From Coriobacteriia bacterium (GTDB lineage Bacteria > Actinomycetota > Coriobacteriia > Coriobacteriales > QAMH01), in NCBI GenBank assembly GCA_003149935.1, contig QAMH01000007.1, forward strand, positions 92,603 through 156,602: DNA of 64,000 bases, given 5' to 3'. The notes under the pieces were generated by a model. The model worked only from the letters and a program-made list of their open reading frames with translations, ran no database searches and had not been told where the DNA came from. Positions 1 to 64,000 of the stretch are shown piece by piece (within the stretch, counting starts at the first letter, position 1; the number at the start of each line of letters is the position of its first letter). The position numbers and the translations under genes were made by a program.

Positions 1-1
1 T

Positions 2-1183
2 ATGCTGGATGACAAGATCACGCTGTGGGATTCGACGAAGGACCCGGGCCGCCCGGACCTTTTCACCTTCGGCGGAGAAAAGCATCCGCTGTACAAGTCC
101 TTCGGTCGCTCCAACGATCCCAACTCCGTCTTCAAGGCCATGATCACCGGCGAGCCGCGCCCCGTGAAGATGTTCGTCGCCGTCGCCGATGACCCGCTGC
201 TGTGCTATGAGGACGCCAACCTGACCTATCAGGCCATGACCAGTCCCAATCTCGACCTCGTCGTGGTGAAGGACTTCTACCTTTCGCCCACGGCCCAGCT
301 GGCTGACATCGTGCTACCCACGGCCGATTGGTCGGAACGCTGCACGTACGATGAAGAACTGGACGGCCCCTTCATCCTCGCTTTTGACCAGGCCGTGCCC
401 GCGCCCGGTGAGTGCAAGGATGACTGGTGGTTCTGGTTGCAATGGGGCAAGCGCATGAATCCCGAGCAATGGCCCTGGAAGGACGAGAAGGAAATGGTCC
501 TCTGGCGCCTCAAGGAGTTCTACGACTTCGACCTCACCTGGGAGGAATTCCAGGGGGTGCCGGTGCGCGTCGTCGGTAACGCCGACCTCACCGCCGAGCC
601 GGTGTACAAGAAGTACGAGAAGGGTATGCTGCGCCCCGACGGTCAGCCGGGATTCCCGACTGTCACGGGCAAGATCGAGTTTTCCTCGCCGACCATGCAG
701 CTGTTCGGATACGACCCGCTGCCAGATTACACCGAGCCGGCCGAGAGCCCCTATTCCACGCCCGAGCTGGCCGAGGAATACCCGCTCATCGGCTCGACGG
801 GGCATCGCGTCTACAGCTTCTTCCATTCCGCGTGGACAAACGTGCCCGCCCAGCGCTACTTCTACCCCGAGCCGTTCGTCGTCATCCATCCGGACGATGC
901 CGCCACCTACAAGGTGACCGATGGCGAGTGGGTGACCATCTCCTCGCCGCGCGGCTCGATCATCTCCAAGGCGCTCGTGTCGCGCGAGGCCAAAAAGGGT
1001 GTCGTGTTCATTCCGCGTCCCGCCTGGCGTGACGAATGCGAGGCGCTGGGGCTGCCCGGCTACGGTTGGGACAAGGCCAACGGTAACGTGCTCGTTCCGT
1101 CTGAGCCTGCCGAGCCTGGCTACGGTGCTACGGCCATGCGTTCTTTCCTCTGCAAGATCGAGCCCGGAAGGGGTGAGCTGTAA
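2..1183 (+). CDS. Molybdopterin (bis-MGD, DMSO-reductase family) oxidoreductase catalytic subunit, C-terminal ~390 aa; 5' end outside window
   Basis: ORF is open to the window edge. Its C-terminal half is collinear by eye with the complete paralog at 12970-15135. TAATG stop/start overlap with the Fe-S gene at 1183. Confidence 0.8.
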   Translation: MLDDKITLWDSTKDPGRPDLFTFGGEKHPLYKSFGRSNDPNSVFKAMITGEPRPVKMFVAVADDPLLCYEDANLTYQAMTSPNLDLVVVKDFYLSPTAQLADIVLPTADWSERCTYDEELDGPFILAFDQAVPAPGECKDDWWFWLQWGKRMNPEQWPWKDEKEMVLWRLKEFYDFDLTWEEFQGVPVRVVGNADLTAEPVYKKYEKGMLRPDGQPGFPTVTGKIEFSSPTMQLFGYDPLPDYTEPAESPYSTPELAEEYPLIGSTGHRVYSFFHSAWTNVPAQRYFYPEPFVVIHPDDAATYKVTDGEWVTISSPRGSIISKALVSREAKKGVVFIPRPAWRDECEALGLPGYGWDKANGNVLVPSEPAEPGYGATAMRSFLCKIEPGRGEL

Positions 1184-1518
1184 TGAGTCGTGTTGATGGT
1201 GGCGGAATCGCCATGCTTTTGGACCTGGACGATTGCATCGGCTGCTACGGCTGCGAGGCGGCGTGCAGGGAGACCCATCGCTATCCCTATCATGAGGACT
1301 GGCTGAAGGTCATTCGTCGCGAGCCGTTCCTGGTGGGCGGGGAGCTGCGACAGTATCACGAGGTCGCGCCTGTGCTGGACAAGTGCAAGGTGTGTTATGA
1401 AGCCGATCCGAATCCGCTGTGCGTGACGGGATGTGCCGCGCAGTGCCTCAAGATTGGTCCGTTCGTCGAGATTGTGAAGGAGGCAGCGGGGCGCCATTGT
1501 GCCATCTACACTGCCTAG
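1183..1518 (+). CDS. Small 4Fe-4S ferredoxin-type subunit partnered with the upstream Mo enzyme
   Basis: CIGCYGCEAAC (CxxCxxCxxxC) plus a second Cys group CKVC...CVTGC. Start overlaps the upstream stop. Confidence 0.8.
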   Translation: MSRVDGGGIAMLLDLDDCIGCYGCEAACRETHRYPYHEDWLKVIRREPFLVGGELRQYHEVAPVLDKCKVCYEADPNPLCVTGCAAQCLKIGPFVEIVKEAAGRHCAIYTA

Positions 1519-1715
1519 GGGGAACTTCGCGTATGCCCGCTGGGGCAGATGAGGAGGCGGGACCATCGGGTTTGCCATAGGCCCGGTGATCCCGCCTTCG
1601 CACGCGTGTCTATCGTGTGACGCGAATAAAAGCCTGCATGCGGCACGCGAAAGCTCTAAGATGGAAGCAGACGGGTTATACTCGTTATGTCGCTCATCGT
1701 TCGAAGGAACATGCC

Positions 1716-2693
1716 ATGTCGAAAATCGTCGTGTCAGATTTCGATCTCGGGGATACTGCGCTCGAGAGGCAAATGGTCGAGGCTGCTGGCATCGAGTTCG
1801 CCGCATTTGGAAACGAGGATGACCGTGCTCCCGAGGCGCTCATCGAGCACCTGCAGGATGCCGATGGCGCCATCACTTCATATGGTGACTATACCGCCGC
1901 GGTGTTCCAGGCGCTGCCCAAGCTCAAGGTCGTGAGCAAGACGGGCACGGGTGTCGACAACATCGACGTGGCTGCGGCCACCAAGAACGGTACTGCGGTT
2001 TGCAATGTTCCCGGCTACGGTACGGAGGTCGTCTCCGATCACGCCATTGCGCTCGCGATGTGCGTGTTGCGTCGCATTAACGAGATGGATGTCGATATGC
2101 GACAGGGCGTGTGGGACTTTCACAAACGCCGCCCGCTCGGGCAGGTGCAGGGGCGCAGCTTCGGCATTGTCGGTTACGGGCATATCGGACGGGCGACGGC
2201 GCGCAAGGCCCGCGGACTTGGCTTTGATGTCATGGTCTGGGACCGCAAGGGCGTGCCGGGGCGTTTCACGCCGGAGGACTTCCCGTACGTGAGTCTGGAT
2301 GACCTTTTTGCACGGGCCGATATCGTGAGCTTTCACACGGCGCTTACGCCCGAGACGCATCATCTGCTCGATGCGAAGCGCATCGCCACCATGAAGCCCG
2401 ACGCCATCGTGATAAACACCTCGCGCGGCGCGGTGGTGGATACCGACGCGCTGGCCGACGCACTTGTTGCCGGCAATCTCTGGGGGGCGGGTATCGACGT
2501 GTTCGAGGAGGAGCCCGTCTCGCCCGATGCGCCCATCTGCAAGGCACCGCACACGGTGCTCACGCCGCATGCCGCCTATTGGTCGGAGGAATCGGCCGTC
2601 CAGCTACGCACACGCTGCACGCAAAACGCCATCGACGTGGTGCTCGGCAAGAAGCCCGAAAGCTGCGTGAATGCCGAGGTGCTCGCGGGCTAA
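1716..2693 (+). CDS. D-isomer-specific 2-hydroxyacid dehydrogenase family protein (NAD-binding)
   Basis: GIVGYGHIGR dinucleotide motif and TPHAAY catalytic-His region. Start moved from ORF-track 1617 to ATG 1716, which sits behind a GAAGGA RBS. Confidence 0.85.
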   Translation: MSKIVVSDFDLGDTALERQMVEAAGIEFAAFGNEDDRAPEALIEHLQDADGAITSYGDYTAAVFQALPKLKVVSKTGTGVDNIDVAAATKNGTAVCNVPGYGTEVVSDHAIALAMCVLRRINEMDVDMRQGVWDFHKRRPLGQVQGRSFGIVGYGHIGRATARKARGLGFDVMVWDRKGVPGRFTPEDFPYVSLDDLFARADIVSFHTALTPETHHLLDAKRIATMKPDAIVINTSRGAVVDTDALADALVAGNLWGAGIDVFEEEPVSPDAPICKAPHTVLTPHAAYWSEESAVQLRTRCTQNAIDVVLGKKPESCVNAEVLAG

Positions 2694-2710
2694 CGGAGTG
2701 GTTTGTCGCG

Positions 2711-5302
2711 TCACAGTAGCGGCTTGAGGTACTTTCCCGTCACGCTGTCCGCACATGTGACGACATGTTCGGGCGTGCCGGCGCAGACGATTTCGCCACC
2801 CGCCTCACCGCCGCCTGGTCCCATGTCGATCACGCAATCGGAGTTCGCGATGAGGTCGAGGTCATGCTCGATGACGATGACCGTCGCGCCCTTCTCGACG
2901 AGTCTCTGCAAGACGCGTAGCAGCACCTCGACGTCTGCCGGATGCAATCCGATGGTGGGCTCGTCGAAGACGAAGAGCGCGTCTGCCTGCTTCTTGTGCA
3001 TCTCGCCGGCGAGCTTGAGGCGCTGCGCCTCGCCACCCGAGAGCGCGGGCGTGGCCTCGCCCAGCGTGAGGTATCCCAGCCCCAGGTCGGAGAGCGTCTG
3101 GAGCTTGGTCTTGGCTTTGGCGATGCTGCCCGTCGCCATGCACAGCAGCTCGTCTACCGTGAGCGCGAGCACATCGGGAAGCGCGAGCTCCTTGGTATCC
3201 GACGACGTTTTCTCATCCGTGCCATCGATGCATGCGTCGACGTTTTCCAGTGGCAGGCGTACCGCGTATGCTTCCTCGCCATAGCGCGAGCCATGGCAAT
3301 CGGGGCAGGGGATGTCCACGTCGGGGAGGAACTGCACGTCAAGCGATATCTGTCCCGTGCCATCGCAGGTGGGGCAACGCAAGCTGCCCGTGTTGTACGA
3401 GAAGGCGCCGGCTTTGAGCTTGCGCTCCTTGGCCGCAGGCGCGGATGCGAAGGCGCGGCGCAGGTCGTCCATGATGCCGGAGTAGGTCGCCACCGTCGAG
3501 CGAACGTTTGCGCCGATGGGCGTTGCGTCGATAAGATGCACGCGCTTGATGTCGCCTGCATCGACCTCGTGCACGTGAGCGGGTAACTTGTTGCCGTCAA
3601 GCATGGCCCGCAAAGCCGGAATCAGGCTCTCGAGGATGAGCGTAGTCTTGCCCGATCCCGAGACGCCGGTGATGGCCGTCATGCGCCCAACGGGAATGCG
3701 CACGCTGAGTGACTTCACGGTATGCAGCGGGCCGGTCTCCAGCTCGATGGCCCCGTTATCGAACATGTCCTCGTCATTTGCACGCTTGCGCACATGTACG
3801 CTTTTCGCGCCTGAAAGATACGGGCCGATGCGTGATGCGGGATCATTCTCGACGTGCTTGACCGTGCCCTGGGCGATGACGCGGCCGCCATCAGAGCCGG
3901 AGCCGGGGCCGATCTCCACGAGGTAATCGGCATTTCTGAGCACGCGCAGGTCATGGTCGACGACCACGACCGAGTTGCCATCACCCATGAGGTCGTCGAT
4001 GACGCCGAGCAAGCCCTCGACATTCGATGGGTGCAGGCCGATGGAGGGCTCATCGAGCACGTAGAGCACGCCGGTGGTACGCGTGCGCACGGCACGCGCG
4101 AGCTGGACGCGCTGCAGCTCGCCGTTGGAGAGCGTGGAGCCGGCGCGGTCGAGACTCAGGTAGCCAAGCCCCAGTTGCCGCAGGCGCTGCATGGGCTCGC
4201 GCAGCTCGGAGATGATGGACGTGGCCATGGGACGCATCTCCTCGGGCAGCTTGCCTGGCAGGGCCGGCACCCAATCCGCGAGCTCGTCGAGCGTCTGCGC
4301 GGTCGCCTGCGCCAGGTTCATGCCGTCCAGAAGGCTCGAGCGTGCCTTGGCTGACAGACGCGTGCCGTGGCAATCGGGGCAGGTGCCCTGCTTGAGGAAG
4401 CGCGACACGCGGGCAAGCCCCTTCTCGTCCTTCACCTTGGCAAGCGCGTTTTTCACGGTGTTGACGGCACTGTAGTACGTGAAGTCGAGCTCGGTGGCGT
4501 GGTCCTTGTTCTTGGGCACGTAGAGGATGTGGCGCTTTTCCATGGGGCCATGCAGCACGATGTCCTTCTCGTGATCGGTGAGGTCACGGTATGGCACGTC
4601 GATGCGCACGCCCATCTCCTTGGCGACTTGCGGCATGAGCGACCACATGAGCTGACGCCACGGTGCGACCGCCCCCTCCTCGAGCGTGAGCGAGTCATCC
4701 GAGATGAGCGTGGACTCGTCGATTTCGCGCACGACGCCCGTGCCGCCGCAGGTGGGGCAGGCGCCCGCGCTGTTGAAGGCGAGGTCCTCGGCGCTGGGAC
4801 CGTAGAACTTCACATGGCAGACGGGACACTCGATGGGCTTCTCGGCGGCGACGTTGAGGCTGGGCGGCACGTGATGGCCGTTCGGGCACTCATGGCTACC
4901 CAGGCGTGAGAACATGAGACGTAGGTAGTTCAGCAGCTCGGTGGAGGTGCCGAAGGTGGAATGCACGCCAGGCACGGCCGGGCGCTGGCGCAGCGCGATG
5001 GCAGCCGGTACGTGCAGCACCTCGTCAACTTGGGCGCGTGTCGTCTGGCCGATGCGGCGGCGTGTGTAGGTGGAGAGCGCTTCCAGGTAGCGGCGGCTTC
5101 CCTCCGCATACAGCACGCCCAACGCAAGCGAGCTCTTGCCGGACCCGGAAACGCCGGCGATGCCGACCATCTGATGCAGTGGGATGTCGACGTTGATGTC
5201 CTTCAGGTTGTGGACGCGTGCGCCGCGCACCTCGATATCCGCCGGCTCGCGAAAGACGAGCCCGCCAACCTTGCACCTCGCCTCTTCGTTTGTGTTCGTC
5301 AT
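2711..5302 (-). CDS. UvrA-family double-ABC ATPase, paralog type (shorter than canonical UvrA)
   Basis: Walker A GVSGSGKSS and GVSGSGKTT; signatures LSNGELQRV and LSGGEAQRL; Walker B DEPSIGLH and DEPTIGLH; CxxC zinc modules (CPVC, CPTC, CPDCHG twice). It is 863 aa, and the region where the UvrB-binding domain normally sits looks absent by eye. Confidence 0.85.
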   Translation of the reverse strand: MTNTNEEARCKVGGLVFREPADIEVRGARVHNLKDINVDIPLHQMVGIAGVSGSGKSSLALGVLYAEGSRRYLEALSTYTRRRIGQTTRAQVDEVLHVPAAIALRQRPAVPGVHSTFGTSTELLNYLRLMFSRLGSHECPNGHHVPPSLNVAAEKPIECPVCHVKFYGPSAEDLAFNSAGACPTCGGTGVVREIDESTLISDDSLTLEEGAVAPWRQLMWSLMPQVAKEMGVRIDVPYRDLTDHEKDIVLHGPMEKRHILYVPKNKDHATELDFTYYSAVNTVKNALAKVKDEKGLARVSRFLKQGTCPDCHGTRLSAKARSSLLDGMNLAQATAQTLDELADWVPALPGKLPEEMRPMATSIISELREPMQRLRQLGLGYLSLDRAGSTLSNGELQRVQLARAVRTRTTGVLYVLDEPSIGLHPSNVEGLLGVIDDLMGDGNSVVVVDHDLRVLRNADYLVEIGPGSGSDGGRVIAQGTVKHVENDPASRIGPYLSGAKSVHVRKRANDEDMFDNGAIELETGPLHTVKSLSVRIPVGRMTAITGVSGSGKTTLILESLIPALRAMLDGNKLPAHVHEVDAGDIKRVHLIDATPIGANVRSTVATYSGIMDDLRRAFASAPAAKERKLKAGAFSYNTGSLRCPTCDGTGQISLDVQFLPDVDIPCPDCHGSRYGEEAYAVRLPLENVDACIDGTDEKTSSDTKELALPDVLALTVDELLCMATGSIAKAKTKLQTLSDLGLGYLTLGEATPALSGGEAQRLKLAGEMHKKQADALFVFDEPTIGLHPADVEVLLRVLQRLVEKGATVIVIEHDLDLIANSDCVIDMGPGGGEAGGEIVCAGTPEHVVTCADSVTGKYLKPLL

Positions 5303-5371
5303 AGTGGTCCCTCGGATAAGTCAAATACACGGGGTATTTGTTTTATTTTACCGCCAACGCTACATTTCCTC

Positions 5372-5402
5372 TTGACCTTCACGCAACGTCAAAGCGCAGG
5401 AT
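5372..5402 (+). promoter_or_regulatory. Candidate MerR-type promoter with a 19-nt spacer
   Basis: TTGACC (5372-5377), then a 19-nt spacer carrying a TTGAC/GTCAA dyad, then CAGGAT (5397-5402). It lies 40 nt upstream of the MerR-family gene. A 19-bp spacer is the MerR-family hallmark. Confidence 0.4.
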
Positions 5403-5442
5403 GCCTCTCGAAGATGCGTTTGGACCGCGATAGAGGAAGGAA

Positions 5443-6207
5443 ATGTCCATGCACATGACCATCGGCCAGATGGCACGGGAAGCCGGGGTGAGCACGCGAA
5501 CGCTGCGGCATTACGAGGAGCAAGGGCTGCTCGCTCCGCAGCGTACCGATGCGGGTTATCGCGTCTATGGCGATGCGGATGCCCGGCAGCTCGCGTGGGT
5601 GCTCGCCTTGCGCGCATGCAATGTGCCGCTTCCCACCATCCGCCGCCTCATCAATGCCCCAGATGAGGACCTCGCCAGCGCCCTCCGCGCGCATCTTCGT
5701 TCCCTCGAGGAGCAGGGAACCTCATTGGATGCGGCAATCGCGAGGACGAGAGCCGCGTTGGCAACCGTAGAGAGGATGGAAGACATGTCGACGAAAGACG
5801 CCTTCGAGATGATGAAGGAGCAGGGTCTGCGTGATTTCGAGCAAGAGTTTGGCGAGGAAGCGCGTAGCCTGTACGGTGATGAGGCCATCGATGCGAGCAA
5901 CGTGCGCATGATGGCACTCACCAAGGACGAGTGGGATGCGAAGGAGCTGCTGGAAGAGAGCATCAAGGTGCAGTTGCGCATCGCCATGGCAACCGACGAT
6001 CCCGCGAGCGACGCGGCCCAGGAGCTCGTGCGCATGCACAAGCGCTGGATCGACCTGCACTGGGGCGAGGGCTATGACCCGGAGCAATACTTCGCGCTCG
6101 CAGAGGGCTACCTGGCCGATCCGCGCTTCGTGAAGTACTACGATTCCGCCGCGGGCGAGGGTGCTACCGAGTTTCTGGTGAAGGCGGTACGCGCCTCGAG
6201 GAGATAG
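5443..6207 (+). CDS. MerR-family regulator with TipAS-like C-terminal effector domain (TipAL-like)
   Basis: N-terminal HTH IGQMAREAGVSTRTLRHYEEQGLL. Long C-terminal domain (...HWGEGYDPEQYFALAEGYLADPRFVKYYD). Divergent from the UvrA paralog. Confidence 0.85.
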   Translation: MSMHMTIGQMAREAGVSTRTLRHYEEQGLLAPQRTDAGYRVYGDADARQLAWVLALRACNVPLPTIRRLINAPDEDLASALRAHLRSLEEQGTSLDAAIARTRAALATVERMEDMSTKDAFEMMKEQGLRDFEQEFGEEARSLYGDEAIDASNVRMMALTKDEWDAKELLEESIKVQLRIAMATDDPASDAAQELVRMHKRWIDLHWGEGYDPEQYFALAEGYLADPRFVKYYDSAAGEGATEFLVKAVRASRR

Positions 6208-6402
6208 AGGTGGACGAGGGCCAACGCATTGCTCGCCTGGTCGGCTTCCGTCGTGGGATGAGACAGCGCCTCTGGGCATTTGTCTCATTCGCCCCTCAAA
6301 AATGCGGGGTCGTACCCGCAGAATCCCTGTGGTGTGACGGCTATCAGCATGCTTCGGGCGCACCCTAGAATCTTCTCATCATCCGATTCGAGGGAGGTTC
6401 CC

Positions 6403-6618
6403 ATGGGTTATTCGATTGACGATAAGGTCAAGGTGCTGAAGAAGTCTCCGGCTGCTTGCGCGGTCATCACCGAGTATTCGCCCGGATTCGAGACGGATCC
6501 GCAGATGAAGCTCGTCGGCGGTCTGACCTTCCGCAAGCTCGCCTCGTTCCCGCAGGCCGGTCTGACCGAGGAGCAGGTTGCCGAGATTGACGAGAAGCTG
6601 AAGGCTATCGAGGAATAG
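6403..6618 (+). CDS. Small hypothetical protein (71 aa)
   Basis: ATG 6403 sits behind a strong RBS AGGGAGG (6391-6397). No motif recognised. The ORF-track start at 6280 lacks an RBS. Confidence 0.5.
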   Translation: MGYSIDDKVKVLKKSPAACAVITEYSPGFETDPQMKLVGGLTFRKLASFPQAGLTEEQVAEIDEKLKAIEE

Positions 6619-6641
6619 AGCAGGCAAGAACAAGCCGGTGC

Positions 6642-6676
6642 GAGGGGGCTGCCACGAGGCGGTCCCCTTCGTTTTG
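6642..6676. terminator. Bidirectional rho-independent terminator between convergent genes
   Basis: About 12-bp GC-rich stem (6642-6653 pairing with 6658-6669) with an ACGA tetraloop, followed by CGTTTTGG on the plus strand. It sits between the stop at 6616 and the stop at 6678. Confidence 0.6.
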
Positions 6677-6677
6677 G

Positions 6678-8177
6678 CTAGCTGCCCATGGCATCGTAAA
6701 TCTGCTGGGCCTTGAGCAGGATCTCGATGCGCAGGCGCTCGTCGGGATTCTTGAGGTCGCATCCCAGCTCGCGCTCGATGCGCCCGATGCGGTCGAGCAG
6801 CGTGCTGCGGTGGATGAACAGGGCCTTTGCGGTCTTGGCTATGCTCATGCTATTTGCCAGGTAGCAGCGAAGCGTCTCGATGTAGCTCACGTTCGCCTCG
6901 CGGTCGTGCTCGACGAGGCGCTTCATGCCATCGGTGAAGTACATCTCGAGCGGGAGGTCGCCGATGGCGTTGAGCACGAGCTTCATGAACGCGTAGTCCT
7001 GGAAGACGTAGCAGCGCGAGTCCTGCGTCTTGAACTCCGACCCCACGAGCGCGGCAAATGCCTGGTCGTAGTACAGGCGTACCTTGAGCAGGTCCGTGAA
7101 CGCGTCGCTGATGCCGACGGTTACGCCCACTGCCTCGACGAACTCCTCCAGGTCGGCCTTCAGGCGCTCGAGATAGCCCCCATCCTCATCGCACAGGTCA
7201 TCGACGCAGATGAGGCCGACGATGGACGCGCCGTGCGCAAAGGCAATGCTGTGGGGAAAGACGCTTTCCATCTCGGAGCAGATGTAGCCGTACGGAAGCG
7301 AGGCGAGATCCTTCGACAGAACCATCTTCACGCAGACGTAGCGGCGCTTCCCGCCAAGCTTTTCGAGCCGCGAGCGTTGGGCCTGGTCAATCGTCACGCA
7401 ATCCACGAGGTCGGCTATGACGTTGCGGAAGGCTCCGAAGTCTCCGCTTTCCGACGGAGGCAGCTGGCGCATCGCGAGGCTTATCGCGTCAGCGATGTAG
7501 GAGATCATGACGCCATCGCTTGGCAGGCGCCGGCGCCCCGCGTAGTCAAAGGTCACGCTTCCGGCGTATTCCTCGCCGACGAAGATGTTCTGGCACAGGT
7601 AGCTGCCATCGAGAATGGTCATGGAGATCGGGTCGTGCCTCTGCATTGCAAGGTCTTCGCTTGCCAAGAAGGTGCTGAGGTTCGCGAGGTCGAGGTAGGT
7701 GCCCGCCTGGTTTTCGGTCGCCGCCAGGACCCCGAAGTACTCGTCGAGGACGAGGATGTCGGTTCCGAGCACGGGCGCCGCGACATCTACGATTCGCTGG
7801 ATGCCGGCCGTGGTGTTGATGATGTTTGCTATCTCGGCATCGAGCGTCTCGTAGCGATTGTAGATGTCTTGCACGAGGTTGAACACGTTGAAGATGTCCG
7901 TGTCGTCGGTGACGTGGATGATGCAGCATCGGTTCTTGTAGAACGAGAGCTGCATGGTGTCGCCCACGACGACCAGCACCGCACCGGGGCGCACCGACGA
8001 GCGCATCGGTAGCTTGTCGGCGCGGATGATGTAGAGCGTGTCCTTCTCGAAGATCTGGCCGTTGCCGGTGTAGAAGCGTGGGCGACTGAGATGCAGCCCG
8101 CTCTCCTTGCGACCGAGCATCTCGACGGAGATGTGATCATTCAGGTTGTCGAAAACGATATCGGCGTTGAGCTTCAT
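6678..8177 (-). CDS. PucR/CdaR-family transcriptional regulator
   Basis: C-terminal PucR-type HTH (SIAKTAKALFIHRSTLLDRIGRIERELG) and a long N-terminal sensor-like region. Divergent from the operon starting at 8432. Confidence 0.85.
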   Translation of the reverse strand: MKLNADIVFDNLNDHISVEMLGRKESGLHLSRPRFYTGNGQIFEKDTLYIIRADKLPMRSSVRPGAVLVVVGDTMQLSFYKNRCCIIHVTDDTDIFNVFNLVQDIYNRYETLDAEIANIINTTAGIQRIVDVAAPVLGTDILVLDEYFGVLAATENQAGTYLDLANLSTFLASEDLAMQRHDPISMTILDGSYLCQNIFVGEEYAGSVTFDYAGRRRLPSDGVMISYIADAISLAMRQLPPSESGDFGAFRNVIADLVDCVTIDQAQRSRLEKLGGKRRYVCVKMVLSKDLASLPYGYICSEMESVFPHSIAFAHGASIVGLICVDDLCDEDGGYLERLKADLEEFVEAVGVTVGISDAFTDLLKVRLYYDQAFAALVGSEFKTQDSRCYVFQDYAFMKLVLNAIGDLPLEMYFTDGMKRLVEHDREANVSYIETLRCYLANSMSIAKTAKALFIHRSTLLDRIGRIERELGCDLKNPDERLRIEILLKAQQIYDAMGS

Positions 8178-8273
8178 GCTGCCGTCCCTAGAAAGGCGCC
8201 CCGTACCATACGTATCTTGCCCCGCGTGGATGCGCGATTCAACCCTAAAAGCCGTTCATAAAATAGGTGATAA

Positions 8274-8292
8274 CACCTACAGATTGTAGGTG
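8274..8292. promoter_or_regulatory. Candidate operator palindrome in the PucR/operon divergent intergenic region
   Basis: CACCTACA-GAT-TGTAGGTG, perfect 8-bp arms, inside the 254-bp divergent region 8178-8431. Confidence 0.35.
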
Positions 8293-8431
8293 CTCTATGT
8301 GATGCTCCGTGCCATTGAAACGCCTTGCCTGATGGGTGCCAAACCTCCGCTTTGTAGAATACAGCGCGGCCACTTTGCTCCGTAGTATCTGTTCCAAGCG
8401 CGGTTTTCCATCCCGAGAGAAGGAGGATACT

Positions 8432-9631
8432 ATGGCATTGCACGACAAGCTCGACTCCCACAAGGCAGTCGAGACGGTATGGGGCAAGCTCATCCCCGAG
8501 AAGGACGCGTATCGGTACGCCGTCCGCGAAATCGCGGCATTCTGCTCGAACATCTTCCAGGTCATGCGCATTCTCGAACCAGACTTCGATACGTGCACCG
8601 AGGCGATCTGCGAGATGTCCTACAACCTGAACATGGGCGTGTCCGGCGAGGAGTACCTCAACACGTTCTACGACGACTGGAACATCCCCGAGTTTTGCGA
8701 GAAGAGCGCCTGGCTCGGGGCCATCTTCGGTGACTACGGCGACGAGGCCGAGAACATGGCCGGTCGCGTCATCCAGTTCACGAAGGACAGGGTCGAGAAG
8801 GAGCTCGATACCTGCCCGTGGGATATCGTCGGTGCCGAGCTGTGCAACATGACGACGGCGATGTTCACCGCGAACTTCGACCTCGCCAACGGGGGCGAGA
8901 ACGACGTGTCGCTCAACATGTGCGAGGCCCGCGGCTGCGGTGACCGCCATTGCCGCGTCGTCGCCGAGCGTCGCTCCGCCTTCGGACTGCCCAAGCAGGG
9001 ATTCCTCGATCACATGGGCACGCCGGTCATGCCGGTTCATGACACGCCCGAGGAGCGCACGGTCAAGGATGGCCAGATCCTGCGCAATGGACAGTACTCC
9101 AACGCCTTTGGCGAGGAACACAGCCTGGAATACGACTACCGATGGTTGTGCGAGTTTGGCTGGGCGTGGTGCGTCGCCTTCCCGCTCGCCGTCATCCGCG
9201 ACCTTCCCGATGACGAGGAGGAGTTCCTCCGCATCTTCCGCATCGTCTTCTCGACGGCGGGCAAGAACCTGTTCATGGAGCCGTTCACCAAGCGCGCCGT
9301 GCGCGACTGGCTCGGTGTCCCGGATTCCATCGGCGAGAACGACCCGCGCATCATGGGCGCCTACATCAAGACGCTCATGGATTGCCAGCTCGTGCCCAGC
9401 GAGTTCGATGCCTTCACCAAGGACGAGGTCCGCATCAAGGTCAAGACCGACGACTTCAACGGGCGTTTCGAGATGGCGCCGATGGACGAGCTCGCAATCG
9501 GTTACGAGGCCTTGTGGCACAACGCCGTAAAGACGCTGGTGAGCGCCGAGTGGTCGTGCTGGTTCGAGGGCATGGACGACGAGGACATGACCATCGTCGT
9601 CGCCCGCAAGATCGACAAGCACATGATTTAG
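8432..9631 (+). CDS. Cys-rich protein of unknown function (399 aa), possible metal-binding
   Basis: ATG 8432 sits behind an AGGAGG RBS (the ORF-track start at 8336 is upstream). The segment CPWDIVGAELC...MCEARGCGDRHCRV recalls, from memory, the ATC-hydrolase-like Cys-motif family. Family assignment is low confidence. Confidence 0.6.
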   Translation: MALHDKLDSHKAVETVWGKLIPEKDAYRYAVREIAAFCSNIFQVMRILEPDFDTCTEAICEMSYNLNMGVSGEEYLNTFYDDWNIPEFCEKSAWLGAIFGDYGDEAENMAGRVIQFTKDRVEKELDTCPWDIVGAELCNMTTAMFTANFDLANGGENDVSLNMCEARGCGDRHCRVVAERRSAFGLPKQGFLDHMGTPVMPVHDTPEERTVKDGQILRNGQYSNAFGEEHSLEYDYRWLCEFGWAWCVAFPLAVIRDLPDDEEEFLRIFRIVFSTAGKNLFMEPFTKRAVRDWLGVPDSIGENDPRIMGAYIKTLMDCQLVPSEFDAFTKDEVRIKVKTDDFNGRFEMAPMDELAIGYEALWHNAVKTLVSAEWSCWFEGMDDEDMTIVVARKIDKHMI

Positions 9632-9643
9632 GAGGTTGCGGAG

Positions 9644-10639
9644 ATGCTATTCAAGGAAGACGAGGCTGCGCGCGCCGAGGCACGCGCCGTACGCGAGAAC
9701 GCCGCATGGTATCGCTGGACCCACGACCTCGTGGAGGTGAAGGGTCCGGATGCGGATCGGTTCGTCCAGCACCTGTTCGTGAGCGATATGACAAAGGCGC
9801 CGGTCGGGCGCTCCAAGTACACGACCATGCTCAATGAGGACGGCAAGATCATCGACGACACCATCGTCATGCACGTAGACGATGACGTCTACTGGATCTC
9901 GACGTTGTATGCGCCCCAGTTCCTCGAGTGGGCCAGTGCGCATGACGAGGGCTTCGACGTGACGTGCACGGACATTACCAAGAGCGTGGACATGTACGCC
10001 GTGCAGGGGCCCAACTCACTTGCCATGATCAACGCTCTGGCCAGCGAGCCGGTTGACGACCTCAAGCGCTTCGCGATCATGGACGACATCATCGCGGGCG
10101 TGGACGTGAAGATCCATCGCGCGGGTTTCACGGGCGAGCTCGGCTACGAGATTTACGTGCCGATGGAGCAATCGCCGGCCATCGAGGCGGCACTTGCCGA
10201 GACCGGCGAGAAGATGGGCGTTCCCGAGCTCCAGATTCTCGAGGTGTACGTGCGCAGCATTCCGGTCGAGAAGGGTTTTGCCCTGCGACAGGACATGTAT
10301 GGCCTCACGCCCTATGAATGCGACCTGGGTTGGTCGGTTGCCATGGATACGGACTTCGTCGGCAAGGATGCGCTGCAAGTCGCGGTCGAGGCGGGCAACG
10401 ACTATAGGCTCGTGGGCCTCGAGTTTCTCAATGACTCCTATGAGGACATCGCCCAACGCGAGATCGTGTATCGCAAAGGCGTGCCCTGCGGGTTCGTGCG
10501 TGCGGCAATCTACGGCTACACCGTGGACAAGAACATCGGCTTTGCGGTCATCGAGGCTGCCAAGGCGATTAACGGCGAGGAAGTCACAGTTGGCGAGAAC
10601 GAGTCACCCGCCATCATCTGCGACAAGGTATTCGTGTAG
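9644..10639 (+). CDS. GcvT-family (aminomethyltransferase-like) folate-binding protein
   Basis: Typical GcvT-fold sequence (YAVQGPNS..., RAGFTGELGYEIYVP, C-terminal barrel). Strong RBS AGGAGG. Same family as the glycine-cleavage T protein and tetrahydrofolate-dependent demethylases. Confidence 0.8.
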   Translation: MLFKEDEAARAEARAVRENAAWYRWTHDLVEVKGPDADRFVQHLFVSDMTKAPVGRSKYTTMLNEDGKIIDDTIVMHVDDDVYWISTLYAPQFLEWASAHDEGFDVTCTDITKSVDMYAVQGPNSLAMINALASEPVDDLKRFAIMDDIIAGVDVKIHRAGFTGELGYEIYVPMEQSPAIEAALAETGEKMGVPELQILEVYVRSIPVEKGFALRQDMYGLTPYECDLGWSVAMDTDFVGKDALQVAVEAGNDYRLVGLEFLNDSYEDIAQREIVYRKGVPCGFVRAAIYGYTVDKNIGFAVIEAAKAINGEEVTVGENESPAIICDKVFV

Positions 10640-10651
10640 GGGGAGGACGCA

Positions 10652-11431
10652 ATGAAACTCGAGGGTAAATCCATAGTCGTCACCGGCGCGGTCGCCGGCA
10701 TCGGCAATGCCATCACCGAGCTGTTCGCCAACGAGGGCGCGAACATCATCGCCGTCGACAAGCAGGAGAAGCGATTGCTCGACTATTGCGCATCCGTGGA
10801 CGCGCCGGGCAAGGTCGTGCCGTTTCCGGGAGACGTGTCATTCCAGGAGACGACGGATGGCATGATCGATGCGGCGGTACGCGAGTTCGGGTGCTTCGAC
10901 GTCCTCGTGAACAACGCCGGTGTCATGGACGACAATACCGCCATCGGCGATATGAGCGATGCGATGATGGACGAGTGCTTCGCGGTGAACGCGATGGGGC
11001 CCATGCGTGCTATGCGCAAGGCCGTGCAGACCTTCATCGAGCTCAACCCGGATGCCGAGGAAGACGAAGACACCATCGGCAGCATCATCAACCTGACTTC
11101 GGTGGGCGCCGTGCATCAAACGGCCGGTGCGGCATACTGCGCATCGAAGGGCGCGCTGCTCTCGGCAACGAAGAACACCGCCTTCATGTACATCCACAAG
11201 GGCATCCGCTGCAACGCAATCGCGCCGGGCGGCATCGTCACCGAGATTCCCATCACCATGCCACCGTCGGATCCCTTCGGTTTTGGCCGCACAAGCGAGC
11301 TGCTTGTCCATTCGTCGCTGCTCGGCATGCCCGAGGACATCGCGAACGCCGCGCTCTTTCTCGCCCAGGACGAATCGCACTTCGTGAACGGAGCCGTCAT
11401 CACCGTTGATGGAGCCTGGACGACGTTCTAA
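10652..11431 (+). CDS. Short-chain dehydrogenase/reductase (SDR)
   Basis: TGAVAGIGNAI cofactor motif and YCASKGAL (YxxxK) catalytic motif. Confidence 0.9.
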   Translation: MKLEGKSIVVTGAVAGIGNAITELFANEGANIIAVDKQEKRLLDYCASVDAPGKVVPFPGDVSFQETTDGMIDAAVREFGCFDVLVNNAGVMDDNTAIGDMSDAMMDECFAVNAMGPMRAMRKAVQTFIELNPDAEEDEDTIGSIINLTSVGAVHQTAGAAYCASKGALLSATKNTAFMYIHKGIRCNAIAPGGIVTEIPITMPPSDPFGFGRTSELLVHSSLLGMPEDIANAALFLAQDESHFVNGAVITVDGAWTTF

Positions 11432-11652
11432 AAACCGCGCGCCGCTGCAATCTGGGAGAGCAGCGGCGCATCCAGCCAATCGGTGCCCTGGTCCCTCGCT
11501 CGGCCGGGGTGCCGGTCTTTCATCAATGAGACAACATCTCTGCGCAACCGCCTCATTCCAGGTGGCCAATTTCCTCGGCACTCGCGGCTCCTCGATTGCA
11601 ATCCCCTGGCGGCAAGCATTACTATTGGCCAGAGATTTCCAGAGAGGGATTC

Positions 11653-12942
11653 ATGGCAAACGATGTCGTCATTCTTGGGTTCGGCCCTGCCGCCGCCAGC
11701 GCCGTGGAGGCGTTGCGCTCGCAAGGATGCGACGCGAACGTGGACATCGTCACCGCAGGTCCCGCTTTTTGCGAAAGCCCGGTCCTGACTTCGTATAACG
11801 CAGCCGGAATCGTAGCCCGCGAGCAGGGAAGCATCTTCACTTCGGTGCTCGACGATGCCAATACGCACATCTTCCCGAACGAGGAGATCACGTCCTTAGA
11901 TACGGAAGGCCAGACCGTCAAAGCCGCAAGCGGTCGCGAGTGGCTCTATTCCGTTTGCCTGATAGCCACAGGTGCATCGCCCGTGCTTTCGGGCGAAAGC
12001 CCGCTTTTCGAATGCGATCCGCTTACGCTCAGGACCTTCGAAGACGCCGAACGCCTGAGCACGGTGCTTGCCGCACGTCCCCATGTCAGCATCCTCATCT
12101 CCGGGACCTCCATGGTCGCCCTCAAGGCGGCGGAGGCGTGCATCCGCAGGGGCGGGCAGCCGACCGTTCTGGGTCGCAGCCCTCATATCCTCAAAGGGTC
12201 GGCGCATCCCCGTGCGGCTTCCAGGATGGAGGCCCTGCTCGAAGACCAGGGAATAGAGCTCCTGCTCGGCGAGACTGCCGAAAAAGCCCACGTTCTCGAA
12301 GATGGCTCCACAAGCGTTTCCTTTTCCCACCAGGAAGAACCGAAAATTTTCGATGCGGTTCTCGTAGCCCATGGCATGAGCCCCAACATCGACTTCATCG
12401 AAAATGCCAACATACATGCCGATAGGGGAATCGTCGTCGATGCCTTCATGCGCACGAGCGTCCCTCATGTCTATGCGGCGGGAGATGTGGCAAAAGCGCC
12501 CTGCTTGTTTGGAGGAAGCAAGGTGGCCGGGCTCTGGCTCGCGGCACGTCAGCAGGGTAAGGTAGCGGGGGCGAACATGGCAAGGGAGCTTCGCGACGAG
12601 GGAAGGGCATACGCATCCGATGCCTCCGCTTTTGCCGGCAGCATGGAATATCACGGATTTCTTCCCGCGAACATCATCAAGGTCGGAGACGCGCTGTTCG
12701 CCGCTGCGGGAATGATTCCGTCGGCCGAAGATCCATTCGCGATCGAGGAGATCGAGACCGAGAACGAGTATCTGATGAAGTCCTATCTCATCCTGCAGGA
12801 CGGCCGGGCCTTGCTATGCGGTTTCAATCTCGTGGCAAAAGCCGACATGGCCGGACTCTTTGGCAAGCTGACGGATTCGATCGGGCGTATGCAGGCGGAA
12901 ATAGCCCGCAATGCGCTTCAAGGCGCATTCACCAATGTTTGA
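11653..12942 (+). CDS. FAD-dependent pyridine-nucleotide-disulfide-type oxidoreductase
   Basis: VVILGFGPAAASA FAD motif, a second dinucleotide fold (ILISGTSMVALKAAE) and AAGDVA. Start set at ATG 11653 (ORF track 11596). Confidence 0.8.
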   Translation: MANDVVILGFGPAAASAVEALRSQGCDANVDIVTAGPAFCESPVLTSYNAAGIVAREQGSIFTSVLDDANTHIFPNEEITSLDTEGQTVKAASGREWLYSVCLIATGASPVLSGESPLFECDPLTLRTFEDAERLSTVLAARPHVSILISGTSMVALKAAEACIRRGGQPTVLGRSPHILKGSAHPRAASRMEALLEDQGIELLLGETAEKAHVLEDGSTSVSFSHQEEPKIFDAVLVAHGMSPNIDFIENANIHADRGIVVDAFMRTSVPHVYAAGDVAKAPCLFGGSKVAGLWLAARQQGKVAGANMARELRDEGRAYASDASAFAGSMEYHGFLPANIIKVGDALFAAAGMIPSAEDPFAIEEIETENEYLMKSYLILQDGRALLCGFNLVAKADMAGLFGKLTDSIGRMQAEIARNALQGAFTNV

Positions 12943-12969
12943 CGGTTTCATGAGCGAGACGGAGGAGAG

Positions 12970-15135
12970 ATGAACGAGCGCGAGCTGAGGGAAAAGGGCA
13001 AGGTCCCCGGTCCGGAGACGGGCATCGAAATCAAGAAGTCCATCTGCACGATTTGCGACCCGACCACGCAATGCGGGCTTGACCTGTTCGTGAAGGATGG
13101 CAAGATCATTCGAGTCGAGGGTTCGAAGGAGGCCCCGCATTCTCACGGCAGCCTGTGCTCGAAGGGTGCGGCCACGCGGCAATATGTCTATAGTCCCGAC
13201 CGGCTGAAGACCCCGCTGCGGCGTGTGGGCGAGCGTGGCGAGGGCAAGTTCGAGCCAATCAGCTGGGATGAGGCCCTGGACGAAATCGCCAAAAACCTCA
13301 ATGCCGCAAAGGCGGAGTATGGCCCGGAATCGGTCATCTTCTTCGCGGGCTACCCCAAGCACCACAGGCCGTTCTTGCAGCGTCTTGCCATGAGCTTTGG
13401 TTCGCCGAATTACTGCACCGAATCGAGCACGTGCTCGACGGCAACCATCATGGCCCAGCAGCTCACCTATGGTGCGCCTGCAGCCCCGGACAACGGTGAG
13501 TCGGCTTGCATAATGATGTGGTCCAACAACCCGGCAGCGTCAAGGACGCTCATATGTGAAGGATTGTTCAATCGTTTGGACAAGGGGACGAAGCTGATAG
13601 TGGTCGACCCTCGCGTCACCCCTTTCGCGGCTCGTGCAGACATTCACTTGCAGCTGCGCCCCGGCACCGACGGCGCGCTGGCGCTTGCGATGGCCAATGT
13701 CATCATCGAAGAGAACCTCTACGATGCCAACTTCGTCGCCAATTGGACGGTCGGTTTCGAGGAATACGCCAAGCTTGCCGCCGAGATGACTCCGGAAAGG
13801 GCGCAGGACATCACGGGCGTTGACGCGAGCTTGATTCGCGAGGCGGCCCGGATGTACGCGACCACGAAGCCCGCGAGTATCATGACCAGCGCGGCACCTG
13901 TGGTCCATCACACGAATGGCGTGCAGAACTACCGTGCGGTGTTCTGCCTCATCGGATTGACCGGCAACTTCGACATCCATGGTGGGAACCTCATGAACAG
14001 GCCCTCGCTGGTGCACATACCGGGAGGTTTCCCCACGCGCGAGGGCGAGTTCACCTTGGCGTCCCGTCTGAAGGATTTGCCGGAAAGGATTGGCTCCCGC
14101 CGTTTCCCGGTATGGGATCGGTTGACTACGCAAGCGCAGGCGTGCGATATCCCAAGGCAGATTCTGACCGAGGATCCCTACCCGCTCAAGGCCGCGTTTT
14201 GCATGGGCTTCAACCATAGGATGTTCCCCGATTCGCAAGGCTTCATCGACGCCTTCAGCAAACTCGACTTCATAGCGGTGGCAGATCCCTTCCTGACCGA
14301 CAGCGCCAAGTATGCCGACATCGTCTTGCCGGTATGCACCTCGGTGGAGCGCAGCGAAGCGCGGTGCTGGCCCATGGGCTACGTGATGCTCTCGCAGCCC
14401 GCGATAGATCCGGTGGGGCAGTCCCGCTCCGATGTCGATATCATCGCGCAGCTGAGCCGTGAGCTGGGTCTGGGCGATGACCTGCTCGAGTCGGGATTCG
14501 ATGCGTGCCTGGATTGGATGCTCGAGCCCAGCGCCCTGTCCGTTGCAGAGCTCAAGAAGCATCCGGCCGGGATGTTCGTCCCCGATTTCAAGAAGCCCGC
14601 CGAGAGGAAGTACGTCGATCAGGGATTCAAGACCCCGTCGGGCAAGTTCGAATTTGCCTCCAGCGTGCTCTCCGAAATGGACGGCGAGGGATTCGAGGCG
14701 CTTCCCTCTTTCCGGGAGCCGGCTATAAGCCCCGTCTCGCAGCCGGAGATTGCCAAGGAGTACCCGTTCGTCCTGTCCGTCGGTGCTCGCAAGCCCATGT
14801 TCCAGCACAGTCGCACCTTCCGCATTCCCTGGATTCGCCAGTTCGCGCCAGATCCTGTCTGCGACATGAATCCGGCCGACGCCAAGCGTGTCGGCATCGC
14901 CGAGGGCGAGGAAGTCGAGCTCATGACGCCGGAGGGAAGCGTTTTTGTGAAGGCGCATCTGGACGAGATGATTCGCGAAGGTGACGTGCACCTCTATCAT
15001 GACTGGCCCGAGGCCAATGGAAACGACCTCATGTCGGGCGATTACCTCGATCCCATTTCGGGCTTCCCGGGATACAGGTCCCTGCTCTGCAAGGTGGTCC
15101 CCGCCCGCACGAGCGTCAATGCGAAGGAGGCTTAG
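12970..15135 (+). CDS. Molybdopterin (bis-MGD) oxidoreductase catalytic subunit, cytoplasmic type (721 aa)
   Basis: N-terminal 4-Cys Fe-S motif CTICDPTTQC...LCSKG followed by MopB-type and C-terminal dinucleotide-binding regions. No RRxFLK twin-arginine motif. Confidence 0.9.
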   Translation: MNERELREKGKVPGPETGIEIKKSICTICDPTTQCGLDLFVKDGKIIRVEGSKEAPHSHGSLCSKGAATRQYVYSPDRLKTPLRRVGERGEGKFEPISWDEALDEIAKNLNAAKAEYGPESVIFFAGYPKHHRPFLQRLAMSFGSPNYCTESSTCSTATIMAQQLTYGAPAAPDNGESACIMMWSNNPAASRTLICEGLFNRLDKGTKLIVVDPRVTPFAARADIHLQLRPGTDGALALAMANVIIEENLYDANFVANWTVGFEEYAKLAAEMTPERAQDITGVDASLIREAARMYATTKPASIMTSAAPVVHHTNGVQNYRAVFCLIGLTGNFDIHGGNLMNRPSLVHIPGGFPTREGEFTLASRLKDLPERIGSRRFPVWDRLTTQAQACDIPRQILTEDPYPLKAAFCMGFNHRMFPDSQGFIDAFSKLDFIAVADPFLTDSAKYADIVLPVCTSVERSEARCWPMGYVMLSQPAIDPVGQSRSDVDIIAQLSRELGLGDDLLESGFDACLDWMLEPSALSVAELKKHPAGMFVPDFKKPAERKYVDQGFKTPSGKFEFASSVLSEMDGEGFEALPSFREPAISPVSQPEIAKEYPFVLSVGARKPMFQHSRTFRIPWIRQFAPDPVCDMNPADAKRVGIAEGEEVELMTPEGSVFVKAHLDEMIREGDVHLYHDWPEANGNDLMSGDYLDPISGFPGYRSLLCKVVPARTSVNAKEA

Positions 15136-15137
15136 GC

Positions 15138-15647
15138 ATGACTTCCAAAGATACCAAGAGCATCGTCTTCAAGTCCGACCGCTGCATAGGATGCTATTCG
15201 TGCGTCGTGTCATGCATGGATCAGAACGACCTCGATGTCGCGAAGGATGGCTTGTCTTGGCGAATCGTCGAACACGTTCCCGGGAAGCTGGCGGGCAGGC
15301 AGCGTGGCAACGCCAGCGTCTCGATCGCCTGCATGCATTGCGAAGATGCGGTGTGCATAGCCGCGTGCCCTGCAGGGGCGATAACGCGAGATGCCGCAAC
15401 GGGATCCGTGCTGGTGGACGATGGCCTGTGCATCGGCTGTCATGCCTGCGCGATGGCCTGCCCGTTTGGGGCCCCTCGTTTTGGGAGTAGCGGGAAGATG
15501 CAGAAATGCGACGGGTGCTATGCCAGAACGCAGTTCGGGCTGGAACCAGCGTGCGTCAGGAACTGCCCGACCCACGCGCTCGTCTACGAACCGGTTAATG
15601 CCTCGATGGACGAGAAGGCGGCCAGCGCAGCCCGAAAGCTCGTGTAG
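15138..15647 (+). CDS. 4Fe-4S dicluster ferredoxin-type subunit (169 aa)
   Basis: CIGCYSCVVSC, CMHCEDAVCIAACP, CIGCHACAMACP and CDGC...C motifs. Starts 3 nt after the Mo subunit stop. Confidence 0.9.
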   Translation: MTSKDTKSIVFKSDRCIGCYSCVVSCMDQNDLDVAKDGLSWRIVEHVPGKLAGRQRGNASVSIACMHCEDAVCIAACPAGAITRDAATGSVLVDDGLCIGCHACAMACPFGAPRFGSSGKMQKCDGCYARTQFGLEPACVRNCPTHALVYEPVNASMDEKAASAARKLV

Positions 15648-15759
15648 TTGCGGACGCCGGAACGCCGCGTCATGTTAGGTGGAGTGAGCGACGGGGCTTT
15701 TCCGATGCAATGGAAAATGACGGGGCAAATCCTGCGGGATTTCTGCTCAGATGGAAACC

Positions 15760-16416
15760 TCATTCATTGGCGATGCCGTATTTCTCCACGGTCCGCGCGA
15801 GCTTCTTCTCGTAGCAGGAGTGTGCCGTGTACAGCACCGCGCACGGGTTGTTACCGGCGAGGAAGTCCTTCGTGGCAAAGGTCGTGACGGGTGCATCGGA
15901 GTACTTGCAGAAGAGGGCGTCGTGTCCCACGCATATGCCCATGAGGATGTTCAGGTCCGTCTTCGCTTCGTTGAGGAGAAGCGCCTGCATGATGGGATTG
16001 CAGACGACGCCTCCTTCGCCGCCCCTTGTCGGGGGCTCGAGGTCGAGGTCGGCCCTCCGGTTGCTCTCGAGCTTGCAGCCAACCGTCTCGACACAAAAGC
16101 CCGCTTGTTCAAGCAGCTTGGCCAGAATGCGCGTCTCGCGTAGCATGATGGTGCACGACGCGATGCCGATGTGGATGGCGCCGATGAGGTTCGCAAACTT
16201 GATGGTGTCCTGCACGCGTGTGGAATTCACCGTCTCCTCGCTGACCATCGCGGCGGCTTGCATGATGACGTGGTTTTCGGGAAGCGCGTATAGACGTTGC
16301 GCCTCGTCATGTAGCGCAGACGAGACCGCGCCCTGCGCGCAAAACCCCGGTCCTTCGCGATCGGTGTATTCGCATGCGGTGGTTCCGCAGCTCATGCAAT
16401 TGAGCTTTGATTCCAT
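15760..16416 (-). CDS. DUF1847-like Cys-rich putative metal-binding protein, copy 1
   Basis: MESKLNCMSCGTTACEY... N-terminal CxxC. Near-identical paralog at 23141-23806. Start set at ATG 16416 behind a GGGAGG RBS, because the ORF-track extension to 16593 runs across a tRNA gene. The DUF name is from memory. Confidence 0.75.
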   Translation of the reverse strand: MESKLNCMSCGTTACEYTDREGPGFCAQGAVSSALHDEAQRLYALPENHVIMQAAAMVSEETVNSTRVQDTIKFANLIGAIHIGIASCTIMLRETRILAKLLEQAGFCVETVGCKLESNRRADLDLEPPTRGGEGGVVCNPIMQALLLNEAKTDLNILMGICVGHDALFCKYSDAPVTTFATKDFLAGNNPCAVLYTAHSCYEKKLARTVEKYGIANE

Positions 16417-16505
16417 GGTCCCTCCCGATTGGATCTCGCGGGTCGCAGATATGACGACCAATATCATACGACCCCGCTCGAAGGAACGGGGCCGTGGGGT
16501 CATGA

Positions 16506-16580
16506 TGGAGCGGGCGACGGGACTCGAACCCGCGGATACCAGCTTGGGAAGCTGGGGCCTTACCACTTGGCGACGCCCGC
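16506..16580 (-). tRNA. tRNA-Gly(CCC), intact, CCA-encoded
   Basis: GCGGGCGTCGCCAAGTGGTAAGGCCCCAGCTTCCCAAGCTGGTATCCGCGGGTTCGAGTCCCGTCGCCCGCTCCA. It has a perfect 7-bp acceptor stem, a 5-bp anticodon stem CCAGC/GCTGG, loop TTCCCAA, T-loop TTCGAGT and U73. Confidence 0.9.
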
Positions 16581-16630
16581 ATTGAGTGAGCATTATACCG
16601 CTACCTCATCCTTTACTCTGGTCATTTTGG

Positions 16631-17326
16631 CTACTCCTCAATAATGACACCAAGGCGCCGGGCCAGCGCAGCGGCCTGATAGAGCCCGAGCTTCGCGCCG
16701 TACACCTCGTCCATGGCGTCCGATATGGCAATGCCCTCGAGCTGACATGACGTGAAATCGAGGCCGACGAGCTTCGTGCGAAAGAAACTCGTTCCAACGA
16801 AGCGGTCGTCATCGAGCGAGATGCCGCGCAGTTCCATTTCAGACATGTCCGCTGACAAGAAATCGCAGGTGCGAATATGGACAGTCTTCCAGAGGCATCG
16901 GTTGAATGCGCCGTAGGCAAATGTGCACCCGTCTGCGGCGACATGCTTCCAGAGTGCCTCGGCAAAGGACGCGCCGGCGAACTTGCTGTCGCTGAACGTG
17001 CAGCGCGTGAACGCGGCGTTGTCGAATACGCTGTTGGAGAAGTCACAACCATCGAAGGCGATATCGGTGAAAAGCGCACCGGTGAAGTCGCAATCAAGGA
17101 ACTGGCAGTTGGAGATGCGGCCACCGGAAACCTCAAGTTCGACGAATTCCGCTTCCGCAGCATGGAGCCCACGCAATTCAACGGCTTCGAGCGTTCCACG
17201 GTCGGGATCGCAAAGAACGTTCAAAGGCAGTTCGTCGAGGGAAGTGACTATGCGAGGCGCAGCCAGCTTGTAAGACGATGACGCCTTGTCGTAGGCAGCT
17301 TGTGCTGAACTAGGAAAAACGTGCAT
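16631..17326 (-). CDS. Pentapeptide-repeat protein
   Basis: Long runs of A(D/N)LxX-type pentapeptides (CDFSNSVFDNAAFTRCTFSDSKFAGASFAEALW...). Start at ATG 17326 behind an AAGGAGGGG RBS. Confidence 0.8.
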   Translation of the reverse strand: MHVFPSSAQAAYDKASSSYKLAAPRIVTSLDELPLNVLCDPDRGTLEAVELRGLHAAEAEFVELEVSGGRISNCQFLDCDFTGALFTDIAFDGCDFSNSVFDNAAFTRCTFSDSKFAGASFAEALWKHVAADGCTFAYGAFNRCLWKTVHIRTCDFLSADMSEMELRGISLDDDRFVGTSFFRTKLVGLDFTSCQLEGIAISDAMDEVYGAKLGLYQAAALARRLGVIIEE

Positions 17327-17615
17327 GCCCCTCCTTCTCTTCAGCGCCAATGCAATGTAGAGGGCGTCTTATATGTTTGCTACTATCTAGCTATGATATC
17401 GCACGCAACCTCTGCTTTCCCTTTAGCGTTCCATAGCCACGAGTTGGACGGTCAGGAAGTCATGCAACGACTCTCGTAGGACGGGATCAGATAGCCCGCC
17501 TCCTCACAGGCAGCGCTTTGGAAAGCGACGCCTCCAGGTTCCCGGCCTTCCGGCTCTGGTCAAGTTCGGAGCAAGAATAATGAGTCGTTAACGCGGCGAT
17601 TCAAGCGCGGCATAC

Positions 17616-18074
17616 TTATGCAGCGCACCCGAGCTCGCTGAGCGCCGTGAGAGTCGCATCCACGTTCTCGGCGTGCCAGTTCTTGTATCCACCGGTGTAT
17701 TGCGAGGCGTATATGCCCGAGAGTCGGACGTCGCTCAGCTCCTTCTGCTGAGTGGTGAGACGTACGCCGCCACTGTTCGTCTCAATATCGATGATCACGT
17801 TGAGCAAGTCATCGACGAGCTTCACCGATTCGATCTCCGAATAGGGGACGACGAGGGAGACGTCCCGTTCGAGAGTCGACCAACAAGGGTCGAAGGGAAG
17901 CAGGATCATCTCGTTTTCGCACATCTGGAGGACAGCGACATCGCACGCACTGAAGAATCGGACGATCTTCTCGCTCAGATCTCCCGCCGCGCCTTTGACG
18001 ATGATGCATCTACCTTCCAGAGGCGTATATCCTGCCTCGATTGCGTATTCCCATACCTTTTCCTCGCGAGCCAT
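17616..18074 (-). CDS. Hypothetical protein (152 aa)
   Basis: Clean ORF co-oriented with its neighbours. No motif recognised. Confidence 0.5.
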   Translation of the reverse strand: MAREEKVWEYAIEAGYTPLEGRCIIVKGAAGDLSEKIVRFFSACDVAVLQMCENEMILLPFDPCWSTLERDVSLVVPYSEIESVKLVDDLLNVIIDIETNSGGVRLTTQQKELSDVRLSGIYASQYTGGYKNWHAENVDATLTALSELGCAA

Positions 18075-18113
18075 GGTTATTCTGCCCCTTTCGCTATCGA
18101 TGATTTACCTGTT

Positions 18114-18317
18114 CTATTCTTCGATGGGAGTGACGATGGGCTTGCCGTCTGCACCAACAAGCGCGGTCATGCCGGTGCAGCTGACACCAGAAGATGCTAG
18201 AAAGCCTGCCAGGAGATAATTCACTCCAGTCTGGCGGTCGACGAGAACGTATGTGCGATTCGCCAGGCCATGTCGTTGCATGTATGCCTGGACGAAACGA
18301 TCGCCATTTTCTTTCAT
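18114..18317 (-). CDS. Small conserved hypothetical protein (DUF6440-like, from memory)
   Basis: ...LVDRQTGVNYLLAG...MTALVGADGKPIV pattern. Start at ATG 18317 (ORF track 18389). Confidence 0.5.
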   Translation of the reverse strand: MKENGDRFVQAYMQRHGLANRTYVLVDRQTGVNYLLAGFLASSGVSCTGMTALVGADGKPIVTPIEE

Positions 18318-18580
18318 CGGGGAATTCCTTTCGTGTGAACCCGCAGGGTGTATGTGCCGCTTGGAGTTGATGAAAAGCGGCCTTTGCAAACATCATTCTT
18401 CTCATTCGTCCCTATGCCTGCAAGCGAATAATTACCGCAAAATGCCTGTTCAGATGAGTTGTCAAAGGATTTTGACAAGAGCATTCGTGGCATCCGCATC
18501 CCTTTGTCAGGCGCGTGACCTATCATTTCGGTCTACATGGCATCGGGATACGCCGATGGGCAAGCGGAAGGAAGAGGGCA

Positions 18581-19195
18581 ATGGAACTTGCTCGGCAACT
18601 GAAAGCAAAGCGGGAGGAGCATGGCCTTTCCCAAGATGAGGTCGCGAAGGCGATATTCGTGTCGCGTCAGACCGTCTCGAACTGGGAGACCGACAAGACC
18701 TATCCGGATGTGCAGAGCCTGCTCTTGCTGAGCCAGCTGTTCGGCGTTTCCATAGACGAGCTCATCAAAGGGGATGCTGCTGCAATGCAGCAGGCCATCG
18801 AGGAGGACTCGCGCAAGATGAGGCTGCTGTCGATTGGCATGCTCGCCTTTTCGGGACTGGCCTTCCTCTTCCTCCTCGTGTTCTCGCTAGTCTGGCAAGA
18901 ACCGTCGGGCTTTGCCCGCATGAGCAAGGGCAACATCGCGGGAGCGGCCACGTTCGTCGTGCTCTATGCCATCGGATTCGGGATGGCCATCGCCATCGAT
19001 CGCTTGAAGAAGAAGCACGACATCGTTACCTACCGCGAAATTGACCGGTTCCTCAAGGGGGAGTTTGACGGCGAGCCCGACTCGCAGGGCTTCGCGCGCA
19101 GGCACCCGGCCCTCGGCGTGATGGTGAAGCTCCTCGGCGGCGCCGTTATTGGATTGATGCTAGCGGGGTTGCTCCTCGTGCTTGAGGGGTGCTAA
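18581..19195 (+). CDS. XRE-family HTH regulator with C-terminal transmembrane segments
   Basis: LSQDEVAKAIFVSRQTVSNWETDKTYPDVQSLLLLSQLFGVSIDELI, followed by hydrophobic helices. Start at ATG 18581. Confidence 0.8.
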   Translation: MELARQLKAKREEHGLSQDEVAKAIFVSRQTVSNWETDKTYPDVQSLLLLSQLFGVSIDELIKGDAAAMQQAIEEDSRKMRLLSIGMLAFSGLAFLFLLVFSLVWQEPSGFARMSKGNIAGAATFVVLYAIGFGMAIAIDRLKKKHDIVTYREIDRFLKGEFDGEPDSQGFARRHPALGVMVKLLGGAVIGLMLAGLLLVLEGC

Positions 19196-19215
19196 TCCCG
19201 CTGTCGATTTACTCC

Positions 19216-19626
19216 CTATGCCAGTTGCTCGCCGGCCGTGGGACCCGCAGCCATCTGGTACACCGCGTCCACATGGATGAAGCAGCCGCCCTTCGCCTTG
19301 ATGGGAAGCCCCATGGAGGCGAACTTGGCGTCCACCATCTCCTTCTGGACGGCGAACTCGTCACCTTCGTTGACGTAGCGTGCCGTGCCATGAATCTGAT
19401 AGGCGTCGTGTCCCGTCCAGAACGCGACGGCGACCTTCTGGTTCTCCTTCAGGTTGGCCAACGTCTTCTTGAAGAACTGGTCGGAGATGTAGACCGTTTC
19501 CTCGTCGATGACGGTCTTCATGCCGATGGCGGCTCCGTTGGGCGTCCCGTCGGCAGATGCCGTGCACAGGACCATGTTCTCGGCCGTTTCGAATAGTTCC
19601 CTCACGTCTTGGGCCATGGCTGCCAT
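19216..19626 (-). CDS. Pyridoxamine-5'-phosphate-oxidase-like FMN-binding split-barrel protein, copy 1
   Basis: Near-identical paralog at 23866-24276. Start at ATG 19626 behind an AAGGAAG RBS. Family call is by overall sequence pattern and carries medium confidence. Confidence 0.7.
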   Translation of the reverse strand: MAAMAQDVRELFETAENMVLCTASADGTPNGAAIGMKTVIDEETVYISDQFFKKTLANLKENQKVAVAFWTGHDAYQIHGTARYVNEGDEFAVQKEMVDAKFASMGLPIKAKGGCFIHVDAVYQMAAGPTAGEQLA

Positions 19627-19721
19627 GGTGGCTTCCTTTCTCGCAAGCTTTCGTTGCGAATAGTATACGCCCTCGGCTATCATGTCCCTCCTTGTTTCGT
19701 AGCGCGGCAGAGGGGATTCCC

Positions 19722-20381
19722 ATGAACGAGGAAATCGATATCGAAAGCTGGACTGATAGCCTCGTCGGCAAGGTGCTCGGCACCTTTGGTCCTCGTCTGA
19801 AGCTCGTCGGTATCCAGGGCAGCCGTGCCCGAGGCGAGGCCCGGCCTGACAGCGACATCGACGTCGTGCTGATCGTGGAGGGGTTGGATGACGATGACCT
19901 CGCGGCCTATCGCGCCTTGCTGGCTACCATGCCCCACGGCGATCTTGCCTGCGGGTTCACGGGGTCGCCGGAGCTGCTCGCCGCATGGCCGCGCCACGAC
20001 GTATTCAACTTGATCCAGGATACGCGCGTCGCGTTCGGCTCCTTCGACTTCATGGATACGGAATTCACCGCCGATGATGCGATGCTATCTGCCAAGGTAG
20101 GGGCTTCGGAAATCTACCATGCGATGAGCCATGAGCTCGTCTTCGCCGAAGGCTCGCTCGACGCCATCGTTGCCGTCTGCGTAAAATCGGCCTTCTTCGT
20201 CATGCGTGCATTGCACTATGCCAAGACCGGCGAGTATCCGCCGAGCCGCACTGCCATGAGAGAGCTCGCAACGGAGCAAGAGGCGATGTTCCTTGATGCC
20301 TACGACAACCCCGATGCCTTCGGAACCGAGGAACTTGCCCACGCGCTTCTCGCCTGGTCGAGCTCTATCGTAAGCCTATAG
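19722..20381 (+). CDS. Nucleotidyltransferase-domain protein (ANT/KNTase-like fold)
   Basis: GSRARGEARPDSDIDVVLIV (GS...SD[IV]D NTase motif) plus a helical C-terminal domain. Start at ATG 19722 (ORF track 19557). Confidence 0.7.
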   Translation: MNEEIDIESWTDSLVGKVLGTFGPRLKLVGIQGSRARGEARPDSDIDVVLIVEGLDDDDLAAYRALLATMPHGDLACGFTGSPELLAAWPRHDVFNLIQDTRVAFGSFDFMDTEFTADDAMLSAKVGASEIYHAMSHELVFAEGSLDAIVAVCVKSAFFVMRALHYAKTGEYPPSRTAMRELATEQEAMFLDAYDNPDAFGTEELAHALLAWSSSIVSL

Positions 20382-20394
20382 CGACTCTTTCCCC

Positions 20395-21057
20395 TCACGA
20401 GAGGGGGATCATGTCGAGGCGCAGGGTCTGCTCGACGACCTTCATCAGGTCATCGTCGCTGATGTCGGGCTTGACCTTCACGAGTCCCACCAGGCCAAAG
20501 ATTGCGACGCAGAACATTTCGTAGACGAGCTCGATCTCTATCTGATGGTATGCGGCGTATTCGGTGGCGATGTGATCGTAGAGAAGTTCCGCCGTTTCCC
20601 GAGTTGCCCTTACGTCAAACGCGTCACGCACGCCGAGTTCCTCGAGCACGCGAATCATCGGACGCGGGGTGCCCTCGGCATCGTAGAGCGCGTAGCGGAA
20701 GATGCGCACGCACTTCCTGAGCGAGCCCCGGGTGTCTCCGAAGACTCGCTCTTCGTTCCATGCGATGACGCTTTCCACCAGGTCCTCGACATAATCGTCG
20801 ATGACCGCCTCGATGATGCCGTTCTTGTTTCCAAAATGATAGTAGACGAGCTCGCGGGTCACGTTGGCCTCCTGCGCGATGGCCCTGACCGTGGTAGCTC
20901 GTACTCCGTCACGCTCGAAGAGCTTGCGGGCGGCCGTGGCGATGTTGCCGCGCGTTCCCGTGAGCCGGCGTGTCTCATTCAGGTCCTGTCTATGGGGGCG
21001 AACATGCGAGGCAGCTTCGCGCGGTGAGCGCTCCCCATATTCGAGGATTGTCGTCAT
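20395..21057 (-). CDS. TetR-family transcriptional regulator
   Basis: N-terminal HTH ARKLFERDGVRATTVRAIAQEANVTRELVYYHFGNK. Start at ATG 21057 (ORF track 21279). Confidence 0.85.
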   Translation of the reverse strand: MTTILEYGERSPREAASHVRPHRQDLNETRRLTGTRGNIATAARKLFERDGVRATTVRAIAQEANVTRELVYYHFGNKNGIIEAVIDDYVEDLVESVIAWNEERVFGDTRGSLRKCVRIFRYALYDAEGTPRPMIRVLEELGVRDAFDVRATRETAELLYDHIATEYAAYHQIEIELVYEMFCVAIFGLVGLVKVKPDISDDDLMKVVEQTLRLDMIPLS

Positions 21058-21095
21058 GTTCTCACCTGACCTAAGTTGGCAGACTTCGTCATGTC

Positions 21096-21122
21096 TTTCA
21101 CATATTAGGCAAATATGTGAAA
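21096..21122. promoter_or_regulatory. Candidate TetR operator
   Basis: TTTCACATAT-TAGGCAA-ATATGTGAAA, perfect 10-bp arms, in the divergent region between the TetR gene and the membrane-protein genes. Confidence 0.5.
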
Positions 21123-21202
21123 TCTTATTATACTCCGAGATGATACACTGCGGCTGGTTTCCCACATCTAGCTGGGAAAACACCGAGGTGAGGAGACACG
21201 CC

Positions 21203-22150
21203 ATGACGGTTCCTGTTTGGGTCACTCCGATTTCGATGGTGATATACACCATACTCCTGATGTTGTTCACGGAGTTCATGCGTCGTCACTACCGCACCTC
21301 CATGTGGTTCTGGGTGGTCTCTCTTGCCACTATCCCGTTCTGGATCATGAACATACCGGCCGATGACTGGTTCCGCTGGGCCAAGAACCTGTCGGTCATA
21401 CTGCCGCTCATCTATGCCGGAATCGGGCGCATCGCCGCCGTGCAGCAAAAGGACACCCCGTTTTGGCGTCTCATGCGCCAGCGCTGGGTGCGCTGGGTGC
21501 TCTACGGCATCGTGTTCTGCAACATCGCCGAGGCGACCTTGCGCGACGTCGAGATGGGTAACTACATGAACGCCCTGGCCGGATTCATCCTGTGTGTCAC
21601 GATGCCCTTCGGCGACAAGTACTGGAAGTACGACACCGCGCATTACGGCGAGATCATCGCCTACACGGTGCCCATGTGGAACTTCCTCTACACCACGTGG
21701 AACGCGTGCTTCGTCTATGCCGAGGGCCACGCGTTCTTTGCCAGCACGTGCTGCATCCTGGCGGCGGCCGAGCTCTATCCCATCATCAAGCGGCAGCCGG
21801 AGCTCTATATCACCGGCCGAATCTACACCCTGGGCATACACCTGCTGTTGCGCAGCTGTTTCCCGTTGCTGTTCCCCACCATCATGAACAGCGCGGCCTG
21901 GTTCAATCCCGACGTGATGTACTGGTGGGGCATGATCAACGGCATCATCGGCATCCCGTTCGTCTTCTGGTACTGCTACCAGCTGAGCAGCGGAAAGGCC
22001 GATGTCACCTTCCGCCGGCGCAAGGCCCGGGAGGAATACCTCATTGGCCGAGAAGAAGGCCTGATAGATGAGTACGGAGACCCGGTGAGCACCGAGGCTG
22101 CCATCGTCGTCGACGAGCAGGTGGGCGACAAGCCCGAAGTCTCCAAGTAG
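21203..22150 (+). CDS. Polytopic membrane protein of unknown function (315 aa), paralog A
   Basis: Multiple hydrophobic helices. Shares motifs NIAEAxxRD and WNFxYT with the next gene. Start at ATG 21203 behind GGTGAGGAG; the ORF-track 5' extension to 20864 is antisense to the TetR gene. Confidence 0.7.
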   Translation: MTVPVWVTPISMVIYTILLMLFTEFMRRHYRTSMWFWVVSLATIPFWIMNIPADDWFRWAKNLSVILPLIYAGIGRIAAVQQKDTPFWRLMRQRWVRWVLYGIVFCNIAEATLRDVEMGNYMNALAGFILCVTMPFGDKYWKYDTAHYGEIIAYTVPMWNFLYTTWNACFVYAEGHAFFASTCCILAAAELYPIIKRQPELYITGRIYTLGIHLLLRSCFPLLFPTIMNSAAWFNPDVMYWWGMINGIIGIPFVFWYCYQLSSGKADVTFRRRKAREEYLIGREEGLIDEYGDPVSTEAAIVVDEQVGDKPEVSK

Positions 22151-22173
22151 GCATCGAGGGAAGGGGAACCACC

Positions 22174-23136
22174 ATGGGGATTCTGTATCAAGCCGCCGAT
22201 CCCATCTACTGGGCCATCTGGCTGTTCGTCCTGTTCGCGCTCATGGCTTTCAACGAACTGGGACGCGTGAAGCTGTGGGCCGGCCTGGCGCTTTTCGCCA
22301 TCGTTCCCATCGCGCTGACCATCTTCGTCTGGCCCGAGACCGCAGCGCCCGGTAACGAGTACGGAACCGGCACCTGGTTCAATTGGGTGAAGACCTATTC
22401 GGCACTTGCGGGCTGCCTTGGCTTCATCGCCTTGCGCTTCGTCAAGTGGAACGGCAAGGACGGCAAGGTCCACTATCTCTACGAGAAGAAGTGGGCGCTG
22501 TGCTTCCCGCCGCTCATCCTCGCCATCAACATCGCCGAGGCCGTCATTCGCGACTTCCAGGTGTTTGGCTTTGCCCTGTGGAGCGGCGGCGTCGTGGAGA
22601 ACCTCTGGACCATATCCGGCCCGTGGAACATCATGAACGGCATTGCGGGCATCTTGAACATCGTCACGATTTGCGGCTGGTTCGGAATCTTCATCTCGAA
22701 GGATTCCTCCAAGGACATGATCTGGCCCGATATGATCTGGCCCTGGATCATCGCGTATGACCTGTGGAACTTCGCCTACACCTACAACTGCATCTCGGAT
22801 CACTCGGCTTACTGCGGCCTGGCCCTCCTGCTCGCATGCACCATTCCCACCTTCTTCATCAAGCGGGGCGCGTGGTTGCAGCACCGGGCCCAGACGCTTG
22901 CGCTGTGGATCATGTTCGTCATGACGGTCCCGCAGTTTGCCGATGTGCTGGCACCCATTCCCACCACGCACAATCCCACCGCGTTCTTCGTGGTGAGCCT
23001 CATCGCGCTGGCGGCAAACGTCGCCGTGGCCGTCTACCAGCTCTATCGCATCCGCAAGTTCAAGCTCAATCCGCTCAAGGACGAGATCTACAAGGGCACC
23101 AAGCCCTACGAGCGCGTGGTCGAGGAGAATCGCTAA
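22174..23136 (+). CDS. Polytopic membrane protein of unknown function (320 aa), paralog B
   Basis: Distant paralog of 21203-22150 (NIAEAVIRD, LWNFAYTY). Confidence 0.7.
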   Translation: MGILYQAADPIYWAIWLFVLFALMAFNELGRVKLWAGLALFAIVPIALTIFVWPETAAPGNEYGTGTWFNWVKTYSALAGCLGFIALRFVKWNGKDGKVHYLYEKKWALCFPPLILAINIAEAVIRDFQVFGFALWSGGVVENLWTISGPWNIMNGIAGILNIVTICGWFGIFISKDSSKDMIWPDMIWPWIIAYDLWNFAYTYNCISDHSAYCGLALLLACTIPTFFIKRGAWLQHRAQTLALWIMFVMTVPQFADVLAPIPTTHNPTAFFVVSLIALAANVAVAVYQLYRIRKFKLNPLKDEIYKGTKPYERVVEENR

Positions 23137-23140
23137 TGAT

Positions 23141-23806
23141 CTAGCCCGTGGCGGGGTTGTCGATGCGCCACTCCTCCACGGTCTTCTGCAGCTTCTTGCG
23201 ATAGCAGGACTGCGCCGTGTACAGCACCGCGCACGGGTTGTTGCCGGCGAGGAAGTCCTTTGTCGCGAAGGTGGTGACGGGCGCGTCGGAGTACTTGCAG
23301 AAGAGGGCGTCGTGACCCACGCATATGCCCATGAGGATGTTCAGATCCGTCTTGGCTTCGTTGAGCAGGAGCGCCTGCATGATGGGATTGCAAACGACGC
23401 CACCTTCGCCGCCCTTGGCAGGCGGCTCGAGATCCAGGTCCGCGCGCCGATTGCTCTCGAGCTTGCAGCCGACCGTCTCGACACGGAACCCCGCCTGCTC
23501 AAGCAGCTTGGCCAGCGTGCGCGTCTCGCGCAGCATGATGGTGCATGAGGCTATGCCGATGTGCCGTGCTCCGATGAGGTTCGCGAACTTGATGGTGTCT
23601 TGCACGCGTGTCGAGTTCGCGGTGTCCTCGCTGACCTTTGCGGCAGCTTCCATGATCGCATGGTTCTCGGGCAGGGCATACAGGCGGTGCGCTTCGTCAT
23701 GCAACTCGGGCGAGACCGCGGCCTGCGCGCAAAAGCTCGGCTCCTCGCGCTCGGTATATTCGCATGCGGTGGTTCCGCAGCTCATGCATGTGAGCTTCGA
23801 TTCCAT
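23141..23806 (-). CDS. DUF1847-like Cys-rich putative metal-binding protein, copy 2
   Basis: MESKLTCMSCGTTACEY.... Near-identical to 15760-16416 at both the protein and nucleotide level by eye. Confidence 0.75.
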   Translation of the reverse strand: MESKLTCMSCGTTACEYTEREEPSFCAQAAVSPELHDEAHRLYALPENHAIMEAAAKVSEDTANSTRVQDTIKFANLIGARHIGIASCTIMLRETRTLAKLLEQAGFRVETVGCKLESNRRADLDLEPPAKGGEGGVVCNPIMQALLLNEAKTDLNILMGICVGHDALFCKYSDAPVTTFATKDFLAGNNPCAVLYTAQSCYRKKLQKTVEEWRIDNPATG

Positions 23807-23865
23807 GGTGTCTCCTATGTGGTTTGACAGGCGCTTATGAACGCATATGCATATGTTGCGAGGCT

Positions 23866-24276
23866 CTATGCGAGCTGGCTTCCCGCCTCGGGGCCAGCTG
23901 CCATCTGGTACACCGCGTCCACGTGGATGAAACAGCCGCCCTTGGCCTTGATGGGCAGGCCCATGGACGCGAACTTCGCGTCCACCATCTCCTTTTGCAC
24001 GGCAAAATCATCGCCGTCGTTGACGTAGCGCGCCGTGCCGTGAATCTGGAAGGCGTCGTGGCCGGTCCAGAACGCGACGGCGACCTTCTGGTTTTCCTGC
24101 AGGTTGGCGAGCGTCTTCTTGAAGAACTGGTCCGAGATGTACACGGTCTCGTCGTCGATGACGGTCTTCATGCCGATGGCGGCGCCGTTAGGTGCTCCGT
24201 CGGCGGATGCGGTGCACAGCACCATGTTCTCGGCGGTCTCGAACAGCTCGCGTGCGTTTTGGGGAAGCTTTGCCAT
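23866..24276 (-). CDS. Pyridoxamine-5'-phosphate-oxidase-like FMN-binding protein, copy 2
   Basis: Near-identical to 19216-19626. Lies 59 bp upstream of DUF1847-like copy 2 on the same strand. Start at ATG 24276. Confidence 0.7.
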   Translation of the reverse strand: MAKLPQNARELFETAENMVLCTASADGAPNGAAIGMKTVIDDETVYISDQFFKKTLANLQENQKVAVAFWTGHDAFQIHGTARYVNDGDDFAVQKEMVDAKFASMGLPIKAKGGCFIHVDAVYQMAAGPEAGSQLA

Positions 24277-24314
24277 GGTCGGTCCCTTCTCGCGATGTGC
24301 GTTGTGGATAGTAT

Positions 24315-24345
24315 ACGCCTCGGGAAGAAGGGGCCTTACCACTTG
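24315..24345 (-). other. tRNA-Gly-derived fragment (D-arm to anticodon-loop region)
   Basis: Positions 24330-24345 (GGGGCCTTACCACTTG) match the tRNA-Gly at 16506-16580 exactly over 16 nt. The adjacent 15 nt match 10/15, including CTTCCC. Confidence 0.5.
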
Positions 24346-24356
24346 TTATTTCATTA

Positions 24357-24417
24357 TTTTCATGTACATGCTGTACACGAAATTATAAATTTTCATGTAC
24401 AATATGTACACGAAATT
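24357..24417. repeat. Two 28-bp direct repeats in an AT-rich promoter region
   Basis: TTTTCATGTACATGCTGTACACGAAATT (24357-24384) and TTTTCATGTACAATATGTACACGAAATT (24390-24417), with a 33-bp period. Each contains a TGTACA-N-TGTACA dyad. Confidence 0.6.
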
Positions 24418-24463
24418 GAGAATTGGAGCAAACTCGAGCAGACGTGATTCAGGGGCTGATTTT

Positions 24464-25849
24464 ATGGAATATATGCGTCGCAAGCTTGAAACGGACATAG
24501 CGAGCTGGGCCTCTTCTGCCCGTATGCAGCCCCTTCTTATCCAGGGCGCGCGCCGCGTAGGAAAGACGGTGCTCGCAGAGCGCATGGGCGAGGAGTGCTT
24601 CGCCGACGGTTTCGTGAAGCTTGATTTCCAAACGGACCTCTCGAGGGCTCAGGCGATTTTTGATTGGCCAACTGATGACGTGGACGGAATAGTCAGGCGC
24701 GTTTCCGAGTACAAGGGCATGCCCATTCTTCCGGAAAAGACGCTTATCATTCTTGACGAGGTCCAGCTGTGCGAGCAGGCGCTCAATGCCCTCAGGTTTT
24801 TCGAGGGAACACGTTGGCGCATCCTTGCTACAGGGAGCCTGCTCGGAGTAACCACCAAGCGGAGGAGCCTGCCTTTTCCTTCTGGAGTGCGTCAACTCGA
24901 GCTTCATCCACTCGACTTCGAGGAATACCTTTGGGCCTTGGACGAAGGCACCATGGCTTGCGACATACGCGCGCATGCTGAAACGGGCGAACCATACGTT
25001 CGACATGACCAAGCCCTTGACCTGTATCATAAATACCTGGTGCTCGGAGGAATGCCCCGAGTGCTTGATGCCTATCGCCATGAAGGTGGGTTTTCGGCGG
25101 CCGGTGAGGTGCAAGCTGAAATAGATGCCACCTACACGGCGGATATGACTGATCCCGAAAACGGCATAAGCGGCATTTCGGCAAAGCGGATTTGGGACAG
25201 TCTTCCCAAGCAGCTCCTTCGTGCGTCGACGAAAAAGTTCAAGTATTCCGAGGTGATACGCGGAGGGCGCCGAGAGCGCCTCCTAGAGCCCCTTGAATGG
25301 CTTGCTGCAGCTGGCGTGATTTCGATAAATGACTTGACGTGCGACGATCGTGCTCCGCTGGCTCCATACAATGACGAGGACGGGAGCTACTTCAAGGTGT
25401 ATGTGGCCGATACAGGCATCATGTTCCATAAGTTCGGAATCGATCCGGTGGTGTTTCTTGACGACGGGAGGAGGGCGATCCTCGCTTCCGACTTCCGCGG
25501 AGCGCTTGCCGAGAACTACGTCATGCAGGCGTTGCAGGCAAACGGGCTGAAGACGTTTTATTGGATGCCAAACGATAAGGTGGGAAACGGAGAGGTAGAC
25601 TTCGTCTTTCAGAACCGCATGGCGCAGGTCATTCCCGTCGAGGTTAAGTCGTCGCGAAATGTCAAGGCAAAGAGCTTGATGAAGCTTATGAGAGAGGGCA
25701 ACGCGCCCTATGCAGTCAGGCTTTCGGAGGCAAATTTCGGGACAAGCTCTATTGAAGGGGCCGATGGCGAGGTGCTATTGCGCGATCTCCCGTTGTATGC
25801 AGCGTTTTGCGTTGGCTCAGAAGCGGCGGAGGAAACTCGTACGGGATGA
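24464..25849 (+). CDS. AAA+ ATPase (DUF4143-type ATP-binding protein, name from memory)
   Basis: Walker A GARRVGKT and Walker B LIILDEVQ, with a C-terminal domain typical of this family. Start at ATG 24464. Confidence 0.75.
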   Translation: MEYMRRKLETDIASWASSARMQPLLIQGARRVGKTVLAERMGEECFADGFVKLDFQTDLSRAQAIFDWPTDDVDGIVRRVSEYKGMPILPEKTLIILDEVQLCEQALNALRFFEGTRWRILATGSLLGVTTKRRSLPFPSGVRQLELHPLDFEEYLWALDEGTMACDIRAHAETGEPYVRHDQALDLYHKYLVLGGMPRVLDAYRHEGGFSAAGEVQAEIDATYTADMTDPENGISGISAKRIWDSLPKQLLRASTKKFKYSEVIRGGRRERLLEPLEWLAAAGVISINDLTCDDRAPLAPYNDEDGSYFKVYVADTGIMFHKFGIDPVVFLDDGRRAILASDFRGALAENYVMQALQANGLKTFYWMPNDKVGNGEVDFVFQNRMAQVIPVEVKSSRNVKAKSLMKLMREGNAPYAVRLSEANFGTSSIEGADGEVLLRDLPLYAAFCVGSEAAEETRTG

Positions 25850-25897
25850 GGACTGGAAATTTCCGGGTGCCATCGGATGGATGTGGGGGATGAAACG

Positions 25898-25924
25898 CGG
25901 ACGCCGTCTTCCTGACGGCGTCCG
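25898..25924. terminator. Strong hairpin between the ATPase gene end and the tRNA-like 3' end
   Basis: CGGACGCCGTC-TTCCT-GACGGCGTCCG, an 11-bp perfect stem with a 5-nt loop. Confidence 0.6.
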
Positions 25925-25935
25925 ACCTTGTCCTT

Positions 25936-26010
25936 TGGAGCAGGCGACGGGGTTCGAACCCGCGAATACTGGCTTGGGAAGCTCCTGTTCTACCATTGAA
26001 CTACGCCCGC
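25936..26010 (-). tRNA. Hybrid tRNA-Gly(CCC)-like sequence with a disrupted anticodon stem (probable junction product, possibly non-functional)
   Basis: GCGGGCGTAGTTCAATGGTAGAACAGGAGCTTCCCAAGCCAGTATTCGCGGGTTCGAACCCCGTCGCCTGCTCCA. Acceptor, D and T arms fold normally, but the anticodon stem strands GGAGC/GCCAG pair at only 2 of 5 positions. Confidence 0.6.
25972..25982. repeat. 11-nt core shared by both junctions (att-core candidate, left copy)
   Basis: GCTTGGGAAGC on the plus strand (the anticodon loop plus 2 nt on each side). Identical copy at 40945-40955. Confidence 0.65.
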
Positions 26011-26082
26011 AGTGCCGGCCTATTATACTCTTCCCTATCCGCATCGCCACGGGCATTTCAGCAAATCCCCATGGGTCGCACC

Positions 26083-26565
26083 CTAAGCGGCCTCCCTCAG
26101 GAAGTTCATGTAGCGCGCGCCGATGCCTATTCCGGTATTCGGCACGTACCCGGCGTAGAGGTCAAGCGTGTAGGCGGAGCTGGCGTGCCCCATGAACACC
26201 GACACCGTCTTGATGTTCTCGCCGTTGGCGAGGTTCAACGTCGCGAAGGTGTGTCGGAGGGCGTAGGGGCGTACTCCCTCGAACCCGGCGTCGGCCGCGA
26301 ACCTCAGCCAGTCGCGGTGTCACGATTGGTAGGTTTGGGGGATCATCTCGGGGCCACATACCAGCATGCTCATGGACGGCTTGAAACCGAGTTCCTTCAT
26401 CAGGTTCGACTTGAGCTCTATCCATTGCCTCAGAACCTCTGCCGTGTACTCATCGACGGGAACGCTGCGCTTCGACGCGTCGGATTTGGGGTACTCCCTT
26501 ATCTCCTTGCCGTCGCAGTCTCGCGCCTGGCGCCCCGAGACGCCCCTATCCAAGGAAGTCTGCAT
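26083..26565 (-). pseudogene. Tyrosine recombinase/integrase remnant (C-terminal catalytic half only, with an in-frame TGA)
   Basis: ALRHTFAT... and [17 protein letters not shown] (catalytic Tyr region). In-frame TGA at 26320-26322 (...QTYQS*HRDWLRF...). The frame closes at 26575-26577 and the Crp/Fnr gene end overlaps it, so the N-terminal half is missing. Confidence 0.8.
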
Positions 26566-27322
26566 CGTGGTGACCTAACAACTCCGACATGGTGCTCAGC
26601 TGCCGTTTGAAGCGCGGGGATCGCCTCCACTTCTCAGTCCAGATGAGAATGGAATTGGGTCGTAGTGTTACCATCCCGTCGGCCTCCATCTTCTTGAGCG
26701 CTCGCGACACGTTGGCACGCTCCGCGTGAATGATGGTGCCTACTGTCTCATGGGTCATGGCAAGCTCCAGCGCGCCTTCCTGGTCTCCGTGCATGCGCCA
26801 AAGGCACATGGCGAACAGTCGCTCGATGCGATTGGCGATGCGCGTTCCCTGCAAGATCCACGATTGGCGCACGTAATTGGTGGTGTTGTTGGAAGTTCCC
26901 GCCAACACATCGACAAGCAGCCTTGCATCATGTCTGATGACATCCATATAGGCACGCTCGGGAATGACGCAGACCTCCAGGTCCGTAGCCGCAAAGATGT
27001 AGTCGCCAGCATCGGCGCCAAGGTAGGCCCCGGTTTCACCAATGGTGTCTCCAACCCCCAGCACGCAGCTCACAAGCTTGTCGCCATTTTCCTGGAGAAG
27101 ATACGAAATCGCCAGCCCTCGCATGATGACCATCACGTAATTCGTTACCCCACGCTCGATGATCTGCCCTCGCAAATAGTTCTTTGTGAGCACACCCGTA
27201 ATTACGGGGCCCTCATGCAGTCTGCTGCATATATGCCGGAAATGGCACTTTCTCTGGAGCTTGCAATACGCTGGCTTGCCGCCTGCAGCGCCGTTGTCCC
27301 CCGAATCGCCCTTCGTACCCAT
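26546..27322 (-). CDS. Crp/Fnr-family transcriptional regulator with N-terminal Cys cluster
   Basis: Effector-domain pattern plus C-terminal HTH ([29 protein letters not shown]). N-terminal [13 protein letters not shown]. Divergent from the Mo-enzyme operon. Confidence 0.8.
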
Positions 27323-27403
27323 AGCCCCTCCATCTATTTATGAGCTGCGAAACATTATAATCTCCTGCACTTACTCCAACGCCTGCCAGCCAGCTCAAGC
27401 GAG

Positions 27404-27419
27404 TGTGTTAGGTAACACA
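27404..27419. promoter_or_regulatory. Candidate Crp/Fnr-family operator
   Basis: TGTGTTA-GG-TAACACA is a perfect palindrome (TGTGT-N6-ACACA, CRP-like) in the divergent region 27323-27624. The adjacent ACGTGTCT motif is repeated at 27423 and 27443. Confidence 0.5.
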
Positions 27420-27624
27420 TTCACGTGTCTTTTACCATGTGAACGTGTCTCTAATCACTGAAAAAGTCCCCCGAACCCACTAATCTGGCAGCCATGATCG
27501 ATCATGAAGGTACCACTATCGTGGCTTAGGTTCGCGCGCTTCCTCATGGGTTTCCAGACACCCCATGTCCCTTGCGCGTGTGCAACCCCAAGCCACTTCT
27601 CCAAAGAAGATAGGGGGATTCTAA

Positions 27625-30171
27625 ATGACTGATCAATATGCACCGCTCGAAGGGCAGCTCGAAGAAGTCAAGTGCAAACTCCTTGCCCGCCACGAAGGTG
27701 AGACCATCGAGTTTTCCACCTGCCCCAACAACGGATGCTTTGACATGTGCGTGCTCAAGCAGCATGTCAAGAACGGCAAGGTCGTTTCCATCGAGACCGA
27801 CGATAGCATTCACAAGGGCATGGGACGCGAGGATAAGTACTGTCCTTGGGAGGACATACAGCTGGGCATGTATCAAAAGCGTGCCTGCGTACGCGGCCGC
27901 GGCCAGCGTTCCGACGCCTATTCGCCGACGCGCCTGCTCTATCCCATGAAGCGCAAGGGCCCCAAGCCATCCTGGGACTTCGAGCGCATCAGCTGGGACG
28001 AGGCACTAGACGAAATCGCCAACAAATACATGGAGACCCGCGAGAAGTATGGCCCCTTGAGCGTCTATTCCGATGGCATGCAGGGCCAAACCTGGGATCC
28101 GTTTGGCGAGTACATGGGCGGCGCCATCGCCCTGTGGGGCGAGGACTCCTTCGAGCCCACCAACACCGCCGACATGCTCACCTACAACATCCAGAACACC
28201 CTTTGCTTCGGCATTGACGGCCTGTCCGAAAACCAGACCTTCTTCGACGCCAAGGCAATCATTCTCATCGGCTTCGATGCGGCAATCAACTATCCCGAGA
28301 CGGTCTACTACCTGCTGCTGGCCAAGGAAAAGGGCGTGCCCATCATCACCATCGACCCACGCTACACCTGGACTGCCGAGGCCATCGGCACCCAGCACAT
28401 CTTCATCCGCCCGGGCACCGACCTTGCCCTGCTCGAGGCCATGGCCTATGTGCTCTTCAGCGAGGAGCTCTACGACAAGGAATTCTGCGATCAGTGGGTC
28501 GAGCCTGAGGGCTTCGAGCTCTATCGCGCCTACATCACCGGCATCGCCGATGGCGAGATTCCCAAGACGCCCGAATGGGCCGAGGGCATCACCGGCATTC
28601 CCGCCGAGACTATCTACGATCTCGCCCGCTTCTATGGAGAAGCCAAACCCTGCTACATCCGCATGGTTTGGGCAGCAGCTCGGCAGGTCTACGGCAAACA
28701 GGCGGCTCGTGGCCTCAACTATCTGCAGGCCCTTGGCGGCAACATCGGCCACAACGGCTGCGCAGGCTCCGGTGTCGGCTTCTCCGGCGCCGAGCACATC
28801 ATGACACCCTTTGCCTTCATGCCGCAGTTCATGGGCGAGACCGGGCCCACCACCCCGGCTACCGTCTGTATGGAGGCCGAAATGTGGCATCGCGCCATAC
28901 TCCTTCGCCAGAAGGTCGACGCTGGTGAGATGGACCTCGAGGATTACAAAGCCGAGATCGGCTGCCCCAAGAACACTGAGGCGCCGAACATCCACATGAT
29001 GCTTTGCATCAACTCCAACCGCAATCACCTCTCGGGCTGGTACGGCTGCAACGAACGTCGCGAGGCCATGCTCGCCGTGGATTACATCGCCTTTGCCCAC
29101 TACAATCTCAGGCACCCGAGCATTCCCTATGCCGACATCGTCCTTCCCATTTCGAGTCCGTTCATCGAGGGCGTGAACCAAATCCCCTCCTCGCCTCATA
29201 TGGGAAGCTACACCATCGGCATTAACACGGGCACCCAAAACGCCATGATGTATGGCCGTGGTGGCGGCGACCTTCCTGGCGAGACGCGCCCCATGGGTTG
29301 GATCATCAAGCAGATTGCCGATCGCATGGGTATTGGCGACAAGATCATGCCCGTCATGGAAAGCGTCGGCTGGGAACAATGGGCCGACAAGACCGAAGAA
29401 GTCGCCCATGACGTGTACGACTTCTGGAAGAACATACCCGCGCCCGACGGCCAGATGATGCCCGACGTTCCCGAATGGGAGGAGTTCAGGAAGTATCCCA
29501 TCTACCGCCGCCCTATGGATAGCGGCTATCATGTCTTTGCCCGCGCCCAGATAGAAGGCGGTGCGCCCTTCCCGACCCAGTCCGGCAAGATCGAGTTCTA
29601 TAGCAAGTGGGTTGCGGAAAACGACCTTACTGTCGCACCCTATCCCGATGCGGGCCAGAAGTGCTTTGGCAAGGGCAATCTGCCGCCCATGGCCAAGTAC
29701 AAGCACACCCCTGAGGGCATGATGTCGCCAAAGACCTTGGACTATCCGCTCTACATGGTCACGCCGCATTCCTTCTATCGCCACCACTGCGCCTACGACC
29801 ACAGCCTCTGGTACCGCGACGAATTCCGCAACTCCGTGTGGATGAGCGTCTCGGACGCCAAGGCCCGTGGCATTAAGGATGGCGATAAGGTGCATGTGCA
29901 CTCCACCGTGGGCGAATGTCTTCTCACTGCCTATGTCACGAGCCGCATGACCCCCGGCGTCTGCTGCATCATCTTTGGCCGCTGGTACGAGCCGAGCGGC
30001 ATCAAGACCGAGCTCATGCCCGGCGGCATCGATACGCGCGGCGACTGTAACTTCCTCATCCCGTCAGACTTCTACGATGACGTGCTCGGCGCTGACCTCA
30101 ATAACGCGCTCGTTCAAATCGAGCTGGCAGAAGACTACCTCAAGCTCGACAAGCTCATGGAGGTGAAGTAA
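27625..30171 (+). CDS. DmsA-like molybdopterin (bis-MGD) oxidoreductase catalytic subunit, cytoplasmic type (848 aa)
   Basis: N-terminal Cys group CPNNGCFDMC...ACVRG, MopB core and a DmsA-like C-terminus (...GIKDGDKVHVHSTVGECLLTAYVTSRMTPGV...). No twin-arginine motif. Confidence 0.9.
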   Translation: MTDQYAPLEGQLEEVKCKLLARHEGETIEFSTCPNNGCFDMCVLKQHVKNGKVVSIETDDSIHKGMGREDKYCPWEDIQLGMYQKRACVRGRGQRSDAYSPTRLLYPMKRKGPKPSWDFERISWDEALDEIANKYMETREKYGPLSVYSDGMQGQTWDPFGEYMGGAIALWGEDSFEPTNTADMLTYNIQNTLCFGIDGLSENQTFFDAKAIILIGFDAAINYPETVYYLLLAKEKGVPIITIDPRYTWTAEAIGTQHIFIRPGTDLALLEAMAYVLFSEELYDKEFCDQWVEPEGFELYRAYITGIADGEIPKTPEWAEGITGIPAETIYDLARFYGEAKPCYIRMVWAAARQVYGKQAARGLNYLQALGGNIGHNGCAGSGVGFSGAEHIMTPFAFMPQFMGETGPTTPATVCMEAEMWHRAILLRQKVDAGEMDLEDYKAEIGCPKNTEAPNIHMMLCINSNRNHLSGWYGCNERREAMLAVDYIAFAHYNLRHPSIPYADIVLPISSPFIEGVNQIPSSPHMGSYTIGINTGTQNAMMYGRGGGDLPGETRPMGWIIKQIADRMGIGDKIMPVMESVGWEQWADKTEEVAHDVYDFWKNIPAPDGQMMPDVPEWEEFRKYPIYRRPMDSGYHVFARAQIEGGAPFPTQSGKIEFYSKWVAENDLTVAPYPDAGQKCFGKGNLPPMAKYKHTPEGMMSPKTLDYPLYMVTPHSFYRHHCAYDHSLWYRDEFRNSVWMSVSDAKARGIKDGDKVHVHSTVGECLLTAYVTSRMTPGVCCIIFGRWYEPSGIKTELMPGGIDTRGDCNFLIPSDFYDDVLGADLNNALVQIELAEDYLKLDKLMEVK

Positions 30172-30173
30172 CC

Positions 30174-30932
30174 ATGACCCAGTACGCATTCTTCTTTGAC
30201 CAGAGCCGTTGCACAAATTGCCATGCCTGCGCCGTGGCCTGCAAGGACTGGAACTATGGAGAGGAAATCGAGTCCACCAACGTTAAATGGCTGCGCATGA
30301 TGCAGTGGGAAAAGGGCGTCTATCCGGAAGTCGAGATGCACACGCTCATGGCCACCTGCTACCACTGTGAAAAGCCCATTTGCGTGGATTCCTGTCCCAA
30401 CCATGCGCTCTTCAAGGAAGACGAGTTCGGCGCCGTCCTGCTCGATTCCGACAAGTGCAAGGGCACCCGTCAATGCTGGGTTGCCTGCCCTTATGGCGCT
30501 CCCCAATACGAGGATAACGCCCCTGGCACGCCCATGAGCAAGTGCACGATGTGTTATGACAGGCTCGTGGAGGGCGAACTGCCCATCTGCGTGGCCGCAT
30601 GCCCCCAGCGCGCGCTCGACTTTGGCCCCATCGAGGAGATGCGGGAGCGCTATGGCGATCTCGCGGCCCTCGAGGACATGCCCTCACCCGACACAGTGCA
30701 GCCCGCCGTCGTTTTCAAGCCGAGGACGACCAAGCAAAAGCACGTGAAGTATGACCCGTCCAAAGTTCTTGACATCATGGGGATCCGCGCCGACACGGGC
30801 TTCCCTGACATCTACGAAAAGCACGAGGATGTCACGCAGGTTTGGGATGGCCTCGTTGGCTATGACAAGCTCGTCATGAAAGCGGCAAGTGTGGAGGAGA
30901 CGCTTGCCCGCTCAAAGAACGAAGACGGCTGA
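30174..30932 (+). CDS. DmsB-like 4Fe-4S cluster subunit (252 aa)
   Basis: CTNCHACAVACK, CYHCEKPICVDSCP, CKGTRQCWVACP and CTMCYDR...CVAACP motifs. Starts 3 nt after the catalytic subunit stop. Confidence 0.9.
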   Translation: MTQYAFFFDQSRCTNCHACAVACKDWNYGEEIESTNVKWLRMMQWEKGVYPEVEMHTLMATCYHCEKPICVDSCPNHALFKEDEFGAVLLDSDKCKGTRQCWVACPYGAPQYEDNAPGTPMSKCTMCYDRLVEGELPICVAACPQRALDFGPIEEMRERYGDLAALEDMPSPDTVQPAVVFKPRTTKQKHVKYDPSKVLDIMGIRADTGFPDIYEKHEDVTQVWDGLVGYDKLVMKAASVEETLARSKNEDG

Positions 30933-31080
30933 TACCCCTTTTCCGTGGATGGGCCGGCCTCTAGCAGCCCCCGCTGTCGGCCCATTCGCTTCTCTCATGC
31001 TACCAAGGGCGTGGCGTGCATCACGCGAAGCGTGACACCAAGATGCGTCCTTGACCCCCAACTCCAAGGAGGGAATCATT

Positions 31081-31527
31081 ATGGCTATTCACTCTGGGCA
31101 TACGTCCATTTGCGTATCCGACATGGGCCGCGCGCTCGATTTCTACTGCGGCGTCTTGGGCCTGAAGATGTCAAAGGATTACGGAACCACGCCTGCCGAT
31201 GGCCTAACGCGCGTTTCGGGTTCCACCATGACTTTCAACTTGCTTGAAGACTCCGAGGGAAACCAATGCGTCGAGCTCTTCCAGTTCGAAAACATCCGCC
31301 AGCGCAAGTTCGATGGCACCTCGCGTCATGAGGACTTCTGGTCGAGCCATGTCTGCTTCCTCTTCGATCCGGAAAGCATCGATGAGGTCTACCAGCGCAT
31401 CGTGGATTCGGGGGCGGGTATCGACATACCCCTTTCCGACATGGACGGCGGCAAGTTCGCCTATGTCTATGACCCTGACGGTTACATGGTTGAGCTCGTC
31501 ACCTGGTATAACGGCCGCGCGGAATAG
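31081..31527 (+). CDS. VOC/glyoxalase-fold protein
   Basis: GHTSICVSDMGRALDFYCGVLGLK... and ...YVYDPDGYMVEL. Start at ATG 31081 behind an AAGGAGGG RBS. Confidence 0.8.
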   Translation: MAIHSGHTSICVSDMGRALDFYCGVLGLKMSKDYGTTPADGLTRVSGSTMTFNLLEDSEGNQCVELFQFENIRQRKFDGTSRHEDFWSSHVCFLFDPESIDEVYQRIVDSGAGIDIPLSDMDGGKFAYVYDPDGYMVELVTWYNGRAE

Positions 31528-31616
31528 GCCCGCTTCGGGCGAACATCGTCTCCTGACATCGCTCGTGTTTGTACAGGCCGAGCTTTGCTCGGCTCGCCTT
31601 CAGAAAGGATACAGCA

Positions 31617-32360
31617 ATGTCTTATGCAATCGTTACCGGCGCAAGCCGTGGCCTTGGCGCCGGAATGGCAAAGAAACTGGCCCAAATGGGCTACGATGTC
31701 GTCGTTAACTACACCTCCGAGTCAAGCGCCGAGAAGGCCCAAACCGTCGCAGATGATATTATCGGCGTCTACAATAAGAAGGCTCTTGTGGTCAAGGCCG
31801 ACATGTCTACCCTCGAAGGCTGCGAGCAGTTGGTTTATGAGTCGCGCGAGCATTTCGGCGACGACATTGCAGTGCTTATCAACAATGCCGGCATCTCCCA
31901 GACTCAGGATTTCCTTGACACCTCGCTCGAGCGCATTAAGTTCATTGTCGACACCAACCTCATGAGCGTGCTCTACATGAGCCGCCTAGTCTATCCCCTC
32001 ATGGTGGATAAGGGCAAAGGTTGCGTCATCGACATCGCCTCCACCGGCGGCATCAACGGCTGCCAGGGACAAATCGTTTACACGGCCACCAAGGCGGGCA
32101 TCATCGGCCTGGTCAAGGGCTTCACGGCCGAGTTCGCGCATTTGGGCATACGCACTAACGCCATCGCCCCCGGCCTCACCGAAACCGACATTATCCGTGG
32201 CCTGGGCGAAGAGGCCATCGAGTACTGCAAGAACACCAACCCCATGCGCGACAACGGCACCGTTGATGATATCGTCGATGCCATGGAATACCTGGTGAAG
32301 ACGCGCTTCGTGTGCGGTCAGACCATCGTTGTCGATGGCGGCGGATCGGTGGTTGCCTGA
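31617..32360 (+). CDS. Short-chain dehydrogenase/reductase (SDR)
   Basis: VTGASRGLGAGMA and YTATKAGI (YxxxK). Start at ATG 31617. Confidence 0.9.
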   Translation: MSYAIVTGASRGLGAGMAKKLAQMGYDVVVNYTSESSAEKAQTVADDIIGVYNKKALVVKADMSTLEGCEQLVYESREHFGDDIAVLINNAGISQTQDFLDTSLERIKFIVDTNLMSVLYMSRLVYPLMVDKGKGCVIDIASTGGINGCQGQIVYTATKAGIIGLVKGFTAEFAHLGIRTNAIAPGLTETDIIRGLGEEAIEYCKNTNPMRDNGTVDDIVDAMEYLVKTRFVCGQTIVVDGGGSVVA

Positions 32361-33655
32361 TGGATACGACCGTCGATGCAAAGGCGAGGCAGTCAAAGTC
32401 ACGCGCCAACAAGGTTCTCATTGGCTGCATACTGCTCATTGCCGTCGAATATGGCACGCTCAACATACTGTCGCTCTACATTGAGCCCATCTGCACGACA
32501 CTGGGGGTGGACGCGACGGCCGTCTCGTTCATGTTCACAATCACGAACATCGTGAGCGTTGCTTCGGGTTTCCTCGTCGCCCTGCTCATCGAGAAGGTGA
32601 ACCCGCGCCTCATCATGTTTACGGGCGTCATCTGCTTCATGCTCTTCTTCGGCATCCTCTACGTGGCCACGAGCATCGTCATGATCTACGTGGGCGCCGT
32701 ATTCTATGGCGTGAGCCAGGTGTTCGTTGGTTTTGCCGTGACCCAGCCGCTCATTAGCTGGTGGCATGCCAAAAACGTCGGCATGAAGATGAGCTCCCTC
32801 TCTCTTGCCATGTCCGTGGGCGCGCTCATCATGGCGCCTACCATCGGTAGCGCGCTTCCCGCCTTGGGCATGCCGGGAACGGTGCTTGTCAACGGCGGCG
32901 TCCTGGGCGTGCTCATGCTCATCGCCGTAGCCTTTCTCATCTCGGGCAAACCCGAGACCTATGGCCTCAAGCCATACGGCTACGAGGAGGCCCAAGAAGA
33001 GGTCGCCCAAGAGGAGCTCGCCGGGGAAGCATCGGTTGCAAGCGGCCTCACCTTCAAGCAGTGCCTCAAGACCTATCCCTTCTGGGCCATACTCTTTGTG
33101 CCCTTCCTGCTCTACATCCCGGGCAATGGCTTCGTCACTAACGAGGCCGTGATTTTTCAGTCCTGCGGCTTCGATTCTGGCGGAGTGAGCATGCTCATGT
33201 CCGTCTATAGCGGGTGCATGATCGTCTGGGTGCTTCTCTACGGATTCTTGAGCGACCATATCGGGCCAGCCAAGGCAAGCATCATCTATGCCATCGGCGG
33301 TATCGTATGCCTGCTGGGATTCGTCATCCTCGGCGGTCAGGCTGGAGCCATCTTCCTAGCCGTCACTATCGGCATCATCAACTCCTTCAGCGGCATGATT
33401 GCGGCCATCATGTTCGGCAAGCTCTTTGGTACCCGCGCTGTTGGAACGCTCATAGCTGTCGGCAATATCGTGGGTGGCGTGGCTGCGGCAGTCGCCCCTC
33501 CCATTGCGAGCTTCATCAACGCGGCGACGGGCAGCTTTACGGCATTTATGGTGCTTTCTGCCGTTATAGTTGTCGTGGTGCTTTTCTTGCTCGTTACGGC
33601 GACGTCCAAGAGGCAAGTAGCCAGGATTCAGGCGCTTGAGGCCTCAGGGGAGTAA
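32360..33655 (+). CDS. MFS transporter
   Basis: About 12 hydrophobic helices with a central loop. ATGA start/stop overlap with the SDR gene. Confidence 0.85.
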   Translation: MDTTVDAKARQSKSRANKVLIGCILLIAVEYGTLNILSLYIEPICTTLGVDATAVSFMFTITNIVSVASGFLVALLIEKVNPRLIMFTGVICFMLFFGILYVATSIVMIYVGAVFYGVSQVFVGFAVTQPLISWWHAKNVGMKMSSLSLAMSVGALIMAPTIGSALPALGMPGTVLVNGGVLGVLMLIAVAFLISGKPETYGLKPYGYEEAQEEVAQEELAGEASVASGLTFKQCLKTYPFWAILFVPFLLYIPGNGFVTNEAVIFQSCGFDSGGVSMLMSVYSGCMIVWVLLYGFLSDHIGPAKASIIYAIGGIVCLLGFVILGGQAGAIFLAVTIGIINSFSGMIAAIMFGKLFGTRAVGTLIAVGNIVGGVAAAVAPPIASFINAATGSFTAFMVLSAVIVVVVLFLLVTATSKRQVARIQALEASGE

Positions 33656-33751
33656 GGGCAGGGGTTCCGGGCAACGGATGTCTGCGGCATTGCTCGTCTC
33701 GTGCTGGAGCCGAGCATTGCTCGGCCCGCCGCAACCAAGTTACGAAAGGCC

Positions 33752-34249
33752 ATGGTCATGACCATTGATGAAACGGACAAGGAGGCATCCGCCTACGCCC
33801 TCGAGTTGTTCGCCCAGCACCCCGAGCCCACAGGTCGGCTGCTATTCGTCTTGAACGGGCTTCAGGAGCGCTTTCGCTACCTTCCCGCCAGCGCCTGCGA
33901 GGTTATTGCCAGCGAGCTCGGGCTCGAAGACTCCGACGTTCGCGCCTTCGCCAGCGCCTTTCGCAACTACTCGCTCGATCCCGTGGGCCGCGTCGTAGTG
34001 GAGGTATGCGATGGCGCGGCCTGCCATGCCGCCGGTGCCGAAAAGCTCATCGCCAAATTGGAGGGCCAGCTTGGCATCAAGTGCGGCACCACAAGCGATG
34101 ATGGCCTCTTCACACTGCGCACGGTGCGCTGTGTGGGATCATGCTCGGCGGCTCCCATCACAGTCATAGAAGGCGACGTCCGCGGTCACATGCGCATCTC
34201 CCAGATGGGCGACCTAATCTCGCAGATTAAGGGGCTTGCCAATGAATAG
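33752..34249 (+). CDS. NuoE/HydC-like thioredoxin-fold [2Fe-2S] protein
   Basis: VCDGAACHAAG...VRCVGSCSAAP Cys pattern typical of the 24-kDa subunit family. Start at ATG 33752. Confidence 0.8.
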   Translation: MVMTIDETDKEASAYALELFAQHPEPTGRLLFVLNGLQERFRYLPASACEVIASELGLEDSDVRAFASAFRNYSLDPVGRVVVEVCDGAACHAAGAEKLIAKLEGQLGIKCGTTSDDGLFTLRTVRCVGSCSAAPITVIEGDVRGHMRISQMGDLISQIKGLANE

Positions 34250-36101
34250 TGAAGCACTCGAGAGCTTGCGTCGGTGCGGTAAGGCCCAGCTGGGCACGTA
34301 CCCCCGCATAACGGTGGGCCTCGGCACCTGCGGTAACGCTGCCGGAGCCCAGAAGGTCTACGACGCTTTCCAGGAGACCCTTGCCGGCGCTATAGCCGAA
34401 GGCCGCGTGCGCTTGGACGGCGTCGGCTGCCGAGGCGCCTGCTGGGCCGAGCCTCTCGTTGAGGTGCAGATGGGAGACGGGCGCAGCTATGTCTTTGCCA
34501 ACGTGACCGAGGGCCGCGCCCCCATCATCGCCAAGCAGGTTCTGGCAGGCAAGCTCAACGCCCGCCGCTGCATCGGTTACTACCAGTGCGGCGCAGATTC
34601 CGAAGATGTTTCCTCTCCCTTGCTTGCACAGGTTGAGGACCTCGCATCGGGCCAGAGTCGTTACTTGATGGGCCCTTGCGGCTACCTTGACCCGCTCTCC
34701 TTGGAGCAATATGCCGCGATCGGAGGATTGCGCGCCCTTCAGGCGACGCTATCTAAAGGCGGTGCCGAAGAGGTTCTTCTCAAGCTGGGAGAGGCGGGCC
34801 TGCGTGGGCGCGGAGGCGCAGGCTTTCCCACGGCTCAGAAGTGGCGTGCCGCGGCAGACTCCGACGACCCCGTGCGCTATGTCATCGTCAACGGCGACGA
34901 AGGCGATCCTGGAGCCTATATGGACCGCACACTCATGGAATCGGCCCCTTACCAGGTGCTTGAGGGTGCGCTTCTCGCTGCCGTAGGCATTGGCGCCCAC
35001 GAGGTCATCGTTTTCGTGCGAAGCGAGTACAAGCAGGCCTGCACGACCCTCGAGCGCGCCGTCCAGGTGCTGCGCGAGAACGGGGTCATCGGGCCAAACG
35101 CTCTTGGCAGCGGCTACGGGCTCGACGTCTTTGTCGAGAAAAGCGCCGGATCTTTTGTGTGCGGGGAGGAGACGGCGCTCATCGCTGCGTTTGAAGGTCG
35201 CATACCTCGACCCTCGAAAAAGCCGCCCTATCCCGCGGAGCGTGGCCTGTTCGGGCATCCCACAGTCATCGACAACGTCGAGACTCTCGCCAACGCACCC
35301 CTCATCGTTGCCGGCGGCGTTGGGTCCTTTCGCAGCCATGGCACGGTCCTGTGCCCGGGTACCAAGACCATCTGCCTCACCGGTGCCGTCAATCGAACGG
35401 GCGTGGTCGAAGTTGACATGGGCACGCCGCTGTCCCACGTGGTCTGCGAGCTTGGTGGTGTCGACGAGGCCAGCGTCAAGGCGGTGCAGCTCGGAGGTCC
35501 TTCCGGGGCTTTCATCGCCCAAGGCGAACTCGGCATGCCCCTCGACTTCGAGAGCATCGCCCAGGAGGGTACCATCATGGGCTCTGGAGGCGCGCTTGTC
35601 ATCGGGCAGGGCGATTGCGTCGTTGACCTCACCCGCTACCTCATGGAGTTTTGCGCCGAGGAGTCCTGCGGACGTTGCAAGCCTTGCGCCGGTGGGACAA
35701 GGGAGTGCGCTCGCATTTTGGAGCGCCTGTGTGACGGCCAGGGGCATCCGGAGGATCTGGATGGGCTTGAGGATTTGGGGAACGCAATGATGCGCGGCTC
35801 TCTTTGCGGTTTGGGCAAGTCCGCCTCAGGACCGTTGCTCAGCGCGATCGCGCAATTTCGCCCTGAGTTCGAGGCCCATATTGAGGGTACGTGCCCCAGC
35901 GCCGTATGCCGCAGCCTGGTGCAGCTCGTCATCGTGCCCGAAAAGTGCCAAGGCGAGCGCTGCTGCCTGGGGACCTGCCCCGGAAACGCCGTCAAAGGCA
36001 AGTTCGGCAAGCCTGGCACCATCGACCCGCGCCTGTGCGAGAAGTGCTTCACTTGCATCGACGCCTGCCCCTACGACGCCATAAAGGTGCTTCCCAGCTG
36101 A
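34242..36101 (+). CDS. NuoF/HydB-like NAD(H)- and FMN-binding Fe-S flavoprotein with C-terminal 2x[4Fe-4S] domain
   Basis: GRGGAGFPTAQKW, FVCGEETALIAAFEG and ESCGRCKPCAGGTRE motifs. N-terminal thioredoxin-like extension and C-terminal CxxCxxCxxxCP-type ferredoxin domain. Start overlaps the upstream stop. Confidence 0.85.
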   Translation: MNSEALESLRRCGKAQLGTYPRITVGLGTCGNAAGAQKVYDAFQETLAGAIAEGRVRLDGVGCRGACWAEPLVEVQMGDGRSYVFANVTEGRAPIIAKQVLAGKLNARRCIGYYQCGADSEDVSSPLLAQVEDLASGQSRYLMGPCGYLDPLSLEQYAAIGGLRALQATLSKGGAEEVLLKLGEAGLRGRGGAGFPTAQKWRAAADSDDPVRYVIVNGDEGDPGAYMDRTLMESAPYQVLEGALLAAVGIGAHEVIVFVRSEYKQACTTLERAVQVLRENGVIGPNALGSGYGLDVFVEKSAGSFVCGEETALIAAFEGRIPRPSKKPPYPAERGLFGHPTVIDNVETLANAPLIVAGGVGSFRSHGTVLCPGTKTICLTGAVNRTGVVEVDMGTPLSHVVCELGGVDEASVKAVQLGGPSGAFIAQGELGMPLDFESIAQEGTIMGSGGALVIGQGDCVVDLTRYLMEFCAEESCGRCKPCAGGTRECARILERLCDGQGHPEDLDGLEDLGNAMMRGSLCGLGKSASGPLLSAIAQFRPEFEAHIEGTCPSAVCRSLVQLVIVPEKCQGERCCLGTCPGNAVKGKFGKPGTIDPRLCEKCFTCIDACPYDAIKVLPS

Positions 36102-36330
36102 ATGTGTCAAGTTGTGTCAAGTCACCGTATGGCGGGCTCAGGCGAGCATTGGCAATCGTCACCTTATGGCTAAATCGTCCGCACCCCCATAGCTATAGTT
36201 CTGACATGGCAAAAATCGACATCACGCGCGAAGCTTGACTAGCGCGAAGGCAGTCGGCTGATGGCTGCATTATCACGCTTTTGGTTCTCGTTATATGGCG
36301 CAACAATACCAATTATGGTATGGTTCTGCC

Positions 36331-36864
36331 ATGAGCTATTACGACGACATATACGAGATTGCCGTAGATAACCACGGGTACGTCTCCACGGAAACGGCCT
36401 CAAGGGTCGGGGTCCCGGCTGTAGAGCTCGCGAAGCTGGCTCACAGGGGAAGGCTGGAGAACATCTCTCGGGGGCTCTACCGCCTTACCCGGTTCGTCCC
36501 TACCGAGAACGGCTCTTATGCGGAAGCTGTGGCGAGACTTGGAGGCGACGCGTACCTATTCGGCGAGTCCGTCATAGCCATGCTCGGACTCGCTCCGACA
36601 AACCCGAGCTACATCTGCGTGGCGACCCCCCATCGCACTAGGCGCAAGCTTCCAGCCTATATAAGGGTGAAGAAGCCAGGGAAAGGCGACACGGTCACCT
36701 CATATGACGGAATCCCGAGCCAGGATGTCGCGACGGCCGTTCGAAGCGCAAAGGCGACGATGATGGACGAGCGACTGCGAGATGCCGTGGAGGAGGCGAG
36801 ATGCCAGGGGTATCTCAGGCGCGATGATTACGAGAGCCTCAAGAAAGACATGGGATGGGAATGA
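36331..36864 (+). CDS. abiEi: AbiEi-type antitoxin/transcriptional regulator (type IV TA)
   Basis: N-terminal wHTH (...GYVSTETASRVGVPAVELAKLAHRGRLENISRGLYRL...) and position directly upstream of an AbiEii-type nucleotidyltransferase. Confidence 0.75.
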   Translation: MSYYDDIYEIAVDNHGYVSTETASRVGVPAVELAKLAHRGRLENISRGLYRLTRFVPTENGSYAEAVARLGGDAYLFGESVIAMLGLAPTNPSYICVATPHRTRRKLPAYIRVKKPGKGDTVTSYDGIPSQDVATAVRSAKATMMDERLRDAVEEARCQGYLRRDDYESLKKDMGWE

Positions 36865-36893
36865 AGTGACCAAACAGTCAGCGCAACCTCGAC

Positions 36894-37639
36894 ATGGCGA
36901 TCCGCCGCCTCGGCGCAGGTGAGAAAGCCTTCCTTTCGAACCGGAGCATCATCGCAAACGCGATCGTCGGACAGCTGATGGCCGGAGCCGTGGTGAAAGG
37001 CGGCTCGTCCCTGAAGATACGCTTCGGGAACGCGGCAACGAGAGCGACCACCGACTTCGATGCCGCGAGGTCTGTCGGCGAATACGAGTTCGAGGAAGGG
37101 TTCGCGAAAGTTTGGCAACAGGATGGGAGGGCTTCACGGGCCGACTTGTCGAGCTGCCGAAGGCGCATCCGGAAGGCGTCCCAGAGCCGTACGTCATGCA
37201 GCCCTACGCAGTCAAGCTGAGCTATCTGGGAAGACCGTGGTGCACCGTCGACCTGGAGCTGGGCTACAACGAGCTCGGAGATGCCGACCACGCCGATATG
37301 GTGGTTCCCGCCGATGCGAACGAACTGCTTGCCGCGATGGGGCTTCCGGAGTTCGGACCGATTCCGCTCATGGCCCTTCATTACCAGATTGCCCAGAAGC
37401 TCCATGGCGCATCGGAGCCGGGAAGCCAAAGGGCTCATGACTTGGTCGACCTTCAGATCATGGTCGAAAACGGCGAAATAGAACTTCGCGCGACAAGAAA
37501 TACGTGCATCCGCCTGTTTTCATATCGGCGCATGCAAGCGTGGCCTCCTGAGTTCCATCTTTTTGCGAAGAAGGGCAGGGGCGTGATGATGCATGGCGGC
37601 AAAGACGATTGGCTCTGCAGGAAAGCTTTGAGAATATAG
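36894..37639 (+). pseudogene. abiEii: AbiEii-type nucleotidyltransferase toxin, frameshifted
   Basis: KGGSSLKIRFG...TTDFDAA NTase motif. ORF pieces 36894-37220 and 37112-37639 join (..EEGFAK|SLATGWEGF..) if one A is added to the AAA run at 37107-37109. Confidence 0.7.
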
Positions 37640-37727
37640 TCGCAGATTCGAAAACCTTCGGGTTTTACAAGGGCCGATCTCGCGGGATTGGCCCTAGTTT
37701 TACCCAGCCCTCTTTTACGATCCTCCA

Positions 37728-38993
37728 TCAGGCGCATCCCCTTTCGAACTGCATGAAAGCCGGACGAACCGCTTCATTGCGCATGTGCTCCAGCTCCGAT
37801 GCGTTGGCGGAGAGCACCTCGCACATCTTCACGTAGCGCCCGTAGCGCTCCTCGCATGCGGCCCAGTAGCGCTGGCAGGAGGCGTCCTCGGCGCATCTCT
37901 CCAGCACCTCGAACTCGGGCGGGCGACTGCCGTCCATGTAGAGCTGCGACCTGATGACGCTGCGCCTCGTCTGCACCTTGCGCCAGAGCTTCGCGAAGCC
38001 GGGGTCGACCTGGGCGAGGCCGGGCATGTCCAGGGGCTCCCCGTCGGCCCCCAGGATGTCGGGCGCTATGGGCTCGTCGGCCCAGGCGGCCAGCCCGTCG
38101 TCGCATTCGAGCCAGCGCGGAAGGTTCTTCGCGAGGCGGTTGTCGTCGCCGTTCCTGATCCAGTAGTCCTTGGCGTAGGCCGCATACGCGTCGATGATCT
38201 GCTCCGGCTCGAAGCCCGATGCCACCCTGGCCTTCCAGACCTTCAGGCAGTCCCGCTTGAACTTGAGCGACGTGAGCGGCTTGAGCGACAGGGCGCACAG
38301 CCGCTCGAACGGCTCCGGGAACTCGCCCTTCCGGTACTCCCTGAAATCCCCTGCGCCCTTCTCCCCCGGCCTGTCGGCTGGCTCCGAGTCGCAAGAGAGG
38401 GGTTCTTTTAGTTCTTTATCGCCTTTGGGCGATTTATCGGATGAGTAATTTATAGGTGCCGGTTTCCCAGATGTGGGTTTTCCAGATACGGGTTTTCCCG
38501 TTCTGGTTCTGAGTTGGGACGACTTGCCGGTTTCGTCCGTTTCGCAGGTTTCGCCCTCGCGTTCCTCGGCTTTCGCAGAGTCGTTATCGTGAGGGGCTTC
38601 CGGTGACGTTTGGGAATGCTCGAACTCCGACAGCACGGCGAACCCGTCAGCCTTCAGCTCCGCGCACACGTCATCGTGCATCGCCGGGTCGTCGAGGGTT
38701 ACCCAGGTGGCCTCCTCGGCCTTCAGGAAGCGGCCGTTCTCGCTGCGCTTGCGGGCGCGGATGATGTAGCCCGCCGCCTCGAGCTCCTTGATGCCGGCGG
38801 TCACCGCGTCCGCGCCGTCGCGCACGAGCGAGGCGAACCCCTTGATGGTGAACACCCACTCGGGGTTGCCCTCAAGCGAGCGTATCTGGCAGTAGATGCC
38901 CTTGGCCTTCGCCGAGAGGCCGTGGTCGAAGAAGATGGTGTTCTCGACGTGCGTGAAGGAGCCCTTGCCCCTGTGCATAACGTTGCCCATCAC
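37728..38993 (-). CDS. Plasmid/phage-type wHTH protein, putative replication initiator
   Basis: N-terminal wHTH-like region (FTHVENTIFFDHGLSAKAKGIYCQIRSL...AGIKELEAAGYI), a low-complexity linker (GKPVSGKPTSGKPAP), and a start overlapping the parB stop. Confidence 0.55.
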   Translation of the reverse strand: MMGNVMHRGKGSFTHVENTIFFDHGLSAKAKGIYCQIRSLEGNPEWVFTIKGFASLVRDGADAVTAGIKELEAAGYIIRARKRSENGRFLKAEEATWVTLDDPAMHDDVCAELKADGFAVLSEFEHSQTSPEAPHDNDSAKAEEREGETCETDETGKSSQLRTRTGKPVSGKPTSGKPAPINYSSDKSPKGDKELKEPLSCDSEPADRPGEKGAGDFREYRKGEFPEPFERLCALSLKPLTSLKFKRDCLKVWKARVASGFEPEQIIDAYAAYAKDYWIRNGDDNRLAKNLPRWLECDDGLAAWADEPIAPDILGADGEPLDMPGLAQVDPGFAKLWRKVQTRRSVIRSQLYMDGSRPPEFEVLERCAEDASCQRYWAACEERYGRYVKMCEVLSANASELEHMRNEAVRPAFMQFERGCA

Positions 38994-39934
38994 GCACCGC
39001 CCCGTCCGTCGCGGCGAGCCTCCGCCTGCTCCAAGAGCTCAAGCGCCCGGATGATGCGCCCTTCTATCTCGTCCCTGGTGGCAGTGGGGCGGAAGAAGCG
39101 GGCTATGCTCTTGCGCGGTATCTTGAACTGCTCGACCTGGTTGGGCTTCTCCTCCTCCATGATGGAGCGGATCAGCGCCGGTGTGAGCGAGCCCTCCTTC
39201 GAGTAGCGCTTCAGCTTGATGGCCTGGGCGTGCGAGGGCGTTGCCGCCTGCGCCCCGATGGCGTCCAGCAGGTGCTCCTGCTCGCTCTGGGAGAGATGGC
39301 TTACCTCCACAGCGGGGAGCATCTTCATGCGCCCCTCGTCCACGAGGGCAAGAAGACCTGGAATAAGGAAGGTCAACCGTATGAAGCGTTGAATCCTGTC
39401 CTTACTCACGCCGAGCTCTTCGGCCAAAATGTCACGCGACCTCCTGCCGTCTGACTTGTGCGCAAGTTGCGCACAAGTCAGGTCGGTGCGCTGCCCCTGG
39501 CGCTTCATCGCCTCAAGCCGCATCGAGTACGCGAACGCCCGCTCGCTCGGCAGGATGGTCTCCCTCTGGAGGTTCGAGTCCACCATGGCGATTGTGGCCT
39601 CGTCGTCGGTCAAGCTGCGCACGATGCACGGCGCGCTCTCCAACCCCGCCAGCTCCGCCGCACGCGCGCGCCTGTGCCCGCTCACCAGCTCGTAGCGCTC
39701 GGGGCCCGAAGGCCGCACCGTGAGCGGCACCAGCACCCCGTTCTCGGCGATGCTCTCCGCGAGCCGCTCCATCTCCTCGTCGTCGCGCACCTAGAAGGGA
39801 TGGCCCGGGAACGGGTCGATGAGCGAGAGCGGTATGTCGGCCACGCCTGCGAGGGCGGAGCCGTCGCGCTCCTCCTGCGACGTGAACAGCTCGTCCACGC
39901 CGGGCAGCGTTATGGGAACCTTCCTCCTAGCCAC
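38990..39934 (-). pseudogene. parB: ParB-family partition protein with an in-frame TAG
   Basis: ParB box LVSGHRRARAAELAG. The reading frame continues upstream of the ORF-track start through a single TAG at 39791-39793 (...DPFPGHPF*VRDDEEM...) to a GTG at 39934 that overlaps the parA stop. Confidence 0.75.
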
Positions 39935-40712
39935 GGGCGATCACCTCCTCTGCGAGGCGTTCGAAGGCGCGCGCCGCCTTTCCGCGCCCGTCGTAGGAGA
40001 AGATGCTCGTCCCCACGGCGGGAGCCTCGGCAGCGGACACCGCCCGGGGGATGACCGTCTCGAACACGCGGTAGGTCTCCCCGTACTGCTCGCGGATGGC
40101 CCCCTCGACCTCGCGGGCCAGGTTGTTGCGGCTGTCGGAGAGCGTGATGAGTATGCCCTCAACGGTTAGCGACGGGTTGATCTGGCGTCGCACGCGCCCG
40201 ACGGTCTTCAAGAGCGCCGTCATGGCGGAGGCGGGAAGGTACTCGGCCGACACCGGCACGAGCACGCTGTCCGCGGCGACGAGGGCGTTCACCGGGATTA
40301 TCCCGAGCGTCGGCGCGCAGTCGATGAGTATGAAGTCGTAGTCCGCCTTGAGGGGCGAGAGCCACACGTTCATCAGCTGCTCGCGCGACATCGCCATGAG
40401 GATGGGCATCTCCATCCCGGCGAGCTCGATGTTCGCGGGCATGAGGTCGATGCCCTCCTTGTGGGGGAGGATTCCCTCGCGGGGATCGAGCCCCTCGCCC
40501 TCGATAACCGTGTTCAGATGATTCGCGAGCGTGACCTCCAGGGCGTCGGGGTCGCTCCACCCGAGCGACTTGGTGAGGTCGCCCTGCGGGTCGGCGTCCA
40601 CGAGAAGCACGCGCCTCCCGAGGCGCGCGAGCGCCACTCCCAGGCTCAGGGTCGTGGCCGTCTTGCCGGTTCCGCCCTTCTGGTTGGCTACTGCGATCGT
40701 CCTGCATGGCAT
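39927..40712 (-). CDS. parA: ParA-family partition ATPase
   Basis: Deviant Walker A AVANQKGGTGKTATT. Start at ATG 40712 behind a GAAGGAGG RBS (ORF track 40811). Confidence 0.9.
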   Translation of the reverse strand: MPCRTIAVANQKGGTGKTATTLSLGVALARLGRRVLLVDADPQGDLTKSLGWSDPDALEVTLANHLNTVIEGEGLDPREGILPHKEGIDLMPANIELAGMEMPILMAMSREQLMNVWLSPLKADYDFILIDCAPTLGIIPVNALVAADSVLVPVSAEYLPASAMTALLKTVGRVRRQINPSLTVEGILITLSDSRNNLAREVEGAIREQYGETYRVFETVIPRAVSAAEAPAVGTSIFSYDGRGKAARAFERLAEEVIARG

Positions 40713-40788
40713 GTTCCATGCACCTCCTTCTGCGGTTGCCCGCATCTGGAGGTCAGACGGTTCTCGCACGATGTGCGAAAGGCGTGCG

Positions 40789-40798
40789 TTTCGCGAAA
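40789..40798. promoter_or_regulatory. Candidate parS/operator palindrome upstream of parA
   Basis: TTTCGCGAAA is a perfect palindrome. Half-sites TTTCGCG recur at 40910-40916 and 40919-40925. Confidence 0.3.
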
Positions 40799-40944
40799 AT
40801 ACTGGAAGCACACTGGAAAACTCGGGGTTTCAGGAAAAGCGGAGAAGTTGGAAGCGTTTCCCCTGTTTCAAAAACCATGCCTTTGAACTGGGGATTTCTC
40901 GATTGCGCATTTCGCGCGTTTCGCGGGACGCTACCCTGCCAACA

Positions 40945-40955
40945 GCTTGGGAAGC
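40945..40955. repeat. 11-nt core shared by both junctions (att-core candidate, right copy)
   Basis: GCTTGGGAAGC, identical to 25972-25982. Confidence 0.65.
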
Positions 40956-40983
40956 CAGGGCCTTACCACTTGGCGACCCCCGC
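40945..40983 (-). pseudogene. Orphan 5' half of a tRNA-Gly(CCC) gene
   Basis: GCGGGGGTCGCCAAGTGGTAAGGCCCTGGCTTCCCAAGC covers the acceptor 5' strand, the D arm, anticodon-stem strand CTGGC and the loop, then diverges into non-tRNA sequence. Confidence 0.8.
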
Positions 40984-41051
40984 ATGGGTGAGCATTATAC
41001 CGTTCTCCCGCACAGAAGTCTCGAAGTAGGCGGTGCTTTCAGGTGCTATCG

Positions 41052-41690
41052 CTAGCCCTCGTGAATCTCTTCCTTCGTCTTGGGGCGAATCGTGCCCGCG
41101 ATGGGCTTCTCGCCCGGGCGGGCAAGCGGCCTCACCAGCTCGTGGGCCACGTAAGGCTCTTCCAGATAGTCCATCTCCTCCTTGGAGAGCTCGATGTCGA
41201 CCGCCGCCACGGCGTCGTCCACGCGAGACGGCTTCGAGAATCCGAGCGTCGGGCTTTCGACTCCCTTGTTGAGATGCCACGCGATGGCGATCTGGGCCAT
41301 GGGGACGTCGCGGCGCTGTGCAAGCTTCGCGACGCGCTCGATGATGGGGATGTCGAGCGATTTTGCCCGGTCGTACTTGTCGGCCATGGTCAGATCGGTC
41401 TTGCTGCGAAGCGAATCGATATCCCATGCCTTGCGCGTAAGATGGCCCGAAGCCAGAGGGCTATAGGGCGTGAGCGCCATGTCGAACTGGCGGCAGACCG
41501 GTATCATCTCGCGCTCGTTCTCGCGGTAGAGCAGGTTGTAGTGGCATTGCATGTTCGTAAACTTCTCCCAGCCGTTCTGCTCCGCGATGTCCTGCATGTT
41601 GTGGAGCTGGTAGGCGAACATCTAGCTCGCGCCGATGGCGCGCACCTTACCGGCGCGGACCAAGGCATCGAGCGCTTTCGTTTGCGGTGG
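41052..41690 (-). pseudogene. Aldo/keto reductase remnant (N-terminus missing, with an in-frame TAG)
   Basis: ...ALDALVRAGKVRAIGAS*MFAYQL...YNLLYRENEREMIPVC... with TAG at 41622-41624. Similarity fades near 41680-41690. Confidence 0.7.
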
Positions 41691-42007
41691 GCGATCGGGT
41701 GGCGCTCGTGGTGTGCGCCGGAGACACGCGCATAGCGAATCCGAAGTTCAAGACGCGCTTCGGGTGCAAGTCGAAGATGCTGTCTGCCGACGAGGCGGAG
41801 GAGCGCATCGGTCATGCCGTCGGTGGCGTGTGTCCCTTTGGCGTGAAAGACGAGTGCGATGTCTATCTCGACGAGTCCCTGCGCAGGTTCGACATGGTCT
41901 ATCCGGCGTGCGGAAGCTCCAACAGCGCCATCGCGTTGACGCCCGATGAGCTGGCGGCGATTGTTCCCAAAAGCGAATGGGTGGACGTCTGCAAGCTGCC
42001 GGAGTGA
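41687..42007 (+). pseudogene. YbaK/ProX-type aminoacyl-tRNA deacylase remnant (C-terminal ~105 aa only)
   Basis: ...VALVVCAGDTRI...AEERIGHAVGGVCPFGV...VYLDESL... pattern. It lacks the N-terminal third and abuts the AKR remnant head-to-head. Confidence 0.6.
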
Positions 42008-42067
42008 GACACGCCACCTGTTTCGATTGGGCTTTCCCGCGCGGCAATAGGCGAGCCTACGGCTATA

Positions 42068-43285
42068 GTGTGTGCGTACCAAGACGAAGGCGGCCGCGTG
42101 AAAAAGCAAAAAGAGAGCATCTGGAGCTTTCCCTACATCGCGTTGATGATGGTGAACCTCTTCCAGTCTATGGCTGCGTTCATGGCCAACACCACGCTTC
42201 CGGTGTATGCTGACGCGCTGGGAGCATCTCCTTCCATGGTAGGTATAGTGGTGAGCTCGTTTTCCGTGACGGCATTGCTCATCAGGCCCTTCGCGGGCCC
42301 TGCGTTCGACAGCTTCTCGCGCAAGCGTCTGCTCATGGCGTCGCAGTGCATCATATGTGCCTGCATGTTCCTCTACGGTGTGGTGGATTCCCTGCAGGGG
42401 CTTGTCATCGTCAGGCTCGTACACGGCATTGGGATTGGCTGCAGTGGTCCGCTCGCCATGTCGCTCGTATCGGAGTTCCTTCCGGAGTCGAGGTTCGCGA
42501 GCGGAATAAGCATCTATGCCCTGGCGCAGTCGTTCGCGCAGGTGGTCGGTCCGGCAGCGGGGTTGTACCTGGTGAATGCCATCGGCTTTTCACCATCCTA
42601 TTTCCTCGCCGCGGGTTGCCTCCTGGTGGCCATTTGCGGTGTCGGGCTCATACGGGAGCCGTATCGGGAGCGTTTGCGCTACGAGCTGAAACTTGATCGT
42701 ATGTTCGCGCCGGAGGCAGTGGGAAAGGGGGTCGCCCTGATGCTGCTCGCAACCTCGTTTTCGTGCATGGGCGCCTATGTCGTGCTGTATGGCTATTCCG
42801 TGGGAGTTTCCCAGATGGGGGTCTTCTTCATCGTGTACGCCTTCTGCCTGTTGGGGACGCGCCCCCTATTTGGAAGCATGGCTGACAGGTTTGGTGCGCC
42901 GCGCATGCTCGCCGTCGGTATCGCGTTCTTTGCGGCGTCCTACGTTGCGCTTGCCGTCGCGGACAATCTGGTGGCGTTCATCATCGCCGCGATTTTAGGC
43001 TCGGCCGGATTCGGATGCTGCGGTCCGCTGCTCCAATCCGCCGCGTTGGCCTCCGTGCCCCCATCTCGCCGCGGCGCCGCAAGCAATACCGCCTTCACGG
43101 GGCTCGACCTGGGAATGCTCATCGGTCCCATCATCGGGGGCATGGTCATAGAGGCTGCGACGCCGATTCTCGGCAGCCAACCCGAGGCGTATTCGCTCAT
43201 GTGGCTGGCGATGCTCGTACCCGCCATAGGCGCCTCTCTGATTGTCTTGCGTTGGAATCTGCAGCGTCGGCAGGATATGACATAG
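42068..43285 (+). CDS. MFS transporter
   Basis: Polytopic, with MFS-like loop motifs (..RPFAGPAFDSFSRKR..). The start is uncertain: GTG 42068 or GTG 42098. Confidence 0.8.
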   Translation: MCAYQDEGGRVKKQKESIWSFPYIALMMVNLFQSMAAFMANTTLPVYADALGASPSMVGIVVSSFSVTALLIRPFAGPAFDSFSRKRLLMASQCIICACMFLYGVVDSLQGLVIVRLVHGIGIGCSGPLAMSLVSEFLPESRFASGISIYALAQSFAQVVGPAAGLYLVNAIGFSPSYFLAAGCLLVAICGVGLIREPYRERLRYELKLDRMFAPEAVGKGVALMLLATSFSCMGAYVVLYGYSVGVSQMGVFFIVYAFCLLGTRPLFGSMADRFGAPRMLAVGIAFFAASYVALAVADNLVAFIIAAILGSAGFGCCGPLLQSAALASVPPSRRGAASNTAFTGLDLGMLIGPIIGGMVIEAATPILGSQPEAYSLMWLAMLVPAIGASLIVLRWNLQRRQDMT

Positions 43286-43411
43286 TCGCATTATTGGCCG
43301 GTATCTCGCATATCGGCCATTTTTGTGCGTCGCGGCGAATCTTAGACTAGTCAGAAAAGCAAAACGCGGTATTGCGGCCCTTTCGGCCAGGCAAGAGGAA
43401 AGGCCCGGATT

Positions 43412-44884
43412 ATGAGACCAATGGACTTTGCAAAGCGCACGGCGGCCAACAAGCTCGTCGACTACCTCTGCGCAGATCCCGAAAACAACATGAGCAAGGT
43501 GATGGACAAGATCAACGCCATTTGCCCCGACGCCCTGTTTCCCGCGCAGCGCGAGGCGTTCACGAAGGTCATGTCCGATCCCGACAACAACATGTACCAG
43601 CTCATGATGCGGATCATGGATCTCAACCCCGCGGTTCGCAACGACATGATCAAGACCGTCCTGGTCGAGTCCAACCTCATAGCGTGGGGCGTACAGGAGA
43701 AGATGCGCGAGAAGTATCGCTGCAACATCCCCTGGGCCATCCTGCTCGATCCCACGAGCGCCTGTAACCTGCACTGCACGGGTTGCTGGGCCGCGGAGTA
43801 CGGCCACAAGCTCAACCTGAGCTATGACGAGATCGACTCCATCATCCGCCAGGGCAAGGAGCTCGGCGTCCACATCTACATCTACACAGGCGGCGAGCCG
43901 CTGGTGCGCAAGCACGACCTCATCAAGCTCTGTGAGGCGCATCCGGATTGCGCGTTTCTATGCTTCACCAACGCCACGCTCATCGACGAGGAGTTCTGTC
44001 AGGAGATGATTCGCGTCAAGAACTTTATCCCGGCCATCTCGGCCGAGGGCGACGAGGCCGCCACCGATGGGCGCAGGGGCGAGGGTACCTACGCCAAGGT
44101 GGAAGCTGCCATGGATTTGCTGAACAGCCATGGGCTGCCCTTTGGCGTTTCCATTTGCTACACCCACGACAACGCGCCTTCCGTGGCAAGCGACGAGTAC
44201 TTCGACTGGCTCATCGAGAAGGGCGCGTTGTTCGCTTGGATCTTCACCTACATGCCCGTGGGCAAGGACGCCCCCACCTCTCTCATGCCCACGCCCGAAG
44301 ACCGCGAGCGCCTCTACCGCTTCAACCGTCGCATACGCGAGACCAAGCCCATCCTCACTCTGGACTTCCAGCACGATGGCGAGTTCGTGGGCGGATGCAT
44401 CGCCGGTGGCAGACGCTACCTGCACATCAATGCTGCCGGTGACGTCGAACCCTGCGTGTTCATCCACTATTCGAATGCCAATGTCCGCGAGATGTCGCTT
44501 CTCGACTGCCTGCGCTCGCCCATCTTCATGGCCTACTACGAAGGACAGCCCTTCAACGACAATCTGCTGCGACCGTGTCCGATGCTCGAGAATCCCGAGT
44601 GCATCGAGCGCATGGTCGAGGAGACGGGGGCCCACTGCACCGATTTGCAGGCGACCGAAAGCGCTCACGACCTTGCGGAGAAATGCCGACCCGCGGCGCG
44701 CGCGTGGGCGCCGGTGGCAGAAAGGCTCTGGACCGACCCGGATGATCCGCGCGCTGAGCTGCGCAACCGCACTTGCAGCGGCCTGGCCGATAGCGACCTG
44801 GAACGCCTGGGGTATCAAGGGCGCACGATGCACGGCGCCTTCGATCCCGACCGCGACAAGGACTCCATCTTCGCGACAAAATAA
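43412..44884 (+). CDS. Radical SAM protein (490 aa) with Cys-rich C-terminal domain
   Basis: CNLHCTGC (CxxxCxxC) cluster motif and additional downstream Cys residues (GGCIAG...EPCVF...RPCPMLENPEC). Confidence 0.8.
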   Translation: MRPMDFAKRTAANKLVDYLCADPENNMSKVMDKINAICPDALFPAQREAFTKVMSDPDNNMYQLMMRIMDLNPAVRNDMIKTVLVESNLIAWGVQEKMREKYRCNIPWAILLDPTSACNLHCTGCWAAEYGHKLNLSYDEIDSIIRQGKELGVHIYIYTGGEPLVRKHDLIKLCEAHPDCAFLCFTNATLIDEEFCQEMIRVKNFIPAISAEGDEAATDGRRGEGTYAKVEAAMDLLNSHGLPFGVSICYTHDNAPSVASDEYFDWLIEKGALFAWIFTYMPVGKDAPTSLMPTPEDRERLYRFNRRIRETKPILTLDFQHDGEFVGGCIAGGRRYLHINAAGDVEPCVFIHYSNANVREMSLLDCLRSPIFMAYYEGQPFNDNLLRPCPMLENPECIERMVEETGAHCTDLQATESAHDLAEKCRPAARAWAPVAERLWTDPDDPRAELRNRTCSGLADSDLERLGYQGRTMHGAFDPDRDKDSIFATK

Positions 44885-44965
44885 CGGCTGACGCAACGCG
44901 TGTCAGTCGCCCATCGTCACGTATTTGTAACGTCTGCCGGGACTGTCTGCATGCTATTCTTCCTG

Positions 44966-44990
44966 TTAATTGGCTGCACAGGCTAATTAA
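44966..44990. promoter_or_regulatory. Candidate TetR operator
   Basis: TTAATTGGC-TGCACAG-GCTAATTAA imperfect palindrome (8/9), 27 nt upstream of the TetR gene. Confidence 0.35.
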
Positions 44991-45016
44991 ATAGCCGATG
45001 CATCCATGGTTCGTCG

Positions 45017-45613
45017 ATGGGGAGAGTCATGCCGAGACCCCACTACAAAAAGGGCGATGATACCGCCCGTGACAAGTTGGAAGCGGCGTTTTGGGATGCG
45101 CTTGCCGAAGGATCCTACGAGGGCATAAGCGTGGTGGGGCTGTGCCGCGCCGCCGGCGTGAACAAGAACACCTTCTACTACCACTTCGACAACATCGACG
45201 AGCTGGCCCGTGCGGCGGCGGAGTCCCTCGTCGAGACGCAGTTCATCTACACGGTTATCGAGGCGATCAGGGGAGATGCCCAGCTTCCCGACTACCTCTC
45301 GAAGAGCGAGTTCTCGATGCGCCTGGATCGGGTATGCCTCCTGGCCGATGATAGAGCTCCTTCCCAGCTGCGCCGCATGTTACATGACGCCATCCTGAGG
45401 ATGTGGAGCGCCAAGTTGGGCATCGATGTGGACGGGCTCGATTTGCGAGACCGTACGTCCCTGGAGTTCGTCATCGGCGGATTTCTGGGAATCTTCGCGT
45501 ACAGGAGTCGCGAGAGCGGAAGCTTCGACCTGAAGGACATCTGGGGCGCAGATTACCTATATCACGCGTTCGATATCGTGAACAAGCTGGTGGAGGATAG
45601 CCAGCAGACGTGA
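45017..45613 (+). CDS. TetR-family transcriptional regulator
   Basis: HTH region ISVVGLCRAAGVNKNTFYYHFDNIDEL. Confidence 0.8.
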   Translation: MGRVMPRPHYKKGDDTARDKLEAAFWDALAEGSYEGISVVGLCRAAGVNKNTFYYHFDNIDELARAAAESLVETQFIYTVIEAIRGDAQLPDYLSKSEFSMRLDRVCLLADDRAPSQLRRMLHDAILRMWSAKLGIDVDGLDLRDRTSLEFVIGGFLGIFAYRSRESGSFDLKDIWGADYLYHAFDIVNKLVEDSQQT

Positions 45614-45753
45614 GACGCGAGAGCGAGCAAAGCGATGCCGGTTGTCGCGACTACTGGTCGCGCCTGTTTGCCATGACGCTTTTCGGCTAAGTCGGACAGA
45701 GCATCTTGACGAGTTGCGCGAGCGTATCGCAAAGATGTCAGGATGAGGGCCGC

Positions 45754-47004
45754 CTACTCCGTGCTGCGCTTGCGGCCACGCCAGGCAAGTACGGCGAACA
45801 CGACGGCTGCGAGAAACGCGATACCCGCCAGCGTGCCCACGATGGCGATCGTCCTGTCACCGGTTTCGACGAGCGTCATGGTCTTTTCCGTGCCGGTCGT
45901 GTAGGCGTTGATGGTCTCTTCGGCATCCTTCTTGTTCACAGGGTTTTCGAGCATCTCGTCGGTGATCTCGACCGTGTCGTCAACGGCCTCGCCGTTGCCG
46001 GGCGCATCGTCGTTTCCATTCCCGACGAAGTCCTCGACGATCACGTCATCGGGAAGCGTGGTGATGAGGTCGTCATGGTCGAAGATCTGGTCGGGAATCT
46101 CCACGGCATCTGGCAACGTGGTGATCTGATCGTCATAATTGACGTCCCCATCGGGAACTTCCACGGCATCCGGCAAGGTGGTGATCTGGTCGTCGTGGTC
46201 GAAGATGCCATCGGGAATCTCGATGCCATCAGGCAGCGTCGTTGACGAGGGCGTGTAAAGCACGTTGATCACGTTGTTGTCAGGGTCCGTGCCCAGGCGA
46301 ATCTGGGCCGGATACGTGTCGATCACGTAGGTGTCATCAATCTTGTACTCGTAGGCATCGCCCACGATGAGCTTGTCGAAGCGCTGGTTCGTGAAAGTCT
46401 CCGATCCGAGTTTGGTGAACTCGACATCTTGGGGCGCCAGGGCACCGCTCCACGAATCGGCAGTTAGGTCGGCGCCAGTCATAAGATAGTAGTTGACCGT
46501 ATATTCGGAATTCCACAGCCGCACGTAGTTGAGCGTGTAGACGTTTTGGCTCGGATCACGCGACACGACCATCCTGTTGGGCCATCCATCCCAGAAGAAG
46601 TAGCCTGGAATGTCCACGACATAGCTCCAGGCAGTTAGCTCCTGGCCTTCGTGAAAGCCCGAGAGAGTGCGCGTCCCCATGAGGCGAAGGCCATTCTCGT
46701 CTTTGGGTACGTCGGGGTCATCGAACATGACCATCTCGTAGTAGTTGAGCGTGATGGAGCAATTGTCGGCGGGAGAGAGGCCAGCATCTTCGTCGCTAGC
46801 CAGGGTCTGGTCCTGCACTGTTGACGTCGGGACCTCGAGCTCGTTTCCCTGCGTATCCACGACGGTTTGCGTGGGGTTTTCGGCGAAGGCGCTGTAGGCG
46901 CAGTACGCGCTCAGGACAATGCCAATGCACAGGAGCGCAATTGCCGAGACCAGGGTGACCTTGAAGAAACGCATGGAAGTGGGGCCTGAAGCAAGCGTCT
47001 TCAT
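45754..47004 (-). CDS. Cell-surface protein with signal/TM anchor, internal tandem repeats and sortase-type C-terminal sorting signal
   Basis: N-terminal hydrophobic segment. C-terminal LVETG, then a hydrophobic stretch, then an RGRKRSTE tail. Three and a half 20-aa repeats (TLPDxxExPD...DDxIT). Start at ATG 47004 behind an AAGGAGG RBS. Confidence 0.8.
   Translation of the reverse strand: MKTLASGPTSMRFFKVTLVSAIALLCIGIVLSAYCAYSAFAENPTQTVVDTQGNELEVPTSTVQDQTLASDEDAGLSPADNCSITLNYYEMVMFDDPDVPKDENGLRLMGTRTLSGFHEGQELTAWSYVVDIPGYFFWDGWPNRMVVSRDPSQNVYTLNYVRLWNSEYTVNYYLMTGADLTADSWSGALAPQDVEFTKLGSETFTNQRFDKLIVGDAYEYKIDDTYVIDTYPAQIRLGTDPDNNVINVLYTPSSTTLPDGIEIPDGIFDHDDQITTLPDAVEVPDGDVNYDDQITTLPDAVEIPDQIFDHDDLITTLPDDVIVEDFVGNGNDDAPGNGEAVDDTVEITDEMLENPVNKKDAEETINAYTTGTEKTMTLVETGDRTIAIVGTLAGIAFLAAVVFAVLAWRGRKRSTE
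46027..46239. repeat. 60-bp tandem repeat (about 3.5 copies) inside the surface-protein gene
   Basis: Period-60 units such as GCATC(T/C)GGCAA(C/G)GTGGTGATCTG.TCGTC... encode the 20-aa repeats. Confidence 0.8.
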
Positions 47005-47116
47005 AATAAACGCCTCCTTAAGTGTTAATGATGTTGCTGTCAAGAATAATACAGCGTTTATTTGTCTTTCGGTAGCAAATTATCGGTATAGTTTCCAAAA
47101 AGACAGAAATGCGATA

Positions 47117-47310
47117 TGTCATTTCGAGCGAAAAAAGGGAAATCTCTCCATTCCGCGGCCTTGCGGCCGCTCCAGTCGAGATGACAAAAGGGCCAGGCGC
47201 CGCTCCCGCTGTCATTTCGAGCGGAGCGAAGCGCCCCCCCCTGTCATTTCGAGCGAAGCGGTGTCCCACTGTCATTTCGAGCGGAGCGAAGCGTAGTCGA
47301 GAAATCTCAC
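47117..47310. repeat. Cluster of TGTCATTTCGAGCG-family palindromic elements (locus A)
   Basis: A 70-bp unit has inverted ends TGTCATTTCGA...TCGAGATGACA (47117-47186). Three tandem heads CTGTCATTTCGAGCG(G)AGCGAAGCG follow at 47209, 47241 and 47269, the last followed by GTCGAGAAATCTC. Confidence 0.8.
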
Positions 47311-47434
47311 TCCACCCTCATTGGATTCTATTGTCCCCAGTCCCATCGGCTTACAATCTTGTCATTCTCGGTCATGCGGCCCCATCATCTAGTAACTTAC
47401 CTCGTATGGATAGGAACTTCGCGATGGAGGTGAG

Positions 47435-48469
47435 ATGCAGATGGGGTCAGTCAGCTCGTTTTTGAGCAGCTTTAGCGGTAGCTTCAAAGCTGCTCTTCTC
47501 ATCTGGCCGTTCCTCTCCTTTGCTCTCACGCTTCCCGTGCTCGTGTACCTCTATCATCGTGACGGTCGACTGCGCCTGTCGTCGGCCGTGAGTGCCTACC
47601 TCGCCATCCTCTACATCGCGGGTCTGGGCTGCTTCACGCTCTATCCGCTCCCCAGTGGTGATGCCGGTCCGGGCATCACCTACGGCATCCCGCCGCAGTT
47701 CGATCCTCTCAACTTCGTCCACGACATCGCGAAGGACGGTATCAAGGCGGTTCTGCAGCTGCTATTCAACATCGTGCTGTTCATACCGCTTGGCTTCATA
47801 GCGAAGCGCTTTCTGCGCTTGGGCTTCGGTGTGACCGTGCTCATCTCGCTTGGGACGACGATTCTTATCGAGACCGCACAACTCACGGGCCTCTTTGGCA
47901 TCTATCCGTACGCCTATCGCACCTTCGAGGTGGACGATATTATCTGCAACACACTTGGCGGCATCGTTGGATGGTGGTGCGCCTATGGGCTAAGGCGCGT
48001 GCTGCCCGAGGAGAAGGCCATCTTCCTGAAGACGACCCATGCCCCCGGCTTCGTGCGGCGATGCGTCGCCCTTTGGGTTGACCTGATTGTTATCGCCCTG
48101 TGCACGGAGGGGCCTTGGCTGTTGCTGGCCCTGGCGAGCGAGGCGTTTCTCGACGAGCCCTTCACGATAGCGGGGCTTACCGCGCCCCAGACCGAGACGC
48201 TCATGATGTACGTCTGCTTCGCCCTTTCCTATGTCGTCTTCGAGGTCGTGGTGCCCTGGCGTAACGATGGGAGTACGGTTGGCGGCAAGCTCGTGCATAT
48301 GTCGTTCGAGACGAGAAAGCGGATGGGAACGCAGCGGGTGCTCTTCTACGCGGTGCGCACTGCCGCGCTCATCGCCATTCTCATGTTTCCGCTCGCGCTT
48401 GTCCCGGTTATCGTCATCTTCTACCTCATCGCGCGTAAGATGCCCTACGACTATCTACCGGGGCAATGA
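47435..48469 (+). CDS. VanZ-like / RDD-domain fusion membrane protein
   Basis: VanZ-type helices (NIVLFIPLGF..., IETAQL..., DDIICNTLGGIVGWW) followed by an RDD-like C-terminal membrane domain (RRCVALWVDLIVI...). Confidence 0.75.
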   Translation: MQMGSVSSFLSSFSGSFKAALLIWPFLSFALTLPVLVYLYHRDGRLRLSSAVSAYLAILYIAGLGCFTLYPLPSGDAGPGITYGIPPQFDPLNFVHDIAKDGIKAVLQLLFNIVLFIPLGFIAKRFLRLGFGVTVLISLGTTILIETAQLTGLFGIYPYAYRTFEVDDIICNTLGGIVGWWCAYGLRRVLPEEKAIFLKTTHAPGFVRRCVALWVDLIVIALCTEGPWLLLALASEAFLDEPFTIAGLTAPQTETLMMYVCFALSYVVFEVVVPWRNDGSTVGGKLVHMSFETRKRMGTQRVLFYAVRTAALIAILMFPLALVPVIVIFYLIARKMPYDYLPGQ

Positions 48470-48476
48470 AACCACT

Positions 48477-48632
48477 TCCATTTCGAGCAAAATGGCGAGA
48501 TTCCTCCACTTCGGGACCTTACGGTCCCTTCGGTCGGAATGACAGTAGGCAGCGGCTCCCACTTGTCATTTCGATCGAGGCGGTGCCCCCGCTGTCATTT
48601 CGAGCGGAGCGAAGCGGAGTCGAGAAATCTCG
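48477..48632. repeat. Cluster of TGTCATTTCGAGCG-family palindromic elements (locus B)
   Basis: A degenerate 69-bp unit (48477-48545, ...CCATTTCGAGC...CGGAATGACAG), then TTGTCATTTCGATCG and CTGTCATTTCGAGCGGAGCGAAGCGGAGTCGAGAAATCTCG. Confidence 0.8.
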
Positions 48633-48705
48633 TCATGCTGCCAGCCAGCGCATGCCGATTGGAGGATAATCAGCCCAATAGAACGCGACGATCCGGGAGG
48701 GACCC

Positions 48706-50652
48706 ATGAAGCGCGATTACCCCAACCTCTGCAAACCCCTCAAGGTAGGCAACCTGACATTCCGCAACCGCATGGTGTCTGCTCCCATGGGCGCCACCGA
48801 CATCACGGCAGAGGGTACGCCGGGCCTGCGCACGCTAGGCTTCTACGAGGCCCGTGCCAAGGGTGGTGTCGCTGCGGTCACCGTGAGCGAGCTCGTCGTG
48901 CACCCGGAGACGGACGGCTCGCAGATGCTGCACCTCTCGCTCGCAACCCCTGGTCAGCTCGGTGCGTTTGCCTACGTTGCCGATGCCATCAAGCGTCACG
49001 GGGCCATCGCCTCCATCGAGCTGTCGCATTCTGGCCAGTACGCGGGCACTTATATGGTGGACAAGAAGAAAAAAGGCGACCTGTGCCAGTACGGGCCATC
49101 CGATGGCGTGCGCCCCGACGGCATCCCCGTGAAGGCACTCACGCACGAGCAGATCGATGACATCGTCGCCGCTTACGCCAACGCTGCCGTGTTGGCACGG
49201 CGCGCCGGATTCCAGATGTGCATGGTGCATGCGGGGCATGGCTGGCTCATCAACCAGTTCCTCTCGCCGTACTTCAACAAACGCACCGACGAGTACGGCG
49301 GTTCCCTCGAGAACCGCCTGCGCTTCGCTCGCCAGATACTCACCGCGATTCGCGAGGCTACGGGCCCCGGCTTTCCCATCGAGCTGCGCATGAGTGGCTC
49401 GGAGCTTTTCGACGGCGGCTATGACATCGAGGAGGGATGCCGCATCGCCCAAGGCCTCGAGGATCTTGTTGATCTCATTCACGTGTCGGCCGGCTCCTAC
49501 CAGTTTGGCTTCTCGATCACCCATCCGTCGATGTTCCGCGATCACGGTTGCAATGTGCCGCTGGCCGCGCAGATCAAGCAGCATGTGTCCGTGCCGGTCA
49601 TCGCCATCGGCGGCTTGTCCGACCCGGCGCAGATGGAGGAAATCGTCGCCAGTGGCCAGGCCGATGCCGTCGCCATGGCCCGCGCGCTGCTTGCCGACCC
49701 CGAGCTTCCCAACAAGGTCATGGCCAACCGGGGTGACGAGGTCGTGAAGTGCCTACGTTGCTTCGTCTGCATGGCCGAGCGCCCCGTGACCCAAACACGT
49801 CGCTGCGCCGTGAACCCGCTCATCGGCCGTGAGTTCGAGGGGCTGACCGTGACGCCCACGGCCTGGCCAAAGCGTGTGCTCGTGGCCGGCGGTGGCATTG
49901 CCGGCATGAAGGCGGCCCACACCGCAGCGCTACGCGGCCATGACGTGACGCTATGCGAGGCAAGTGACGAGCTCGGCGGCATCCTGCGCACCGAGGCGGC
50001 GCTTCCCTTCAAGTACGACATGTACGAGTTGGGGCGCACCTATGCGCATCTGTGCCGCGAGGCCGGCGTCGACATTCGGCTCGAGACACCCGTGACCGCC
50101 GCATTGTGCGAAGAGCTCGACCCCGACGCGCTTATCATCGCCGTAGGCTCCGAGCCCATCAAGCTCCCCTTCCCCGTGGCTGAGGACGCTCGCGTGATTT
50201 CCATAGACGAGCTCTACCTGGACGGCGCCGAGCCGGGACCAGAGGTCACCGTCATTGGCGGCGGTCTCACCGGCTGCGAGTGCGCGCTGCAACTGGCACG
50301 CACGGGTCACAAGGTGCACCTCATCGAGATGCGTTCCGAACTGGCTCCCGATGCCAACATTCGCCATCGTCCCATCTTGCTGGCAGAGCTGGAGGGCGAG
50401 GATATTGACGTGCTGACGGGTGCGGCCGCGAAGTGCGTGGACGCCGATGGCGTAACGGTCACCATCGATGGCGAGGGGAGAGTGGTGCCGTGTCAGTCGG
50501 TCATCGCCGCCATCGGTCAGCGCTCGCGCAGCGCGGTTGTCGACGAGCTACGCGATGGTGCGCCTTTCGTACGCGTCATCGGCGATGCCCAGCGGCCGGC
50601 CAACATCACGCTCGCGATCTACGAGGCCTACCACGCCGCGCTGGATGTGTAA
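48706..50652 (+). CDS. Old-Yellow-Enzyme/2,4-dienoyl-CoA-reductase-type FMN + Fe-S + FAD/NAD(P) oxidoreductase (enoate-reductase family)
   Basis: TIM-barrel OYE motifs (NRMVSAPMG, HAGHGWLINQFLSP), the Cys group CLRCFVC...C, and a C-terminal VLVAGGGIAGMKAA dinucleotide fold. Confidence 0.85.
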   Translation: MKRDYPNLCKPLKVGNLTFRNRMVSAPMGATDITAEGTPGLRTLGFYEARAKGGVAAVTVSELVVHPETDGSQMLHLSLATPGQLGAFAYVADAIKRHGAIASIELSHSGQYAGTYMVDKKKKGDLCQYGPSDGVRPDGIPVKALTHEQIDDIVAAYANAAVLARRAGFQMCMVHAGHGWLINQFLSPYFNKRTDEYGGSLENRLRFARQILTAIREATGPGFPIELRMSGSELFDGGYDIEEGCRIAQGLEDLVDLIHVSAGSYQFGFSITHPSMFRDHGCNVPLAAQIKQHVSVPVIAIGGLSDPAQMEEIVASGQADAVAMARALLADPELPNKVMANRGDEVVKCLRCFVCMAERPVTQTRRCAVNPLIGREFEGLTVTPTAWPKRVLVAGGGIAGMKAAHTAALRGHDVTLCEASDELGGILRTEAALPFKYDMYELGRTYAHLCREAGVDIRLETPVTAALCEELDPDALIIAVGSEPIKLPFPVAEDARVISIDELYLDGAEPGPEVTVIGGGLTGCECALQLARTGHKVHLIEMRSELAPDANIRHRPILLAELEGEDIDVLTGAAAKCVDADGVTVTIDGEGRVVPCQSVIAAIGQRSRSAVVDELRDGAPFVRVIGDAQRPANITLAIYEAYHAALDV

Positions 50653-50682
50653 CAGACCCCACACGCGAACAATGAACGCATC

Positions 50683-52017
50683 ATGAACAAGCAGACCGAA
50701 CATACATCGCGCATGGATGTCATTTCGCTGGTCGTCCTGGTCGTCGTGACGGCGTTCACGGCCCTCTACATGAAGGGCCTGAACAGCGGTATTCCCTACT
50801 ACTACGATAGCATCGGCTATTCGGCCACCATCGGCGGCACCTTCGTCGCGGTGTTCACGCTGGCAAGCACCGTCATGCGTCTGGTCGGTGGGCAGATCAC
50901 CGACCACTTCTCCCATTACCGGGTCCTCATGGCAAGTTTGCTGGGACTGCTTCTGGGCGTCGCCATTCCCGCCGTATGGGACGACTTCTTCGTTGTGATG
51001 GCCGCGCGCGTGCTCCAGGGCGCGGCGTTCGCGCTGGCGACCAATGTCATGACCGTTGCCGTCATGAGCACTGCCTCCATGAAGCATATGGGTCGGCGCA
51101 TGGGAATCAAGGGAGCGGGGACGTCACTGGGCACCATGTTCGGTGCGCTCGTCGCCACGGGACTTCTCGACGGTATCGGATTCCAGGGGTTCTTCGGATT
51201 CTACGTTGCGCTCATGCTGGCCGCCATGCTCATGGTTTTCCTGCTCAAGCGGGCAGAGCGTGCGGAGGCGAAGAGGGCTCAGCAGGCAGCGGCACCGCAA
51301 GGTGAAGACGCGTCCGCGGCATCCACAACCACCACCGCGGACGCGGTGCAGGACACCAAGCGCGAAGAGAAGACGCCGCCTGTCGCGCAGCAAGGCGACA
51401 CGCCCAAGCTCACCGCTGGCCAACGCCTGCGCGCCCTCATCAAGCCGTATCTCATGCCGCAGGTGTTTCCCTTTCTGGCCATGTCGTTTGCGCGCCGCAT
51501 GCCCAAGGGCTTCTGCATCTCGTTCATCCTGATATTCGCCCGATACACCGGAATCGAGATGGGCGCCCTCTTCTTCGTCGTCGCGGGAGCTACGACTCTG
51601 ACTTGCCGGCTGCTGGGCGGCAAACTGTTCGATAGCGAGAAAACCTGGCTGCTCCTGCCCGTGATCTCGGCGCAGATAGTGGGGTTTGCCCTGCTGGCCG
51701 CATTTCCCTCTCTCGTCACGCTCATCGTCGCCGCCGTGGGTTATGGGATCTCCGTCGGACTTAGCTCGCCATTCATCAAGACGCTTACCGCCAAGTCGGC
51801 GCCAAAGGAGCACTGGGGCGTCGTCAACGGGGAGCTGTATTTCTTCGGTGACATGGGCAAGGCGCTGGGCGCTTTCCTAGGCGGCATCATCATCGACATG
51901 CTGAGCAAAAGCCTCATCCCCGAAATCGCGCTGGGCTTCTCCATCGTCACCAGCGTGCTCACGGCAATCGCGCTTATCGCCGGCCATCGCGCCAAGCGCG
52001 CAAATGACCGCTCCTAG
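50683..52017 (+). CDS. MFS transporter with a long charged central loop
   Basis: Polytopic halves flank a hydrophilic loop (RAERAEAKRAQQAAAPQGED...). Confidence 0.8.
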   Translation: MNKQTEHTSRMDVISLVVLVVVTAFTALYMKGLNSGIPYYYDSIGYSATIGGTFVAVFTLASTVMRLVGGQITDHFSHYRVLMASLLGLLLGVAIPAVWDDFFVVMAARVLQGAAFALATNVMTVAVMSTASMKHMGRRMGIKGAGTSLGTMFGALVATGLLDGIGFQGFFGFYVALMLAAMLMVFLLKRAERAEAKRAQQAAAPQGEDASAASTTTTADAVQDTKREEKTPPVAQQGDTPKLTAGQRLRALIKPYLMPQVFPFLAMSFARRMPKGFCISFILIFARYTGIEMGALFFVVAGATTLTCRLLGGKLFDSEKTWLLLPVISAQIVGFALLAAFPSLVTLIVAAVGYGISVGLSSPFIKTLTAKSAPKEHWGVVNGELYFFGDMGKALGAFLGGIIIDMLSKSLIPEIALGFSIVTSVLTAIALIAGHRAKRANDRS

Positions 52018-52961
52018 CCGAAAAGCCTCATGCTGCGCTCGCGCGTGACGACGCCTTGCGCGGCGCTCAGGTGTATGCGCACGGCCTCTTCGTCGCTGTG
52101 GCACGTCTCGAGGAGCGCGTCATGCGTGGGAAGAAGCAGCCCTTCCGTTCGGTCACGCCCCTTTTGCGTCAACTGCAGCAACTTGGTCCGGCGGTTTTCC
52201 GTGCTACGTTCCTTGGAGATGAGCCCCTGAGATTCCAGGGTCTTCATGGGTGCCGTGATGTCGCTGCTCTTCAGGAAAAGGTAGTCGGCGATGCGGGATG
52301 CGGTCACGTTGGGACCGAGCACGTAGAGCGCGAGCAATACGCGGAGCTCGGACGTCTTGAGGCCGAGTTCGCGTAGACGTTGCGCCGTGAGCGTGCGCGA
52401 GATCATGATGGTGTCGAAGAATGCCGTGTCCAGGCGGAATTTGCCGTTCTCGATGCGCTGCGCGTCGTGCAGGGTCACCGCATCGGTCGAACTGGCGAAG
52501 GCGGCTTCGAGCTGCTCGGGCGTGAGGTTCTTCCAGTAGTTCTGCAAGAACTGCCCGACGTGGTAATCCGCCCGCTCGATGGACGAAGCTCCCTTGGCGG
52601 TAAGGGCGAGCGACACTACGCGCATGTCATCGGGGTCTTCCGTCCTCGTGACGAGCCCGTCGTCCACAAGGTGGGGAACTGCAGCCGAAACCGTGCTCAC
52701 GCCGACGCACAGGTTGGCGGCAAGGTCGGTGCTGCGCATGGTCTGCCGCGGGGCCGATAGCAGGCGCAAAAGCATGCGGTACTGCAGAGTCGTGAGAGAA
52801 CAGTCGCTTTCCAGGATGCGACTGATGGATTTGTACAGCAGATTCATGATGGTGAGGTAGTCTGACAGGCCCTCGACTGCGGCGACATGCTGTGGATGAT
52901 TGACGTCCTCGAGTTTGCGGCGTTCCTGGCCAAGTTCTGCTGCGATCATGAAAGCCCCCAT
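52014..52961 (-). CDS. Fused double MarR-family regulator (two wHTH domains in one chain)
   Basis: Two MarR-like modules: (...LTTLQYRMLLRLLSAPRQTMRSTDLAANLCVGVSTVSAAVPHLVDDGLVTR...) and (...LKTSELRVLLALYVLGPNVTASRIADYLFLKSSDITAPMKTLESQGLISK...). Divergent from the Mo enzyme at 53128. Confidence 0.75.
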   Translation of the reverse strand: MGAFMIAAELGQERRKLEDVNHPQHVAAVEGLSDYLTIMNLLYKSISRILESDCSLTTLQYRMLLRLLSAPRQTMRSTDLAANLCVGVSTVSAAVPHLVDDGLVTRTEDPDDMRVVSLALTAKGASSIERADYHVGQFLQNYWKNLTPEQLEAAFASSTDAVTLHDAQRIENGKFRLDTAFFDTIMISRTLTAQRLRELGLKTSELRVLLALYVLGPNVTASRIADYLFLKSSDITAPMKTLESQGLISKERSTENRRTKLLQLTQKGRDRTEGLLLPTHDALLETCHSDEEAVRIHLSAAQGVVTRERSMRLFG

Positions 52962-53127
52962 TACGCTGGCTTTGCGAAAAATTATTCAACCACAATATTA
53001 TTTAATGCATATATTGTTAATGAAAAATGCTTTACATAAGGATGGATGGGCGTAATCTGGTCGTGACTGGTCATCGCGGATGCGTCGCATGCCGCAGCCA
53101 GCAAAGAGAGAGCGAGAGGAGTTTCGC

Positions 53128-55548
53128 ATGTCGGAAGAATCGTTCGTCTACACCGCCTGCCCTGGCTGGGGCGATCACGACTACTGTGCGCTCAAGACCA
53201 TCGTGAAAGATGGCAAGATCGAGCGCATGGAGCGTATCGTTTACTCGGCCCCGGAAGAGCCCGATGGGCACATCTGCCAGAAGGGCTGCCTTGCAGGCCG
53301 TCAGCCCTATGATCCCAAGCGCCTGAAGAAGCCGCTCAAGCGCGTCGGCGAGCGCGGCGAAGGCAAGTGGGAGGAGATCAGCTGGGATCAGGCCCTCGAC
53401 GAGATCGGCGAGAAGCTCTGCAAGATTCGCGACGAGTACGGCCCGGACAAGGTCGTCCTCTGGAATCTTGGCGCAGGCGTTCCCGCCCAGTACAGCTTCG
53501 AGAACCTGATGCCGTTCCGCTTCGCGAACACCTTTGGCGTCACCGTCCCGCTCGGTTCGATCGGCCTGGACAACGGCCCGTTCTATGCCGAGTTCTACAA
53601 TGCCGGCAGCGAGTTTCCGCGCACGGTCATCGACCCGCGCATCATGGTCGGCACGGACCTCATCTACGTGTGGGGCTGCAACCCCATCGAGAACCAGATG
53701 CGCTGCGCCCAGAACCTCGTGCGCGCACGCGAGGCCGGCGCCCGCATCGTCGACCTCGGCCTCATCTTCGACGGCACCGCCGGCTTTGCCGACGAGTTCG
53801 TCGCGATGAAGCCAGCCTCCGACGGCTACCTGGCGATGGCGATGGTCAACTACATCCTGCAAAACGACCTGCAGGCAAGCGAGTACCTGCTCGCTCGCTC
53901 CATCGCTGCCTATCTCGTCGACGATGAGACCGGCCTGCTGGCGCGTGATGGCGAGGGTAACTACCTCGTCTGGGATGCGGCGAGCAATGCGGCCGTGCCC
54001 GTTGCGCCCAAGGCCGGCGCGTATCCCGAGGGTGCCGATATCCCGCTGTTTGGCAGCTATCAAATCGACGGCAAGAGCTACACGACGGCGCTCCAGAAGC
54101 TCAAGGACGCGGCCGCGGAGTACACCTTCGAGTTGGCTGCCGAGAAGTGCGGCATCGGCGCCGAAGACGCCGAGCGCCTCGCGCGTGACTGGGTCGAGGC
54201 CGAGAACGCCTTCATCCTGTCGGGCTATGGTCTGCGCTACCGCAACTCCAATGAGACCTACCGCCAGTTCCTCCTGCTCGGCGCGCTGACCGGCCGCCTG
54301 GGCAAGCCGGGCAGCGGCGTCTTCGAGGCGCTGCAGCTCCAGAGCTGGCCGCTCGTCTTCAACGACCTGCCCATCAGCTGCCCCGATGGCGTGCCCGGCG
54401 TCAAGTCCGTGCCGGTGCGCATGGGCGAGTGGTTCGCCAAGGCCGAGGCTCCCGATAGCCCCTACAAGGCGCTCATCGTGTGCTCGGGCAACCCCGTGCA
54501 CCAGCAGCCCGACCGTCAGCGTTGGCTCGACGTCGTCGATGGCATGGAGCTCGTCGTCGACTACGACGTGTGGCTCACCGACACCGGCGAAATCGCCGAC
54601 TACGTGCTCCCCGACCTCATGTCCTTCGAGCGTGAGGACCTCATCACGGGCGCCTGCTACAACCACATCATCCTGCAGGAGCCGGCCATCGAGCCGCAGG
54701 TTGACGGCCACGAGCCCGTCTGGGTCTTCAGCGAGCTCGCCAAGCGCGTCGGTCTCGGCGACTACTTCACGATGAGTATCCCCGAGTACATCGACATCCG
54801 CCTGCAGACGCAGTACCCGCTGATTGCTGGTGTCCAGCCGCCCGTCACCTACGAGCGCCTCAAGGCCGAGAAGATGATCCGCGCCGCCGCGCCGCCCGAG
54901 CCCAAGTACACGCCATACCTCAACCCCGCCGAGGTCCTCGACAACGAGACCGGCCGCATGGAGATCATGTACTCCGAGAAGCTCGCCGAGCTCGACATGG
55001 CGACGACCAAGGTGCTCGAGCCGAACAAGATCGGCAAGTCGACCGAGTATCCCTACCAGCTCTTCACCGGCCGCCAGCGCTTCTTCATGCAATCGAGCTT
55101 CACCGACGATCCAATCACCGTGAAGCTGTCGGGCGAGACGCCGGCGACGAGGCTCAATCCCGTCCAGGCGCAGCGCCTTGGTCTGGCCGAGGACGACATG
55201 GTCGAGGTCTTCAACGAGCGTGGCCACGTCGTCACGCGCCTCGTGCTCGACGAGAGCGTGCCCGATGGCACCGTTCACGTGTGGTTCGGCTGGCGTCGCC
55301 GCCAGTTCGAGGAGGGCACCTACGCCGAGATCACGCACCAGTGCGCCGGCAAGGATTCGCAGGGCCCGCTCGAGGACAAGTGGTTTGCCGATTGGCTTGC
55401 CGCAGGTCATCATCCCAACCCGTACGTCGAGTCGATGAGTTCGCTCACGGGCTCGACCGACTGCTACTGGGATTCGTGGTGCGACATCCGCAAGTTCGAG
55501 GGTGAGATTACGCCCAATCCGCAGGGCACCATCGTAAAGGAGGCTTAG
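53128..55548 (+). CDS. Molybdopterin (bis-MGD) oxidoreductase catalytic subunit, cytoplasmic type (806 aa)
   Basis: MopB-type core collinear with the other paralogs. Atypical N-terminal Cys spacing (CPGWGDHDYC...CQKGC). No twin-arginine motif. Start at ATG 53128 behind GAGAGGA. Confidence 0.9.
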   Translation: MSEESFVYTACPGWGDHDYCALKTIVKDGKIERMERIVYSAPEEPDGHICQKGCLAGRQPYDPKRLKKPLKRVGERGEGKWEEISWDQALDEIGEKLCKIRDEYGPDKVVLWNLGAGVPAQYSFENLMPFRFANTFGVTVPLGSIGLDNGPFYAEFYNAGSEFPRTVIDPRIMVGTDLIYVWGCNPIENQMRCAQNLVRAREAGARIVDLGLIFDGTAGFADEFVAMKPASDGYLAMAMVNYILQNDLQASEYLLARSIAAYLVDDETGLLARDGEGNYLVWDAASNAAVPVAPKAGAYPEGADIPLFGSYQIDGKSYTTALQKLKDAAAEYTFELAAEKCGIGAEDAERLARDWVEAENAFILSGYGLRYRNSNETYRQFLLLGALTGRLGKPGSGVFEALQLQSWPLVFNDLPISCPDGVPGVKSVPVRMGEWFAKAEAPDSPYKALIVCSGNPVHQQPDRQRWLDVVDGMELVVDYDVWLTDTGEIADYVLPDLMSFEREDLITGACYNHIILQEPAIEPQVDGHEPVWVFSELAKRVGLGDYFTMSIPEYIDIRLQTQYPLIAGVQPPVTYERLKAEKMIRAAAPPEPKYTPYLNPAEVLDNETGRMEIMYSEKLAELDMATTKVLEPNKIGKSTEYPYQLFTGRQRFFMQSSFTDDPITVKLSGETPATRLNPVQAQRLGLAEDDMVEVFNERGHVVTRLVLDESVPDGTVHVWFGWRRRQFEEGTYAEITHQCAGKDSQGPLEDKWFADWLAAGHHPNPYVESMSSLTGSTDCYWDSWCDIRKFEGEITPNPQGTIVKEA

Positions 55549-55552
55549 AGCC

Positions 55553-55972
55553 ATGGCTTACAAGATGTTGGTCGACATTGACCGCTGCATTGGCTGCTGG
55601 ACGTGCGCGATGGGCTGCAAGGTTGGCAACCACCTGGAAGATGACGAGTACCGTGTCGAGATCAAGACGCATGGATCGGGCGCCGGCATCGACCGTCCTG
55701 AGGGCGTCTATCCCGACCTGCACATGTGGTGGCAGCCTATCTACCTGCCCAACTGCACCTTCTGTCCCGAGCGCATGAAGGAGGGCGAACCGCAGTTCTG
55801 CGTAATGGATTGCCCGACGCTTGCGTTGGCCTTTGGCGATGCCGACGACCCGGACTCCGCCTACTCGCAGGCTCGTGCACGACTCGAGGCTCGCGGTGCG
55901 CGGTTCTGGGAGCTCGACGATGCCGGCACGACGACGCGCTCCTGTATCGAGTACGCAAGCACCCGCCAATAA
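55553..55972 (+). CDS. Small 4Fe-4S ferredoxin-type subunit (139 aa)
   Basis: CIGCWTCAMGC and CTFC...CVMDCP motifs. Starts 5 nt after the catalytic subunit stop. Resembles the 111-aa protein at 1183-1518. Confidence 0.85.
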   Translation: MAYKMLVDIDRCIGCWTCAMGCKVGNHLEDDEYRVEIKTHGSGAGIDRPEGVYPDLHMWWQPIYLPNCTFCPERMKEGEPQFCVMDCPTLALAFGDADDPDSAYSQARARLEARGARFWELDDAGTTTRSCIEYASTRQ

Positions 55973-56003
55973 TCAGAGCGCAAATGTGGGGCGATTGCGC
56001 GGG

Positions 56004-56240
56004 TCATGCAAGGAATTTTCGATTTTGTGAGGTTGCAGCACGGCCCGTGCAAAGATTTTTCGATTATGTGAGACTGCAGCGAGGACCTTGCAGAAAAATT
56101 GCGATTATGTGAGACCTTCGGATTACAGGGTCTCACATAATCGAAAAAACGTGCATTCCCCGTCAGGTGGCTTCACACAATCGCGTTTTTTCTGCATATG
56201 CCGCTGAGTGATTACACATAATCGAAAAAAACGTGCATCC
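56004..56240. repeat. Compound palindrome: three ~41-bp units in direct orientation followed by three inverted
   Basis: Unit cores (T/G)CGATT(A/T)TGTGAG(A/G) at 56019, 56060 and 56101 (forward) and at 56129, 56171 and 56211 (reverse). The central perfect 15-bp stem CGATTATGTGAGACC (56102-56116) pairs with 56129-56143 across a 12-nt loop. Confidence 0.85.
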
Positions 56241-56392
56241 TGTTCCTGCGCGAGTGAAGCAAGGCGAAGCGGCCCTCGGTTTTCCGGGGCCGCTTTCGCT
56301 TAGTGAGACAGATGTACCTGTCCAATCTGTCTCATGCTCTCGTTCTGCTGCTAAAATGAAATCATCGCTACCGACTATAAAAGGAGGTTCCC

Positions 56393-56743
56393 ATGAAATA
56401 CGAAATCGTCGATGCCGCCTACGTGCTCGAGCACCTTGGCAAGATGCCCATCGTGGACGTGCGTCCCAAGGACATGTACCTGGAAAGCCGCATTCCCGGT
56501 GCGGTCTCGGCTCCGCTTCTGGAGGCCAAGGAAGCACCGGAGGACACGACCGAGTTCTTCCTGCGCGAGGTCCTCGACGCGGGAATCGACCCCACCAAGG
56601 ACTTCATCGTCTACTGCTACAACGGCGGACTTGCTCGCGAGGCCTGCGACCTGCTCGAGAATGCTGGCAACATCTGCCAGAAATGCTACGAGGGTAGCTG
56701 GATCGACTGGATTTCCGACTCCTCACGCCCTGTCGAGAAATGA
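56393..56743 (+). CDS. Single-domain rhodanese-like sulfurtransferase
   Basis: IVDVRP..., active-site loop CYNGGLAR; 116 aa. RBS AAAGGAGG. Confidence 0.8.
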   Translation: MKYEIVDAAYVLEHLGKMPIVDVRPKDMYLESRIPGAVSAPLLEAKEAPEDTTEFFLREVLDAGIDPTKDFIVYCYNGGLAREACDLLENAGNICQKCYEGSWIDWISDSSRPVEK

Positions 56744-56774
56744 GACAACTGCTCTGAGCAACTGTCTCATTTTT
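56738..56774 (+). terminator. Rho-independent terminator of the rhodanese gene
   Basis: AAATGAGACA (56738-56747) pairs with TGTCTCATTT (56763-72) across a 15-nt loop, followed by a T run. The hairpin includes the TGA stop. Confidence 0.7.
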
Positions 56775-56960
56775 GTCATTTCGGGCGAAGCAGCCGAAGT
56801 GGTCCCCACTGTCATTTCGAGCGAAGCAGCCGAAGGCTGCGAAGTCGAGAAATCTCGGTCTTGCCGTAACGGTAGATCGGGATTTCTCCATTCCGGGGCT
56901 TCGCCCCTCCAGTCGAAATGACAACGGTGAGGGCTTCGCCCCTCCAGTCGAAAAGGGCAA
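56774..56960. repeat. TGTCATTTCGAGCG-family elements (locus C), including one apparently complete 116-bp unit
   Basis: In unit 56809-56924, CTGTCATTTCGAGCG...GTCGAGAAATCTCG...CGGGATTTCTCC...CAGTCGAAATGACAA has outer and inner inverted repeats. A partial head lies at 56774 and a partial tail duplication at 56929-56960. Confidence 0.8.
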
Positions 56961-56974
56961 CGGGGGCAGCCCCG

Positions 56975-58261
56975 CTACTCGGCCATGAGCTTTTCGAGGG
57001 CGGTCATGCGCGCGCAGACGGTGAAGATGCGTGCCGCCTGCTCGAGCTCCTCGATGCTCGGGAAGCTCGGCGCGATGCGGATGTTGGAGTCGTGTGGGTC
57101 GTTCCCGCATGGCCAGGTCGCACCAGCGCCCGTCAGCGCGACGCCAGCATCTTTTGCCTTGGCTACGGTCGCCTTGGCCGTACCGTCAAGACCGGTGAAG
57201 CTGATGAAGTAGCCACCGCGCGGGTGGGTCCAGCTTCCAATGCCCGTGCCACCCAAGTCCTCGTCGAAGATCTCGAGCACCTTCTCGAAACGCGGACGCA
57301 GCAGTTCCGCGTGCTTGCTCATGTGCGCGGCAACGCCCTCGGCATCTTCCAAAAAGCGCACGTGGCGCAGCTGGTTGAGCTTGTCGAACCCGATGGTCTG
57401 CGCTCCCATCGCCGCGAGCATTTCATTTACGTTGGCAACGCTGGAAACAAAAGCCGAGATACCCGCTCCGGGAAGCGTCACCTTCGAGGTCGAGCAGAAC
57501 TCGAAGACCATGTCGGGATTGCCCGCATCGGCGCAAGCATCGATGATGTTGAGCACGTGATCCTGCTGCGTGGGCTCATCATAGAGATGGTGCACGGCGT
57601 AGGCATTGTCCCAGAAGATCCTGAAGTCGCTGGCAGCCGGCTCAAGTGCGGTCAGCCCGCGCACGACTTCGTCCGAGTAGGTGTAGCCACAGGGATTCGA
57701 GTATTGCGGGACGCACCAGATGCCCTTGACCGCCGGGTCTGCCACGAGGCGCGCGACCTCGGCGACGTCCGGGCCATCCTCGCCCAGCTCGACGGGAATC
57801 ATCTCGATGCCGAAGTGCTCGCAGATGGCGAAGTGACGATCATAGCCAGGAACAGGGCAGATGAACTTGACGCTATCGAGCTTGCTCCAGGGCAGCTGTC
57901 CGCCTAGGCCGGAAATCCAGGCACGTGCGATGGTGTCGAACATGACGTTGAGACTCGAGGCGCCGCACACGATGACTTGCTCGGGCGCAACATCGAGCAT
58001 GCTGGCGATGAACGTGCGCGCTTCGGGCAGGCCGGCCAGCACGCCATAGTTGCGGCAGTCGGTGCCGTCGGCGGCGCGGTAGTCGCTTGTCGAGTTAACG
58101 CAGTCGAGCATCGGCATGCTGAGCTCGAGCTGTTCGGGACTCGGTTTGCCACGGGCCATGTTGAGCTCGAGATTCAAGGCGCAATACTTCTCGTATTGCT
58201 TCTCAAGCGCGTCATAGAGCGTGCGCATCTCGTCTGTGCTCAGGTCCTTGTACTCGGTCAT
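56975..58261 (-). CDS. PLP-dependent aminotransferase (class I/II fold)
   Basis: Aminotransferase-like sequence with CSTSKVTLPG (SxSK Lys motif). Start at ATG 58261 (ORF track 58300). Confidence 0.75.
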   Translation of the reverse strand: MTEYKDLSTDEMRTLYDALEKQYEKYCALNLELNMARGKPSPEQLELSMPMLDCVNSTSDYRAADGTDCRNYGVLAGLPEARTFIASMLDVAPEQVIVCGASSLNVMFDTIARAWISGLGGQLPWSKLDSVKFICPVPGYDRHFAICEHFGIEMIPVELGEDGPDVAEVARLVADPAVKGIWCVPQYSNPCGYTYSDEVVRGLTALEPAASDFRIFWDNAYAVHHLYDEPTQQDHVLNIIDACADAGNPDMVFEFCSTSKVTLPGAGISAFVSSVANVNEMLAAMGAQTIGFDKLNQLRHVRFLEDAEGVAAHMSKHAELLRPRFEKVLEIFDEDLGGTGIGSWTHPRGGYFISFTGLDGTAKATVAKAKDAGVALTGAGATWPCGNDPHDSNIRIAPSFPSIEELEQAARIFTVCARMTALEKLMAE

Positions 58262-58331
58262 GCCCGCTTCTTTCTTCGTGGTGAGAATGTCGGCGCCCAT
58301 TATAGACGCAATGGCTATAATGAACGACGCA

Positions 58332-58467
58332 TCTGTTCAAGGCGGGGCGGAATTCCCCACCGGCGGTAAGCGGCCAGAGGCGCCGTGCAGCCCGCAAACC
58401 CTTCTTCGGAAGGGCCGATCCAGTGAGACTCTGGAGCCGACGGTCATAGTCCGGATGAGAGAGCAGA
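58332..58467 (+). promoter_or_regulatory. FMN riboswitch (RFN element)
   Basis: Conserved blocks AGGCGGGGCGGAATTCCCCACCGGCGGTAAG, AGCCCGC, GATCCAGTGAGACTCTGGAGCCGACGGTCATAGTCCGGATGAGAGA. P1 pairs TCTGTTC (58332-38) with GAGCAGA (58461-67). The RBS follows immediately. Confidence 0.85.
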
Positions 58468-58482
58468 AAGGAGCGGATTACT

Positions 58483-59064
58483 ATGTCCGAAATCTCTCAC
58501 GCAGGCGGGAGCGTCACCCCGCAGCAATCACGCAAGGCCACATGGAGCACGCGCAAGCTCGTCCTGCTCGCGCTCTTCACGGCACTTTCGCTCATCCTGT
58601 CCTTCATCGAGGCGCCCATCTTTCCCGCAGCGCCGTTTCTGAAGTACGACCCGTCGGCCGTCATCGCGGGCTTTGCCGCCTGCGGCCTTGGTGTGGGTGC
58701 TGGCTTGCTCGTGGGCATTGCCTCGGCTGCCATCCATGGCCTCATCATGGGTGATCCTTGGGGCTCGCTCATGACCATCATCGCCGTGGCATGCTGGATC
58801 GTGCCCATGGCGCTCATCTATCGCACCAAGGGGACGCGTACGACGCTGCTCATCGGCATCATCGTAGGCTCCATCCTCTCGCTGGCCGGCGCCATCGTGG
58901 GCAATCTGCTTATCACGCCCATATACACGGGGACGAACGTGGCAACGGTCGCAGCCATGATCATTCCCATCCTGCTTCCCTTCAACGCGCTCAAGATCCT
59001 CATCAACGACGTGCTCGCCTTCGTGCTCTACAAGCCGGTCGAGAACCTCATGTCCAAGGACTAG
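58483..59064 (+). CDS. ribU: ECF-transporter substrate-specific (S) component, riboflavin type
   Basis: Six-helix small membrane protein directly downstream of an FMN riboswitch and upstream of the ECF ATPase genes. Confidence 0.75.
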   Translation: MSEISHAGGSVTPQQSRKATWSTRKLVLLALFTALSLILSFIEAPIFPAAPFLKYDPSAVIAGFAACGLGVGAGLLVGIASAAIHGLIMGDPWGSLMTIIAVACWIVPMALIYRTKGTRTTLLIGIIVGSILSLAGAIVGNLLITPIYTGTNVATVAAMIIPILLPFNALKILINDVLAFVLYKPVENLMSKD

Positions 59065-59067
59065 TGC

Positions 59068-59919
59068 ATGGGTGACGGCCTCGACAATCCAGGCAAGATT
59101 TCGTTCGATCACGTATCGTTTTCGTACAAGGCAGATGCACCCTGCGTGCTCGATGACATCTGCCTGGATATCGAGGCCGGACAATTCGTCGCTGTTCTCG
59201 GCGCCAATGGCTCGGGCAAGTCGACGCTGGCCAAGCACATCAACGCGCTGCTTACGCCCACGAGCGGATGTGTCGCGGTAGGCGGCCTCGATACGCGCGA
59301 TGAGCACAGCGTCTTTGCCATCCGAGAGAGCGCGGGCATGTTGTTCCAGAATCCCGACAATCAGGCAGTCGCCTCCGTCGTGCGCGACGACGTCGCCTTC
59401 GGCCCGGAAAACCTTGGCCTCGCTCCCGACGAGATTCGCGCGCGCGTCGAAGAGGCGCTTGCGACCGTTGCCATGCAAGATCATGCGCTTGACGAAATCG
59501 AAAGTTTGTCCGGCGGCCAAAAGCAGCGTATCGCCATCGCGGGCGTTCTGGCCATGCGGCCGCGAATCCTCATACTCGACGAGCCGGGCGCCATGCTCGA
59601 TGCACGCGGCAGGCGCGGCATCACGCGCGTGGCCCACGAGCTCAATGCCGACGGAATGACCGTCGTGCTCATCACGCACTTCATGGAAGACGCGCTCGGC
59701 GCCGACCGCGTCGTCGTGCTCGATCGCGGACGCATCGCACTCGAGGGCACGCCCGATGAGGTCTTTACCGATGCCACGGCGCTGCGTGCGTTGCGCCTCG
59801 AGTTGCCGTTCTCGATTCAACTCGCGGAGGACCTGCGCGCGCGAGGTGTCGAGGTCGGGATGGGGCTTTCCGAGGAGAAACTGGAGGAGGAGCTGTGCCA
59901 ATTGCTTTCGAACAGGTGA
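59068..59919 (+). CDS. ecfA1: ECF transporter ATPase component A1
   Basis: Walker A GANGSGKST, signature LSGGQKQR, Walker B LILDEP. Overlaps the next gene. Confidence 0.85.
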   Translation: MGDGLDNPGKISFDHVSFSYKADAPCVLDDICLDIEAGQFVAVLGANGSGKSTLAKHINALLTPTSGCVAVGGLDTRDEHSVFAIRESAGMLFQNPDNQAVASVVRDDVAFGPENLGLAPDEIRARVEEALATVAMQDHALDEIESLSGGQKQRIAIAGVLAMRPRILILDEPGAMLDARGRRGITRVAHELNADGMTVVLITHFMEDALGADRVVVLDRGRIALEGTPDEVFTDATALRALRLELPFSIQLAEDLRARGVEVGMGLSEEKLEEELCQLLSNR

Positions 59920-60731
59920 GCTTCTCCTACGATGACGAGCATGACGCCCTCCAGAACATCGACCTCGTCGTGGAGGATGGCGAATTTCTGGGCGTCATTG
60001 GTCACACTGGCTCGGGTAAGTCAACGCTCGTGCAGCTCATGAACGCCCTGCTCGTTCCCACAGCCGGCTGCGTGCTCGTGGATGGGCTCGATACGCGCGA
60101 GCGCAAGCTGCGTCGCGAGGTGCGCACGAAGGTTGGCTTGGCTTTCCAATATCCCGAGACGCAGCTTTTTGCCAACACGGTTGCCGAAGACGTCGCCTTT
60201 GGTCCTCGCAACTTGGGATTATCCGATGACGAGGTTAATCGGCGTGTGCGAGAGGCCCTCGATCATGTGGGGTTGGATTACGATGCCATCGCGCAACGAA
60301 GCCCCTTCGATCTCTCGGGCGGTCAGCAGCGTCGCGTGGCGCTTGCCGGCATACTCGCGATGGAGCCGAGCGTGCTCGTGCTCGATGAGCCTGCTGCCGG
60401 CATGGATCCGGCGACGGTGGACGAGATTCGAAATTACCTGCGTGACCTCAACGATCAGGGCCTCACCATCGTTCTCGTCTCGCATTCGATGGATGACGTC
60501 GCCGAGCTCTGCTCGCGCATCGTCGTGCTCGATCATGGCGTGCTGCACATGCAGGGAACACCCGACGAGCTGTTCACGGCGCAAAACGCCGCCGAGTTGC
60601 GTCGCATCAACCTTGACGTGCCCCGCGCTACGAAGTTTGCCCTAGAATTGGCACAACGCGGGCTCGTATTGCCCGAGCCCATTCTCGATGAGCAACAGCT
60701 TGTCGAGGCGCTGATTACGTTGCATGCGTGA
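59895..60731 (+). CDS. ecfA2: ECF transporter ATPase component A2
   Basis: Walker A GHTGSGKST, signature LSGGQQRR, Walker B LVLDEP. GTG start at 59895. Confidence 0.85.
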   Translation: MPIAFEQVSFSYDDEHDALQNIDLVVEDGEFLGVIGHTGSGKSTLVQLMNALLVPTAGCVLVDGLDTRERKLRREVRTKVGLAFQYPETQLFANTVAEDVAFGPRNLGLSDDEVNRRVREALDHVGLDYDAIAQRSPFDLSGGQQRRVALAGILAMEPSVLVLDEPAAGMDPATVDEIRNYLRDLNDQGLTIVLVSHSMDDVAELCSRIVVLDHGVLHMQGTPDELFTAQNAAELRRINLDVPRATKFALELAQRGLVLPEPILDEQQLVEALITLHA

Positions 60732-60833
60732 CAGTGGGGACGGGGCTTCTGTCACGCTGGATTCGCGACATGTGCCAAGGGGTCTGACCCCCTGACACAC
60801 AGACGTGACAGAAGCCCCGTCCCCACTGTCACG
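60727..60833. repeat. Perfect 30-bp inverted repeat with a 47-nt spacer
   Basis: CGTGACAGTGGGGACGGGGCTTCTGTCACG (60727-60756) and its exact reverse complement (60804-60833). Each arm is itself end-palindromic (GTGACAG...CTGTCAC). It overlaps the ecfA2 stop. Confidence 0.9.
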
Positions 60834-60859
60834 CCTACCGTATAGAGAGGTACATAACC

Positions 60860-61261
60860 ATGCCGCAGATTTCGCCTGAGCTCGATCAGCTTTCGATTGC
60901 ACTCATCCAGACAGCGATTGACATGCTCGACGTGCATGACGATGTTCCCGTCATGCTTGCGGTGGATTGCGATGACGAACTATTGACCTTCGAGGATGAC
61001 ACGCCCGATGGCTGCTATCGTGCCGCTCGCGAGCAGGTGCGATCCTATGGCAAGGACTGCACGCGCTATGCGTTGCTCACCCAGGGCTTCGTTCAGGAGG
61101 ACGAGACCGATTCGGGGCAGCCGGCCCTGCTCTTCGAGTTTGCCGAGCGCGGCATGGATTGCGCATGGAGCGGCTTCATGCTGTACCGACGTGACGAGGA
61201 TGGTCACATCGAGGTGAGCGAACCCATGCCGGCTGGCGAGGAAGAGCTTCTCTTCGGGTAG
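60860..61261 (+). CDS. Hypothetical acidic protein (133 aa)
   Basis: Clean ORF. No motif recognised. Flanked by two long perfect inverted repeats. Confidence 0.5.
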   Translation: MPQISPELDQLSIALIQTAIDMLDVHDDVPVMLAVDCDDELLTFEDDTPDGCYRAAREQVRSYGKDCTRYALLTQGFVQEDETDSGQPALLFEFAERGMDCAWSGFMLYRRDEDGHIEVSEPMPAGEEELLFG

Positions 61262-61277
61262 CGGTTTACGAGCGCTA

Positions 61278-61446
61278 GACGGGACGACGGACGACGGGAA
61301 GCATCTCGAGCAGACCCACGGTGAGCGCGATGCGGTCTTGCGAGGACTGTCTGAGCGCGCGATCTGTGCGCGCGAGTTCCGCAGCGGCATCGCGCGAGAC
61401 GCGGGTCGGGTGCGAGAGCAAGCTTCCCGTCGTCCGTCGTCCCGTC
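61278..61446. repeat. Perfect 25-bp inverted repeat with a 119-nt spacer
   Basis: GACGGGACGACGGACGACGGGAAGC (61278-61302) and its exact reverse complement (61422-61446), in the typA upstream region. Confidence 0.9.
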
Positions 61447-61538
61447 CCTCCATTCCCGCAATGAAATGCTGCGCGAGCGCATCAAGCGTGGTATCCTGCA
61501 AGGCTGTACGAAATACAGCTGACAACGGGATAACGCAC

Positions 61539-63362
61539 ATGCTTCAAGAACATATCCGCAACATCGCCATCATCGCGCACGTCGATCACGGCAAGACCAC
61601 ACTCGTCGATCGCCTTCTGCAAACTGCCGGTGTCTTCCGCGAGAACCAGCAAGTCGAGGAGCGCGTCTTAGACTCCAACGATCAGGAGCGCGAGCGCGGC
61701 ATCACGATTCTCTCCAAGAACGTCTCCATCCGCTACAAGGACGTGAAGATCAATGTCATCGACACGCCGGGCCATGCCGACTTCGGTGGCGAGGTCGAGC
61801 GCGTGCTCAAGATGGCCGACGGCGTCTTGTTGCTGGTCGATGCCTTCGAGGGCCCCATGCCGCAGACGCGTTTCGTTCTCAAGCATGCCCTCAGCCTCAA
61901 TCTGGTGCCCATCGTCGTCATCAACAAGATTGACCGCCCGGGTGCGCGTCCCGACGAAGTCCTCGATGAGGTCTTCGAGCTCATGCTCGAGCTGGGCGCA
62001 AGCGATGAGCAACTCGACTTCACGACTGTCTACGCGAGCGCGATGAACGGCTACGCACGCCTCGATCCGGATGACGGCAACATGGATATGCTGCCGCTGC
62101 TCGATACCATCCTCGAGCATATTCCCGCGCCCGATGTCGACCCGGACGGCCCCGTCGCCATGCAGATTTGCACGGTCGACCATTCCGAGTACGTGGGTCG
62201 TATCGGCACGGGTCGCCTGTTCTCCGGCTCCATCGAAGCTGGTCAGCAGGTGCTTGTCATCAAGAACAACGGCACTACTCGCTACGAGACCACCATCAAG
62301 CACCTCTACACCTTTGAGGCCCTGGGCCGCGAGGAAGCGCAGAGCGCCGAAGCCGGTGACATCATCGCCATCGTTGGCGTCGAGGACGCGGACGTGGGCG
62401 ACGTCGTGACCGACATCGAGAACCCCGTCGAGATGGAACCCATCGAGGTCGAGGAGCCAACGCTTTCGGTCATCTTCGAGGCATCCTCGAGCCCGCTTGT
62501 GGGCAAGGAAGGCGATATCGTTGGCGGCCGTCAGCTCAAGGAGCGCCTCATGCGCGAGGGCGAGGCCAATATCTCGATGCGCATCGAGGAGCTCGAGGAC
62601 AAAAGCGGTATCGAGGTTGCCGGTCGCGGCATTCTGCATCTCTCCGTGCTCATGGAGACCATGCGCCGCGAGGGCTATGAGTTCCAGGTCGGGCGCCCCC
62701 GCGTGCTTTATAAGACCATTGACGGCGTCAAGATGGAGCCCATCGAGGACGCGTCGGTCGAGACGCCCGAGGAGTACTCGGGCAAGATCATCGAGCTCTT
62801 TGGCACGGCCGGTGGCGAGATGACCAACATGACCACGCATCAAGACCAGACGGTCCTCTCCTTCAAGATCCCGACGCGCGGCATCATGGGCCTGCGCACC
62901 AAGATACTCAACGCGAGTCACGGCGAGGCCATCTTTAGCCACCGTTTCTCGGAGTATGGCCCCATGCGTGGCGAGCTCGGCATGCGCAAGAACGGCGCCA
63001 TGGTTGCCATGCATTCCGACAAGGCCGTCGCCTACGCGCTCGACACGCTGCAGCAGCGTGGCACGCTCTACGTCGAGCCCGGTGACGAATGCTACGAGGG
63101 CATGATCGTGGGCGAGAACGCCAAGGAAGGCGACATGGACGTGAACGTGTCGAAGACCAAGCAGCTCGGCAATCAGCGTGCGTCGAGCGCCGACAAGGCC
63201 ATCATGCTCACGCCTCCGGTCAAGTTCACGCTCGAGGAGGCGCTCGAGTACATTGCCGATGACGAGCTCGTCGAGATCACTCCCAAATCGATTCGCTTGC
63301 GCAAGCGCACGCTCGATAAGATTGGAAGAAAGAAGGAACGCGCCCGTGCATTGGGCAAATAG
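61539..63362 (+). CDS. typA: Translational GTPase TypA/BipA
   Basis: [24 protein letters not shown] and NKID GTPase motifs with EF-G-like domains; 607 aa from ATG 61539. The ORF-track 5' extension from 61338 crosses the inverted repeat. Confidence 0.9.
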
Positions 63363-63375
63363 CTAAGGAGCCACC

Positions 63376-64000
63376 ATGACCCAGGAACTGCTTCGTCTTC
63401 ATGACGCAAAAGTAAAGATGGACGGCCGTGTAATCCTCGACGTCGATGACTTCGTCATCAACCAAGGCGAGCACATCGTCGTGCTCGGACCCAACGGCTC
63501 AGGCAAGTCGACGCTGGTCAAACTGCTCACCAAGGAAATCGAGCCGGTTTGGCGCGAGACGCCGCCGGTGCTCTTCATGGGCCAGCCCGATCCCTCCGAG
63601 GAGACCCTCATCGAGACCGTGGGCCTCGTATCCACCGATGTGCAGGAGCGCATGATGGTGCACCGCACGGTGTTCGACATCGTGCTCGGCGGCTTTTTCG
63701 GAAGCGTCGGCGTGCCCTTCCACATCGGTGCCTCCGACGAGCAGGTCGAGCAGGCGCGCAAGGCCATCCGCGAGATCGGCATCCCGTCGCTGTCCGAGCG
63801 CGACATGCTCACGCTTTCCACGGGCCAGGCGCGCCGCGCGCTCATCGCCCGTGCCCTCATCAACGGGCCCGCGCTGCTCATCTTCGACGAGCCGACGCTC
63901 GGCCTCGATCCCGAGGGTGCCTGGAACATGCGCCAGTCGCTGTCCGCACTGGCCAAGGCCGGTCACACGGTTCTTGTCATCACGCATAACGTCGGCGACA
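63376..64000 (+). CDS. ABC-transporter ATP-binding protein, 3' end outside window
   Basis: Not in the ORF track because it runs off the window end. My own translation from ATG 63376 (RBS AAGGAG at 63365-70) gives Walker A GPNGSGKST, signature LSTGQARR and Walker B LLIFDEPT. Confidence 0.8.
   Translation, partial: MTQELLRLHDAKVKMDGRVILDVDDFVINQGEHIVVLGPNGSGKSTLVKLLTKEIEPVWRETPPVLFMGQPDPSEETLIETVGLVSTDVQERMMVHRTVFDIVLGGFFGSVGVPFHIGASDEQVEQARKAIREIGIPSLSERDMLTLSTGQARRALIARALINGPALLIFDEPTLGLDPEGAWNMRQSLSALAKAGHTVLVITHNVGD

Follow-up and report, generated by a model that had tools for sequence, protein, structure and literature searches.

A widespread GcvT-family gene module of gut anaerobes beside a separate molybdoenzyme unit in a Coriobacteriia bacterium

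Do seven neighboring genes of a Coriobacteriia bacterium encode a single pathway, in which a GcvT-family protein and a Cys-rich protein are coupled to a cytoplasmic molybdoenzyme, as a sequence-only reading had proposed? The genes lie in a 64,000-nt stretch of DNA, hereafter the window (assembly GCA_003149935.1, contig QAMH01000007.1, 92,603-156,602, forward strand; Actinomycetota; Coriobacteriia; Coriobacteriales; QAMH01), and feature coordinates are positions within it. All seven are present as open reading frames with domain matches that agree with the families claimed, and the gaps from the 399-aa protein gene to the ferredoxin gene (12, 12, 221, 27, and 2 bp) agree as well. The motif CPWD...C...CEARGCGDRHC is found in the 399-aa protein, and inspection of the N-terminus of the 721-aa bis-MGD enzyme revealed no twin-arginine motif, in keeping with the claimed lack of a Tat signal. 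The gene list had overlooked a 71-aa protein gene and the hairpins of the 221-bp gap (Table 1).

Table 1. Features of the module and of the Mo unit, with window positions.
Feature	Position	Strand	Basis
71-aa protein gene, fifth conserved module member	6403..6618	+	tblastn, AF2
GC-rich hairpin between the convergent 71-aa and PucR genes	6642..6669	.	Stem and T-rich tail
PucR/CdaR-family transcription regulator, divergent from module operon	6678..8177	-	HTH_30, GGDEF_2
Palindrome TACAGATTGTA, candidate PucR operator, divergent promoter region	8278..8288	.	Motif counts in orthologous intergenic regions
399-aa Cys protein, undescribed family	8432..9631	+	ORF, alignment, AF2
GcvT-family folate-binding protein, 331 aa	9644..10639	+	GCV_T, GCV_T_C
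Classical SDR oxidoreductase, third enzyme of the module	10652..11431	+	adh_short_C2
Stable hairpins just 3' of the SDR stop codon	11439..11532	+	Folding versus shuffles
FAD/NAD(P)H flavoprotein, electron-input subunit of the Mo unit	11653..12942	+	Pyr_redox_2
bis-MGD (Mo or W) catalytic subunit, 721 aa	12970..15135	+	Fe4S4, Molybdopterin, Molydop_binding
Four-cluster [4Fe-4S] ferredoxin subunit of the Mo unit, 169 aa	15138..15647	+	Fer4_11

The window was compared with 80 related loci from Eggerthellaceae, Christensenellaceae, Lachnospiraceae, Oscillospiraceae, and Atopobiaceae, each gene being counted only in loci with sequence long enough to judge it. Five genes form the conserved set, hereafter the module: the GcvT-like gene adjoins the 399-aa gene in 72/72 loci, the SDR is found in 65/65 and the 71-aa protein in 39/39, and a divergent PucR homologue is present in 63 of 64. 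These counts bear out the proposed grouping of the regulator, the Cys protein, the GcvT-like protein, and the SDR into one unit. The co-occurrence expected of all seven genes did not extend to the FAD, Mo, and FeS genes, which are not syntenic; the molybdoenzyme lies 3' of the module in a single locus of 39. That locus (L001), which retains the Mo trio beside the module, belongs to the same species and provides no independent evidence for or against coupling.

The 399-aa protein, whose ORF opens with an ATG with GAAGGAGGA upstream, had no match in Pfam, NCBIfam, or PDB sequences, and its 353 homologues are all annotated "hypothetical." It is the most conserved module protein, with 60-75% identity across phyla vs 50-69% for the GcvT-like protein. 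C128, C138, C164, C169, H173, and C174 are invariant in the family alignment, and the positions corresponding to C128, C138, and C174 do not vary among 10 aligned distant paralogues; from these conserved Cys and His residues we propose a Cys3(+His/Glu) metal site. The AF2 model (pLDDT 77.8, pTM 0.81) permits a weak fold assignment, with matches to Bet3, H-NOX, and the MopR/PoxR sensor domain (Foldseek E of at least 6e-3, TM about 0.5 per domain). A GcvT-like gene stands beside the 399-aa gene in every context examined with enough DNA, most of the distant paralogues included (all of their contexts but L094, which was undecided), and the protein, as judged from its alignments and gene neighborhoods, is an obligate partner of the GcvT-like protein and represents an undescribed family. 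Distant paralogues of the pair sit under AraC or LysR regulators, in contexts that carry MFS transporters and extra dehydrogenases, and one context is a tandem duplicate of the 399-aa/GcvT/SDR triad. A GH78 rhamnosidase adjoins the pair in one paralogue locus. The 71-aa protein was detected by tblastn in 68 of 84 sequences (67 loci and the window), at a position relative to the other module genes that varies between loci. Its 92 homologues (70-72 aa) are likewise all "hypothetical," Pfam and NCBIfam searches yielded no match, and the AF2 model (pLDDT 90.5) predicts a helical protein with weak fold matches only (2k53 and the YtfE N-terminal domain).

The GcvT-like protein matches GCV_T (154 bits) and GCV_T_C, and falls below all NCBIfam equivalog cut-offs (162 vs 300, 141 vs 236), far below in the case of LigM, DesA, and DmdA. 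Its similarity to PDB entries is about equal for GcvT, SoxA (4e-25), DmdA, DMGO (2e-23), and Tdm (6e-22), with LigM being the most distant relative within the GcvT family (1.5e-10). The N-terminus is about 30 residues shorter than that of the glycine-cleavage T protein, and the short form is conserved. A search with an approximate Escherichia coli GcvH sequence found no GcvH-like sequence in the window or the first 83 related loci (L001-L083), and no GcvP was found among the window ORFs scanned with Pfam, consistent with the earlier remark that other glycine-cleavage genes are absent. Placed in this way, the protein belongs to a distinct subfamily and is not a glycine-cleavage T protein. The folate-binding residues are intact: IIDD and GFTGE.G.E, like the MLF start, do not vary among 74 orthologues. 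In the SDR (adh_short_C2, 162 bits), the GxxxGxG motif and the catalytic triad S150, Y162, and K166 are invariant across 65 orthologues.

Folate genes recur as neighbors of the module, with FolD in 18 loci, FTCD_C/FchA in 17, Fhs in 14, FolC in 12, and a formate channel and FolE in 8 loci each. Fhs, FchA, FolD, the formate channel, FolC, and FolE are co-directional and immediately 3' of the SDR in an Atopobiaceae-type, Olsenella-like locus (L084), whereas in L082 the folate genes adjoin the module divergently. L003, the closest relative with a layout unlike that of the window (399-aa protein 93% identical), carries FchA and FolD directly 3' of the SDR. No uptake transporter is conserved among main-clade neighbors. 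The recurrent Fhs, FchA, FolD, and formate-channel genes argue for a folate-dependent one-carbon role, as had been suggested for the GcvT part of the cluster. A comparable arrangement exists in Sphingobium SYK-6, where ligM lies beside metF and a formyl-THF ligase gene.

The regulator matches HTH_30 (72.7 bits) and GGDEF_2 (28 bits), and PmfR is among its weak NCBIfam matches. The motif TACA-N3-TGTA occurs exactly in 21/72 orthologous intergenic regions vs 0.5% of shuffles, and at 7 or more of 8 positions in 45/72 vs about 12%, usually 110-160 bp 5' of the first gene. The window contains 3 exact sites against 0.09 expected, and the palindrome in the divergent promoter region is a candidate PucR operator. 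The hairpin between the convergent 71-aa and PucR genes (12-bp stem, 8 GC pairs, T-rich tail) is, by consensus match only, a likely terminator. The PucR-family activator PmfR controls the purU-mabO-folD demethylation operon of Arthrobacter nicotinovorans pAO1, which resembles the module in pairing such an activator with folate one-carbon oxidation genes but differs in its flavin oxidase demethylating enzyme, its aerobic host, and the absence of the 399-aa protein and the SDR.

We favor, as the probable though by no means certain explanation, a region of two independent units, in which the module performs tetrahydrofolate (THF)-dependent one-carbon removal and the Mo unit is self-contained and separate. 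In the following scheme, we infer which way the reaction runs, what each protein does, which metal is bound, and to which class the substrate belongs. The module would be a substrate-inducible, oxygen-independent system in which the 399-aa protein uses its putative metal site to bind a small organic substrate, probably a hydrophobic or hydroxylated one. With the NAD(P)-dependent SDR, the 399-aa protein would transform a substrate group (methyl, methylene, or hydroxymethyl) into a one-carbon unit at the oxidation level of formaldehyde. Capture of this unit on THF by the GcvT-like protein would give 5,10-methylene-THF, which FolD, FchA, and Fhs would oxidize to formate with a gain of ATP. Tdm, dimethylglycine oxidase/dehydrogenase, and sarcosine oxidase alpha follow a similar logic, a partner generating the one-carbon unit and a GcvT module trapping methylene-THF, and the catalytic domain of the TMAO demethylase Tdm carries a Cys-ligated Zn; their GcvT parts are comparably similar to the window protein. 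However, their partners are unrelated, the module is devoid of FAD and DUF1989 domains, its parts are separate polypeptides, and an NAD(P)-dependent SDR redox step is not known for that class. We also know of no precedent for the SDR step among GcvT-family demethylases.

The reaction could conceivably run in reverse, although we consider this unlikely: Fhs, FchA, and FolD would turn imported formate into 5,10-CH2-THF, the GcvT-like protein would pass its methylene group on to an acceptor bound to the 399-aa protein, and the SDR would reduce the product, amounting to hydroxymethylation plus reduction as in PanB with PanE or in reverse glycine cleavage. Fhs, FchA, FolD, and the formate channel are bidirectional, and from their linkage one cannot tell which way one-carbon units flow; with FolC and FolE they also supply biosynthetic one-carbon units, and their co-directionality in L084, the lack of a conserved uptake transporter, and the reversibility of GcvT chemistry, established for the glycine cleavage system, all suit synthesis. 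In contrast, a dedicated regulator (PucR, AraC, or LysR), paralogues that have multiplied alongside MFS transporters and additional dehydrogenases, and a patchy spread across phyla are typical of peripheral catabolic modules, and to our knowledge all characterized GcvT relatives outside glycine cleavage remove one-carbon groups.

Similarly improbable is that the GcvT-like protein carries out demethylation or demethylenation on its own, in the manner of LigM, SesA, and BrdA, with the 399-aa protein as a non-catalytic, V4R-type ligand binder for substrate delivery or sensing. Known GcvT-family THF demethylases and demethylenases (LigM, DesA, DmdA, SesA, and BrdA; PMC5547118) indeed act as single proteins, and the folds that the 399-aa protein matches best serve in ligand binding or sensing. 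These enzymes share with the module the GCV_T fold and oxygen independence and, with the removal proposed here, the use of THF as acceptor for a one-carbon group taken from a small molecule, within catabolic operons, whereas the GcvT-like protein is always accompanied by the 399-aa protein and nearly always by the SDR, along with the 71-aa protein. Against this reading, the strong conservation of the 399-aa protein, with its invariant Cys, His, Asp, and Glu residues, is more typical of a catalytic subunit, and the pairing held in all distant paralogue contexts but L094.

The Mo unit (11653-15647) is, by its sequence relationships, a self-contained cytoplasmic oxidoreductase of an acetylene-hydratase-related branch, in which NAD(P)H would supply electrons that reach the bis-MGD cofactor by way of FAD and four [4Fe-4S] clusters. 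The flavoprotein (Pyr_redox_2, 132 bits; best NCBIfam match PadH) has its best PDB match in 8c0z_E, the predicted ferredoxin:NADH oxidoreductase-type subunit of an aldehyde oxidoreductase that we take to be the three-subunit AorABC of Aromatoleum, whose architecture resembles that of the trio. The ferredoxin (Fer4_11; DmsB-like, 131 bits vs a cut-off of 214) contains 16 Cys in four CxxCxxCxxxC-type groups. The three-domain bis-MGD enzyme is below all NCBIfam cut-offs, including PhsA (315 vs 694), and among PDB entries it matches acetylene hydratase best (2e7z, 4e-80). The two share CxxCD at the FS0 cluster, and a Cys of the query aligns with the Cys just after the shared GSPN motif; the Asp and this Cys are presumably Asp13 and the W-ligand Cys141 of acetylene hydratase. 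That enzyme is a non-redox monomer, whereas the Mo unit has a four-cluster ferredoxin and an FAD/NAD(P)H subunit attached. A bis-MGD subunit of about 720 aa and the lack of a Tat signal are common to the Mo unit, acetylene hydratase, and the soluble Cldh/Dodh-type Gordonibacter dehydroxylases, the last of which, as described, also have a small 4Fe-4S partner and an Eggerthellaceae host (PMC7028382).

This relationship bears on the seven-gene pathway asked about at the outset, in which PucR-controlled, THF-dependent demethylation or demethylenation would precede a reductive reaction at the Mo enzyme (catechol dehydroxylation, for example), with the flavoprotein and the ferredoxin relaying electrons from NAD(P)H. 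We regard it as distinctly doubtful. The genes are contiguous on one strand, with the same layout in L001; acetylene hydratase is the closest characterized relative, as reported for gut catechol dehydroxylases, which the missing Tat signal and small 4Fe-4S partner also recall; a demethylenase would yield a catechol; and the GH78 rhamnosidase hints at plant polyphenols. Against this, the linkage is confined to the window species, and nothing indicates joint function. The trio is a separate unit conserved in other phyla: it occurs without the module in another Eggerthellaceae genome, a 2.6-Mb genome, and Moorella naiadis, and an FAD homologue adjoins the Mo gene in L088, L089, and L090. L003 has FchA and FolD where the trio would be. 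The 221-bp gap before the FAD gene has no exact TACA-N3-TGTA match, the candidate operator being confined to the divergent promoter, and its hairpins (MFE -53.4 kcal/mol for 108 nt, z = -4.9; 0/200 shuffles fold as well) are a probable transcription stop between module and trio; one stem is followed by a T-rich tail, but a clear U-tract is lacking, so read-through is possible. Third-codon-position GC is lower in the trio (0.68-0.78) than in the module (0.82-0.87), and with four bis-MGD genes in the 64-kb window, chance adjacency is easy. The coupling of the GcvT part to the molybdoenzyme was therefore not borne out.

A role for the GcvT-like protein as an ordinary glycine-cleavage T protein, with partners encoded elsewhere, is highly improbable, since, although its top-scoring NCBIfam and PDB matches are GcvT, the shortfall against the cut-offs, the conserved short N-terminus, the GcvH search, and the 399-aa gene beside it in every sufficiently long locus all argue otherwise. 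The five-gene module (6403-11431) is a widespread, undescribed unit of gut anaerobes and most likely represents a catabolic, folate-dependent one-carbon system.

The ORF map and translations bear out the seven genes that the sequence-only reading had placed at 6678-15647, together with their intergenic gaps of 12, 12, 221, 27 and 2 bp (see table). In Pfam searches, the minus-strand regulator has the PucR/CdaR domain layout ascribed to it, with a C-terminal HTH_30 domain (72.7 bits, 2.2e-20) and a GGDEF-like middle domain (GGDEF_2, 2.3e-06), and the N-terminus of the bis-MGD enzyme contains no RR motif, in agreement with the claimed lack of a Tat signal. That reading had taken all seven genes to form one PucR-controlled pathway joining a GcvT-like protein to a molybdoenzyme, and comparative genomics divides them into a conserved module and an independent unit consisting of the flavoprotein, Mo subunit and ferredoxin (the Mo trio).

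Features of the window, with coordinates
Feature	Position	Strand	Remarks
Fragment of another bis-MGD gene	2-1183		At the window start
UvrA paralogue with divergent regulator	2711-6207		UvrA paralogue of 863 aa
MerR/TipAS-type regulator	5443-6207		
71-aa protein gene	6403-6618		
PucR/CdaR regulator		-	
Candidate PucR operator	8278-8288		TACAGATTGTA, in divergent intergenic region
399-aa protein gene	ATG at 8432		Ribosome-binding site GAAGGAGGA ahead of start
GcvT-fold protein			331 aa
SDR	ends at 11431		Classical type
Pyr_redox_2 flavoprotein	11653-12942		Real start at 11653
bis-MGD enzyme	12970-15135		721 aa; N-terminal Fe4S4 domain, no twin-arginine motif
Ferredoxin	15138-15647		169 aa; 16 cysteines in four cluster motifs
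DUF1847 gene, first copy	15760-16593	-	Directly downstream of the Mo trio
tRNA gene	16509-16580	-	
DUF1847 gene, second copy	23141-23806	-	
TACA-N3-TGTA palindromes	24365-24375, 24398-24408		Exact; 33 bp apart
AAA_14/DUF4143 ATPase gene	24395-25849		
Second molybdoenzyme cluster	27625-36101	+	
bis-MGD protein	in 27625-36101	+	848 aa; no Fe4S4-domain match
Four-cluster ferredoxin	in 27625-36101	+	252 aa
SDR	31569-32360	+	
MFS transporter	32312-33655	+	
NuoE-like 2Fe-2S protein	33701-34249	+	
NuoF-like FMN/NADH subunit	34236-36101	+	
AbiEi-type antitoxin regulator, 421-aa protein, ParB_N- and ParA-type genes	36295-40811	-	421-aa protein has no Pfam match
OYE-type FMN/FAD enoate-reductase-like protein	48706-50652		
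MFS transporter	50683-52017		
Duplicated MarR regulator	52014-52961	-	
Fourth bis-MGD gene	53080-55548		
FMN riboswitch	58329-58470	+	100.5 bits

An alignment of the 399-aa protein family, used to scan 185,579 species-representative genomes, yielded 219 confirmed loci, the best 80 of which were kept and belong to Eggerthellaceae, Christensenellaceae, Lachnospiraceae, Oscillospiraceae, Anaerovoracaceae, and Atopobiaceae. Comparison by tblastn with the seven window proteins revealed a common core, in which a divergent PucR gene is followed by the genes for the 399-aa protein, the GcvT-like protein, and the SDR. Counting for each gene only the loci that reach far enough to judge, the GcvT-like gene was present in 72/72, the SDR gene in 65/65, and the PucR gene in 63/64. 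The small gene for a 71-aa protein was found in 67 related loci, including all 39 with room for it; it lies past the 3' end of the PucR gene, past the SDR gene (locus L086), or between the SDR and 399-aa protein genes (locus L082), and because it stays with the set despite the changed order, we consider it a member. The 92 homologues of this protein (70-72 aa) are all annotated as "hypothetical," and Pfam and NCBIfam searches returned no match to it. Outside the module, flanking regions showed no synteny with close relatives; a search for carriage of the module on plasmids gave no match, and a sigma-70 promoter scan returned no more sites than expected by chance. In several taxa (12 and 10 loci), extra divergent SDR-like genes encoding 278-289 aa adjoin the module (e.g., L009 13060-14777, L071 13819-14688, and L081 4942-5811).

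The Mo trio does not share this distribution. A Mo gene follows the module in 1 of the 39 loci that extend far enough to judge, and the complete set of FAD, Mo, and FeS genes does so only in L001, a locus from the same species (98% identity), so that the proposed coupling does not extend to other genomes. Conversely, the Mo subunit has many homologues (57-76% identity) among Eggerthellaceae, Desulfomonilaceae, other Deltaproteobacteria, and Moorella. Three contexts were examined, from Moorella naiadis, a 2.6-Mb genome, and a further member of Eggerthellaceae, and in each of them the complete Mo trio occurs as a group with no GcvT module nearby. Locus L003, with a 399-aa protein at 93% identity, carries FchA (FTCD_C) and FolD genes directly 3' of its SDR gene. 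The 221-bp gap that separates the SDR and FAD genes of the window is predicted to form hairpins (MFE -53.4 kcal/mol, z = -4.9) whose stability no shuffle out of 200 equaled, and third-codon-position GC is somewhat lower in the Mo trio than in the module. Since the 64-kb window carries four bis-MGD genes, a molybdoenzyme beside any given operon is unremarkable. The initial interpretation was half right: the GcvT system is well supported, and the link to the molybdoenzyme does not withstand comparison of synteny. Molybdoenzyme genes are so dense in Eggerthellaceae that mere adjacency tells little, a frequent pitfall that this comparison helps to avoid.

The divergent intergenic region contains a palindrome that we regard as a candidate PucR operator. 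Its TACA-N3-TGTA pattern occurs exactly in 21 of 72 orthologous intergenic regions taken from distant taxa, compared with 0.5% of shuffles, and at 7 or more of the 8 positions in 45 of the 72, compared with about 12% of shuffles, usually 110-160 bp ahead of the first gene. The window has 3 exact sites (0.09 expected), none of them before the FAD gene. This distribution supports PucR control of the three-gene operon and not of the Mo trio. The two further exact palindromes are located at the start of the AAA_14/DUF4143 ATPase gene.

Membership of the GcvT-like protein in the GcvT superfamily is evident from matches to GCV_T (154 bits) and GCV_T_C (45 bits). Residues of the conserved Asp and G(F/Y)TGE motifs have assigned roles in GcvT proteins, and the corresponding IIDD and GFTGE.G.E motifs are invariant in 74 orthologues, among which a short N-terminus (MLF...) is also conserved. 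The protein nevertheless falls below all NCBIfam cut-offs. It is far from the equivalogs LigM (80.8 vs 580 bits), DesA (88.5 vs 800), and DmdA (109 vs 410); the model for Tdm, in which a DUF1989-type metal domain is fused to the GcvT domain, is matched by its GcvT part only (123.5 vs 1100), and the 399-aa partner matches no Pfam family; the SoxA cut-off is likewise missed. Assignment as a glycine-cleavage T protein is contradicted by scores below the cut-offs of NF001567 (161.9 vs 300 bits) and TIGR00528 (140.7 vs 235.85 bits). Such T proteins work with the H and P proteins, whose genes gcvH and gcvP are usually linked; here, in agreement with the claimed absence of other glycine-cleavage genes, a GcvH query found no GcvH-like match in the window or in loci L001-L083, and no GDC-P was found among the window ORFs scanned with Pfam. 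Among PDB sequences, GcvT, SoxA, DmdA, DMGO, and Tdm lie at roughly the same distance from the GcvT-like protein, and LigM is much more remote. Because the motifs are kept, all cut-offs are missed, the PDB distances are even, and GcvH is not found, we assign the protein, as judged from its sequence, to a GcvT subfamily of its own, in which the folate site is intact and which is in no curated functional family.

The SDR keeps its Gly motif and Ser-Tyr-Lys triad. Recurrent neighbors of the module encode FolD (18 loci), FchA (17), Fhs (14), FolC (12), FolE (8), and a formate/nitrite-type channel (8); in L084, Fhs, FchA, FolD, FolE, channel, and FolC genes follow the SDR gene co-directionally in this order, and in L082 folate one-carbon genes are adjacent and divergent. 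A PucR-controlled GcvT system distinct from glycine cleavage is well supported; it comprises five genes, occurs in two phyla, and is linked to folate genes, which goes beyond what the sequence-only reading could show. Three 90%-identity clusters (P0116, P0013, and P0002) mix 399-406-aa proteins with 329-331-aa GcvT-like proteins, which might reflect gene calls fused across the 12-bp gap in some assemblies; real 399-aa/GcvT fusions, if they exist, would support a physical complex.

The 399-aa protein is the most conserved of the set, with 60-75% identity between Actinomycetota and Bacillota. Its function was originally given as unknown, and sequence and profile searches of Pfam, NCBIfam, and PDB returned nothing; neither it nor the 71-aa protein is in any described family. 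Only 137 relatives emerged when 1.84 billion representative proteins were searched with a profile; the family is present in at least 219 species-level genomes from two phyla, and one 90%-identity cluster alone has 13,171 member sequences. Cultured carriers of the module include Parvibacter caecicola, Olsenella sp. KH3B4 and kh2p3, Laedolimicola intestinihominis CLA-AA-H132, Faecousia intestinalis CLA-AA-H192, and Lachnoclostridium sp. An131. C128, C138, C164, C169, H173, and C174 are invariant. When ten distant paralogues were aligned over their full length, the positions equivalent to C128, C138, and C174 remained invariant while C164 and C169 varied, and, as read by eye from the alignment, E165 also persists, as does H173 in most. 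A Cys3-type (Zn-like) site is therefore the favored reading of this residue pattern, and an Fe-S cluster is disfavored by the replacement of C164 and C169. Predicted secondary-structure order suggested two similar halves; hhalign found no similarity between them (probability 0.1%), and internal duplication was rejected at the sequence level. Weak fold matches were all that the AF2 model (pLDDT 77.8, pTM 0.81) gave, with Bet3, H-NOX, and the phenol-sensor domain of MopR/PoxR; they are suggestive, and no more, of a small-molecule-binding fold of the V4R, H-NOX, or Bet3-like kind.

In distant paralogue loci (L091, L092, and L093), the GcvT-like gene is still next after the 399-aa-like gene, and the regulators are of the AraC or LysR type. 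L091 has two tandem copies of the triad and an MFS transporter gene; in L094, a 2.7-kb contig, a gene for an AP_endonuc_2 protein follows instead of the GcvT-like gene. A metagenome scan with the paralogues again placed a PucR-type regulator, SDR, and GcvT-like gene nearby. Additional genes in the paralogue clades encode MFS transporters (9 loci), Zn-dependent alcohol dehydrogenases (Zn-ADH; 10 loci), an M24 peptidase with a Bmp-type ABC transporter (12-15 loci, suspected to come all from one species), and a GH78 rhamnosidase (1 locus). No conserved transporter was found in the main clade, where MATE transporter genes lie near the module in 4 loci. These neighboring transporters, dehydrogenases, and rhamnosidase are too weak a guide to name a substrate. 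A 472-aa protein with no Pfam match is encoded between the AraC regulator gene and the first tandem copy of the set (L091 1674-3092; L092 1071-2489).

The molybdoenzyme has the Fe4S4, Molybdopterin, and Molydop_binding domains of the bis-MGD (DMSO reductase) superfamily, in which a Cys, Sec, Ser, or Asp serves as metal ligand. Its closest PDB relative is acetylene hydratase (2e7z, 4e-80), with which it has in common a CxxCD motif at the FS0 cluster and a Cys (in "...SSTCSTA...") just past the common GSPN motif; we take the Asp of CxxCD and the aligned Cys to be Asp13 and the W ligand Cys141 of acetylene hydratase. Acetylene hydratase is a non-redox monomer, whereas the Mo subunit has conserved FAD and ferredoxin partners, which argue for a redox enzyme. 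In the PDB, the flavoprotein best matches 8c0z_E, which is predicted to be the ferredoxin:NADH oxidoreductase-type subunit of an aldehyde oxidoreductase; that enzyme is presumably a three-subunit complex of flavoprotein, polyferredoxin, and metallopterin subunit, the same architecture as that of the Mo trio. Gut catechol dehydroxylases are recognized by identity above 30% to Cldh or Dadh and by a relationship to acetylene hydratase that is closer than that to the remaining bis-MGD enzymes. Those of the Cldh/Dodh type often have an adjacent MFS gene, which the Mo trio lacks, and their description does not include its extra FAD subunit; compared by description only, the enzyme fits the published soluble Gordonibacter dehydroxylases, which are small, have no Tat signal, and use a small 4Fe-4S partner (PMC7028382). 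Polysulfide/thiosulfate reductases (PsrA/PhsA), also considered, are excluded by the PhsA score (314.9 vs 694 bits), by the lack of a Tat signal, and by the partners, which are a flavoprotein and a ferredoxin that is soluble and include no membrane subunit.

The second molybdoenzyme cluster of the window looks like another NADH-linked cytoplasmic Mo system. The 5' end of the first of two paralogous DUF1847 ORFs overlaps a tRNA gene, so the actual start codon probably lies deeper within the ORF; L001 carries one DUF1847 copy about 2.3 kb past its ferredoxin gene. The UvrA paralogue matches UvrA models from about residue 157, just below their cut-offs, and is divergent from its MerR/TipAS-type neighbor, a pairing that we take to resemble drug-response loci. 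The genes at the AbiEi-type regulator may be part of a partition locus or an integrated element. Just downstream of the FMN riboswitch, the longest ORF runs in the opposite direction and could be spurious.

We envisage the module as a folate-dependent one-carbon-removing system, in which the 399-aa protein would hold the substrate at the Cys3-type metal site and, together with the SDR, generate formaldehyde-level carbon that the GcvT-like protein would trap as 5,10-methylene-THF, to be converted by FolD, FchA, and Fhs into formate and ATP. Two chemistries fit the evidence. In one, NAD(P)+ would serve to oxidize a methyl group bound to N or O, giving an iminium or hemiacetal; in the other, the SDR would oxidize an alcohol, and a metal-assisted retro-aldol reaction would then free formaldehyde from a hydroxymethyl group. 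We lean slightly to the retro-aldol variant because of the extra dehydrogenases in paralogue loci. A membrane-permeant plant-derived substrate is compatible, and not more, with the fact that no transporter is conserved, with a fold of ligand-binding type, and with the MATE, MFS, and rhamnosidase genes that occasionally lie nearby. In Tdm, dimethylglycine oxidase, and sarcosine oxidase, as we propose here, a catalytic part feeds a GcvT part, and the PmfR-controlled purU-mabO-folD operon matches the logic of the module. LigM, DesA, DmdA, SesA, and BrdA are single proteins that act alone, unlike the multi-protein set of the module (PMC5547118). Removal is the direction of one-carbon flow that we infer, and operation in the one-carbon-consuming direction is a real rival to it.

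A full-text literature search found no paper on this gene combination. Tentatively, and with more doubt than conviction, we suggest that the 399-aa, GcvT-like, SDR, and 71-aa proteins may represent a new oxygen-independent, NAD(P)-linked class of one-carbon-removing systems (demethylase, demethylenase, or formaldehyde-lyase), in which a new metalloprotein family makes the C1 unit and hands it to THF, and which, widespread in gut anaerobes and with paralogues for different substrates, would act on small molecules from the diet or the host for whose dealkylation by microbes no genetic basis is known. The module is well suited to experimental study. To our knowledge, one-carbon removal from dietary and host molecules in strict anaerobes is explained almost entirely by corrinoid-dependent methyltransferase systems; if the proposal is true, it would assign a function to a protein family devoid of any annotation and would give these organisms a second route, one that is folate-dependent and corrinoid-free.

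Follow-up and report, generated by a model that had tools for sequence, protein, structure and literature searches.

Two copies of a PNPOx-like and DUF1847 gene pair in a gut Coriobacteriia genome: probable old paralogues within a tRNA-linked mosaic

Small split-barrel proteins that have been described include HupZ of Streptococcus pyogenes (PDB 5ESC, 7KPZ), a haem-binding protein whose haem chemistry is disputed, the His tag having been implicated in haem coordination (PMC7865249, PMC9237417), and the FMN-binding protein of Desulfovibrio vulgaris Miyazaki F (PDB 1AXJ, 1WLK, among others). For DUF1847 (PF08901), the JGI annotation is 'uncharacterized metal-binding protein'; the literature searched held no mention of the family, no NCBIfam model for it was found, and searches of the PDB gave no relative by sequence and none by fold at E < 1e-3. 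Genomic islands targeted to tRNA genes are catalogued by Islander (PMC4383910). We analysed a stretch of 64,000 nucleotides (the window) from the genome of an uncultured gut bacterium of the class Coriobacteriia, whose closest named relatives are Eggerthellaceae. The original prediction for this locus was that a PNPOx-like gene and a DUF1847 gene form a two-component redox module kept in two copies, one compact and one split by insertion of a tRNA-containing block.

The ORF list bore out the positions and the minus-strand orientation of all four genes (Table 1), and the family assignments held in both copies: PF08901 for DUF1847 and PF01243 (PNPOx_N; Pfam cut-off 28.1 bits) for the PNPOx-like protein. 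The gap within copy 2 was 59 nt, as predicted, and the XRE-TM regulator, two small genes, pentapeptide-repeat gene and tRNA-Gly(CCC) lying between the genes of copy 1 were all recovered by Pfam, gene calling, ARAGORN and Rfam. The split-barrel assignment was likewise sound, as the AF2 model of the PNPOx-like protein (pLDDT 93.6) was a split β-barrel with HupZ and FMN-binding proteins as its best structural matches. HupZ was the top match by both sequence (E 6.8e-6 over a full-length alignment) and structure (Foldseek E 1.5e-9, TM 0.78-0.87), and both proteins are single-domain split β-barrels of ~130 aa, but they share only ~20% sequence identity, and no haem-uptake genes were found near the PNPOx-like genes of the window. 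The D. vulgaris protein and other small PNPOx-like FMN/F420 proteins have the same minimal split barrel (TM 0.68-0.77) and belong to the same Pfam family, PF01243; the sole NCBIfam matches, to FMN and F420 PPOX subfamilies, fell far under the cut-off (30.7 vs 79 bits and 25.9 vs 170 bits). The window protein may be a small flavin- or haem-binding protein. The prediction of a Cys-rich partner with an N-terminal CxxC also stood: both DUF1847 copies are full-length PF08901 members with an N-terminal CxxCx4C motif, further conserved cysteines (eight conserved Cys in both copies) and a GHD motif. The AF2 model (pLDDT 82) had a Rossmann-like α/β fold, and the protein is likely of this type, with conserved cysteines that may bind Fe-S or Zn.

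Table 1. Positions of the genes, expression signals, tRNA-derived sites and strain-variable segments in the window.
Feature	Coordinates	Strand	Basis or remark
11.6-kb block missing from L085, L086	11489..23114		contig comparison
DUF1847 gene, copy 1	15760..16416	-	218 aa; PF08901 E 1.4e-44
tRNA-Gly / DUF1847-1 spacer, 89 nt (flank type D1)	16417..16505	-	starts TCATG(A/G)CCCC, 13/19 junctions
Site a: intact tRNA-Gly(CCC)	16506..16580	-	ARAGORN; Rfam 62.8 bits; cloverleaf fold
7.7-kb segment missing from L111, L113	16572..24318		bounded by tRNA-derived direct repeats d and a
Variable interval, PNPOx-1 to tRNA	16581..19215		Pfam, gene calls
Pentapeptide-repeat gene	16631..17326	-	Pfam
Hypothetical gene, 152 aa	17616..18074	-	gene call
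DUF6440 gene	18114..18389	-	Pfam
XRE-HTH gene with transmembrane segments (XRE-TM)	18581..19195	+	Pfam
PNPOx-like gene, copy 1	19216..19626	-	136 aa; PF01243 61.8 bits
Leader and -10 box, PNPOx copy 1	19627..19676	-	homology to copy 2
DUF1847 gene, copy 2	23141..23806	-	221 aa; PF08901 E 1.5e-46
Spacer of copy-2 pair, 59 nt	23807..23865	-	AGGAGA ribosome-binding site before DUF1847-2; direct sequence reading
PNPOx-like (HupZ-like split-barrel) gene, copy 2	23866..24276	-	136 aa; ORF; PF01243 61.7 bits
Leader and -10 box (GTATACT), PNPOx copy 2	24277..24329	-	homology to copy 1 ends 24323
Site d: partial tRNA-Gly, D-loop through anticodon loop	24319..24345	-	24/27 nt match tRNA
Site b: chimeric tRNA-Gly-like sequence	25939..26010	-	Rfam 49.4 bits; no ARAGORN call
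Tyrosine-integrase pseudogene	26083..26565	-	C-terminal fragments in two frames; ORFs
Site c: tRNA-Gly(CCC) 5' half and TATAAT promoter flank	40943..41002	-	92% identity to 16540-16600

Pairwise BLASTN alignment placed the duplication far beyond chance (E = 0 and 1e-137), but the copies, described earlier as near-identical, were considerably diverged. For DUF1847, 15767-16425 aligned with 23157-23815 without gaps at 85.0% DNA identity (99 differences in 659 nt), and for the PNPOx-like gene 19216-19676 aligned with 23866-24323 at 83.5% over 461 nt; protein identities were 86% and 90%, respectively. Third codon positions carried most of the differences in two paralogue comparisons (69/97 and 49/64), dS between the copies was 0.6-0.8 and dN/dS was 0.08-0.15. 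At a dS of ~0.6-0.8 the paralogues are old, and purifying selection acts on all four genes. The boundaries of the duplication hug the gene edges: upstream homology extends for just 9 nt in the case of DUF1847 and for ~50 nt in that of PNPOx, and in the 59-nt spacer of copy 2 homology to copy 1 was absent beyond the ribosome-binding site.

A PNPOx promoter region shared between the copies had been noted. This region is real and spans ~50 nt, and upstream of PNPOx-2 its homology to L002 and L086, two of the related contigs compared, runs to 24329; the GTATACT -10 box and leader were kept before all members of the family, those standing alone included (L091, L093, L094, L096), and since they also front stand-alone relatives in other contexts they are not diagnostic of duplication. 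In copy 2 both genes are probably co-transcribed from the predicted PNPOx -10 box, and translation of DUF1847-2 would start from a separate predicted ribosome-binding site 59 nt further on. No terminator-like site was listed in that spacer by the scan for promoters and terminators, whose performance was no better than chance.

A survey of synteny did not bear out a two-component module. The PNPOx-DUF1847 pairing was confined to the window and the contigs L002, L085 and L086, the compact pair in these three contigs having a 59-61-nt spacer and ~90% DNA identity. Outside this clade the two families essentially did not co-occur: at none of 80 species-representative DUF1847 loci was this PNPOx family found within 10 kb, and among 127 immediate DUF1847 neighbours PNPOx_N did not rank in the top 25 of 219 Pfam families by frequency, the commonest, DUF3810, accounting for only 7/127. 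Stand-alone relatives of both genes were found, DUF1847 in L087 (86% protein identity) and PNPOx in L091, L093 and L094 (79-86%). The PNPOx unit of L091, from -53 to the stop codon, had no adjacent DUF1847, yet its DNA matched the paired PNPOx unit in L086 at 95.5% identity despite unrelated flanks, and because of this PNPOx paralogues may swap sequence by gene conversion. The adjacency of the two genes appears to be specific to this lineage and gives no support to an obligate two-protein system.

The layout of copy 1 was then considered across related contigs, mostly short pieces from the metagenomes of different samples, so that the linkage covered is a few kb; the tRNA-anchored contigs (L098-L114) were picked by an exact match to the tRNA 3' half, and the set is biased to this allele. 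The tRNA 3' half was followed by a copy-1-type DUF1847 (95-97% protein identity) in L100, L102, L107, L108, L109, L111, L112 and L113, and L005 kept the tRNA/DUF1847-1 layout at 94.4% DNA identity from 16553 downward only, its homology breaking at that position, inside the tRNA anticodon loop. PNPOx-1 was linked to nucleotidyltransferase and TetR genes in L096, L097, L104, L105 and L110. L105 had the PNPOx-1 module and the tRNA, but the following 5.2 kb contained no DUF1847, and L102, L111 and L113 had DUF1847-1 but lacked the PNPOx-1 module. In the set of 19 junctions, sequences on either side of the tRNA assorted independently; within L098-L114 the combinations of upstream (U) and downstream (D) flank types were U1-D1 (six), U1-D2 (two), and U1-D3, U1-D4, U2-D1, U2-D3 and U3-D1 (one each), and in four cases D1 came after a 5' half that had been truncated or replaced. 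Copy 1 does not constitute an operon: DUF1847-1 keeps a constant place 3' of tRNA-Gly(CCC), and PNPOx-1 is part of a TetR/nucleotidyltransferase/PNPOx-1 module on the tRNA 5' side, with an intervening stretch that varies in length and content from strain to strain. The tRNA is a recombination hotspot in a strain-variable region, and the flank types on its two sides are freely recombined from one related contig to the next.

Comparison of contigs also revealed large segments that differ between strains. The 11.6-kb block missing from L085 and L086 holds both copy-1 genes and the tRNA together with two DUF5692 genes, TetR and nucleotidyltransferase genes and Fer4, Mo-oxidoreductase and Pyr_redox genes. 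In L086, 9477-10692 corresponds to window 24329-23115 (89.6% identity) and 10727-16845 to window 11488-5371 (89.9%), and copy 2 corresponds to the single pair of L085/L086 in both sequence (89.6-91.4% DNA identity) and position. Since the junction in both contigs retains the last 7 DUF5692 codons (VVEENR*), these lineages seem to have lost the copy-1 block by deletion, in which case the two-copy layout would predate the split from them. The 7.7-kb segment missing from L111 and L113 contains the copy-2 pair and PNPOx-1. In L111, 1-1542 corresponds to window 25851-24319 and 1514-2076 to window 16571-16008, with a 29-nt overlap, and L113 has this join too. The direction of these events, insertion or deletion, rests on small remnants, the 7 DUF5692 codons and the 29-nt repeat.

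Taken together, we consider it probable that this is an old paralogous gene pair within a tRNA-linked mosaic, that is, genome mosaicism of an ordinary kind rather than a two-protein system that has been conserved. The original proposal, that a contiguous operon was duplicated and one copy split by a single 2.8-kb insertion of the tRNA, pentapeptide, two small and XRE genes, now looks unlikely. It does account for the copy-1 genes lying in the same order and on the same strand as those of copy 2, as a once-contiguous pair, perhaps split in deep time, would leave them, for the similar dS of both genes, for the 100% bootstrap of each copy clade, with the PNPOx clades joined in 96/100, and for homology upstream of DUF1847-1 that includes the ribosome-binding site. 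Against it, the conserved unit is the tRNA 3' half with DUF1847-1, the 5' side being variable; the PNPOx-1-to-tRNA interval ranges from 0 (L109) through 4.4 kb (L104) and 5.6 kb (L105) to 11.5 kb (L110), with several breakpoints, one coinciding precisely with the stop codon of PNPOx-1 (L096, L110); and no contiguous copy-1-type pair was found among the compared contigs, the only near case, L109, being a deletion fusion in which PNPOx-1 and the tRNA are both cut short. The flanks of the interval also lacked spacer remnants, an absence of little power at this divergence, and for DUF1847 the sister relation of the two copies, set against the stand-alone L087 gene, split 47 to 53 of 100.

That split placement of L087 would suit an origin in which the genes were duplicated or arrived separately, PNPOx-1 and DUF1847-1 being independent paralogues or acquisitions brought to lie 2.8 kb apart through the tRNA hotspot. 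The independent assortment of the tRNA's two sides favours this too, as do PNPOx genes of the subfamily that commonly stand alone with their own promoter in many contexts and seem to swap sequence between them. We think it equally improbable, as both families show the same two-clade structure and similar divergence, copy 1 agrees with copy 2 in gene order and strand, and the overlaps of L002, L104, L108 and L112 with the window are compatible with one long shared ancestral layout with both copies. That the genes were first apart, as in copy 1, and then joined by deletion is the least likely, for although L109 shows that deletions can join PNPOx-1 to the tRNA/DUF1847-1 side, and large deletions are frequent at the locus, PNPOx-2 is intact, no remnant of a tRNA was seen in the 59-nt spacer and the compact pair is kept, at ~90% identity, in L085 and L086.

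The mosaic reading is best compared with islands of the Islander type. The window has four tRNA-Gly-derived sites (a-d) and an integrase pseudogene. Against an expectation of 0.05, the core GCTTGGGAAGC was found 3 times in the window. In site b the acceptor, D and T arms fold, and the anticodon-stem strands GGAGC and GCCAG are unpaired; site c carries CTGGC, which exactly complements the GCCAG of site b through two compensatory pair changes, and L110 has an intact tRNA at the position homologous to site b. Site d lies directly upstream of the PNPOx-2 promoter, and in L111 and L113 its AAA_14-operator flank runs into a 5'-truncated tRNA and then DUF1847-1. The integrase fragments, for which Pfam gave no match at their short length, are 73-88% identical in protein sequence to the C-terminal region of a 519-aa integrase-like ORF in L114 that adjoins an excisionase-like ORF and a core-plus-3'-half tRNA. 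Mobile-element genes (ParB_N, HTH_36, AbiEi_4) were also observed at 36-40 kb of the window. The locus differs from such islands in that the 7.7-kb segment with the gene pair lacks its own integrase, in having a promoter-bearing 5' half (c) and an internal fragment (d) beyond the usual 3' fragments, and in the site b junction, a chimeric tRNA in which no anticodon stem is possible. It resembles them in the tyrosine-integrase remnant beside a tRNA-derived junction, in the intact tRNA accompanied by displaced fragments as direct repeats, and in presence and absence that differ among related contigs, with several elements lying serially at one tRNA.

ORF calling recovered the four genes on the minus strand where they had been predicted, and the interval between the two copy-1 genes likewise held what had been claimed for it, namely genes for an XRE-HTH protein with transmembrane segments, a DUF6440 protein, a 152-aa hypothetical protein and a pentapeptide-repeat protein (ORFs and Pfam matches). 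The copies had also been described as near-identical. Their homology is clear, but self-BLAST aligned the DUF1847 copies (15767-16425 and 23157-23815) at just 85.0% DNA identity over 659 nt, without gaps, and the PNPOx copies (19216-19676 and 23866-24323) at 83.5% over 461 nt; the corresponding protein identities were 86% and 90%. Differences between copy 1 and copy 2 were enriched at third codon positions, with dS of about 0.6-0.8 and dN/dS of 0.08-0.15 in both genes, values which indicate that the duplication is old and that all four genes are under purifying selection. Pairwise homology stopped close to the genes, reaching only 9 nt (the ribosome-binding site) ahead of DUF1847 and about 50 nt ahead of PNPOx. 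The PNPOx promoter region is common to both copies, as predicted, but it does not mark the duplication: the shared stretch comprises a -10 box (GTATACT) and leader that are equally kept before stand-alone members in unrelated contexts, and so is a trait of the gene family. A search for traces of the copy-2 spacer at the edges of the 2.8-kb interval turned up similarity at the ribosome-binding site alone, the divergence being too high for the comparison to have power. Scanning for promoters and terminators yielded counts that were no improvement on those from shuffled sequence.

Features of the two gene pairs and of the tRNA-Gly-derived sites (window positions)
Feature	Position	Strand	Remarks
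DUF1847-1	15760-16416	minus	PF08901 above gathering score
tRNA-Gly(CCC), site a	16506-16580	minus	intact gene; ARAGORN, Rfam
PNPOx-1	19216-19626	minus	PF01243 (PNPOx_N) above gathering score
DUF5692 membrane protein, first of tandem	21203-22150	plus	shares a 37-nt stretch at 78% identity with the second
DUF5692 membrane protein, second of tandem	22174-23136	plus
DUF1847-2	23141-23806	minus	PF08901 above gathering score
PNPOx-2	23866-24276	minus	PF01243 (PNPOx_N) above gathering score
Site d, D-loop-to-anticodon fragment	24319-24345		directly upstream of PNPOx-2 promoter; 24/27 nt match tRNA
Site b, chimeric tRNA-Gly-like	25939-26010	minus	Rfam 49 bits; no ARAGORN call
Tyrosine-integrase pseudogene	26083-26565	minus	frameshifted, N-terminally truncated; adjoins site b
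Site c, tRNA-Gly 5' half with promoter flank	40943-41002	minus

The window proteins are ordinary members of PF01243 (61.8 and 61.7 bits for the PNPOx copies; cut-off 28.1) and PF08901 (151.9 and 158.3 bits for the DUF1847 copies; cut-off 25), the latter covering profile positions 7-157 of 157. The AF2 model of the 136-aa PNPOx-like protein (pLDDT 93.6) is a single-domain split beta-barrel with 118 Foldseek matches in the PDB at E <= 1e-3, and the top matches listed were all split-barrel proteins. The closest solved relative by sequence was HupZ of Streptococcus pyogenes (phmmer E 6.8e-6, residues 9-135), which also made up all of the Foldseek top five (TM 0.75-0.87), followed by small FMN- or F420-binding PNPOx-like proteins. 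By both sequence and fold, then, the protein resembles the HupZ-like split-barrel group; where the window was annotated, it showed no genes for haem uptake. The activity of HupZ is itself disputed (PMC7865249, PMC9237417), so that the ligand of the 136-aa protein could be either flavin or haem. NCBIfam gave matches to F420 and FMN PPOX subfamilies alone, far below cut-off. A PdxH-type oxidase (about 200+ aa, with a C-terminal dimerisation region) was rejected on the length of the protein and on the lack of a match to any PdxH NCBIfam model. An FMN riboswitch (RF00050, 100.5 bits) was found at 58329-58470 on the plus strand, far from the PNPOx-like genes and with no link seen to them.

Across 17 DUF1847 sequences, down to 41% identity, C7, C10, C15, C88, C114, C139, C162, H165 and D166 were invariant and C26 nearly so, giving a CxxCx4C motif at the N-terminus, a GHD motif and other conserved cysteines, which follow successive beta-strands. 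From this cysteine pattern we infer that DUF1847 may bind a metal or an Fe-S cluster. The structural model (pLDDT 82) is Rossmann-like alpha/beta with a disordered Cys-rich N-terminus; neither sequence nor fold searches returned a solved relative, no NCBIfam model matched, and the literature searched held no mention of DUF1847. Relatives were encoded at 589 of 600 pattern matches in a collection of species-representative genomes.

The original prediction had suggested that the two genes form a two-component redox module, a view that a survey of neighbouring genes bore out only in part. When the best 80 of the 589 confirmed DUF1847 loci were fetched, none had a PNPOx of the close subfamily within 10 kb. 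Outside one narrow group, the result that the original prediction had itself named as refuting it, a lack of co-occurrence in other genomes, was thus obtained. The PNPOx HMM, trained on five near-identical sequences, was too specific to be relied on alone, and a Pfam neighbour scan and ORF clustering were added. The scan took in 127 immediate neighbours from 65 loci with an automatically picked DUF1847 ORF; these neighbours fell into 219 distinct families, of which DUF3810 (7 members) and topoisomerase (5) ranked highest and PNPOx_N was outside the top 25. Clustering of 460 neighbour ORFs revealed no partner common to more than nine DUF1847 loci. In other Eggerthellaceae the neighbours of DUF1847 were ABC-F, GroEL, DUF554 or ArsP_2 genes. 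DUF1847 is thus widespread among gut anaerobes, with neither a solved relative nor a conserved gene partner. In two comparison contigs (L007, 10648-11034, and the Ellagibacter MAG contig L008, 10654-12477) DUF1847 is followed by the same 129-aa ORF, which in L008 is on the same strand, has no Pfam match and precedes an ArsP_2-type permease gene; apart from the pair studied here, nothing else hinted at DUF1847 being part of a local operon.

Closer relatives of each gene were also found alone: a DUF1847 at 86% protein identity adjoins an ABC transporter gene in contig L087, and PNPOx relatives at 79-86% occupy three different contexts in L091, L093 and L094. The L091 PNPOx unit, 463 nt from -53 to the stop codon (6008-6470), has a nucleotidyltransferase fragment on one side and an AAA_14 gene on the other, lacks DUF1847, begins with an AAG start codon, and is 95.5% identical to 9476-9938 of L086, a contig whose context is otherwise unrelated. 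This match shows that PNPOx paralogues evidently undergo recombination or gene conversion and points to their behaving like a promoter-plus-gene cassette. Apart from the window, the compact pair was confined to L002 (96% DNA identity) and to L085 and L086 (about 90%), and its spacer measured 59-61 nt throughout. Within this clade, too, the association of the two genes can be lost, as in the L091 unit. Thus the module did not hold as an adjacency across distant genomes, but within the clade the constant spacer and purifying selection (dN/dS about 0.1) speak for it, and the pair is conserved there and probably co-transcribed. In this group the two proteins may be functionally coupled, although comparative context lends this no support and we consider it unlikely. 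The split-barrel and DUF1847 proteins may form a lineage-specific electron-transfer or cofactor-handling pair, which, if true, would explain the operon-like arrangement with its fixed spacer. When two uncharacterised families are neighbours in one genome and the locus is a recombination hotspot, the arrangement says little for a functional module, even if it is present twice.

On balance we favour, with somewhat more confidence than doubt, an old paralogous duplication in which both genes would have been copied long ago within one genus-level group, copy 2 being a compact and probably co-transcribed pair. The copy-1 genes flank a tRNA-Gly(CCC) hotspot on opposite sides, and the interval between them would have been repeatedly reshaped by islands, deletions and flank exchanges. 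The original prediction had instead suggested that a block containing the tRNA was inserted into an ancestral operon, and the flanks of the tRNA gene bear directly on this. Contig L005 (Coriobacteriia MAG HGM04055) matched the window at 94.4% from 16553 downward, through the tRNA 3' half, DUF1847-1, Fer4, Mo-oxidoreductase and onward, with the break inside the anticodon loop. Scanning metagenome contigs for exact matches to the tRNA 3' half returned 17 contigs which, together with L005 and the window, gave 19 junctions between upstream (U1-U3) and downstream (D1-D4) flank types. Flank D1, which leads into a copy-1-type DUF1847 (95-97% protein identity), was joined to the pentapeptide-type flank U1 at six junctions, the window included, to other promoter flanks in L102 (U2) and L104 (U3), and to a truncated or replaced tRNA 5' half at four (L005, L109, L111 and L113). 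U1, with PNPOx-1 further upstream, was also joined to three other downstream flanks, and one U1 contig (L105) had no DUF1847 in 5.2 kb downstream. The constant unit is therefore the tRNA with DUF1847-1, the 5' side of the tRNA is variable and the two sides assort independently. A single insertion would not be expected to leave this pattern; a contiguous copy-1-type pair was not found in the contigs compared either, and we hold that explanation to be improbable.

The distance from PNPOx-1 to the tRNA was equally variable: 0 (L109), 2.6 kb (window), 4.4 kb (L104), 5.6 kb (L105) and 11.5 kb (L110). In L109, a single 1.6-kb contig, PNPOx-1 is cut at codon ~119 and fused to the tRNA-Gly D-loop via a 4-nt GTGG microhomology (~1330-1345), followed by DUF1847-1; the fusion is a deletion variant. 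Nucleotidyltransferase and TetR genes were consistently linked to PNPOx-1, whose stop codon is the exact point where two contigs, L096 and L110, cease to match the window. L096, in which the XRE gene is replaced, has a GC-rich, structured-looking stretch (1850-2200) directly downstream of PNPOx-1 with no Rfam match at gathering threshold; Rfam searches of L005, L085, L086 and L096 found nothing.

L085 and L086 carry a single pair, which matches copy 2 at 89.6-91.4% DNA identity, a divergence equal to that of the shared backbone, and is joined directly to sequence equivalent to window 11488 and below, so that 11489-23114 (11.6 kb) is absent from both. This block holds both copy-1 genes, the tRNA, the two DUF5692 genes, TetR, nucleotidyltransferase and a Fer4 / Mo-oxidoreductase / Pyr_redox set. 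Since the junction retains the last seven codons (VVEENR*) of the second DUF5692 gene, the comparison suggests that a deletion removed the block from L085 and L086, and that two copies were already present before their lineage split off. In NJ trees built from codon alignments, the copy-1 and the copy-2 clades each had 100% bootstrap support in both families. The two PNPOx clades grouped together with 96% support; for DUF1847, the sister relation of the two copies stood at 47 vs 53 against the stand-alone L087 gene. The alternative that the copy-1 genes have separate origins seems to us no more plausible than the single insertion. The L091 PNPOx (P0126) fell in the copy-1 clade in the protein NJ tree and with L086 in the nucleotide tree (98/100), a conflict that recombination between paralogues explains and which makes divergence-based dating of the PNPOx duplication unreliable. 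That the compact pair is itself the derived state is very unlikely. Reading 16554-40942 as one 24-kb island was rejected, as L085, L086 and L002 put the copy-2 pair in the shared backbone.

The hotspot itself is marked by four tRNA-Gly-derived sites (a-d), all in the same orientation; for the core of the anticodon loop, GCTTGGGAAGC, three occurrences were counted, all oriented alike, where 0.05 would be expected. At site b the acceptor, D and T arms fold, and the anticodon-stem strands (GGAGC / GCCAG) are unable to pair; the tRNA-like gene is probably dead, although some pipelines are likely to annotate it as a tRNA. Contig L110 has an intact tRNA at this position. The stem strand of site c (CTGGC) is the exact complement of GCCAG at site b, via two compensatory changes relative to site a, and we infer that sites c and b once made up a single tRNA gene, which the ~15 kb now between them divided in two. 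This interval (26011-40942) encodes ParB_N, HTH_36, AbiEi_4, a Nuo51-like/2Fe-2S pair and a DMSO-reductase-type Mo-oxidoreductase, and looks like a decayed integrative element. Pfam gave no match for the short integrase fragments, which were identified through a full-length integrase-like homologue in L114, where it and an excisionase-like ORF abut a core-plus-3'-half tRNA.

The AAA_14-operator flank present at site d recurs in L111 and L113, where it is followed by a 5'-truncated tRNA and then DUF1847-1; two independent assemblies thus lack window 16572-24318, the join falling inside a 29-nt repeat. Both copy-2 genes and PNPOx-1 lie on this 7.7-kb segment, at whose end are the promoter and 5' half needed to complete site a. 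The segment was rejected as a self-mobile element, as no integrase or other recombinase gene was found within it. From 24329 down, L002 matches the window at 96% identity, and upstream of PNPOx-2 it has an L086-type flank instead of site d, so the window's left junction is a recent rearrangement. Between the divergent AAA_14/DUF4143 gene and PNPOx-2 lie two tandem 33-nt units (24356-24421), each with a palindrome TTTCGTGTACA...TGTACATGAAA and kept in L111 and L113, which look like an operator.

Other repeats in the window comprise short REP-like interspersed sequences of ~30 nt (CGCTCCCACTGTCATTTCGAGCGGAGCG), whose ends can form hairpins, at 47201-47293 and 48555-48631, both between long ORFs, and at 56774-56856. 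A 60-nt tandem repeat (46042-46239; 3.3 copies, 73% match) lies within a 429-aa minus-strand ORF (45754-47043).

These sites led us to a tentative and rather doubtful proposal, that the only working tRNA-Gly(CCC) here was rebuilt: the ~15-kb island would have split the original gene into sites c and b, and the promoter and 5' half of the 7.7-kb segment would have restored a truncated copy like that of L111 and L113. tRNA fragments miscalled as genes have been discussed previously (PMC9897764), and the locus, a well-resolved serial rearrangement at a tRNA gene, is relevant both to tRNA annotation and to island mapping. It resembles the tRNA-targeted genomic islands catalogued in Islander (PMC4383910) in having a tyrosine integrase by a tRNA-derived junction (a pseudogene only in the window, a full-length ORF in L114), a regenerated tRNA that forms direct repeats with a displaced fragment at the limits of the element (sites a-d), and alternative sites in related contigs (L111 and L113 without 16572-24318, L110 with an intact tRNA, and flank types in varied combinations). 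It differs from them in its displaced 5' fragments and chimeric tRNA, and restoration of a 5' half, if it occurred, would be the reverse of the usual 3'-half restoration.

Follow-up and report, generated by a model that had tools for sequence, protein, structure and literature searches.

The locus studied here raises the question of how a tRNA-Gly(CCC) gene came to be split in its anticodon loop by about 15 kb of DNA, and why the tRNA-shaped sequence at one junction is a hybrid whose anticodon stem strands scarcely pair. We analyzed a 64,000-nt stretch (the window) from a Coriobacteriia bacterium (GCA_003149935.1, contig QAMH01000007.1, positions 92,603-156,602, forward strand). An earlier sequence-only reading had attributed the structure to site-specific integration of an element whose attachment site is built on a tRNA 5′ half; overall, that interpretation is partly supported.

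Integration in the anticodon loop of tRNA-Gly(CCC)

The insert occupies positions 25983-40944 (14.96 kb). At its integrase-proximal end lies the hybrid tRNA-Gly(CCC) pseudogene (25936-26010, minus strand), composed of an element-borne 5′ half (26010-25983), a core, and the native 3′ part (25971-25936). At the distal end lies an orphan native tRNA-Gly(CCC) 5′ half (40945-40983, minus strand), which has its own TATAAT box at 40994-40999 and is followed by non-tRNA sequence, with no tRNA 3′ half at this junction. The 11-nt core, GCTTCCCAAGC, extends from the anticodon loop 2 bp into the stem on either side and is present at 25972-25982 (minus strand) and, within the orphan half, at 40945-40955; CTTCCCAAG occurs four times in the window, where chance predicts 0.37. 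The hybrid, the orphan half, and the two cores had all been described in the sequence-only reading, and we recovered each of them where it had been placed.

That reading also predicted an empty site, which we found in a metagenome contig, L004 (Logan ERR11477159), where the orphan 5′ half, the core, and the 3′ part are contiguous. L004 1-1829 matches window 24154-25982 at 99.9% identity, L004 1819-4148 matches window 40945-43274 at 97.8% identity, and the overlap of the two matches is exactly the 11-nt core. Insertion of a ∼15-kb plasmid-like element at the anticodon loop is thereby confirmed, in support of site-specific integration. The native tRNA that had been rebuilt on paper contains a G6·G67 acceptor mismatch, as does the natural empty-site allele. 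A hybrid at an uninterrupted locus was looked for and not seen, as all five hybrid-carrying assemblies also contain the element.

Because the window matches a metagenome contig exactly and contigs can be wrongly joined at tRNA repeats, the junctions might be taken for assembly artifacts across repeated tRNA sequence. However, both junctions are present in five independent assemblies (ERZ27236825, GCA_048480685.1, SRR5903386, SRR32733331, and ERZ18627041) that come from different projects and assemblers and carry strain-specific SNPs, and the chance of an assembly chimera is practically negligible. The orphan-half junction recurs in L016, L017, L019, L020, and L023, and the window-type parA end was found joined to three tRNA-Gly 5′ halves (CTGGC, CCAGC, and CGAGC).

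Plasmid-type parA, parB, and rep genes together with tRNA-Gly sequence on the element could also suggest a co-integrate, formed by RecA-type homologous recombination between a plasmid-borne and a chromosomal tRNA-Gly with no site-specific recombinase. We consider this highly improbable. The identity shared at both ends is 11 nt only; the crossover falls exactly at the anticodon loop and the inverted stem bases that flank it, and across dozens of family members it is always at the anticodon loop or, in two, at the T arm/3′ end; conserved arm repeats and a tyrosine integrase gene lie next to it; and the distal junction lacks the tRNA 3′ half expected from reciprocal full-gene exchange.

The hybrid tRNA

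Read from 26010 to 25936 on the minus strand, the hybrid is GCGGGCG TA GTTC AATGGTA GAAC A GGAGC TTCCCAA GCCAG TATTC GCGGG TTCGAAC CCCGT CGCCTGC TCCA. Its acceptor, D, and T arms pair, and U73 and CCA are encoded; the acceptor arm, previously called normal, does pair but includes a G3·U70. In the anticodon stem (GGAGC/GCCAG), only 2 of 5 positions are paired, as three consecutive non-Watson-Crick oppositions (G·G, G·A, and A·C) leave a 2-bp stem. The earlier impression of a defective gene was borne out: ARAGORN made no call, and the Rfam tRNA model (gathering score 29) gave 49.4 bits versus 62.8 bits for the intact paralogous tRNA-Gly(CCC) at 16506-16580 (minus strand), which ARAGORN does call and which has the D arm and promoter type of the split gene. 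With a minimum free energy of -22.8 kcal/mol, versus -29 to -34 in comparators, the hybrid ranks last in score and in fold stability among the tRNA-Gly genes compared.

A TATAAT box lies 11 nt upstream (26022-26027, minus strand) and is probably the element's own tRNA promoter; TATAAT or TATACT is similarly close upstream of most family tRNAs, and a sigma-70 scan at the hybrid promoter returned no -35/-10 pair. In L002, the box is changed to TGTAAT. In all, three independent substitutions (25942, 26004, and 26026) fall in the hybrid or its -10 box in strains that differ by 0.1-0.3% elsewhere. Found in different strains, they alter the -10 box and the acceptor pairs 3:70 and 7:66, which points to relaxed selection. 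The hybrid is probably nonfunctional and accumulating substitutions. Loss of function is most likely rather than proven, as the hybrid passes the Rfam threshold and has kept a -10 box along with intact acceptor, D, and T arms. These retained features, the encoded U73 and CCA, and the G6·G67 mismatch tolerated by the native allele would all suit a working tRNA-Gly(CCC), produced by imperfect regeneration of the target. With a 2-bp anticodon stem, rejection by ARAGORN, the last place in both score and fold, scattered substitutions, and an intact paralogue on the other side, we regard a working hybrid as decidedly unlikely. The same paralogue makes loss of the split copy tolerable.

Family architecture, decay of the window copy, and probable origin of the hybrid

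The insert belongs to a family of ParA/ParB/Rep-like integrative elements that is widespread among gut Coriobacteriia. A genome scan with an integrase alignment yielded 62 loci, 46 of them in Coriobacteriia genera, and a complete tRNA-Gly follows the integrase gene in 42 of these 46, at a spacing of 46-130 nt. About 230 nt further on, ∼30 of them have a second anticodon-loop core with non-tRNA sequence before it and a native tRNA 3′ half after it; the element tRNA and this core are separated by a ∼190-nt spacer with conserved arm-type repeats. Upstream of the core, most distinct spacers, from CCC and UCC targets, contain a CCAGTR pair at ∼90-115 nt and GGTCAGACGG at ∼46 nt; in the corresponding arms on the parA side (Y), the CCAGTR pair is at +128/+139, and CTGACC occurs in inverted orientation near +185. 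We interpret the spacer as the P arm of the attachment site and its repeats as presumptive integrase-binding sites; in L061, the order is P arm, core, Y, and parA, and homology between this element and the window ends at the core. Identical element tRNAs and spacers are joined to different native 3′ halves (L029/L031/L032 and L055/L056/L059/L064). Because a complete tRNA-Gly is present in 42 of 46 loci and is followed in ∼30 relatives by a P arm and an orphaned native 3′ half, the family does not regenerate its target, and an attP built on a 5′ half, as previously proposed, is not supported for this element type. L118 and L201 have the complete counterpart of the window 5′ half (GCGGGCGTAGTTCAATGGTAGAACAGGAGCTTCCCAAGCTTCTAACGCGGG..., with partner strand GCTTC), which scores 69.0 bits with a 5-bp stem, and the window 5′ half is the front of such an element-borne tRNA.

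Compared with these relatives, the window copy is decayed. The integrase remnant adjoining the hybrid (26083-26565, minus strand) is real, as had been claimed. It covers residues 311-462 of a ∼462-aa integrase (79% tblastn identity to L034 Int, over those residues only; homologues match PF00589); this is the last third only, without the N-terminal domains and catalytic Arg I, and it contains an in-frame TGA. The same remnant is present in every copy, and its truncation point is overlapped by the 3′ end of a Crp/Fnr-type regulator gene (26546-27322, minus strand; Pfam HTH_Crp_2 and cNMP_binding). The cargo operon (27625-36101, plus strand), annotated by Pfam, NCBIfam, and gene calls on the identical contig, encodes a DMSO-reductase-family molybdoenzyme (27625-30171), a 4Fe-4S subunit (30174-30932), a glyoxalase (31081-31527), an SDR (31617-32360), an MFS transporter (32360-33655), and NuoE-like (33752-34249) and NuoF-like (34242-36101) proteins. 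It is followed on the same strand by an AbiEi antitoxin gene (36331-36864; Pfam AbiEi_4) and an AbiEii toxin pseudogene (36894-37639). The parA gene (39927-40712, minus strand; 261 aa; Pfam AAA_31, CbiA, and ParA) has more than 5000 relatives, and all those with source names are from Coriobacteriia.

Part of the earlier inventory between the cores needs correcting. AbiEii is frameshifted, lying in two frames in the window, and is intact (261 aa) in L006, L009, and L011. The parB pseudogene (38993-39934, minus strand; ParB_N domain) has a CAG-to-TAG change at codon 48 (Q48*, ∼39793); tblastn with the 314-aa L008 ParB gave one frame with one mismatch, and the DNA alignment a c-to-t change. The "Rep-like" gene (37728-38990, minus strand), in an operon with parAB and with its position after parB conserved in all elements, encodes a 420-aa putative replication initiator with a weak HTH_36 match and no NCBIfam or PDB sequence match. 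In the P′ arm, or Y (40713-40944, minus strand), CCAGTR occurs at 40816-40811 and 40805-40800 and CCGTCTGACC at 40760-40751, at the same distances as in other Y arms and with matching motifs in relatives' P arms; the window contains no P-arm motif. With no P arm, two thirds of the integrase lost, and parB and abiEii broken, the window copy is a fossil, now locked in.

We think it probable that the insert is a decayed member of a family of spare-tRNA elements and that the hybrid is a scar of this decay. In an intact member, an integrase gene, a promoter and complete tRNA-Gly on the same strand, and a P arm of ∼190 nt bearing arm-type repeats precede a 9-11-nt core that matches the host tRNA-Gly anticodon loop exactly; a P′ arm and then parA come after it. 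Crossover in the anticodon loop does not rebuild the host gene but leaves its 5′ half at the parA end and its 3′ half at the integrase end; the element's own tRNA-Gly would substitute for the lost function, as in tRNA-dependent lysogeny. A second recombination in the window copy, probably core-to-core, would have removed the 3′ half of the element tRNA along with the P arm and fused the anticodon-loop core of that tRNA directly to the native 3′ half, placing GGAGC (natural partner GCTTC) opposite GCCAG. One possible route is that a further element had integrated in the element-borne tRNA and that mis-paired attR × attL excision then acted on the resulting nested array; the other is direct deletion between two 11-nt cores ∼230 bp apart. 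Nested insertions into element-borne tRNAs are found in L009, L012, L037, L051, L060, L152, L197, and L200; in L012, different elements contribute the two sides, which are 75% and 99.8% identical to a single backbone. No contig contained a window-type element that still had its complete tRNA and P arm at this locus, as the postulated precursor would, nor was the reciprocal product of mis-paired excision found.

Alternatively, attP could natively comprise the promoter, a tRNA 5′ half, the core, and Y, so that integration replaces the host 5′ half and promoter and the hybrid, with its mismatched host stem, is the first-step product. This would give exactly the window structure. Junctions joining the integrase side directly through a core to Y exist (L012, L152, and L200), L057 and L070 have an integrase, then one well-paired tRNA, then chromosomal genes, and 5′ parts are supplied by pelagiphages HTVC021P, HTVC109P, and HTVC120P (bioRxiv 10.1101/410191). 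However, the junctions of this kind that were examined (L009 and L012) join two different elements and are therefore nested insertions, not circles. CCAGTR repeats, position-conserved in the P arms of most spacer-bearing relatives, are absent upstream of the hybrid; the same 5′ half is known as a complete tRNA; and L006 combines the same cargo with a complete tRNA and P arm at a locus orthologous to the window's. For the window, we judge a native 5′-half attP unlikely and favor decay of a spare-tRNA element. In several relatives (L057, L066, L070-72, L078, and L118), one well-paired tRNA and no P arm come after the integrase or its remnant, and the L057 integrase frame looks open (442 codons); true 5′-part supply is therefore possible in some subfamilies.

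The cargo block, from the integrase remnant through AbiE (26053-37549), recurs at ∼99% identity in four or more different element backbones: L006, L009, L011, and L012 match window 26050-37549 at 98.8-99.1% identity, and their Rep-ParB-ParA regions are only 85-91% identical. Their tRNA modules differ as well, and the switch is sharp and lies ∼30 nt past the integrase stop; this counts against the favored reading, which would require extra recombination events.

Comparison with known elements

The closest logic is that of tRNA-dependent lysogeny in actinobacteriophages (Fionnbharth/K4, cluster L, and Gaia), which have a ∼10-bp core and a phage tRNA of the same isotype, lying in Gaia just downstream of int (Guerrero-Bustamante and Hatfull 2024, PMC10865867). 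There, no functional tRNA is reconstructed because attP and attB share only ∼8-10 bp, and integration in tandem was suggested by the authors, with the introduced tRNA gene serving as attB. The elements studied here resemble those phages in their tyrosine integrase, attB within a tRNA gene, short attP/attB identity, and Actinomycetota hosts. They differ in being plasmid-like (parA/parB/rep, with metabolic and defense cargo), with no phage structural genes in the element parts seen, in targeting tRNA-Gly(CCC) and tRNA-Gly(UCC) of Coriobacteriia, and in having a fixed integrase-tRNA-P arm-core cassette and nested arrays in natural genomes. The window copy differs further in lacking a complete tRNA while its genome keeps an intact chromosomal paralogue.

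HTVC019P-type SAR11 pelagiphages also integrate mid-tRNA, with 11-46-bp cores; in some, the host tRNA stays split and the phage brings a complete tRNA of its own, and in others a partial 5′ end is provided, so that the tRNA is reconstituted with altered bases (Zhao et al., bioRxiv 10.1101/410191). Supplying a 5′ part, which the sequence-only reading considered unusual, therefore has a precedent, as does a complete spare tRNA, the latter also in actinobacteriophages (PMC10865867). Unlike the elements here, these pelagiphages are podoviruses of Alphaproteobacteria that target tRNA-Cys, tRNA-Leu, and tRNA-Arg, and a mismatched, apparently dead hybrid such as the window's is not described for them (bioRxiv 10.1101/410191). 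The pTN3-like archaeal integrases likewise use a tRNA gene 5′ half (Cossu et al. 2017, as summarized in PMC8371274), which could also favor a native 5′-half attP; they belong to archaeal plasmids and viruses and to unrelated integrase subfamilies, and the tRNA is reconstituted with no spare tRNA involved.

Classical tRNA islands (Islander, PMC4383910) and AICEs such as pSAM2 (PMC2440964) share the tyrosine integrase, the anticodon-loop crossover, a displaced tRNA fragment at one island end, tandem arrays at one tRNA locus, and, among Actinomycetota, small replicating-integrating elements. In classical islands, the attP tRNA fragment, usually the 3′ part, restores the gene and the original promoter is retained, whereas nothing is restored here and the displaced native pieces lie apart, the 5′ half at one end and the 3′ half at the other.

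Insertion at the anticodon loop of a tRNA-Gly(CCC) gene

The two junctions of the plasmid-like insert (25983-40944) share an 11-nt core, GCTTCCCAAGC, which lies in the anticodon loop (25972-25982 and 40945-40955). The sequence CTTCCCAAG occurs four times in the window versus 0.37 copies expected by chance, and relatives of the element have in common a 9-nt anticodon-loop core that reads either CTTCCCAAG or CCTTCCAAG. At one junction, a tRNA-Gly(CCC)-shaped gene, which we call the hybrid, occupies 26010..25936 on the minus strand and reads GCGGGCG-TA-GTTC-AATGGTA-GAAC-A-GGAGC-TTCCCAA-GCCAG-TATTC-GCGGG-TTCGAAC-CCCGT-CGCCTGC-TCCA. At the other junction lies the orphaned 5' half of the native tRNA-Gly (40983..40945, minus strand), GCGGGGGTCGCCAAGTGGTAAGGCC-CTGGC-TTCCCAA-GC, with a TATAAT box ahead of it and non-tRNA sequence after it. 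We re-read the hybrid, the orphan half and the core, and all three are as the sequence-only reading had described them, at the coordinates it gave.

That reading had also predicted that the uninterrupted locus would be a gene of about 75 nt composed of the orphan 5' half, the core and the 3' part of the hybrid. An exact-protein look-up with the flanking DUF4143 ATPase retrieved this locus from several assemblies and also a 4.7-kb metagenome contig (L004) that carries the predicted empty site: the ATPase gene is followed directly by genes which in the window are located beyond 41 kb, and all three predicted pieces are joined there in a single 75-nt gene. Window 24154-25982 corresponds to L004 1-1829 (99.9% identity) and window 40945-43274 to L004 1819-4148 (97.8% identity); the overlap of the two matches is exactly the 11-nt core, the mark of conservative site-specific recombination within the anticodon loop. 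Five independent assemblies, with strain-specific SNPs, show the occupied state, which is therefore not an assembly artefact. In a further contig (L018 2150-2191), a window-type end of parA and its adjoining P' arm is joined to a 5'-truncated tRNA half (AAGTGGTAAGGCCCCAGC...), and the DUF4143 ATPase gene starts about 115 nt away; this junction looks like a rearranged variant of the window locus. The chromosomal flanks of the window had no match among the species-representative loci compared (L027-L088), and the host is placed no more closely than in uncultured Coriobacteriia, probably Eggerthellaceae.

Between the cores, the genes run from an integrase remnant through a Crp-type regulator, a DMSO-reductase-family molybdoenzyme with its 4Fe-4S subunit, a glyoxalase, an SDR, an MFS transporter, NuoE-like and NuoF-like proteins, AbiEi and a frameshifted AbiEii (36894-37639) to a 420-aa Rep-like protein, parB with a nonsense codon (Q48*; 38993-39934) and parA. 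The Rep-like protein has a weak HTH_36 match and no family in Pfam, NCBIfam or PDB sequences. In the copy from the NCBI MAG, parB is broken elsewhere, into 172 and 133 aa. The integrase remnant, which is interrupted by an in-frame TGA, aligns with residues 311-462 of a 462-aa tyrosine integrase and begins past the GMRPEE region that holds Arg I in full-length relatives; it retains Arg II, His and Tyr, in sequence that includes ...ALRHTFAT..., and so carries an incomplete version of the PF00589 catalytic set (Arg I, Lys, His/Arg II, His/Trp and the Tyr nucleophile). Homologues in relatives are full-length PF00589 proteins, and the identical remnant is found in every copy of the window cargo. 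A megablast of the whole element against PLSDB plasmids gave no match, nor did the hybrid 33-mer among IMG/VR viral contigs.

The hybrid tRNA and its intact paralogue

ARAGORN called a single tRNA in the window, the intact tRNA-Gly(CCC) at 16506-16580 (minus strand), and rejected the hybrid. Pairing is present in the acceptor, D and T arms of the hybrid; its anticodon stem opposes G.G, G.A and A.C, leaving two pairs. With the Rfam tRNA model, the hybrid scored 49.4 bits versus 62.8 bits for the intact gene, the lowest score among the seven tRNA-Gly genes compared, and its minimum free energy was -22.8 kcal/mol versus -29.4 to -33.7 kcal/mol for the others. Among near-identical strains, which differ by 0.1-0.3% over 4-12 kb, the hybrid gene or its -10 box has changed on three separate occasions where about 0.25 changes would be expected: the window lineage has C70T (window 25942) and thereby G3.U70, L005 and L008 have G7A, and the -10 box of L002 reads TGTAAT instead of TATAAT. 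On the side of function, the hybrid scores above the Rfam threshold and has three intact arms. We consider it probable that the hybrid is a pseudogene. G3.U70 is the main identity element for alanyl-tRNA synthetase, and the hybrid, if expressed, could take Ala while reading GGG.

Loss of the split tRNA can be covered by the paralogue at 16506-16580 and, because that gene is intact, dependence of the host on a tRNA supplied by the element appears unlikely in the window genome. The native target carries a G6.G67 acceptor mismatch even at the uninterrupted site (L004 1783-1857; window 40978 with 25945), where it scores 55.7 bits versus 62.8 bits for the paralogue, and it may already have been the weaker of the two before insertion. 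Both paralogues lie close to DUF1847 copies of a segmental duplication with 84-86% identity, which covers DUF1847 and PNPOx-like genes (window 15784-16419 versus 23174-23809, and 19216-19676 versus 23866-24323).

A scan of both junctions for sigma-70 promoters and terminators found nothing, and the putative promoters there are recognized from conserved TATAAT boxes only. The native tRNA promoter and orphan 5' half (window 40994-40712) are now directed into the P' arm, the sequence next to parA which we call Y, and the parA-parB-rep operon; host-promoter read-through could therefore drive the maintenance genes of the element.

A Coriobacteriia element family with an integrase-tRNA-attP cassette

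The sequence-only reading had further proposed that the attP of the element supplies a tRNA 5' half. We scanned one genome per species with an integrase alignment and obtained 62 loci, 46 of them from Coriobacteriia (Adlercreutzia, Eggerthella, Gordonibacter, Ellagibacter, Parvibacter, Slackia, Paraeggerthella, Enterorhabdus and Collinsella). In 42 of these 46, a complete tRNA-Gly lies 46-130 nt downstream of the integrase gene (int) on the same strand, with the anticodon of the target, which is CCC or, in one subgroup, UCC. About 230 nt further on, some 30 loci have a second anticodon-loop core, with non-tRNA sequence before it (a spacer of ~190 nt, the P arm) and a tRNA 3' half after it. One and the same element tRNA, with its spacer, meets different 3' halves in different genomes, which makes the second core the junction. 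In L006, the cargo of the window sits within this full architecture, and the sequence after its orphan 3' half is orthologous to the window flank. The distal end of the element consists of a 5' half, the core, Y and parA, as the window shows and also a highly prevalent element that targets UCC (L202). In relatives, the two ends of the insertion are P arm-core-3' half and 5' half-core-Y, and a functional tRNA is predicted to be rebuilt at neither junction, in relatives or in the window. Integration at the anticodon loop is borne out by L004; the idea of an attP that supplies the 5' half appears less likely, given that a complete tRNA followed by a P arm prevails in the family, but it may apply to some single-tRNA relatives (e.g., L057 and L070).

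A pair of CCAGTR motifs occurs about 90-115 nt ahead of the core, mostly at -103/-91, in most distinct spacers of both CCC- and UCC-targeting elements, and most spacers with the pair also have GGTCAGACGG about 46 nt ahead of the core. In the Y arms of three different elements, a CCAGTR pair lies at +128/+139 with an inverted CTGACC near +185. L061 holds P arm, core, Y and parA in one piece, and its homology to the window Y and parA (79%) stops at the core. Because these repeats are conserved, we infer that they are the arm-type binding sites of a lambda-like attP. The window has no P arm of the family type.

The closest described system is tRNA-dependent lysogeny, reported in 2024 for actinobacteriophages (PMC10865867), in which a tyrosine integrase uses an attB inside a tRNA gene with a core of about 10 bp and the tRNA is not reconstructed. 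The family appears to work in the same way, with its attB in a host tRNA and a short core, and the carriage of a complete tRNA that defines the strategy is seen in the family and is absent from the window copy; unlike the phages, these are plasmid-like elements of Coriobacteriia. In a comparison with classical islands that regenerate their tRNA (Islander, PMC4383910), Y is not a tRNA 3' part, the P arms are non-tRNA sequence and the window hybrid is mispaired. The window does have Islander-like geometry, with a 5' fragment upstream, a full-length gene downstream in the same orientation and an integrase remnant inside; its "intact" gene is an apparently defective chimera and its integrase a fragment. 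An attP that supplies the 5' part also has precedents: pelagiphages use both this and the spare-tRNA solution (10.1101/410191), and PMC8371274 describes pTN3-like integrases as using the tRNA 5' half. The integrated structure in the window resembles this type (pelagiphage HTVC021P or pTN3). However, the 5' half of the hybrid has no flanking arm repeats, and the junctions of an element-borne 5' half (X) with core and Y that we examined are heterologous nested insertions. We found no description of this element family in the literature searched. In our view the split tRNA is a genuine and well-explained scar, left by a new element family that follows an integration strategy of a kind already known.

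Several loci vary this layout. In L202 (9690-10000), a prevalent element, whose exact ParA occurs in 568 collection blocks, is inserted in a tRNA-Gly(UCC) gene by the tyrS and AP-endonuclease genes; its Y arm repeats about 11 nt more of the 3'-side sequence of a tRNA-Gly(UCC) allele, the same allele as in the orphan 3' halves of L040 and L043, which suggests a longer common core. In the Collinsella-type subfamily (L057, L058, L066 and L068) and in L071 from Parvibacter, the element tRNA lies ~130-200 nt after int and has the loop CTTCCCATG, one base different from the attachment core CTTCCCAAG; this loop might protect the element-borne tRNA from use as a target. L045 (+336 after int) and L065 (+363) have the int-complete tRNA-spacer layout with an orphaned native piece that comprises only the last ~17-20 nt (the T-arm 3' strand and acceptor), and their crossover was therefore near the 3' end, not in the anticodon loop. 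In L046-L048 (+341, minus strand) and L197, the orphan 5' half-core-Y is inverted relative to the int-tRNA unit, ~230 nt away. We also considered a split, two-ORF integrase, hinted at by L024 and L026, and rejected it; genomes of cultured strains encode one ORF of ~450-465 aa.

Probable origin of the hybrid and exchange among element backbones

The natural partner strand of the 5' half of the hybrid is GCTTC. We scanned metagenomes with this 29-nt 5' half; most matches were ordinary tRNA-Gly(CCC) genes of unrelated environmental bacteria, and only L118, L152, L197, L200 and L201 were informative. L118 and L201 contain this exact 5' half within complete genes scoring 69.0 bits, and in L118 family-typical upstream sequence precedes the complete tRNA. 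In L009, L012, L037, L051, L060, L152, L197 and L200, either this 5' half or a different one borne by an element runs through the core into Y and parA. The two sides of L012 have 75% versus 99.8% identity to one backbone, and those of L009 72% versus 91%; in both cases examined, the sides come from different elements, and these are therefore nested insertions in element-borne tRNAs, not circles with a 5'-half attP. L012 had been a candidate for such an excised circle with an X-core-Y attP and was rejected: its left parA end is at only 75% identity to the backbone that its right end matches at 99.8%, and the ends of the contig do not overlap.

A standard member at this tRNA would read 5'B-core-Y...int-X-core-3'E-P arm-core-3'B, where B stands for the native tRNA, X for the 5' half of the element tRNA and 3'E for its 3' half. 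The window reads 5'B-core-Y...int'-X-core-3'B and would thus differ by the loss of a segment between two direct copies of the core. This loss could have occurred by direct deletion between the 11-nt repeats or, with canonical reactions only, by entry of a second element into the element-borne tRNA and its subsequent excision through the attR-type X-core-Y2 and the outer attL-type P arm-core-3'B; neither the precursor nor the reciprocal product was found in any contig. Since the window copy keeps only the 5' half of the element tRNA, we interpret it as a decayed derivative and not a working member of the family.

A more far-reaching idea, which we put forward tentatively and with doubt, is that the int-tRNA-attP cassette makes these elements agents of tRNA gene turnover. 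Each integration would kill a resident tRNA-Gly and install the element copy, which would become the landing site for the next element, and, where arrays are nested, mispaired excisions would redistribute promoters and tRNA halves, both 5' and 3', among elements and chromosomes. If so, many "native" tRNA-Gly genes of Coriobacteriia would be fixed element-borne or chimeric copies, which would explain the int 3'-end remnants directly upstream of tRNA-Gly genes in L069, L070 and L078; a host without a paralogue would come to depend on the element, and the window hybrid would be a rare failed product. Apart from turnover, our results extend tRNA-dependent integration from actinobacteriophages to a large plasmid-like family in human and animal gut Coriobacteriia (Eggerthella, Adlercreutzia, Gordonibacter, Collinsella, Slackia and others) and account for one class of defective or chimeric tRNA gene calls. 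The authors of PMC10865867 suggested that tandem integration could use the introduced tRNA gene as its attB; what the phage work could only surmise, nested insertion into a tRNA carried by an element, is seen here in natural genomes.

The block at 26053-37549, which comprises the integrase remnant, the Crp regulator, the molybdoenzyme operon and AbiE, is ~99% identical in L006, L009, L011 and L012. Identity falls to only 85-91% across the Rep-ParB-ParA regions of these elements, and no alignment is possible for their promoter-tRNA modules. Cargo has therefore moved between backbones, or backbones have swapped tRNA modules, and the 5' half is no fixed property of this cargo. The switch of modules falls ~30 nt past the integrase stop, inside a short island, TT(C/G)CTGAAATGACCG (window 26053-26075), which is common to several family members (at the equivalent position in L034, L036, L038, L062, L118, L152 and L200) and may be a recombination hotspot. 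The pattern points to recent horizontal spread of the redox operon among gut Coriobacteriia. Since the molybdoenzyme operon is ~99% identical on at least four backbones, the elements are likely to help spread the redox enzymes to which Eggerthellaceae owe their importance in the metabolism of drugs and diet. Cultured strains (e.g., Ellagibacter isourolithinifaciens DSM 104140) have int-tRNA-attP cassettes that could be developed into integration vectors for these genetically difficult bacteria. The window also contains an FMN riboswitch (58329-58470; 100.5 bits), which is unrelated to the tRNA finding.
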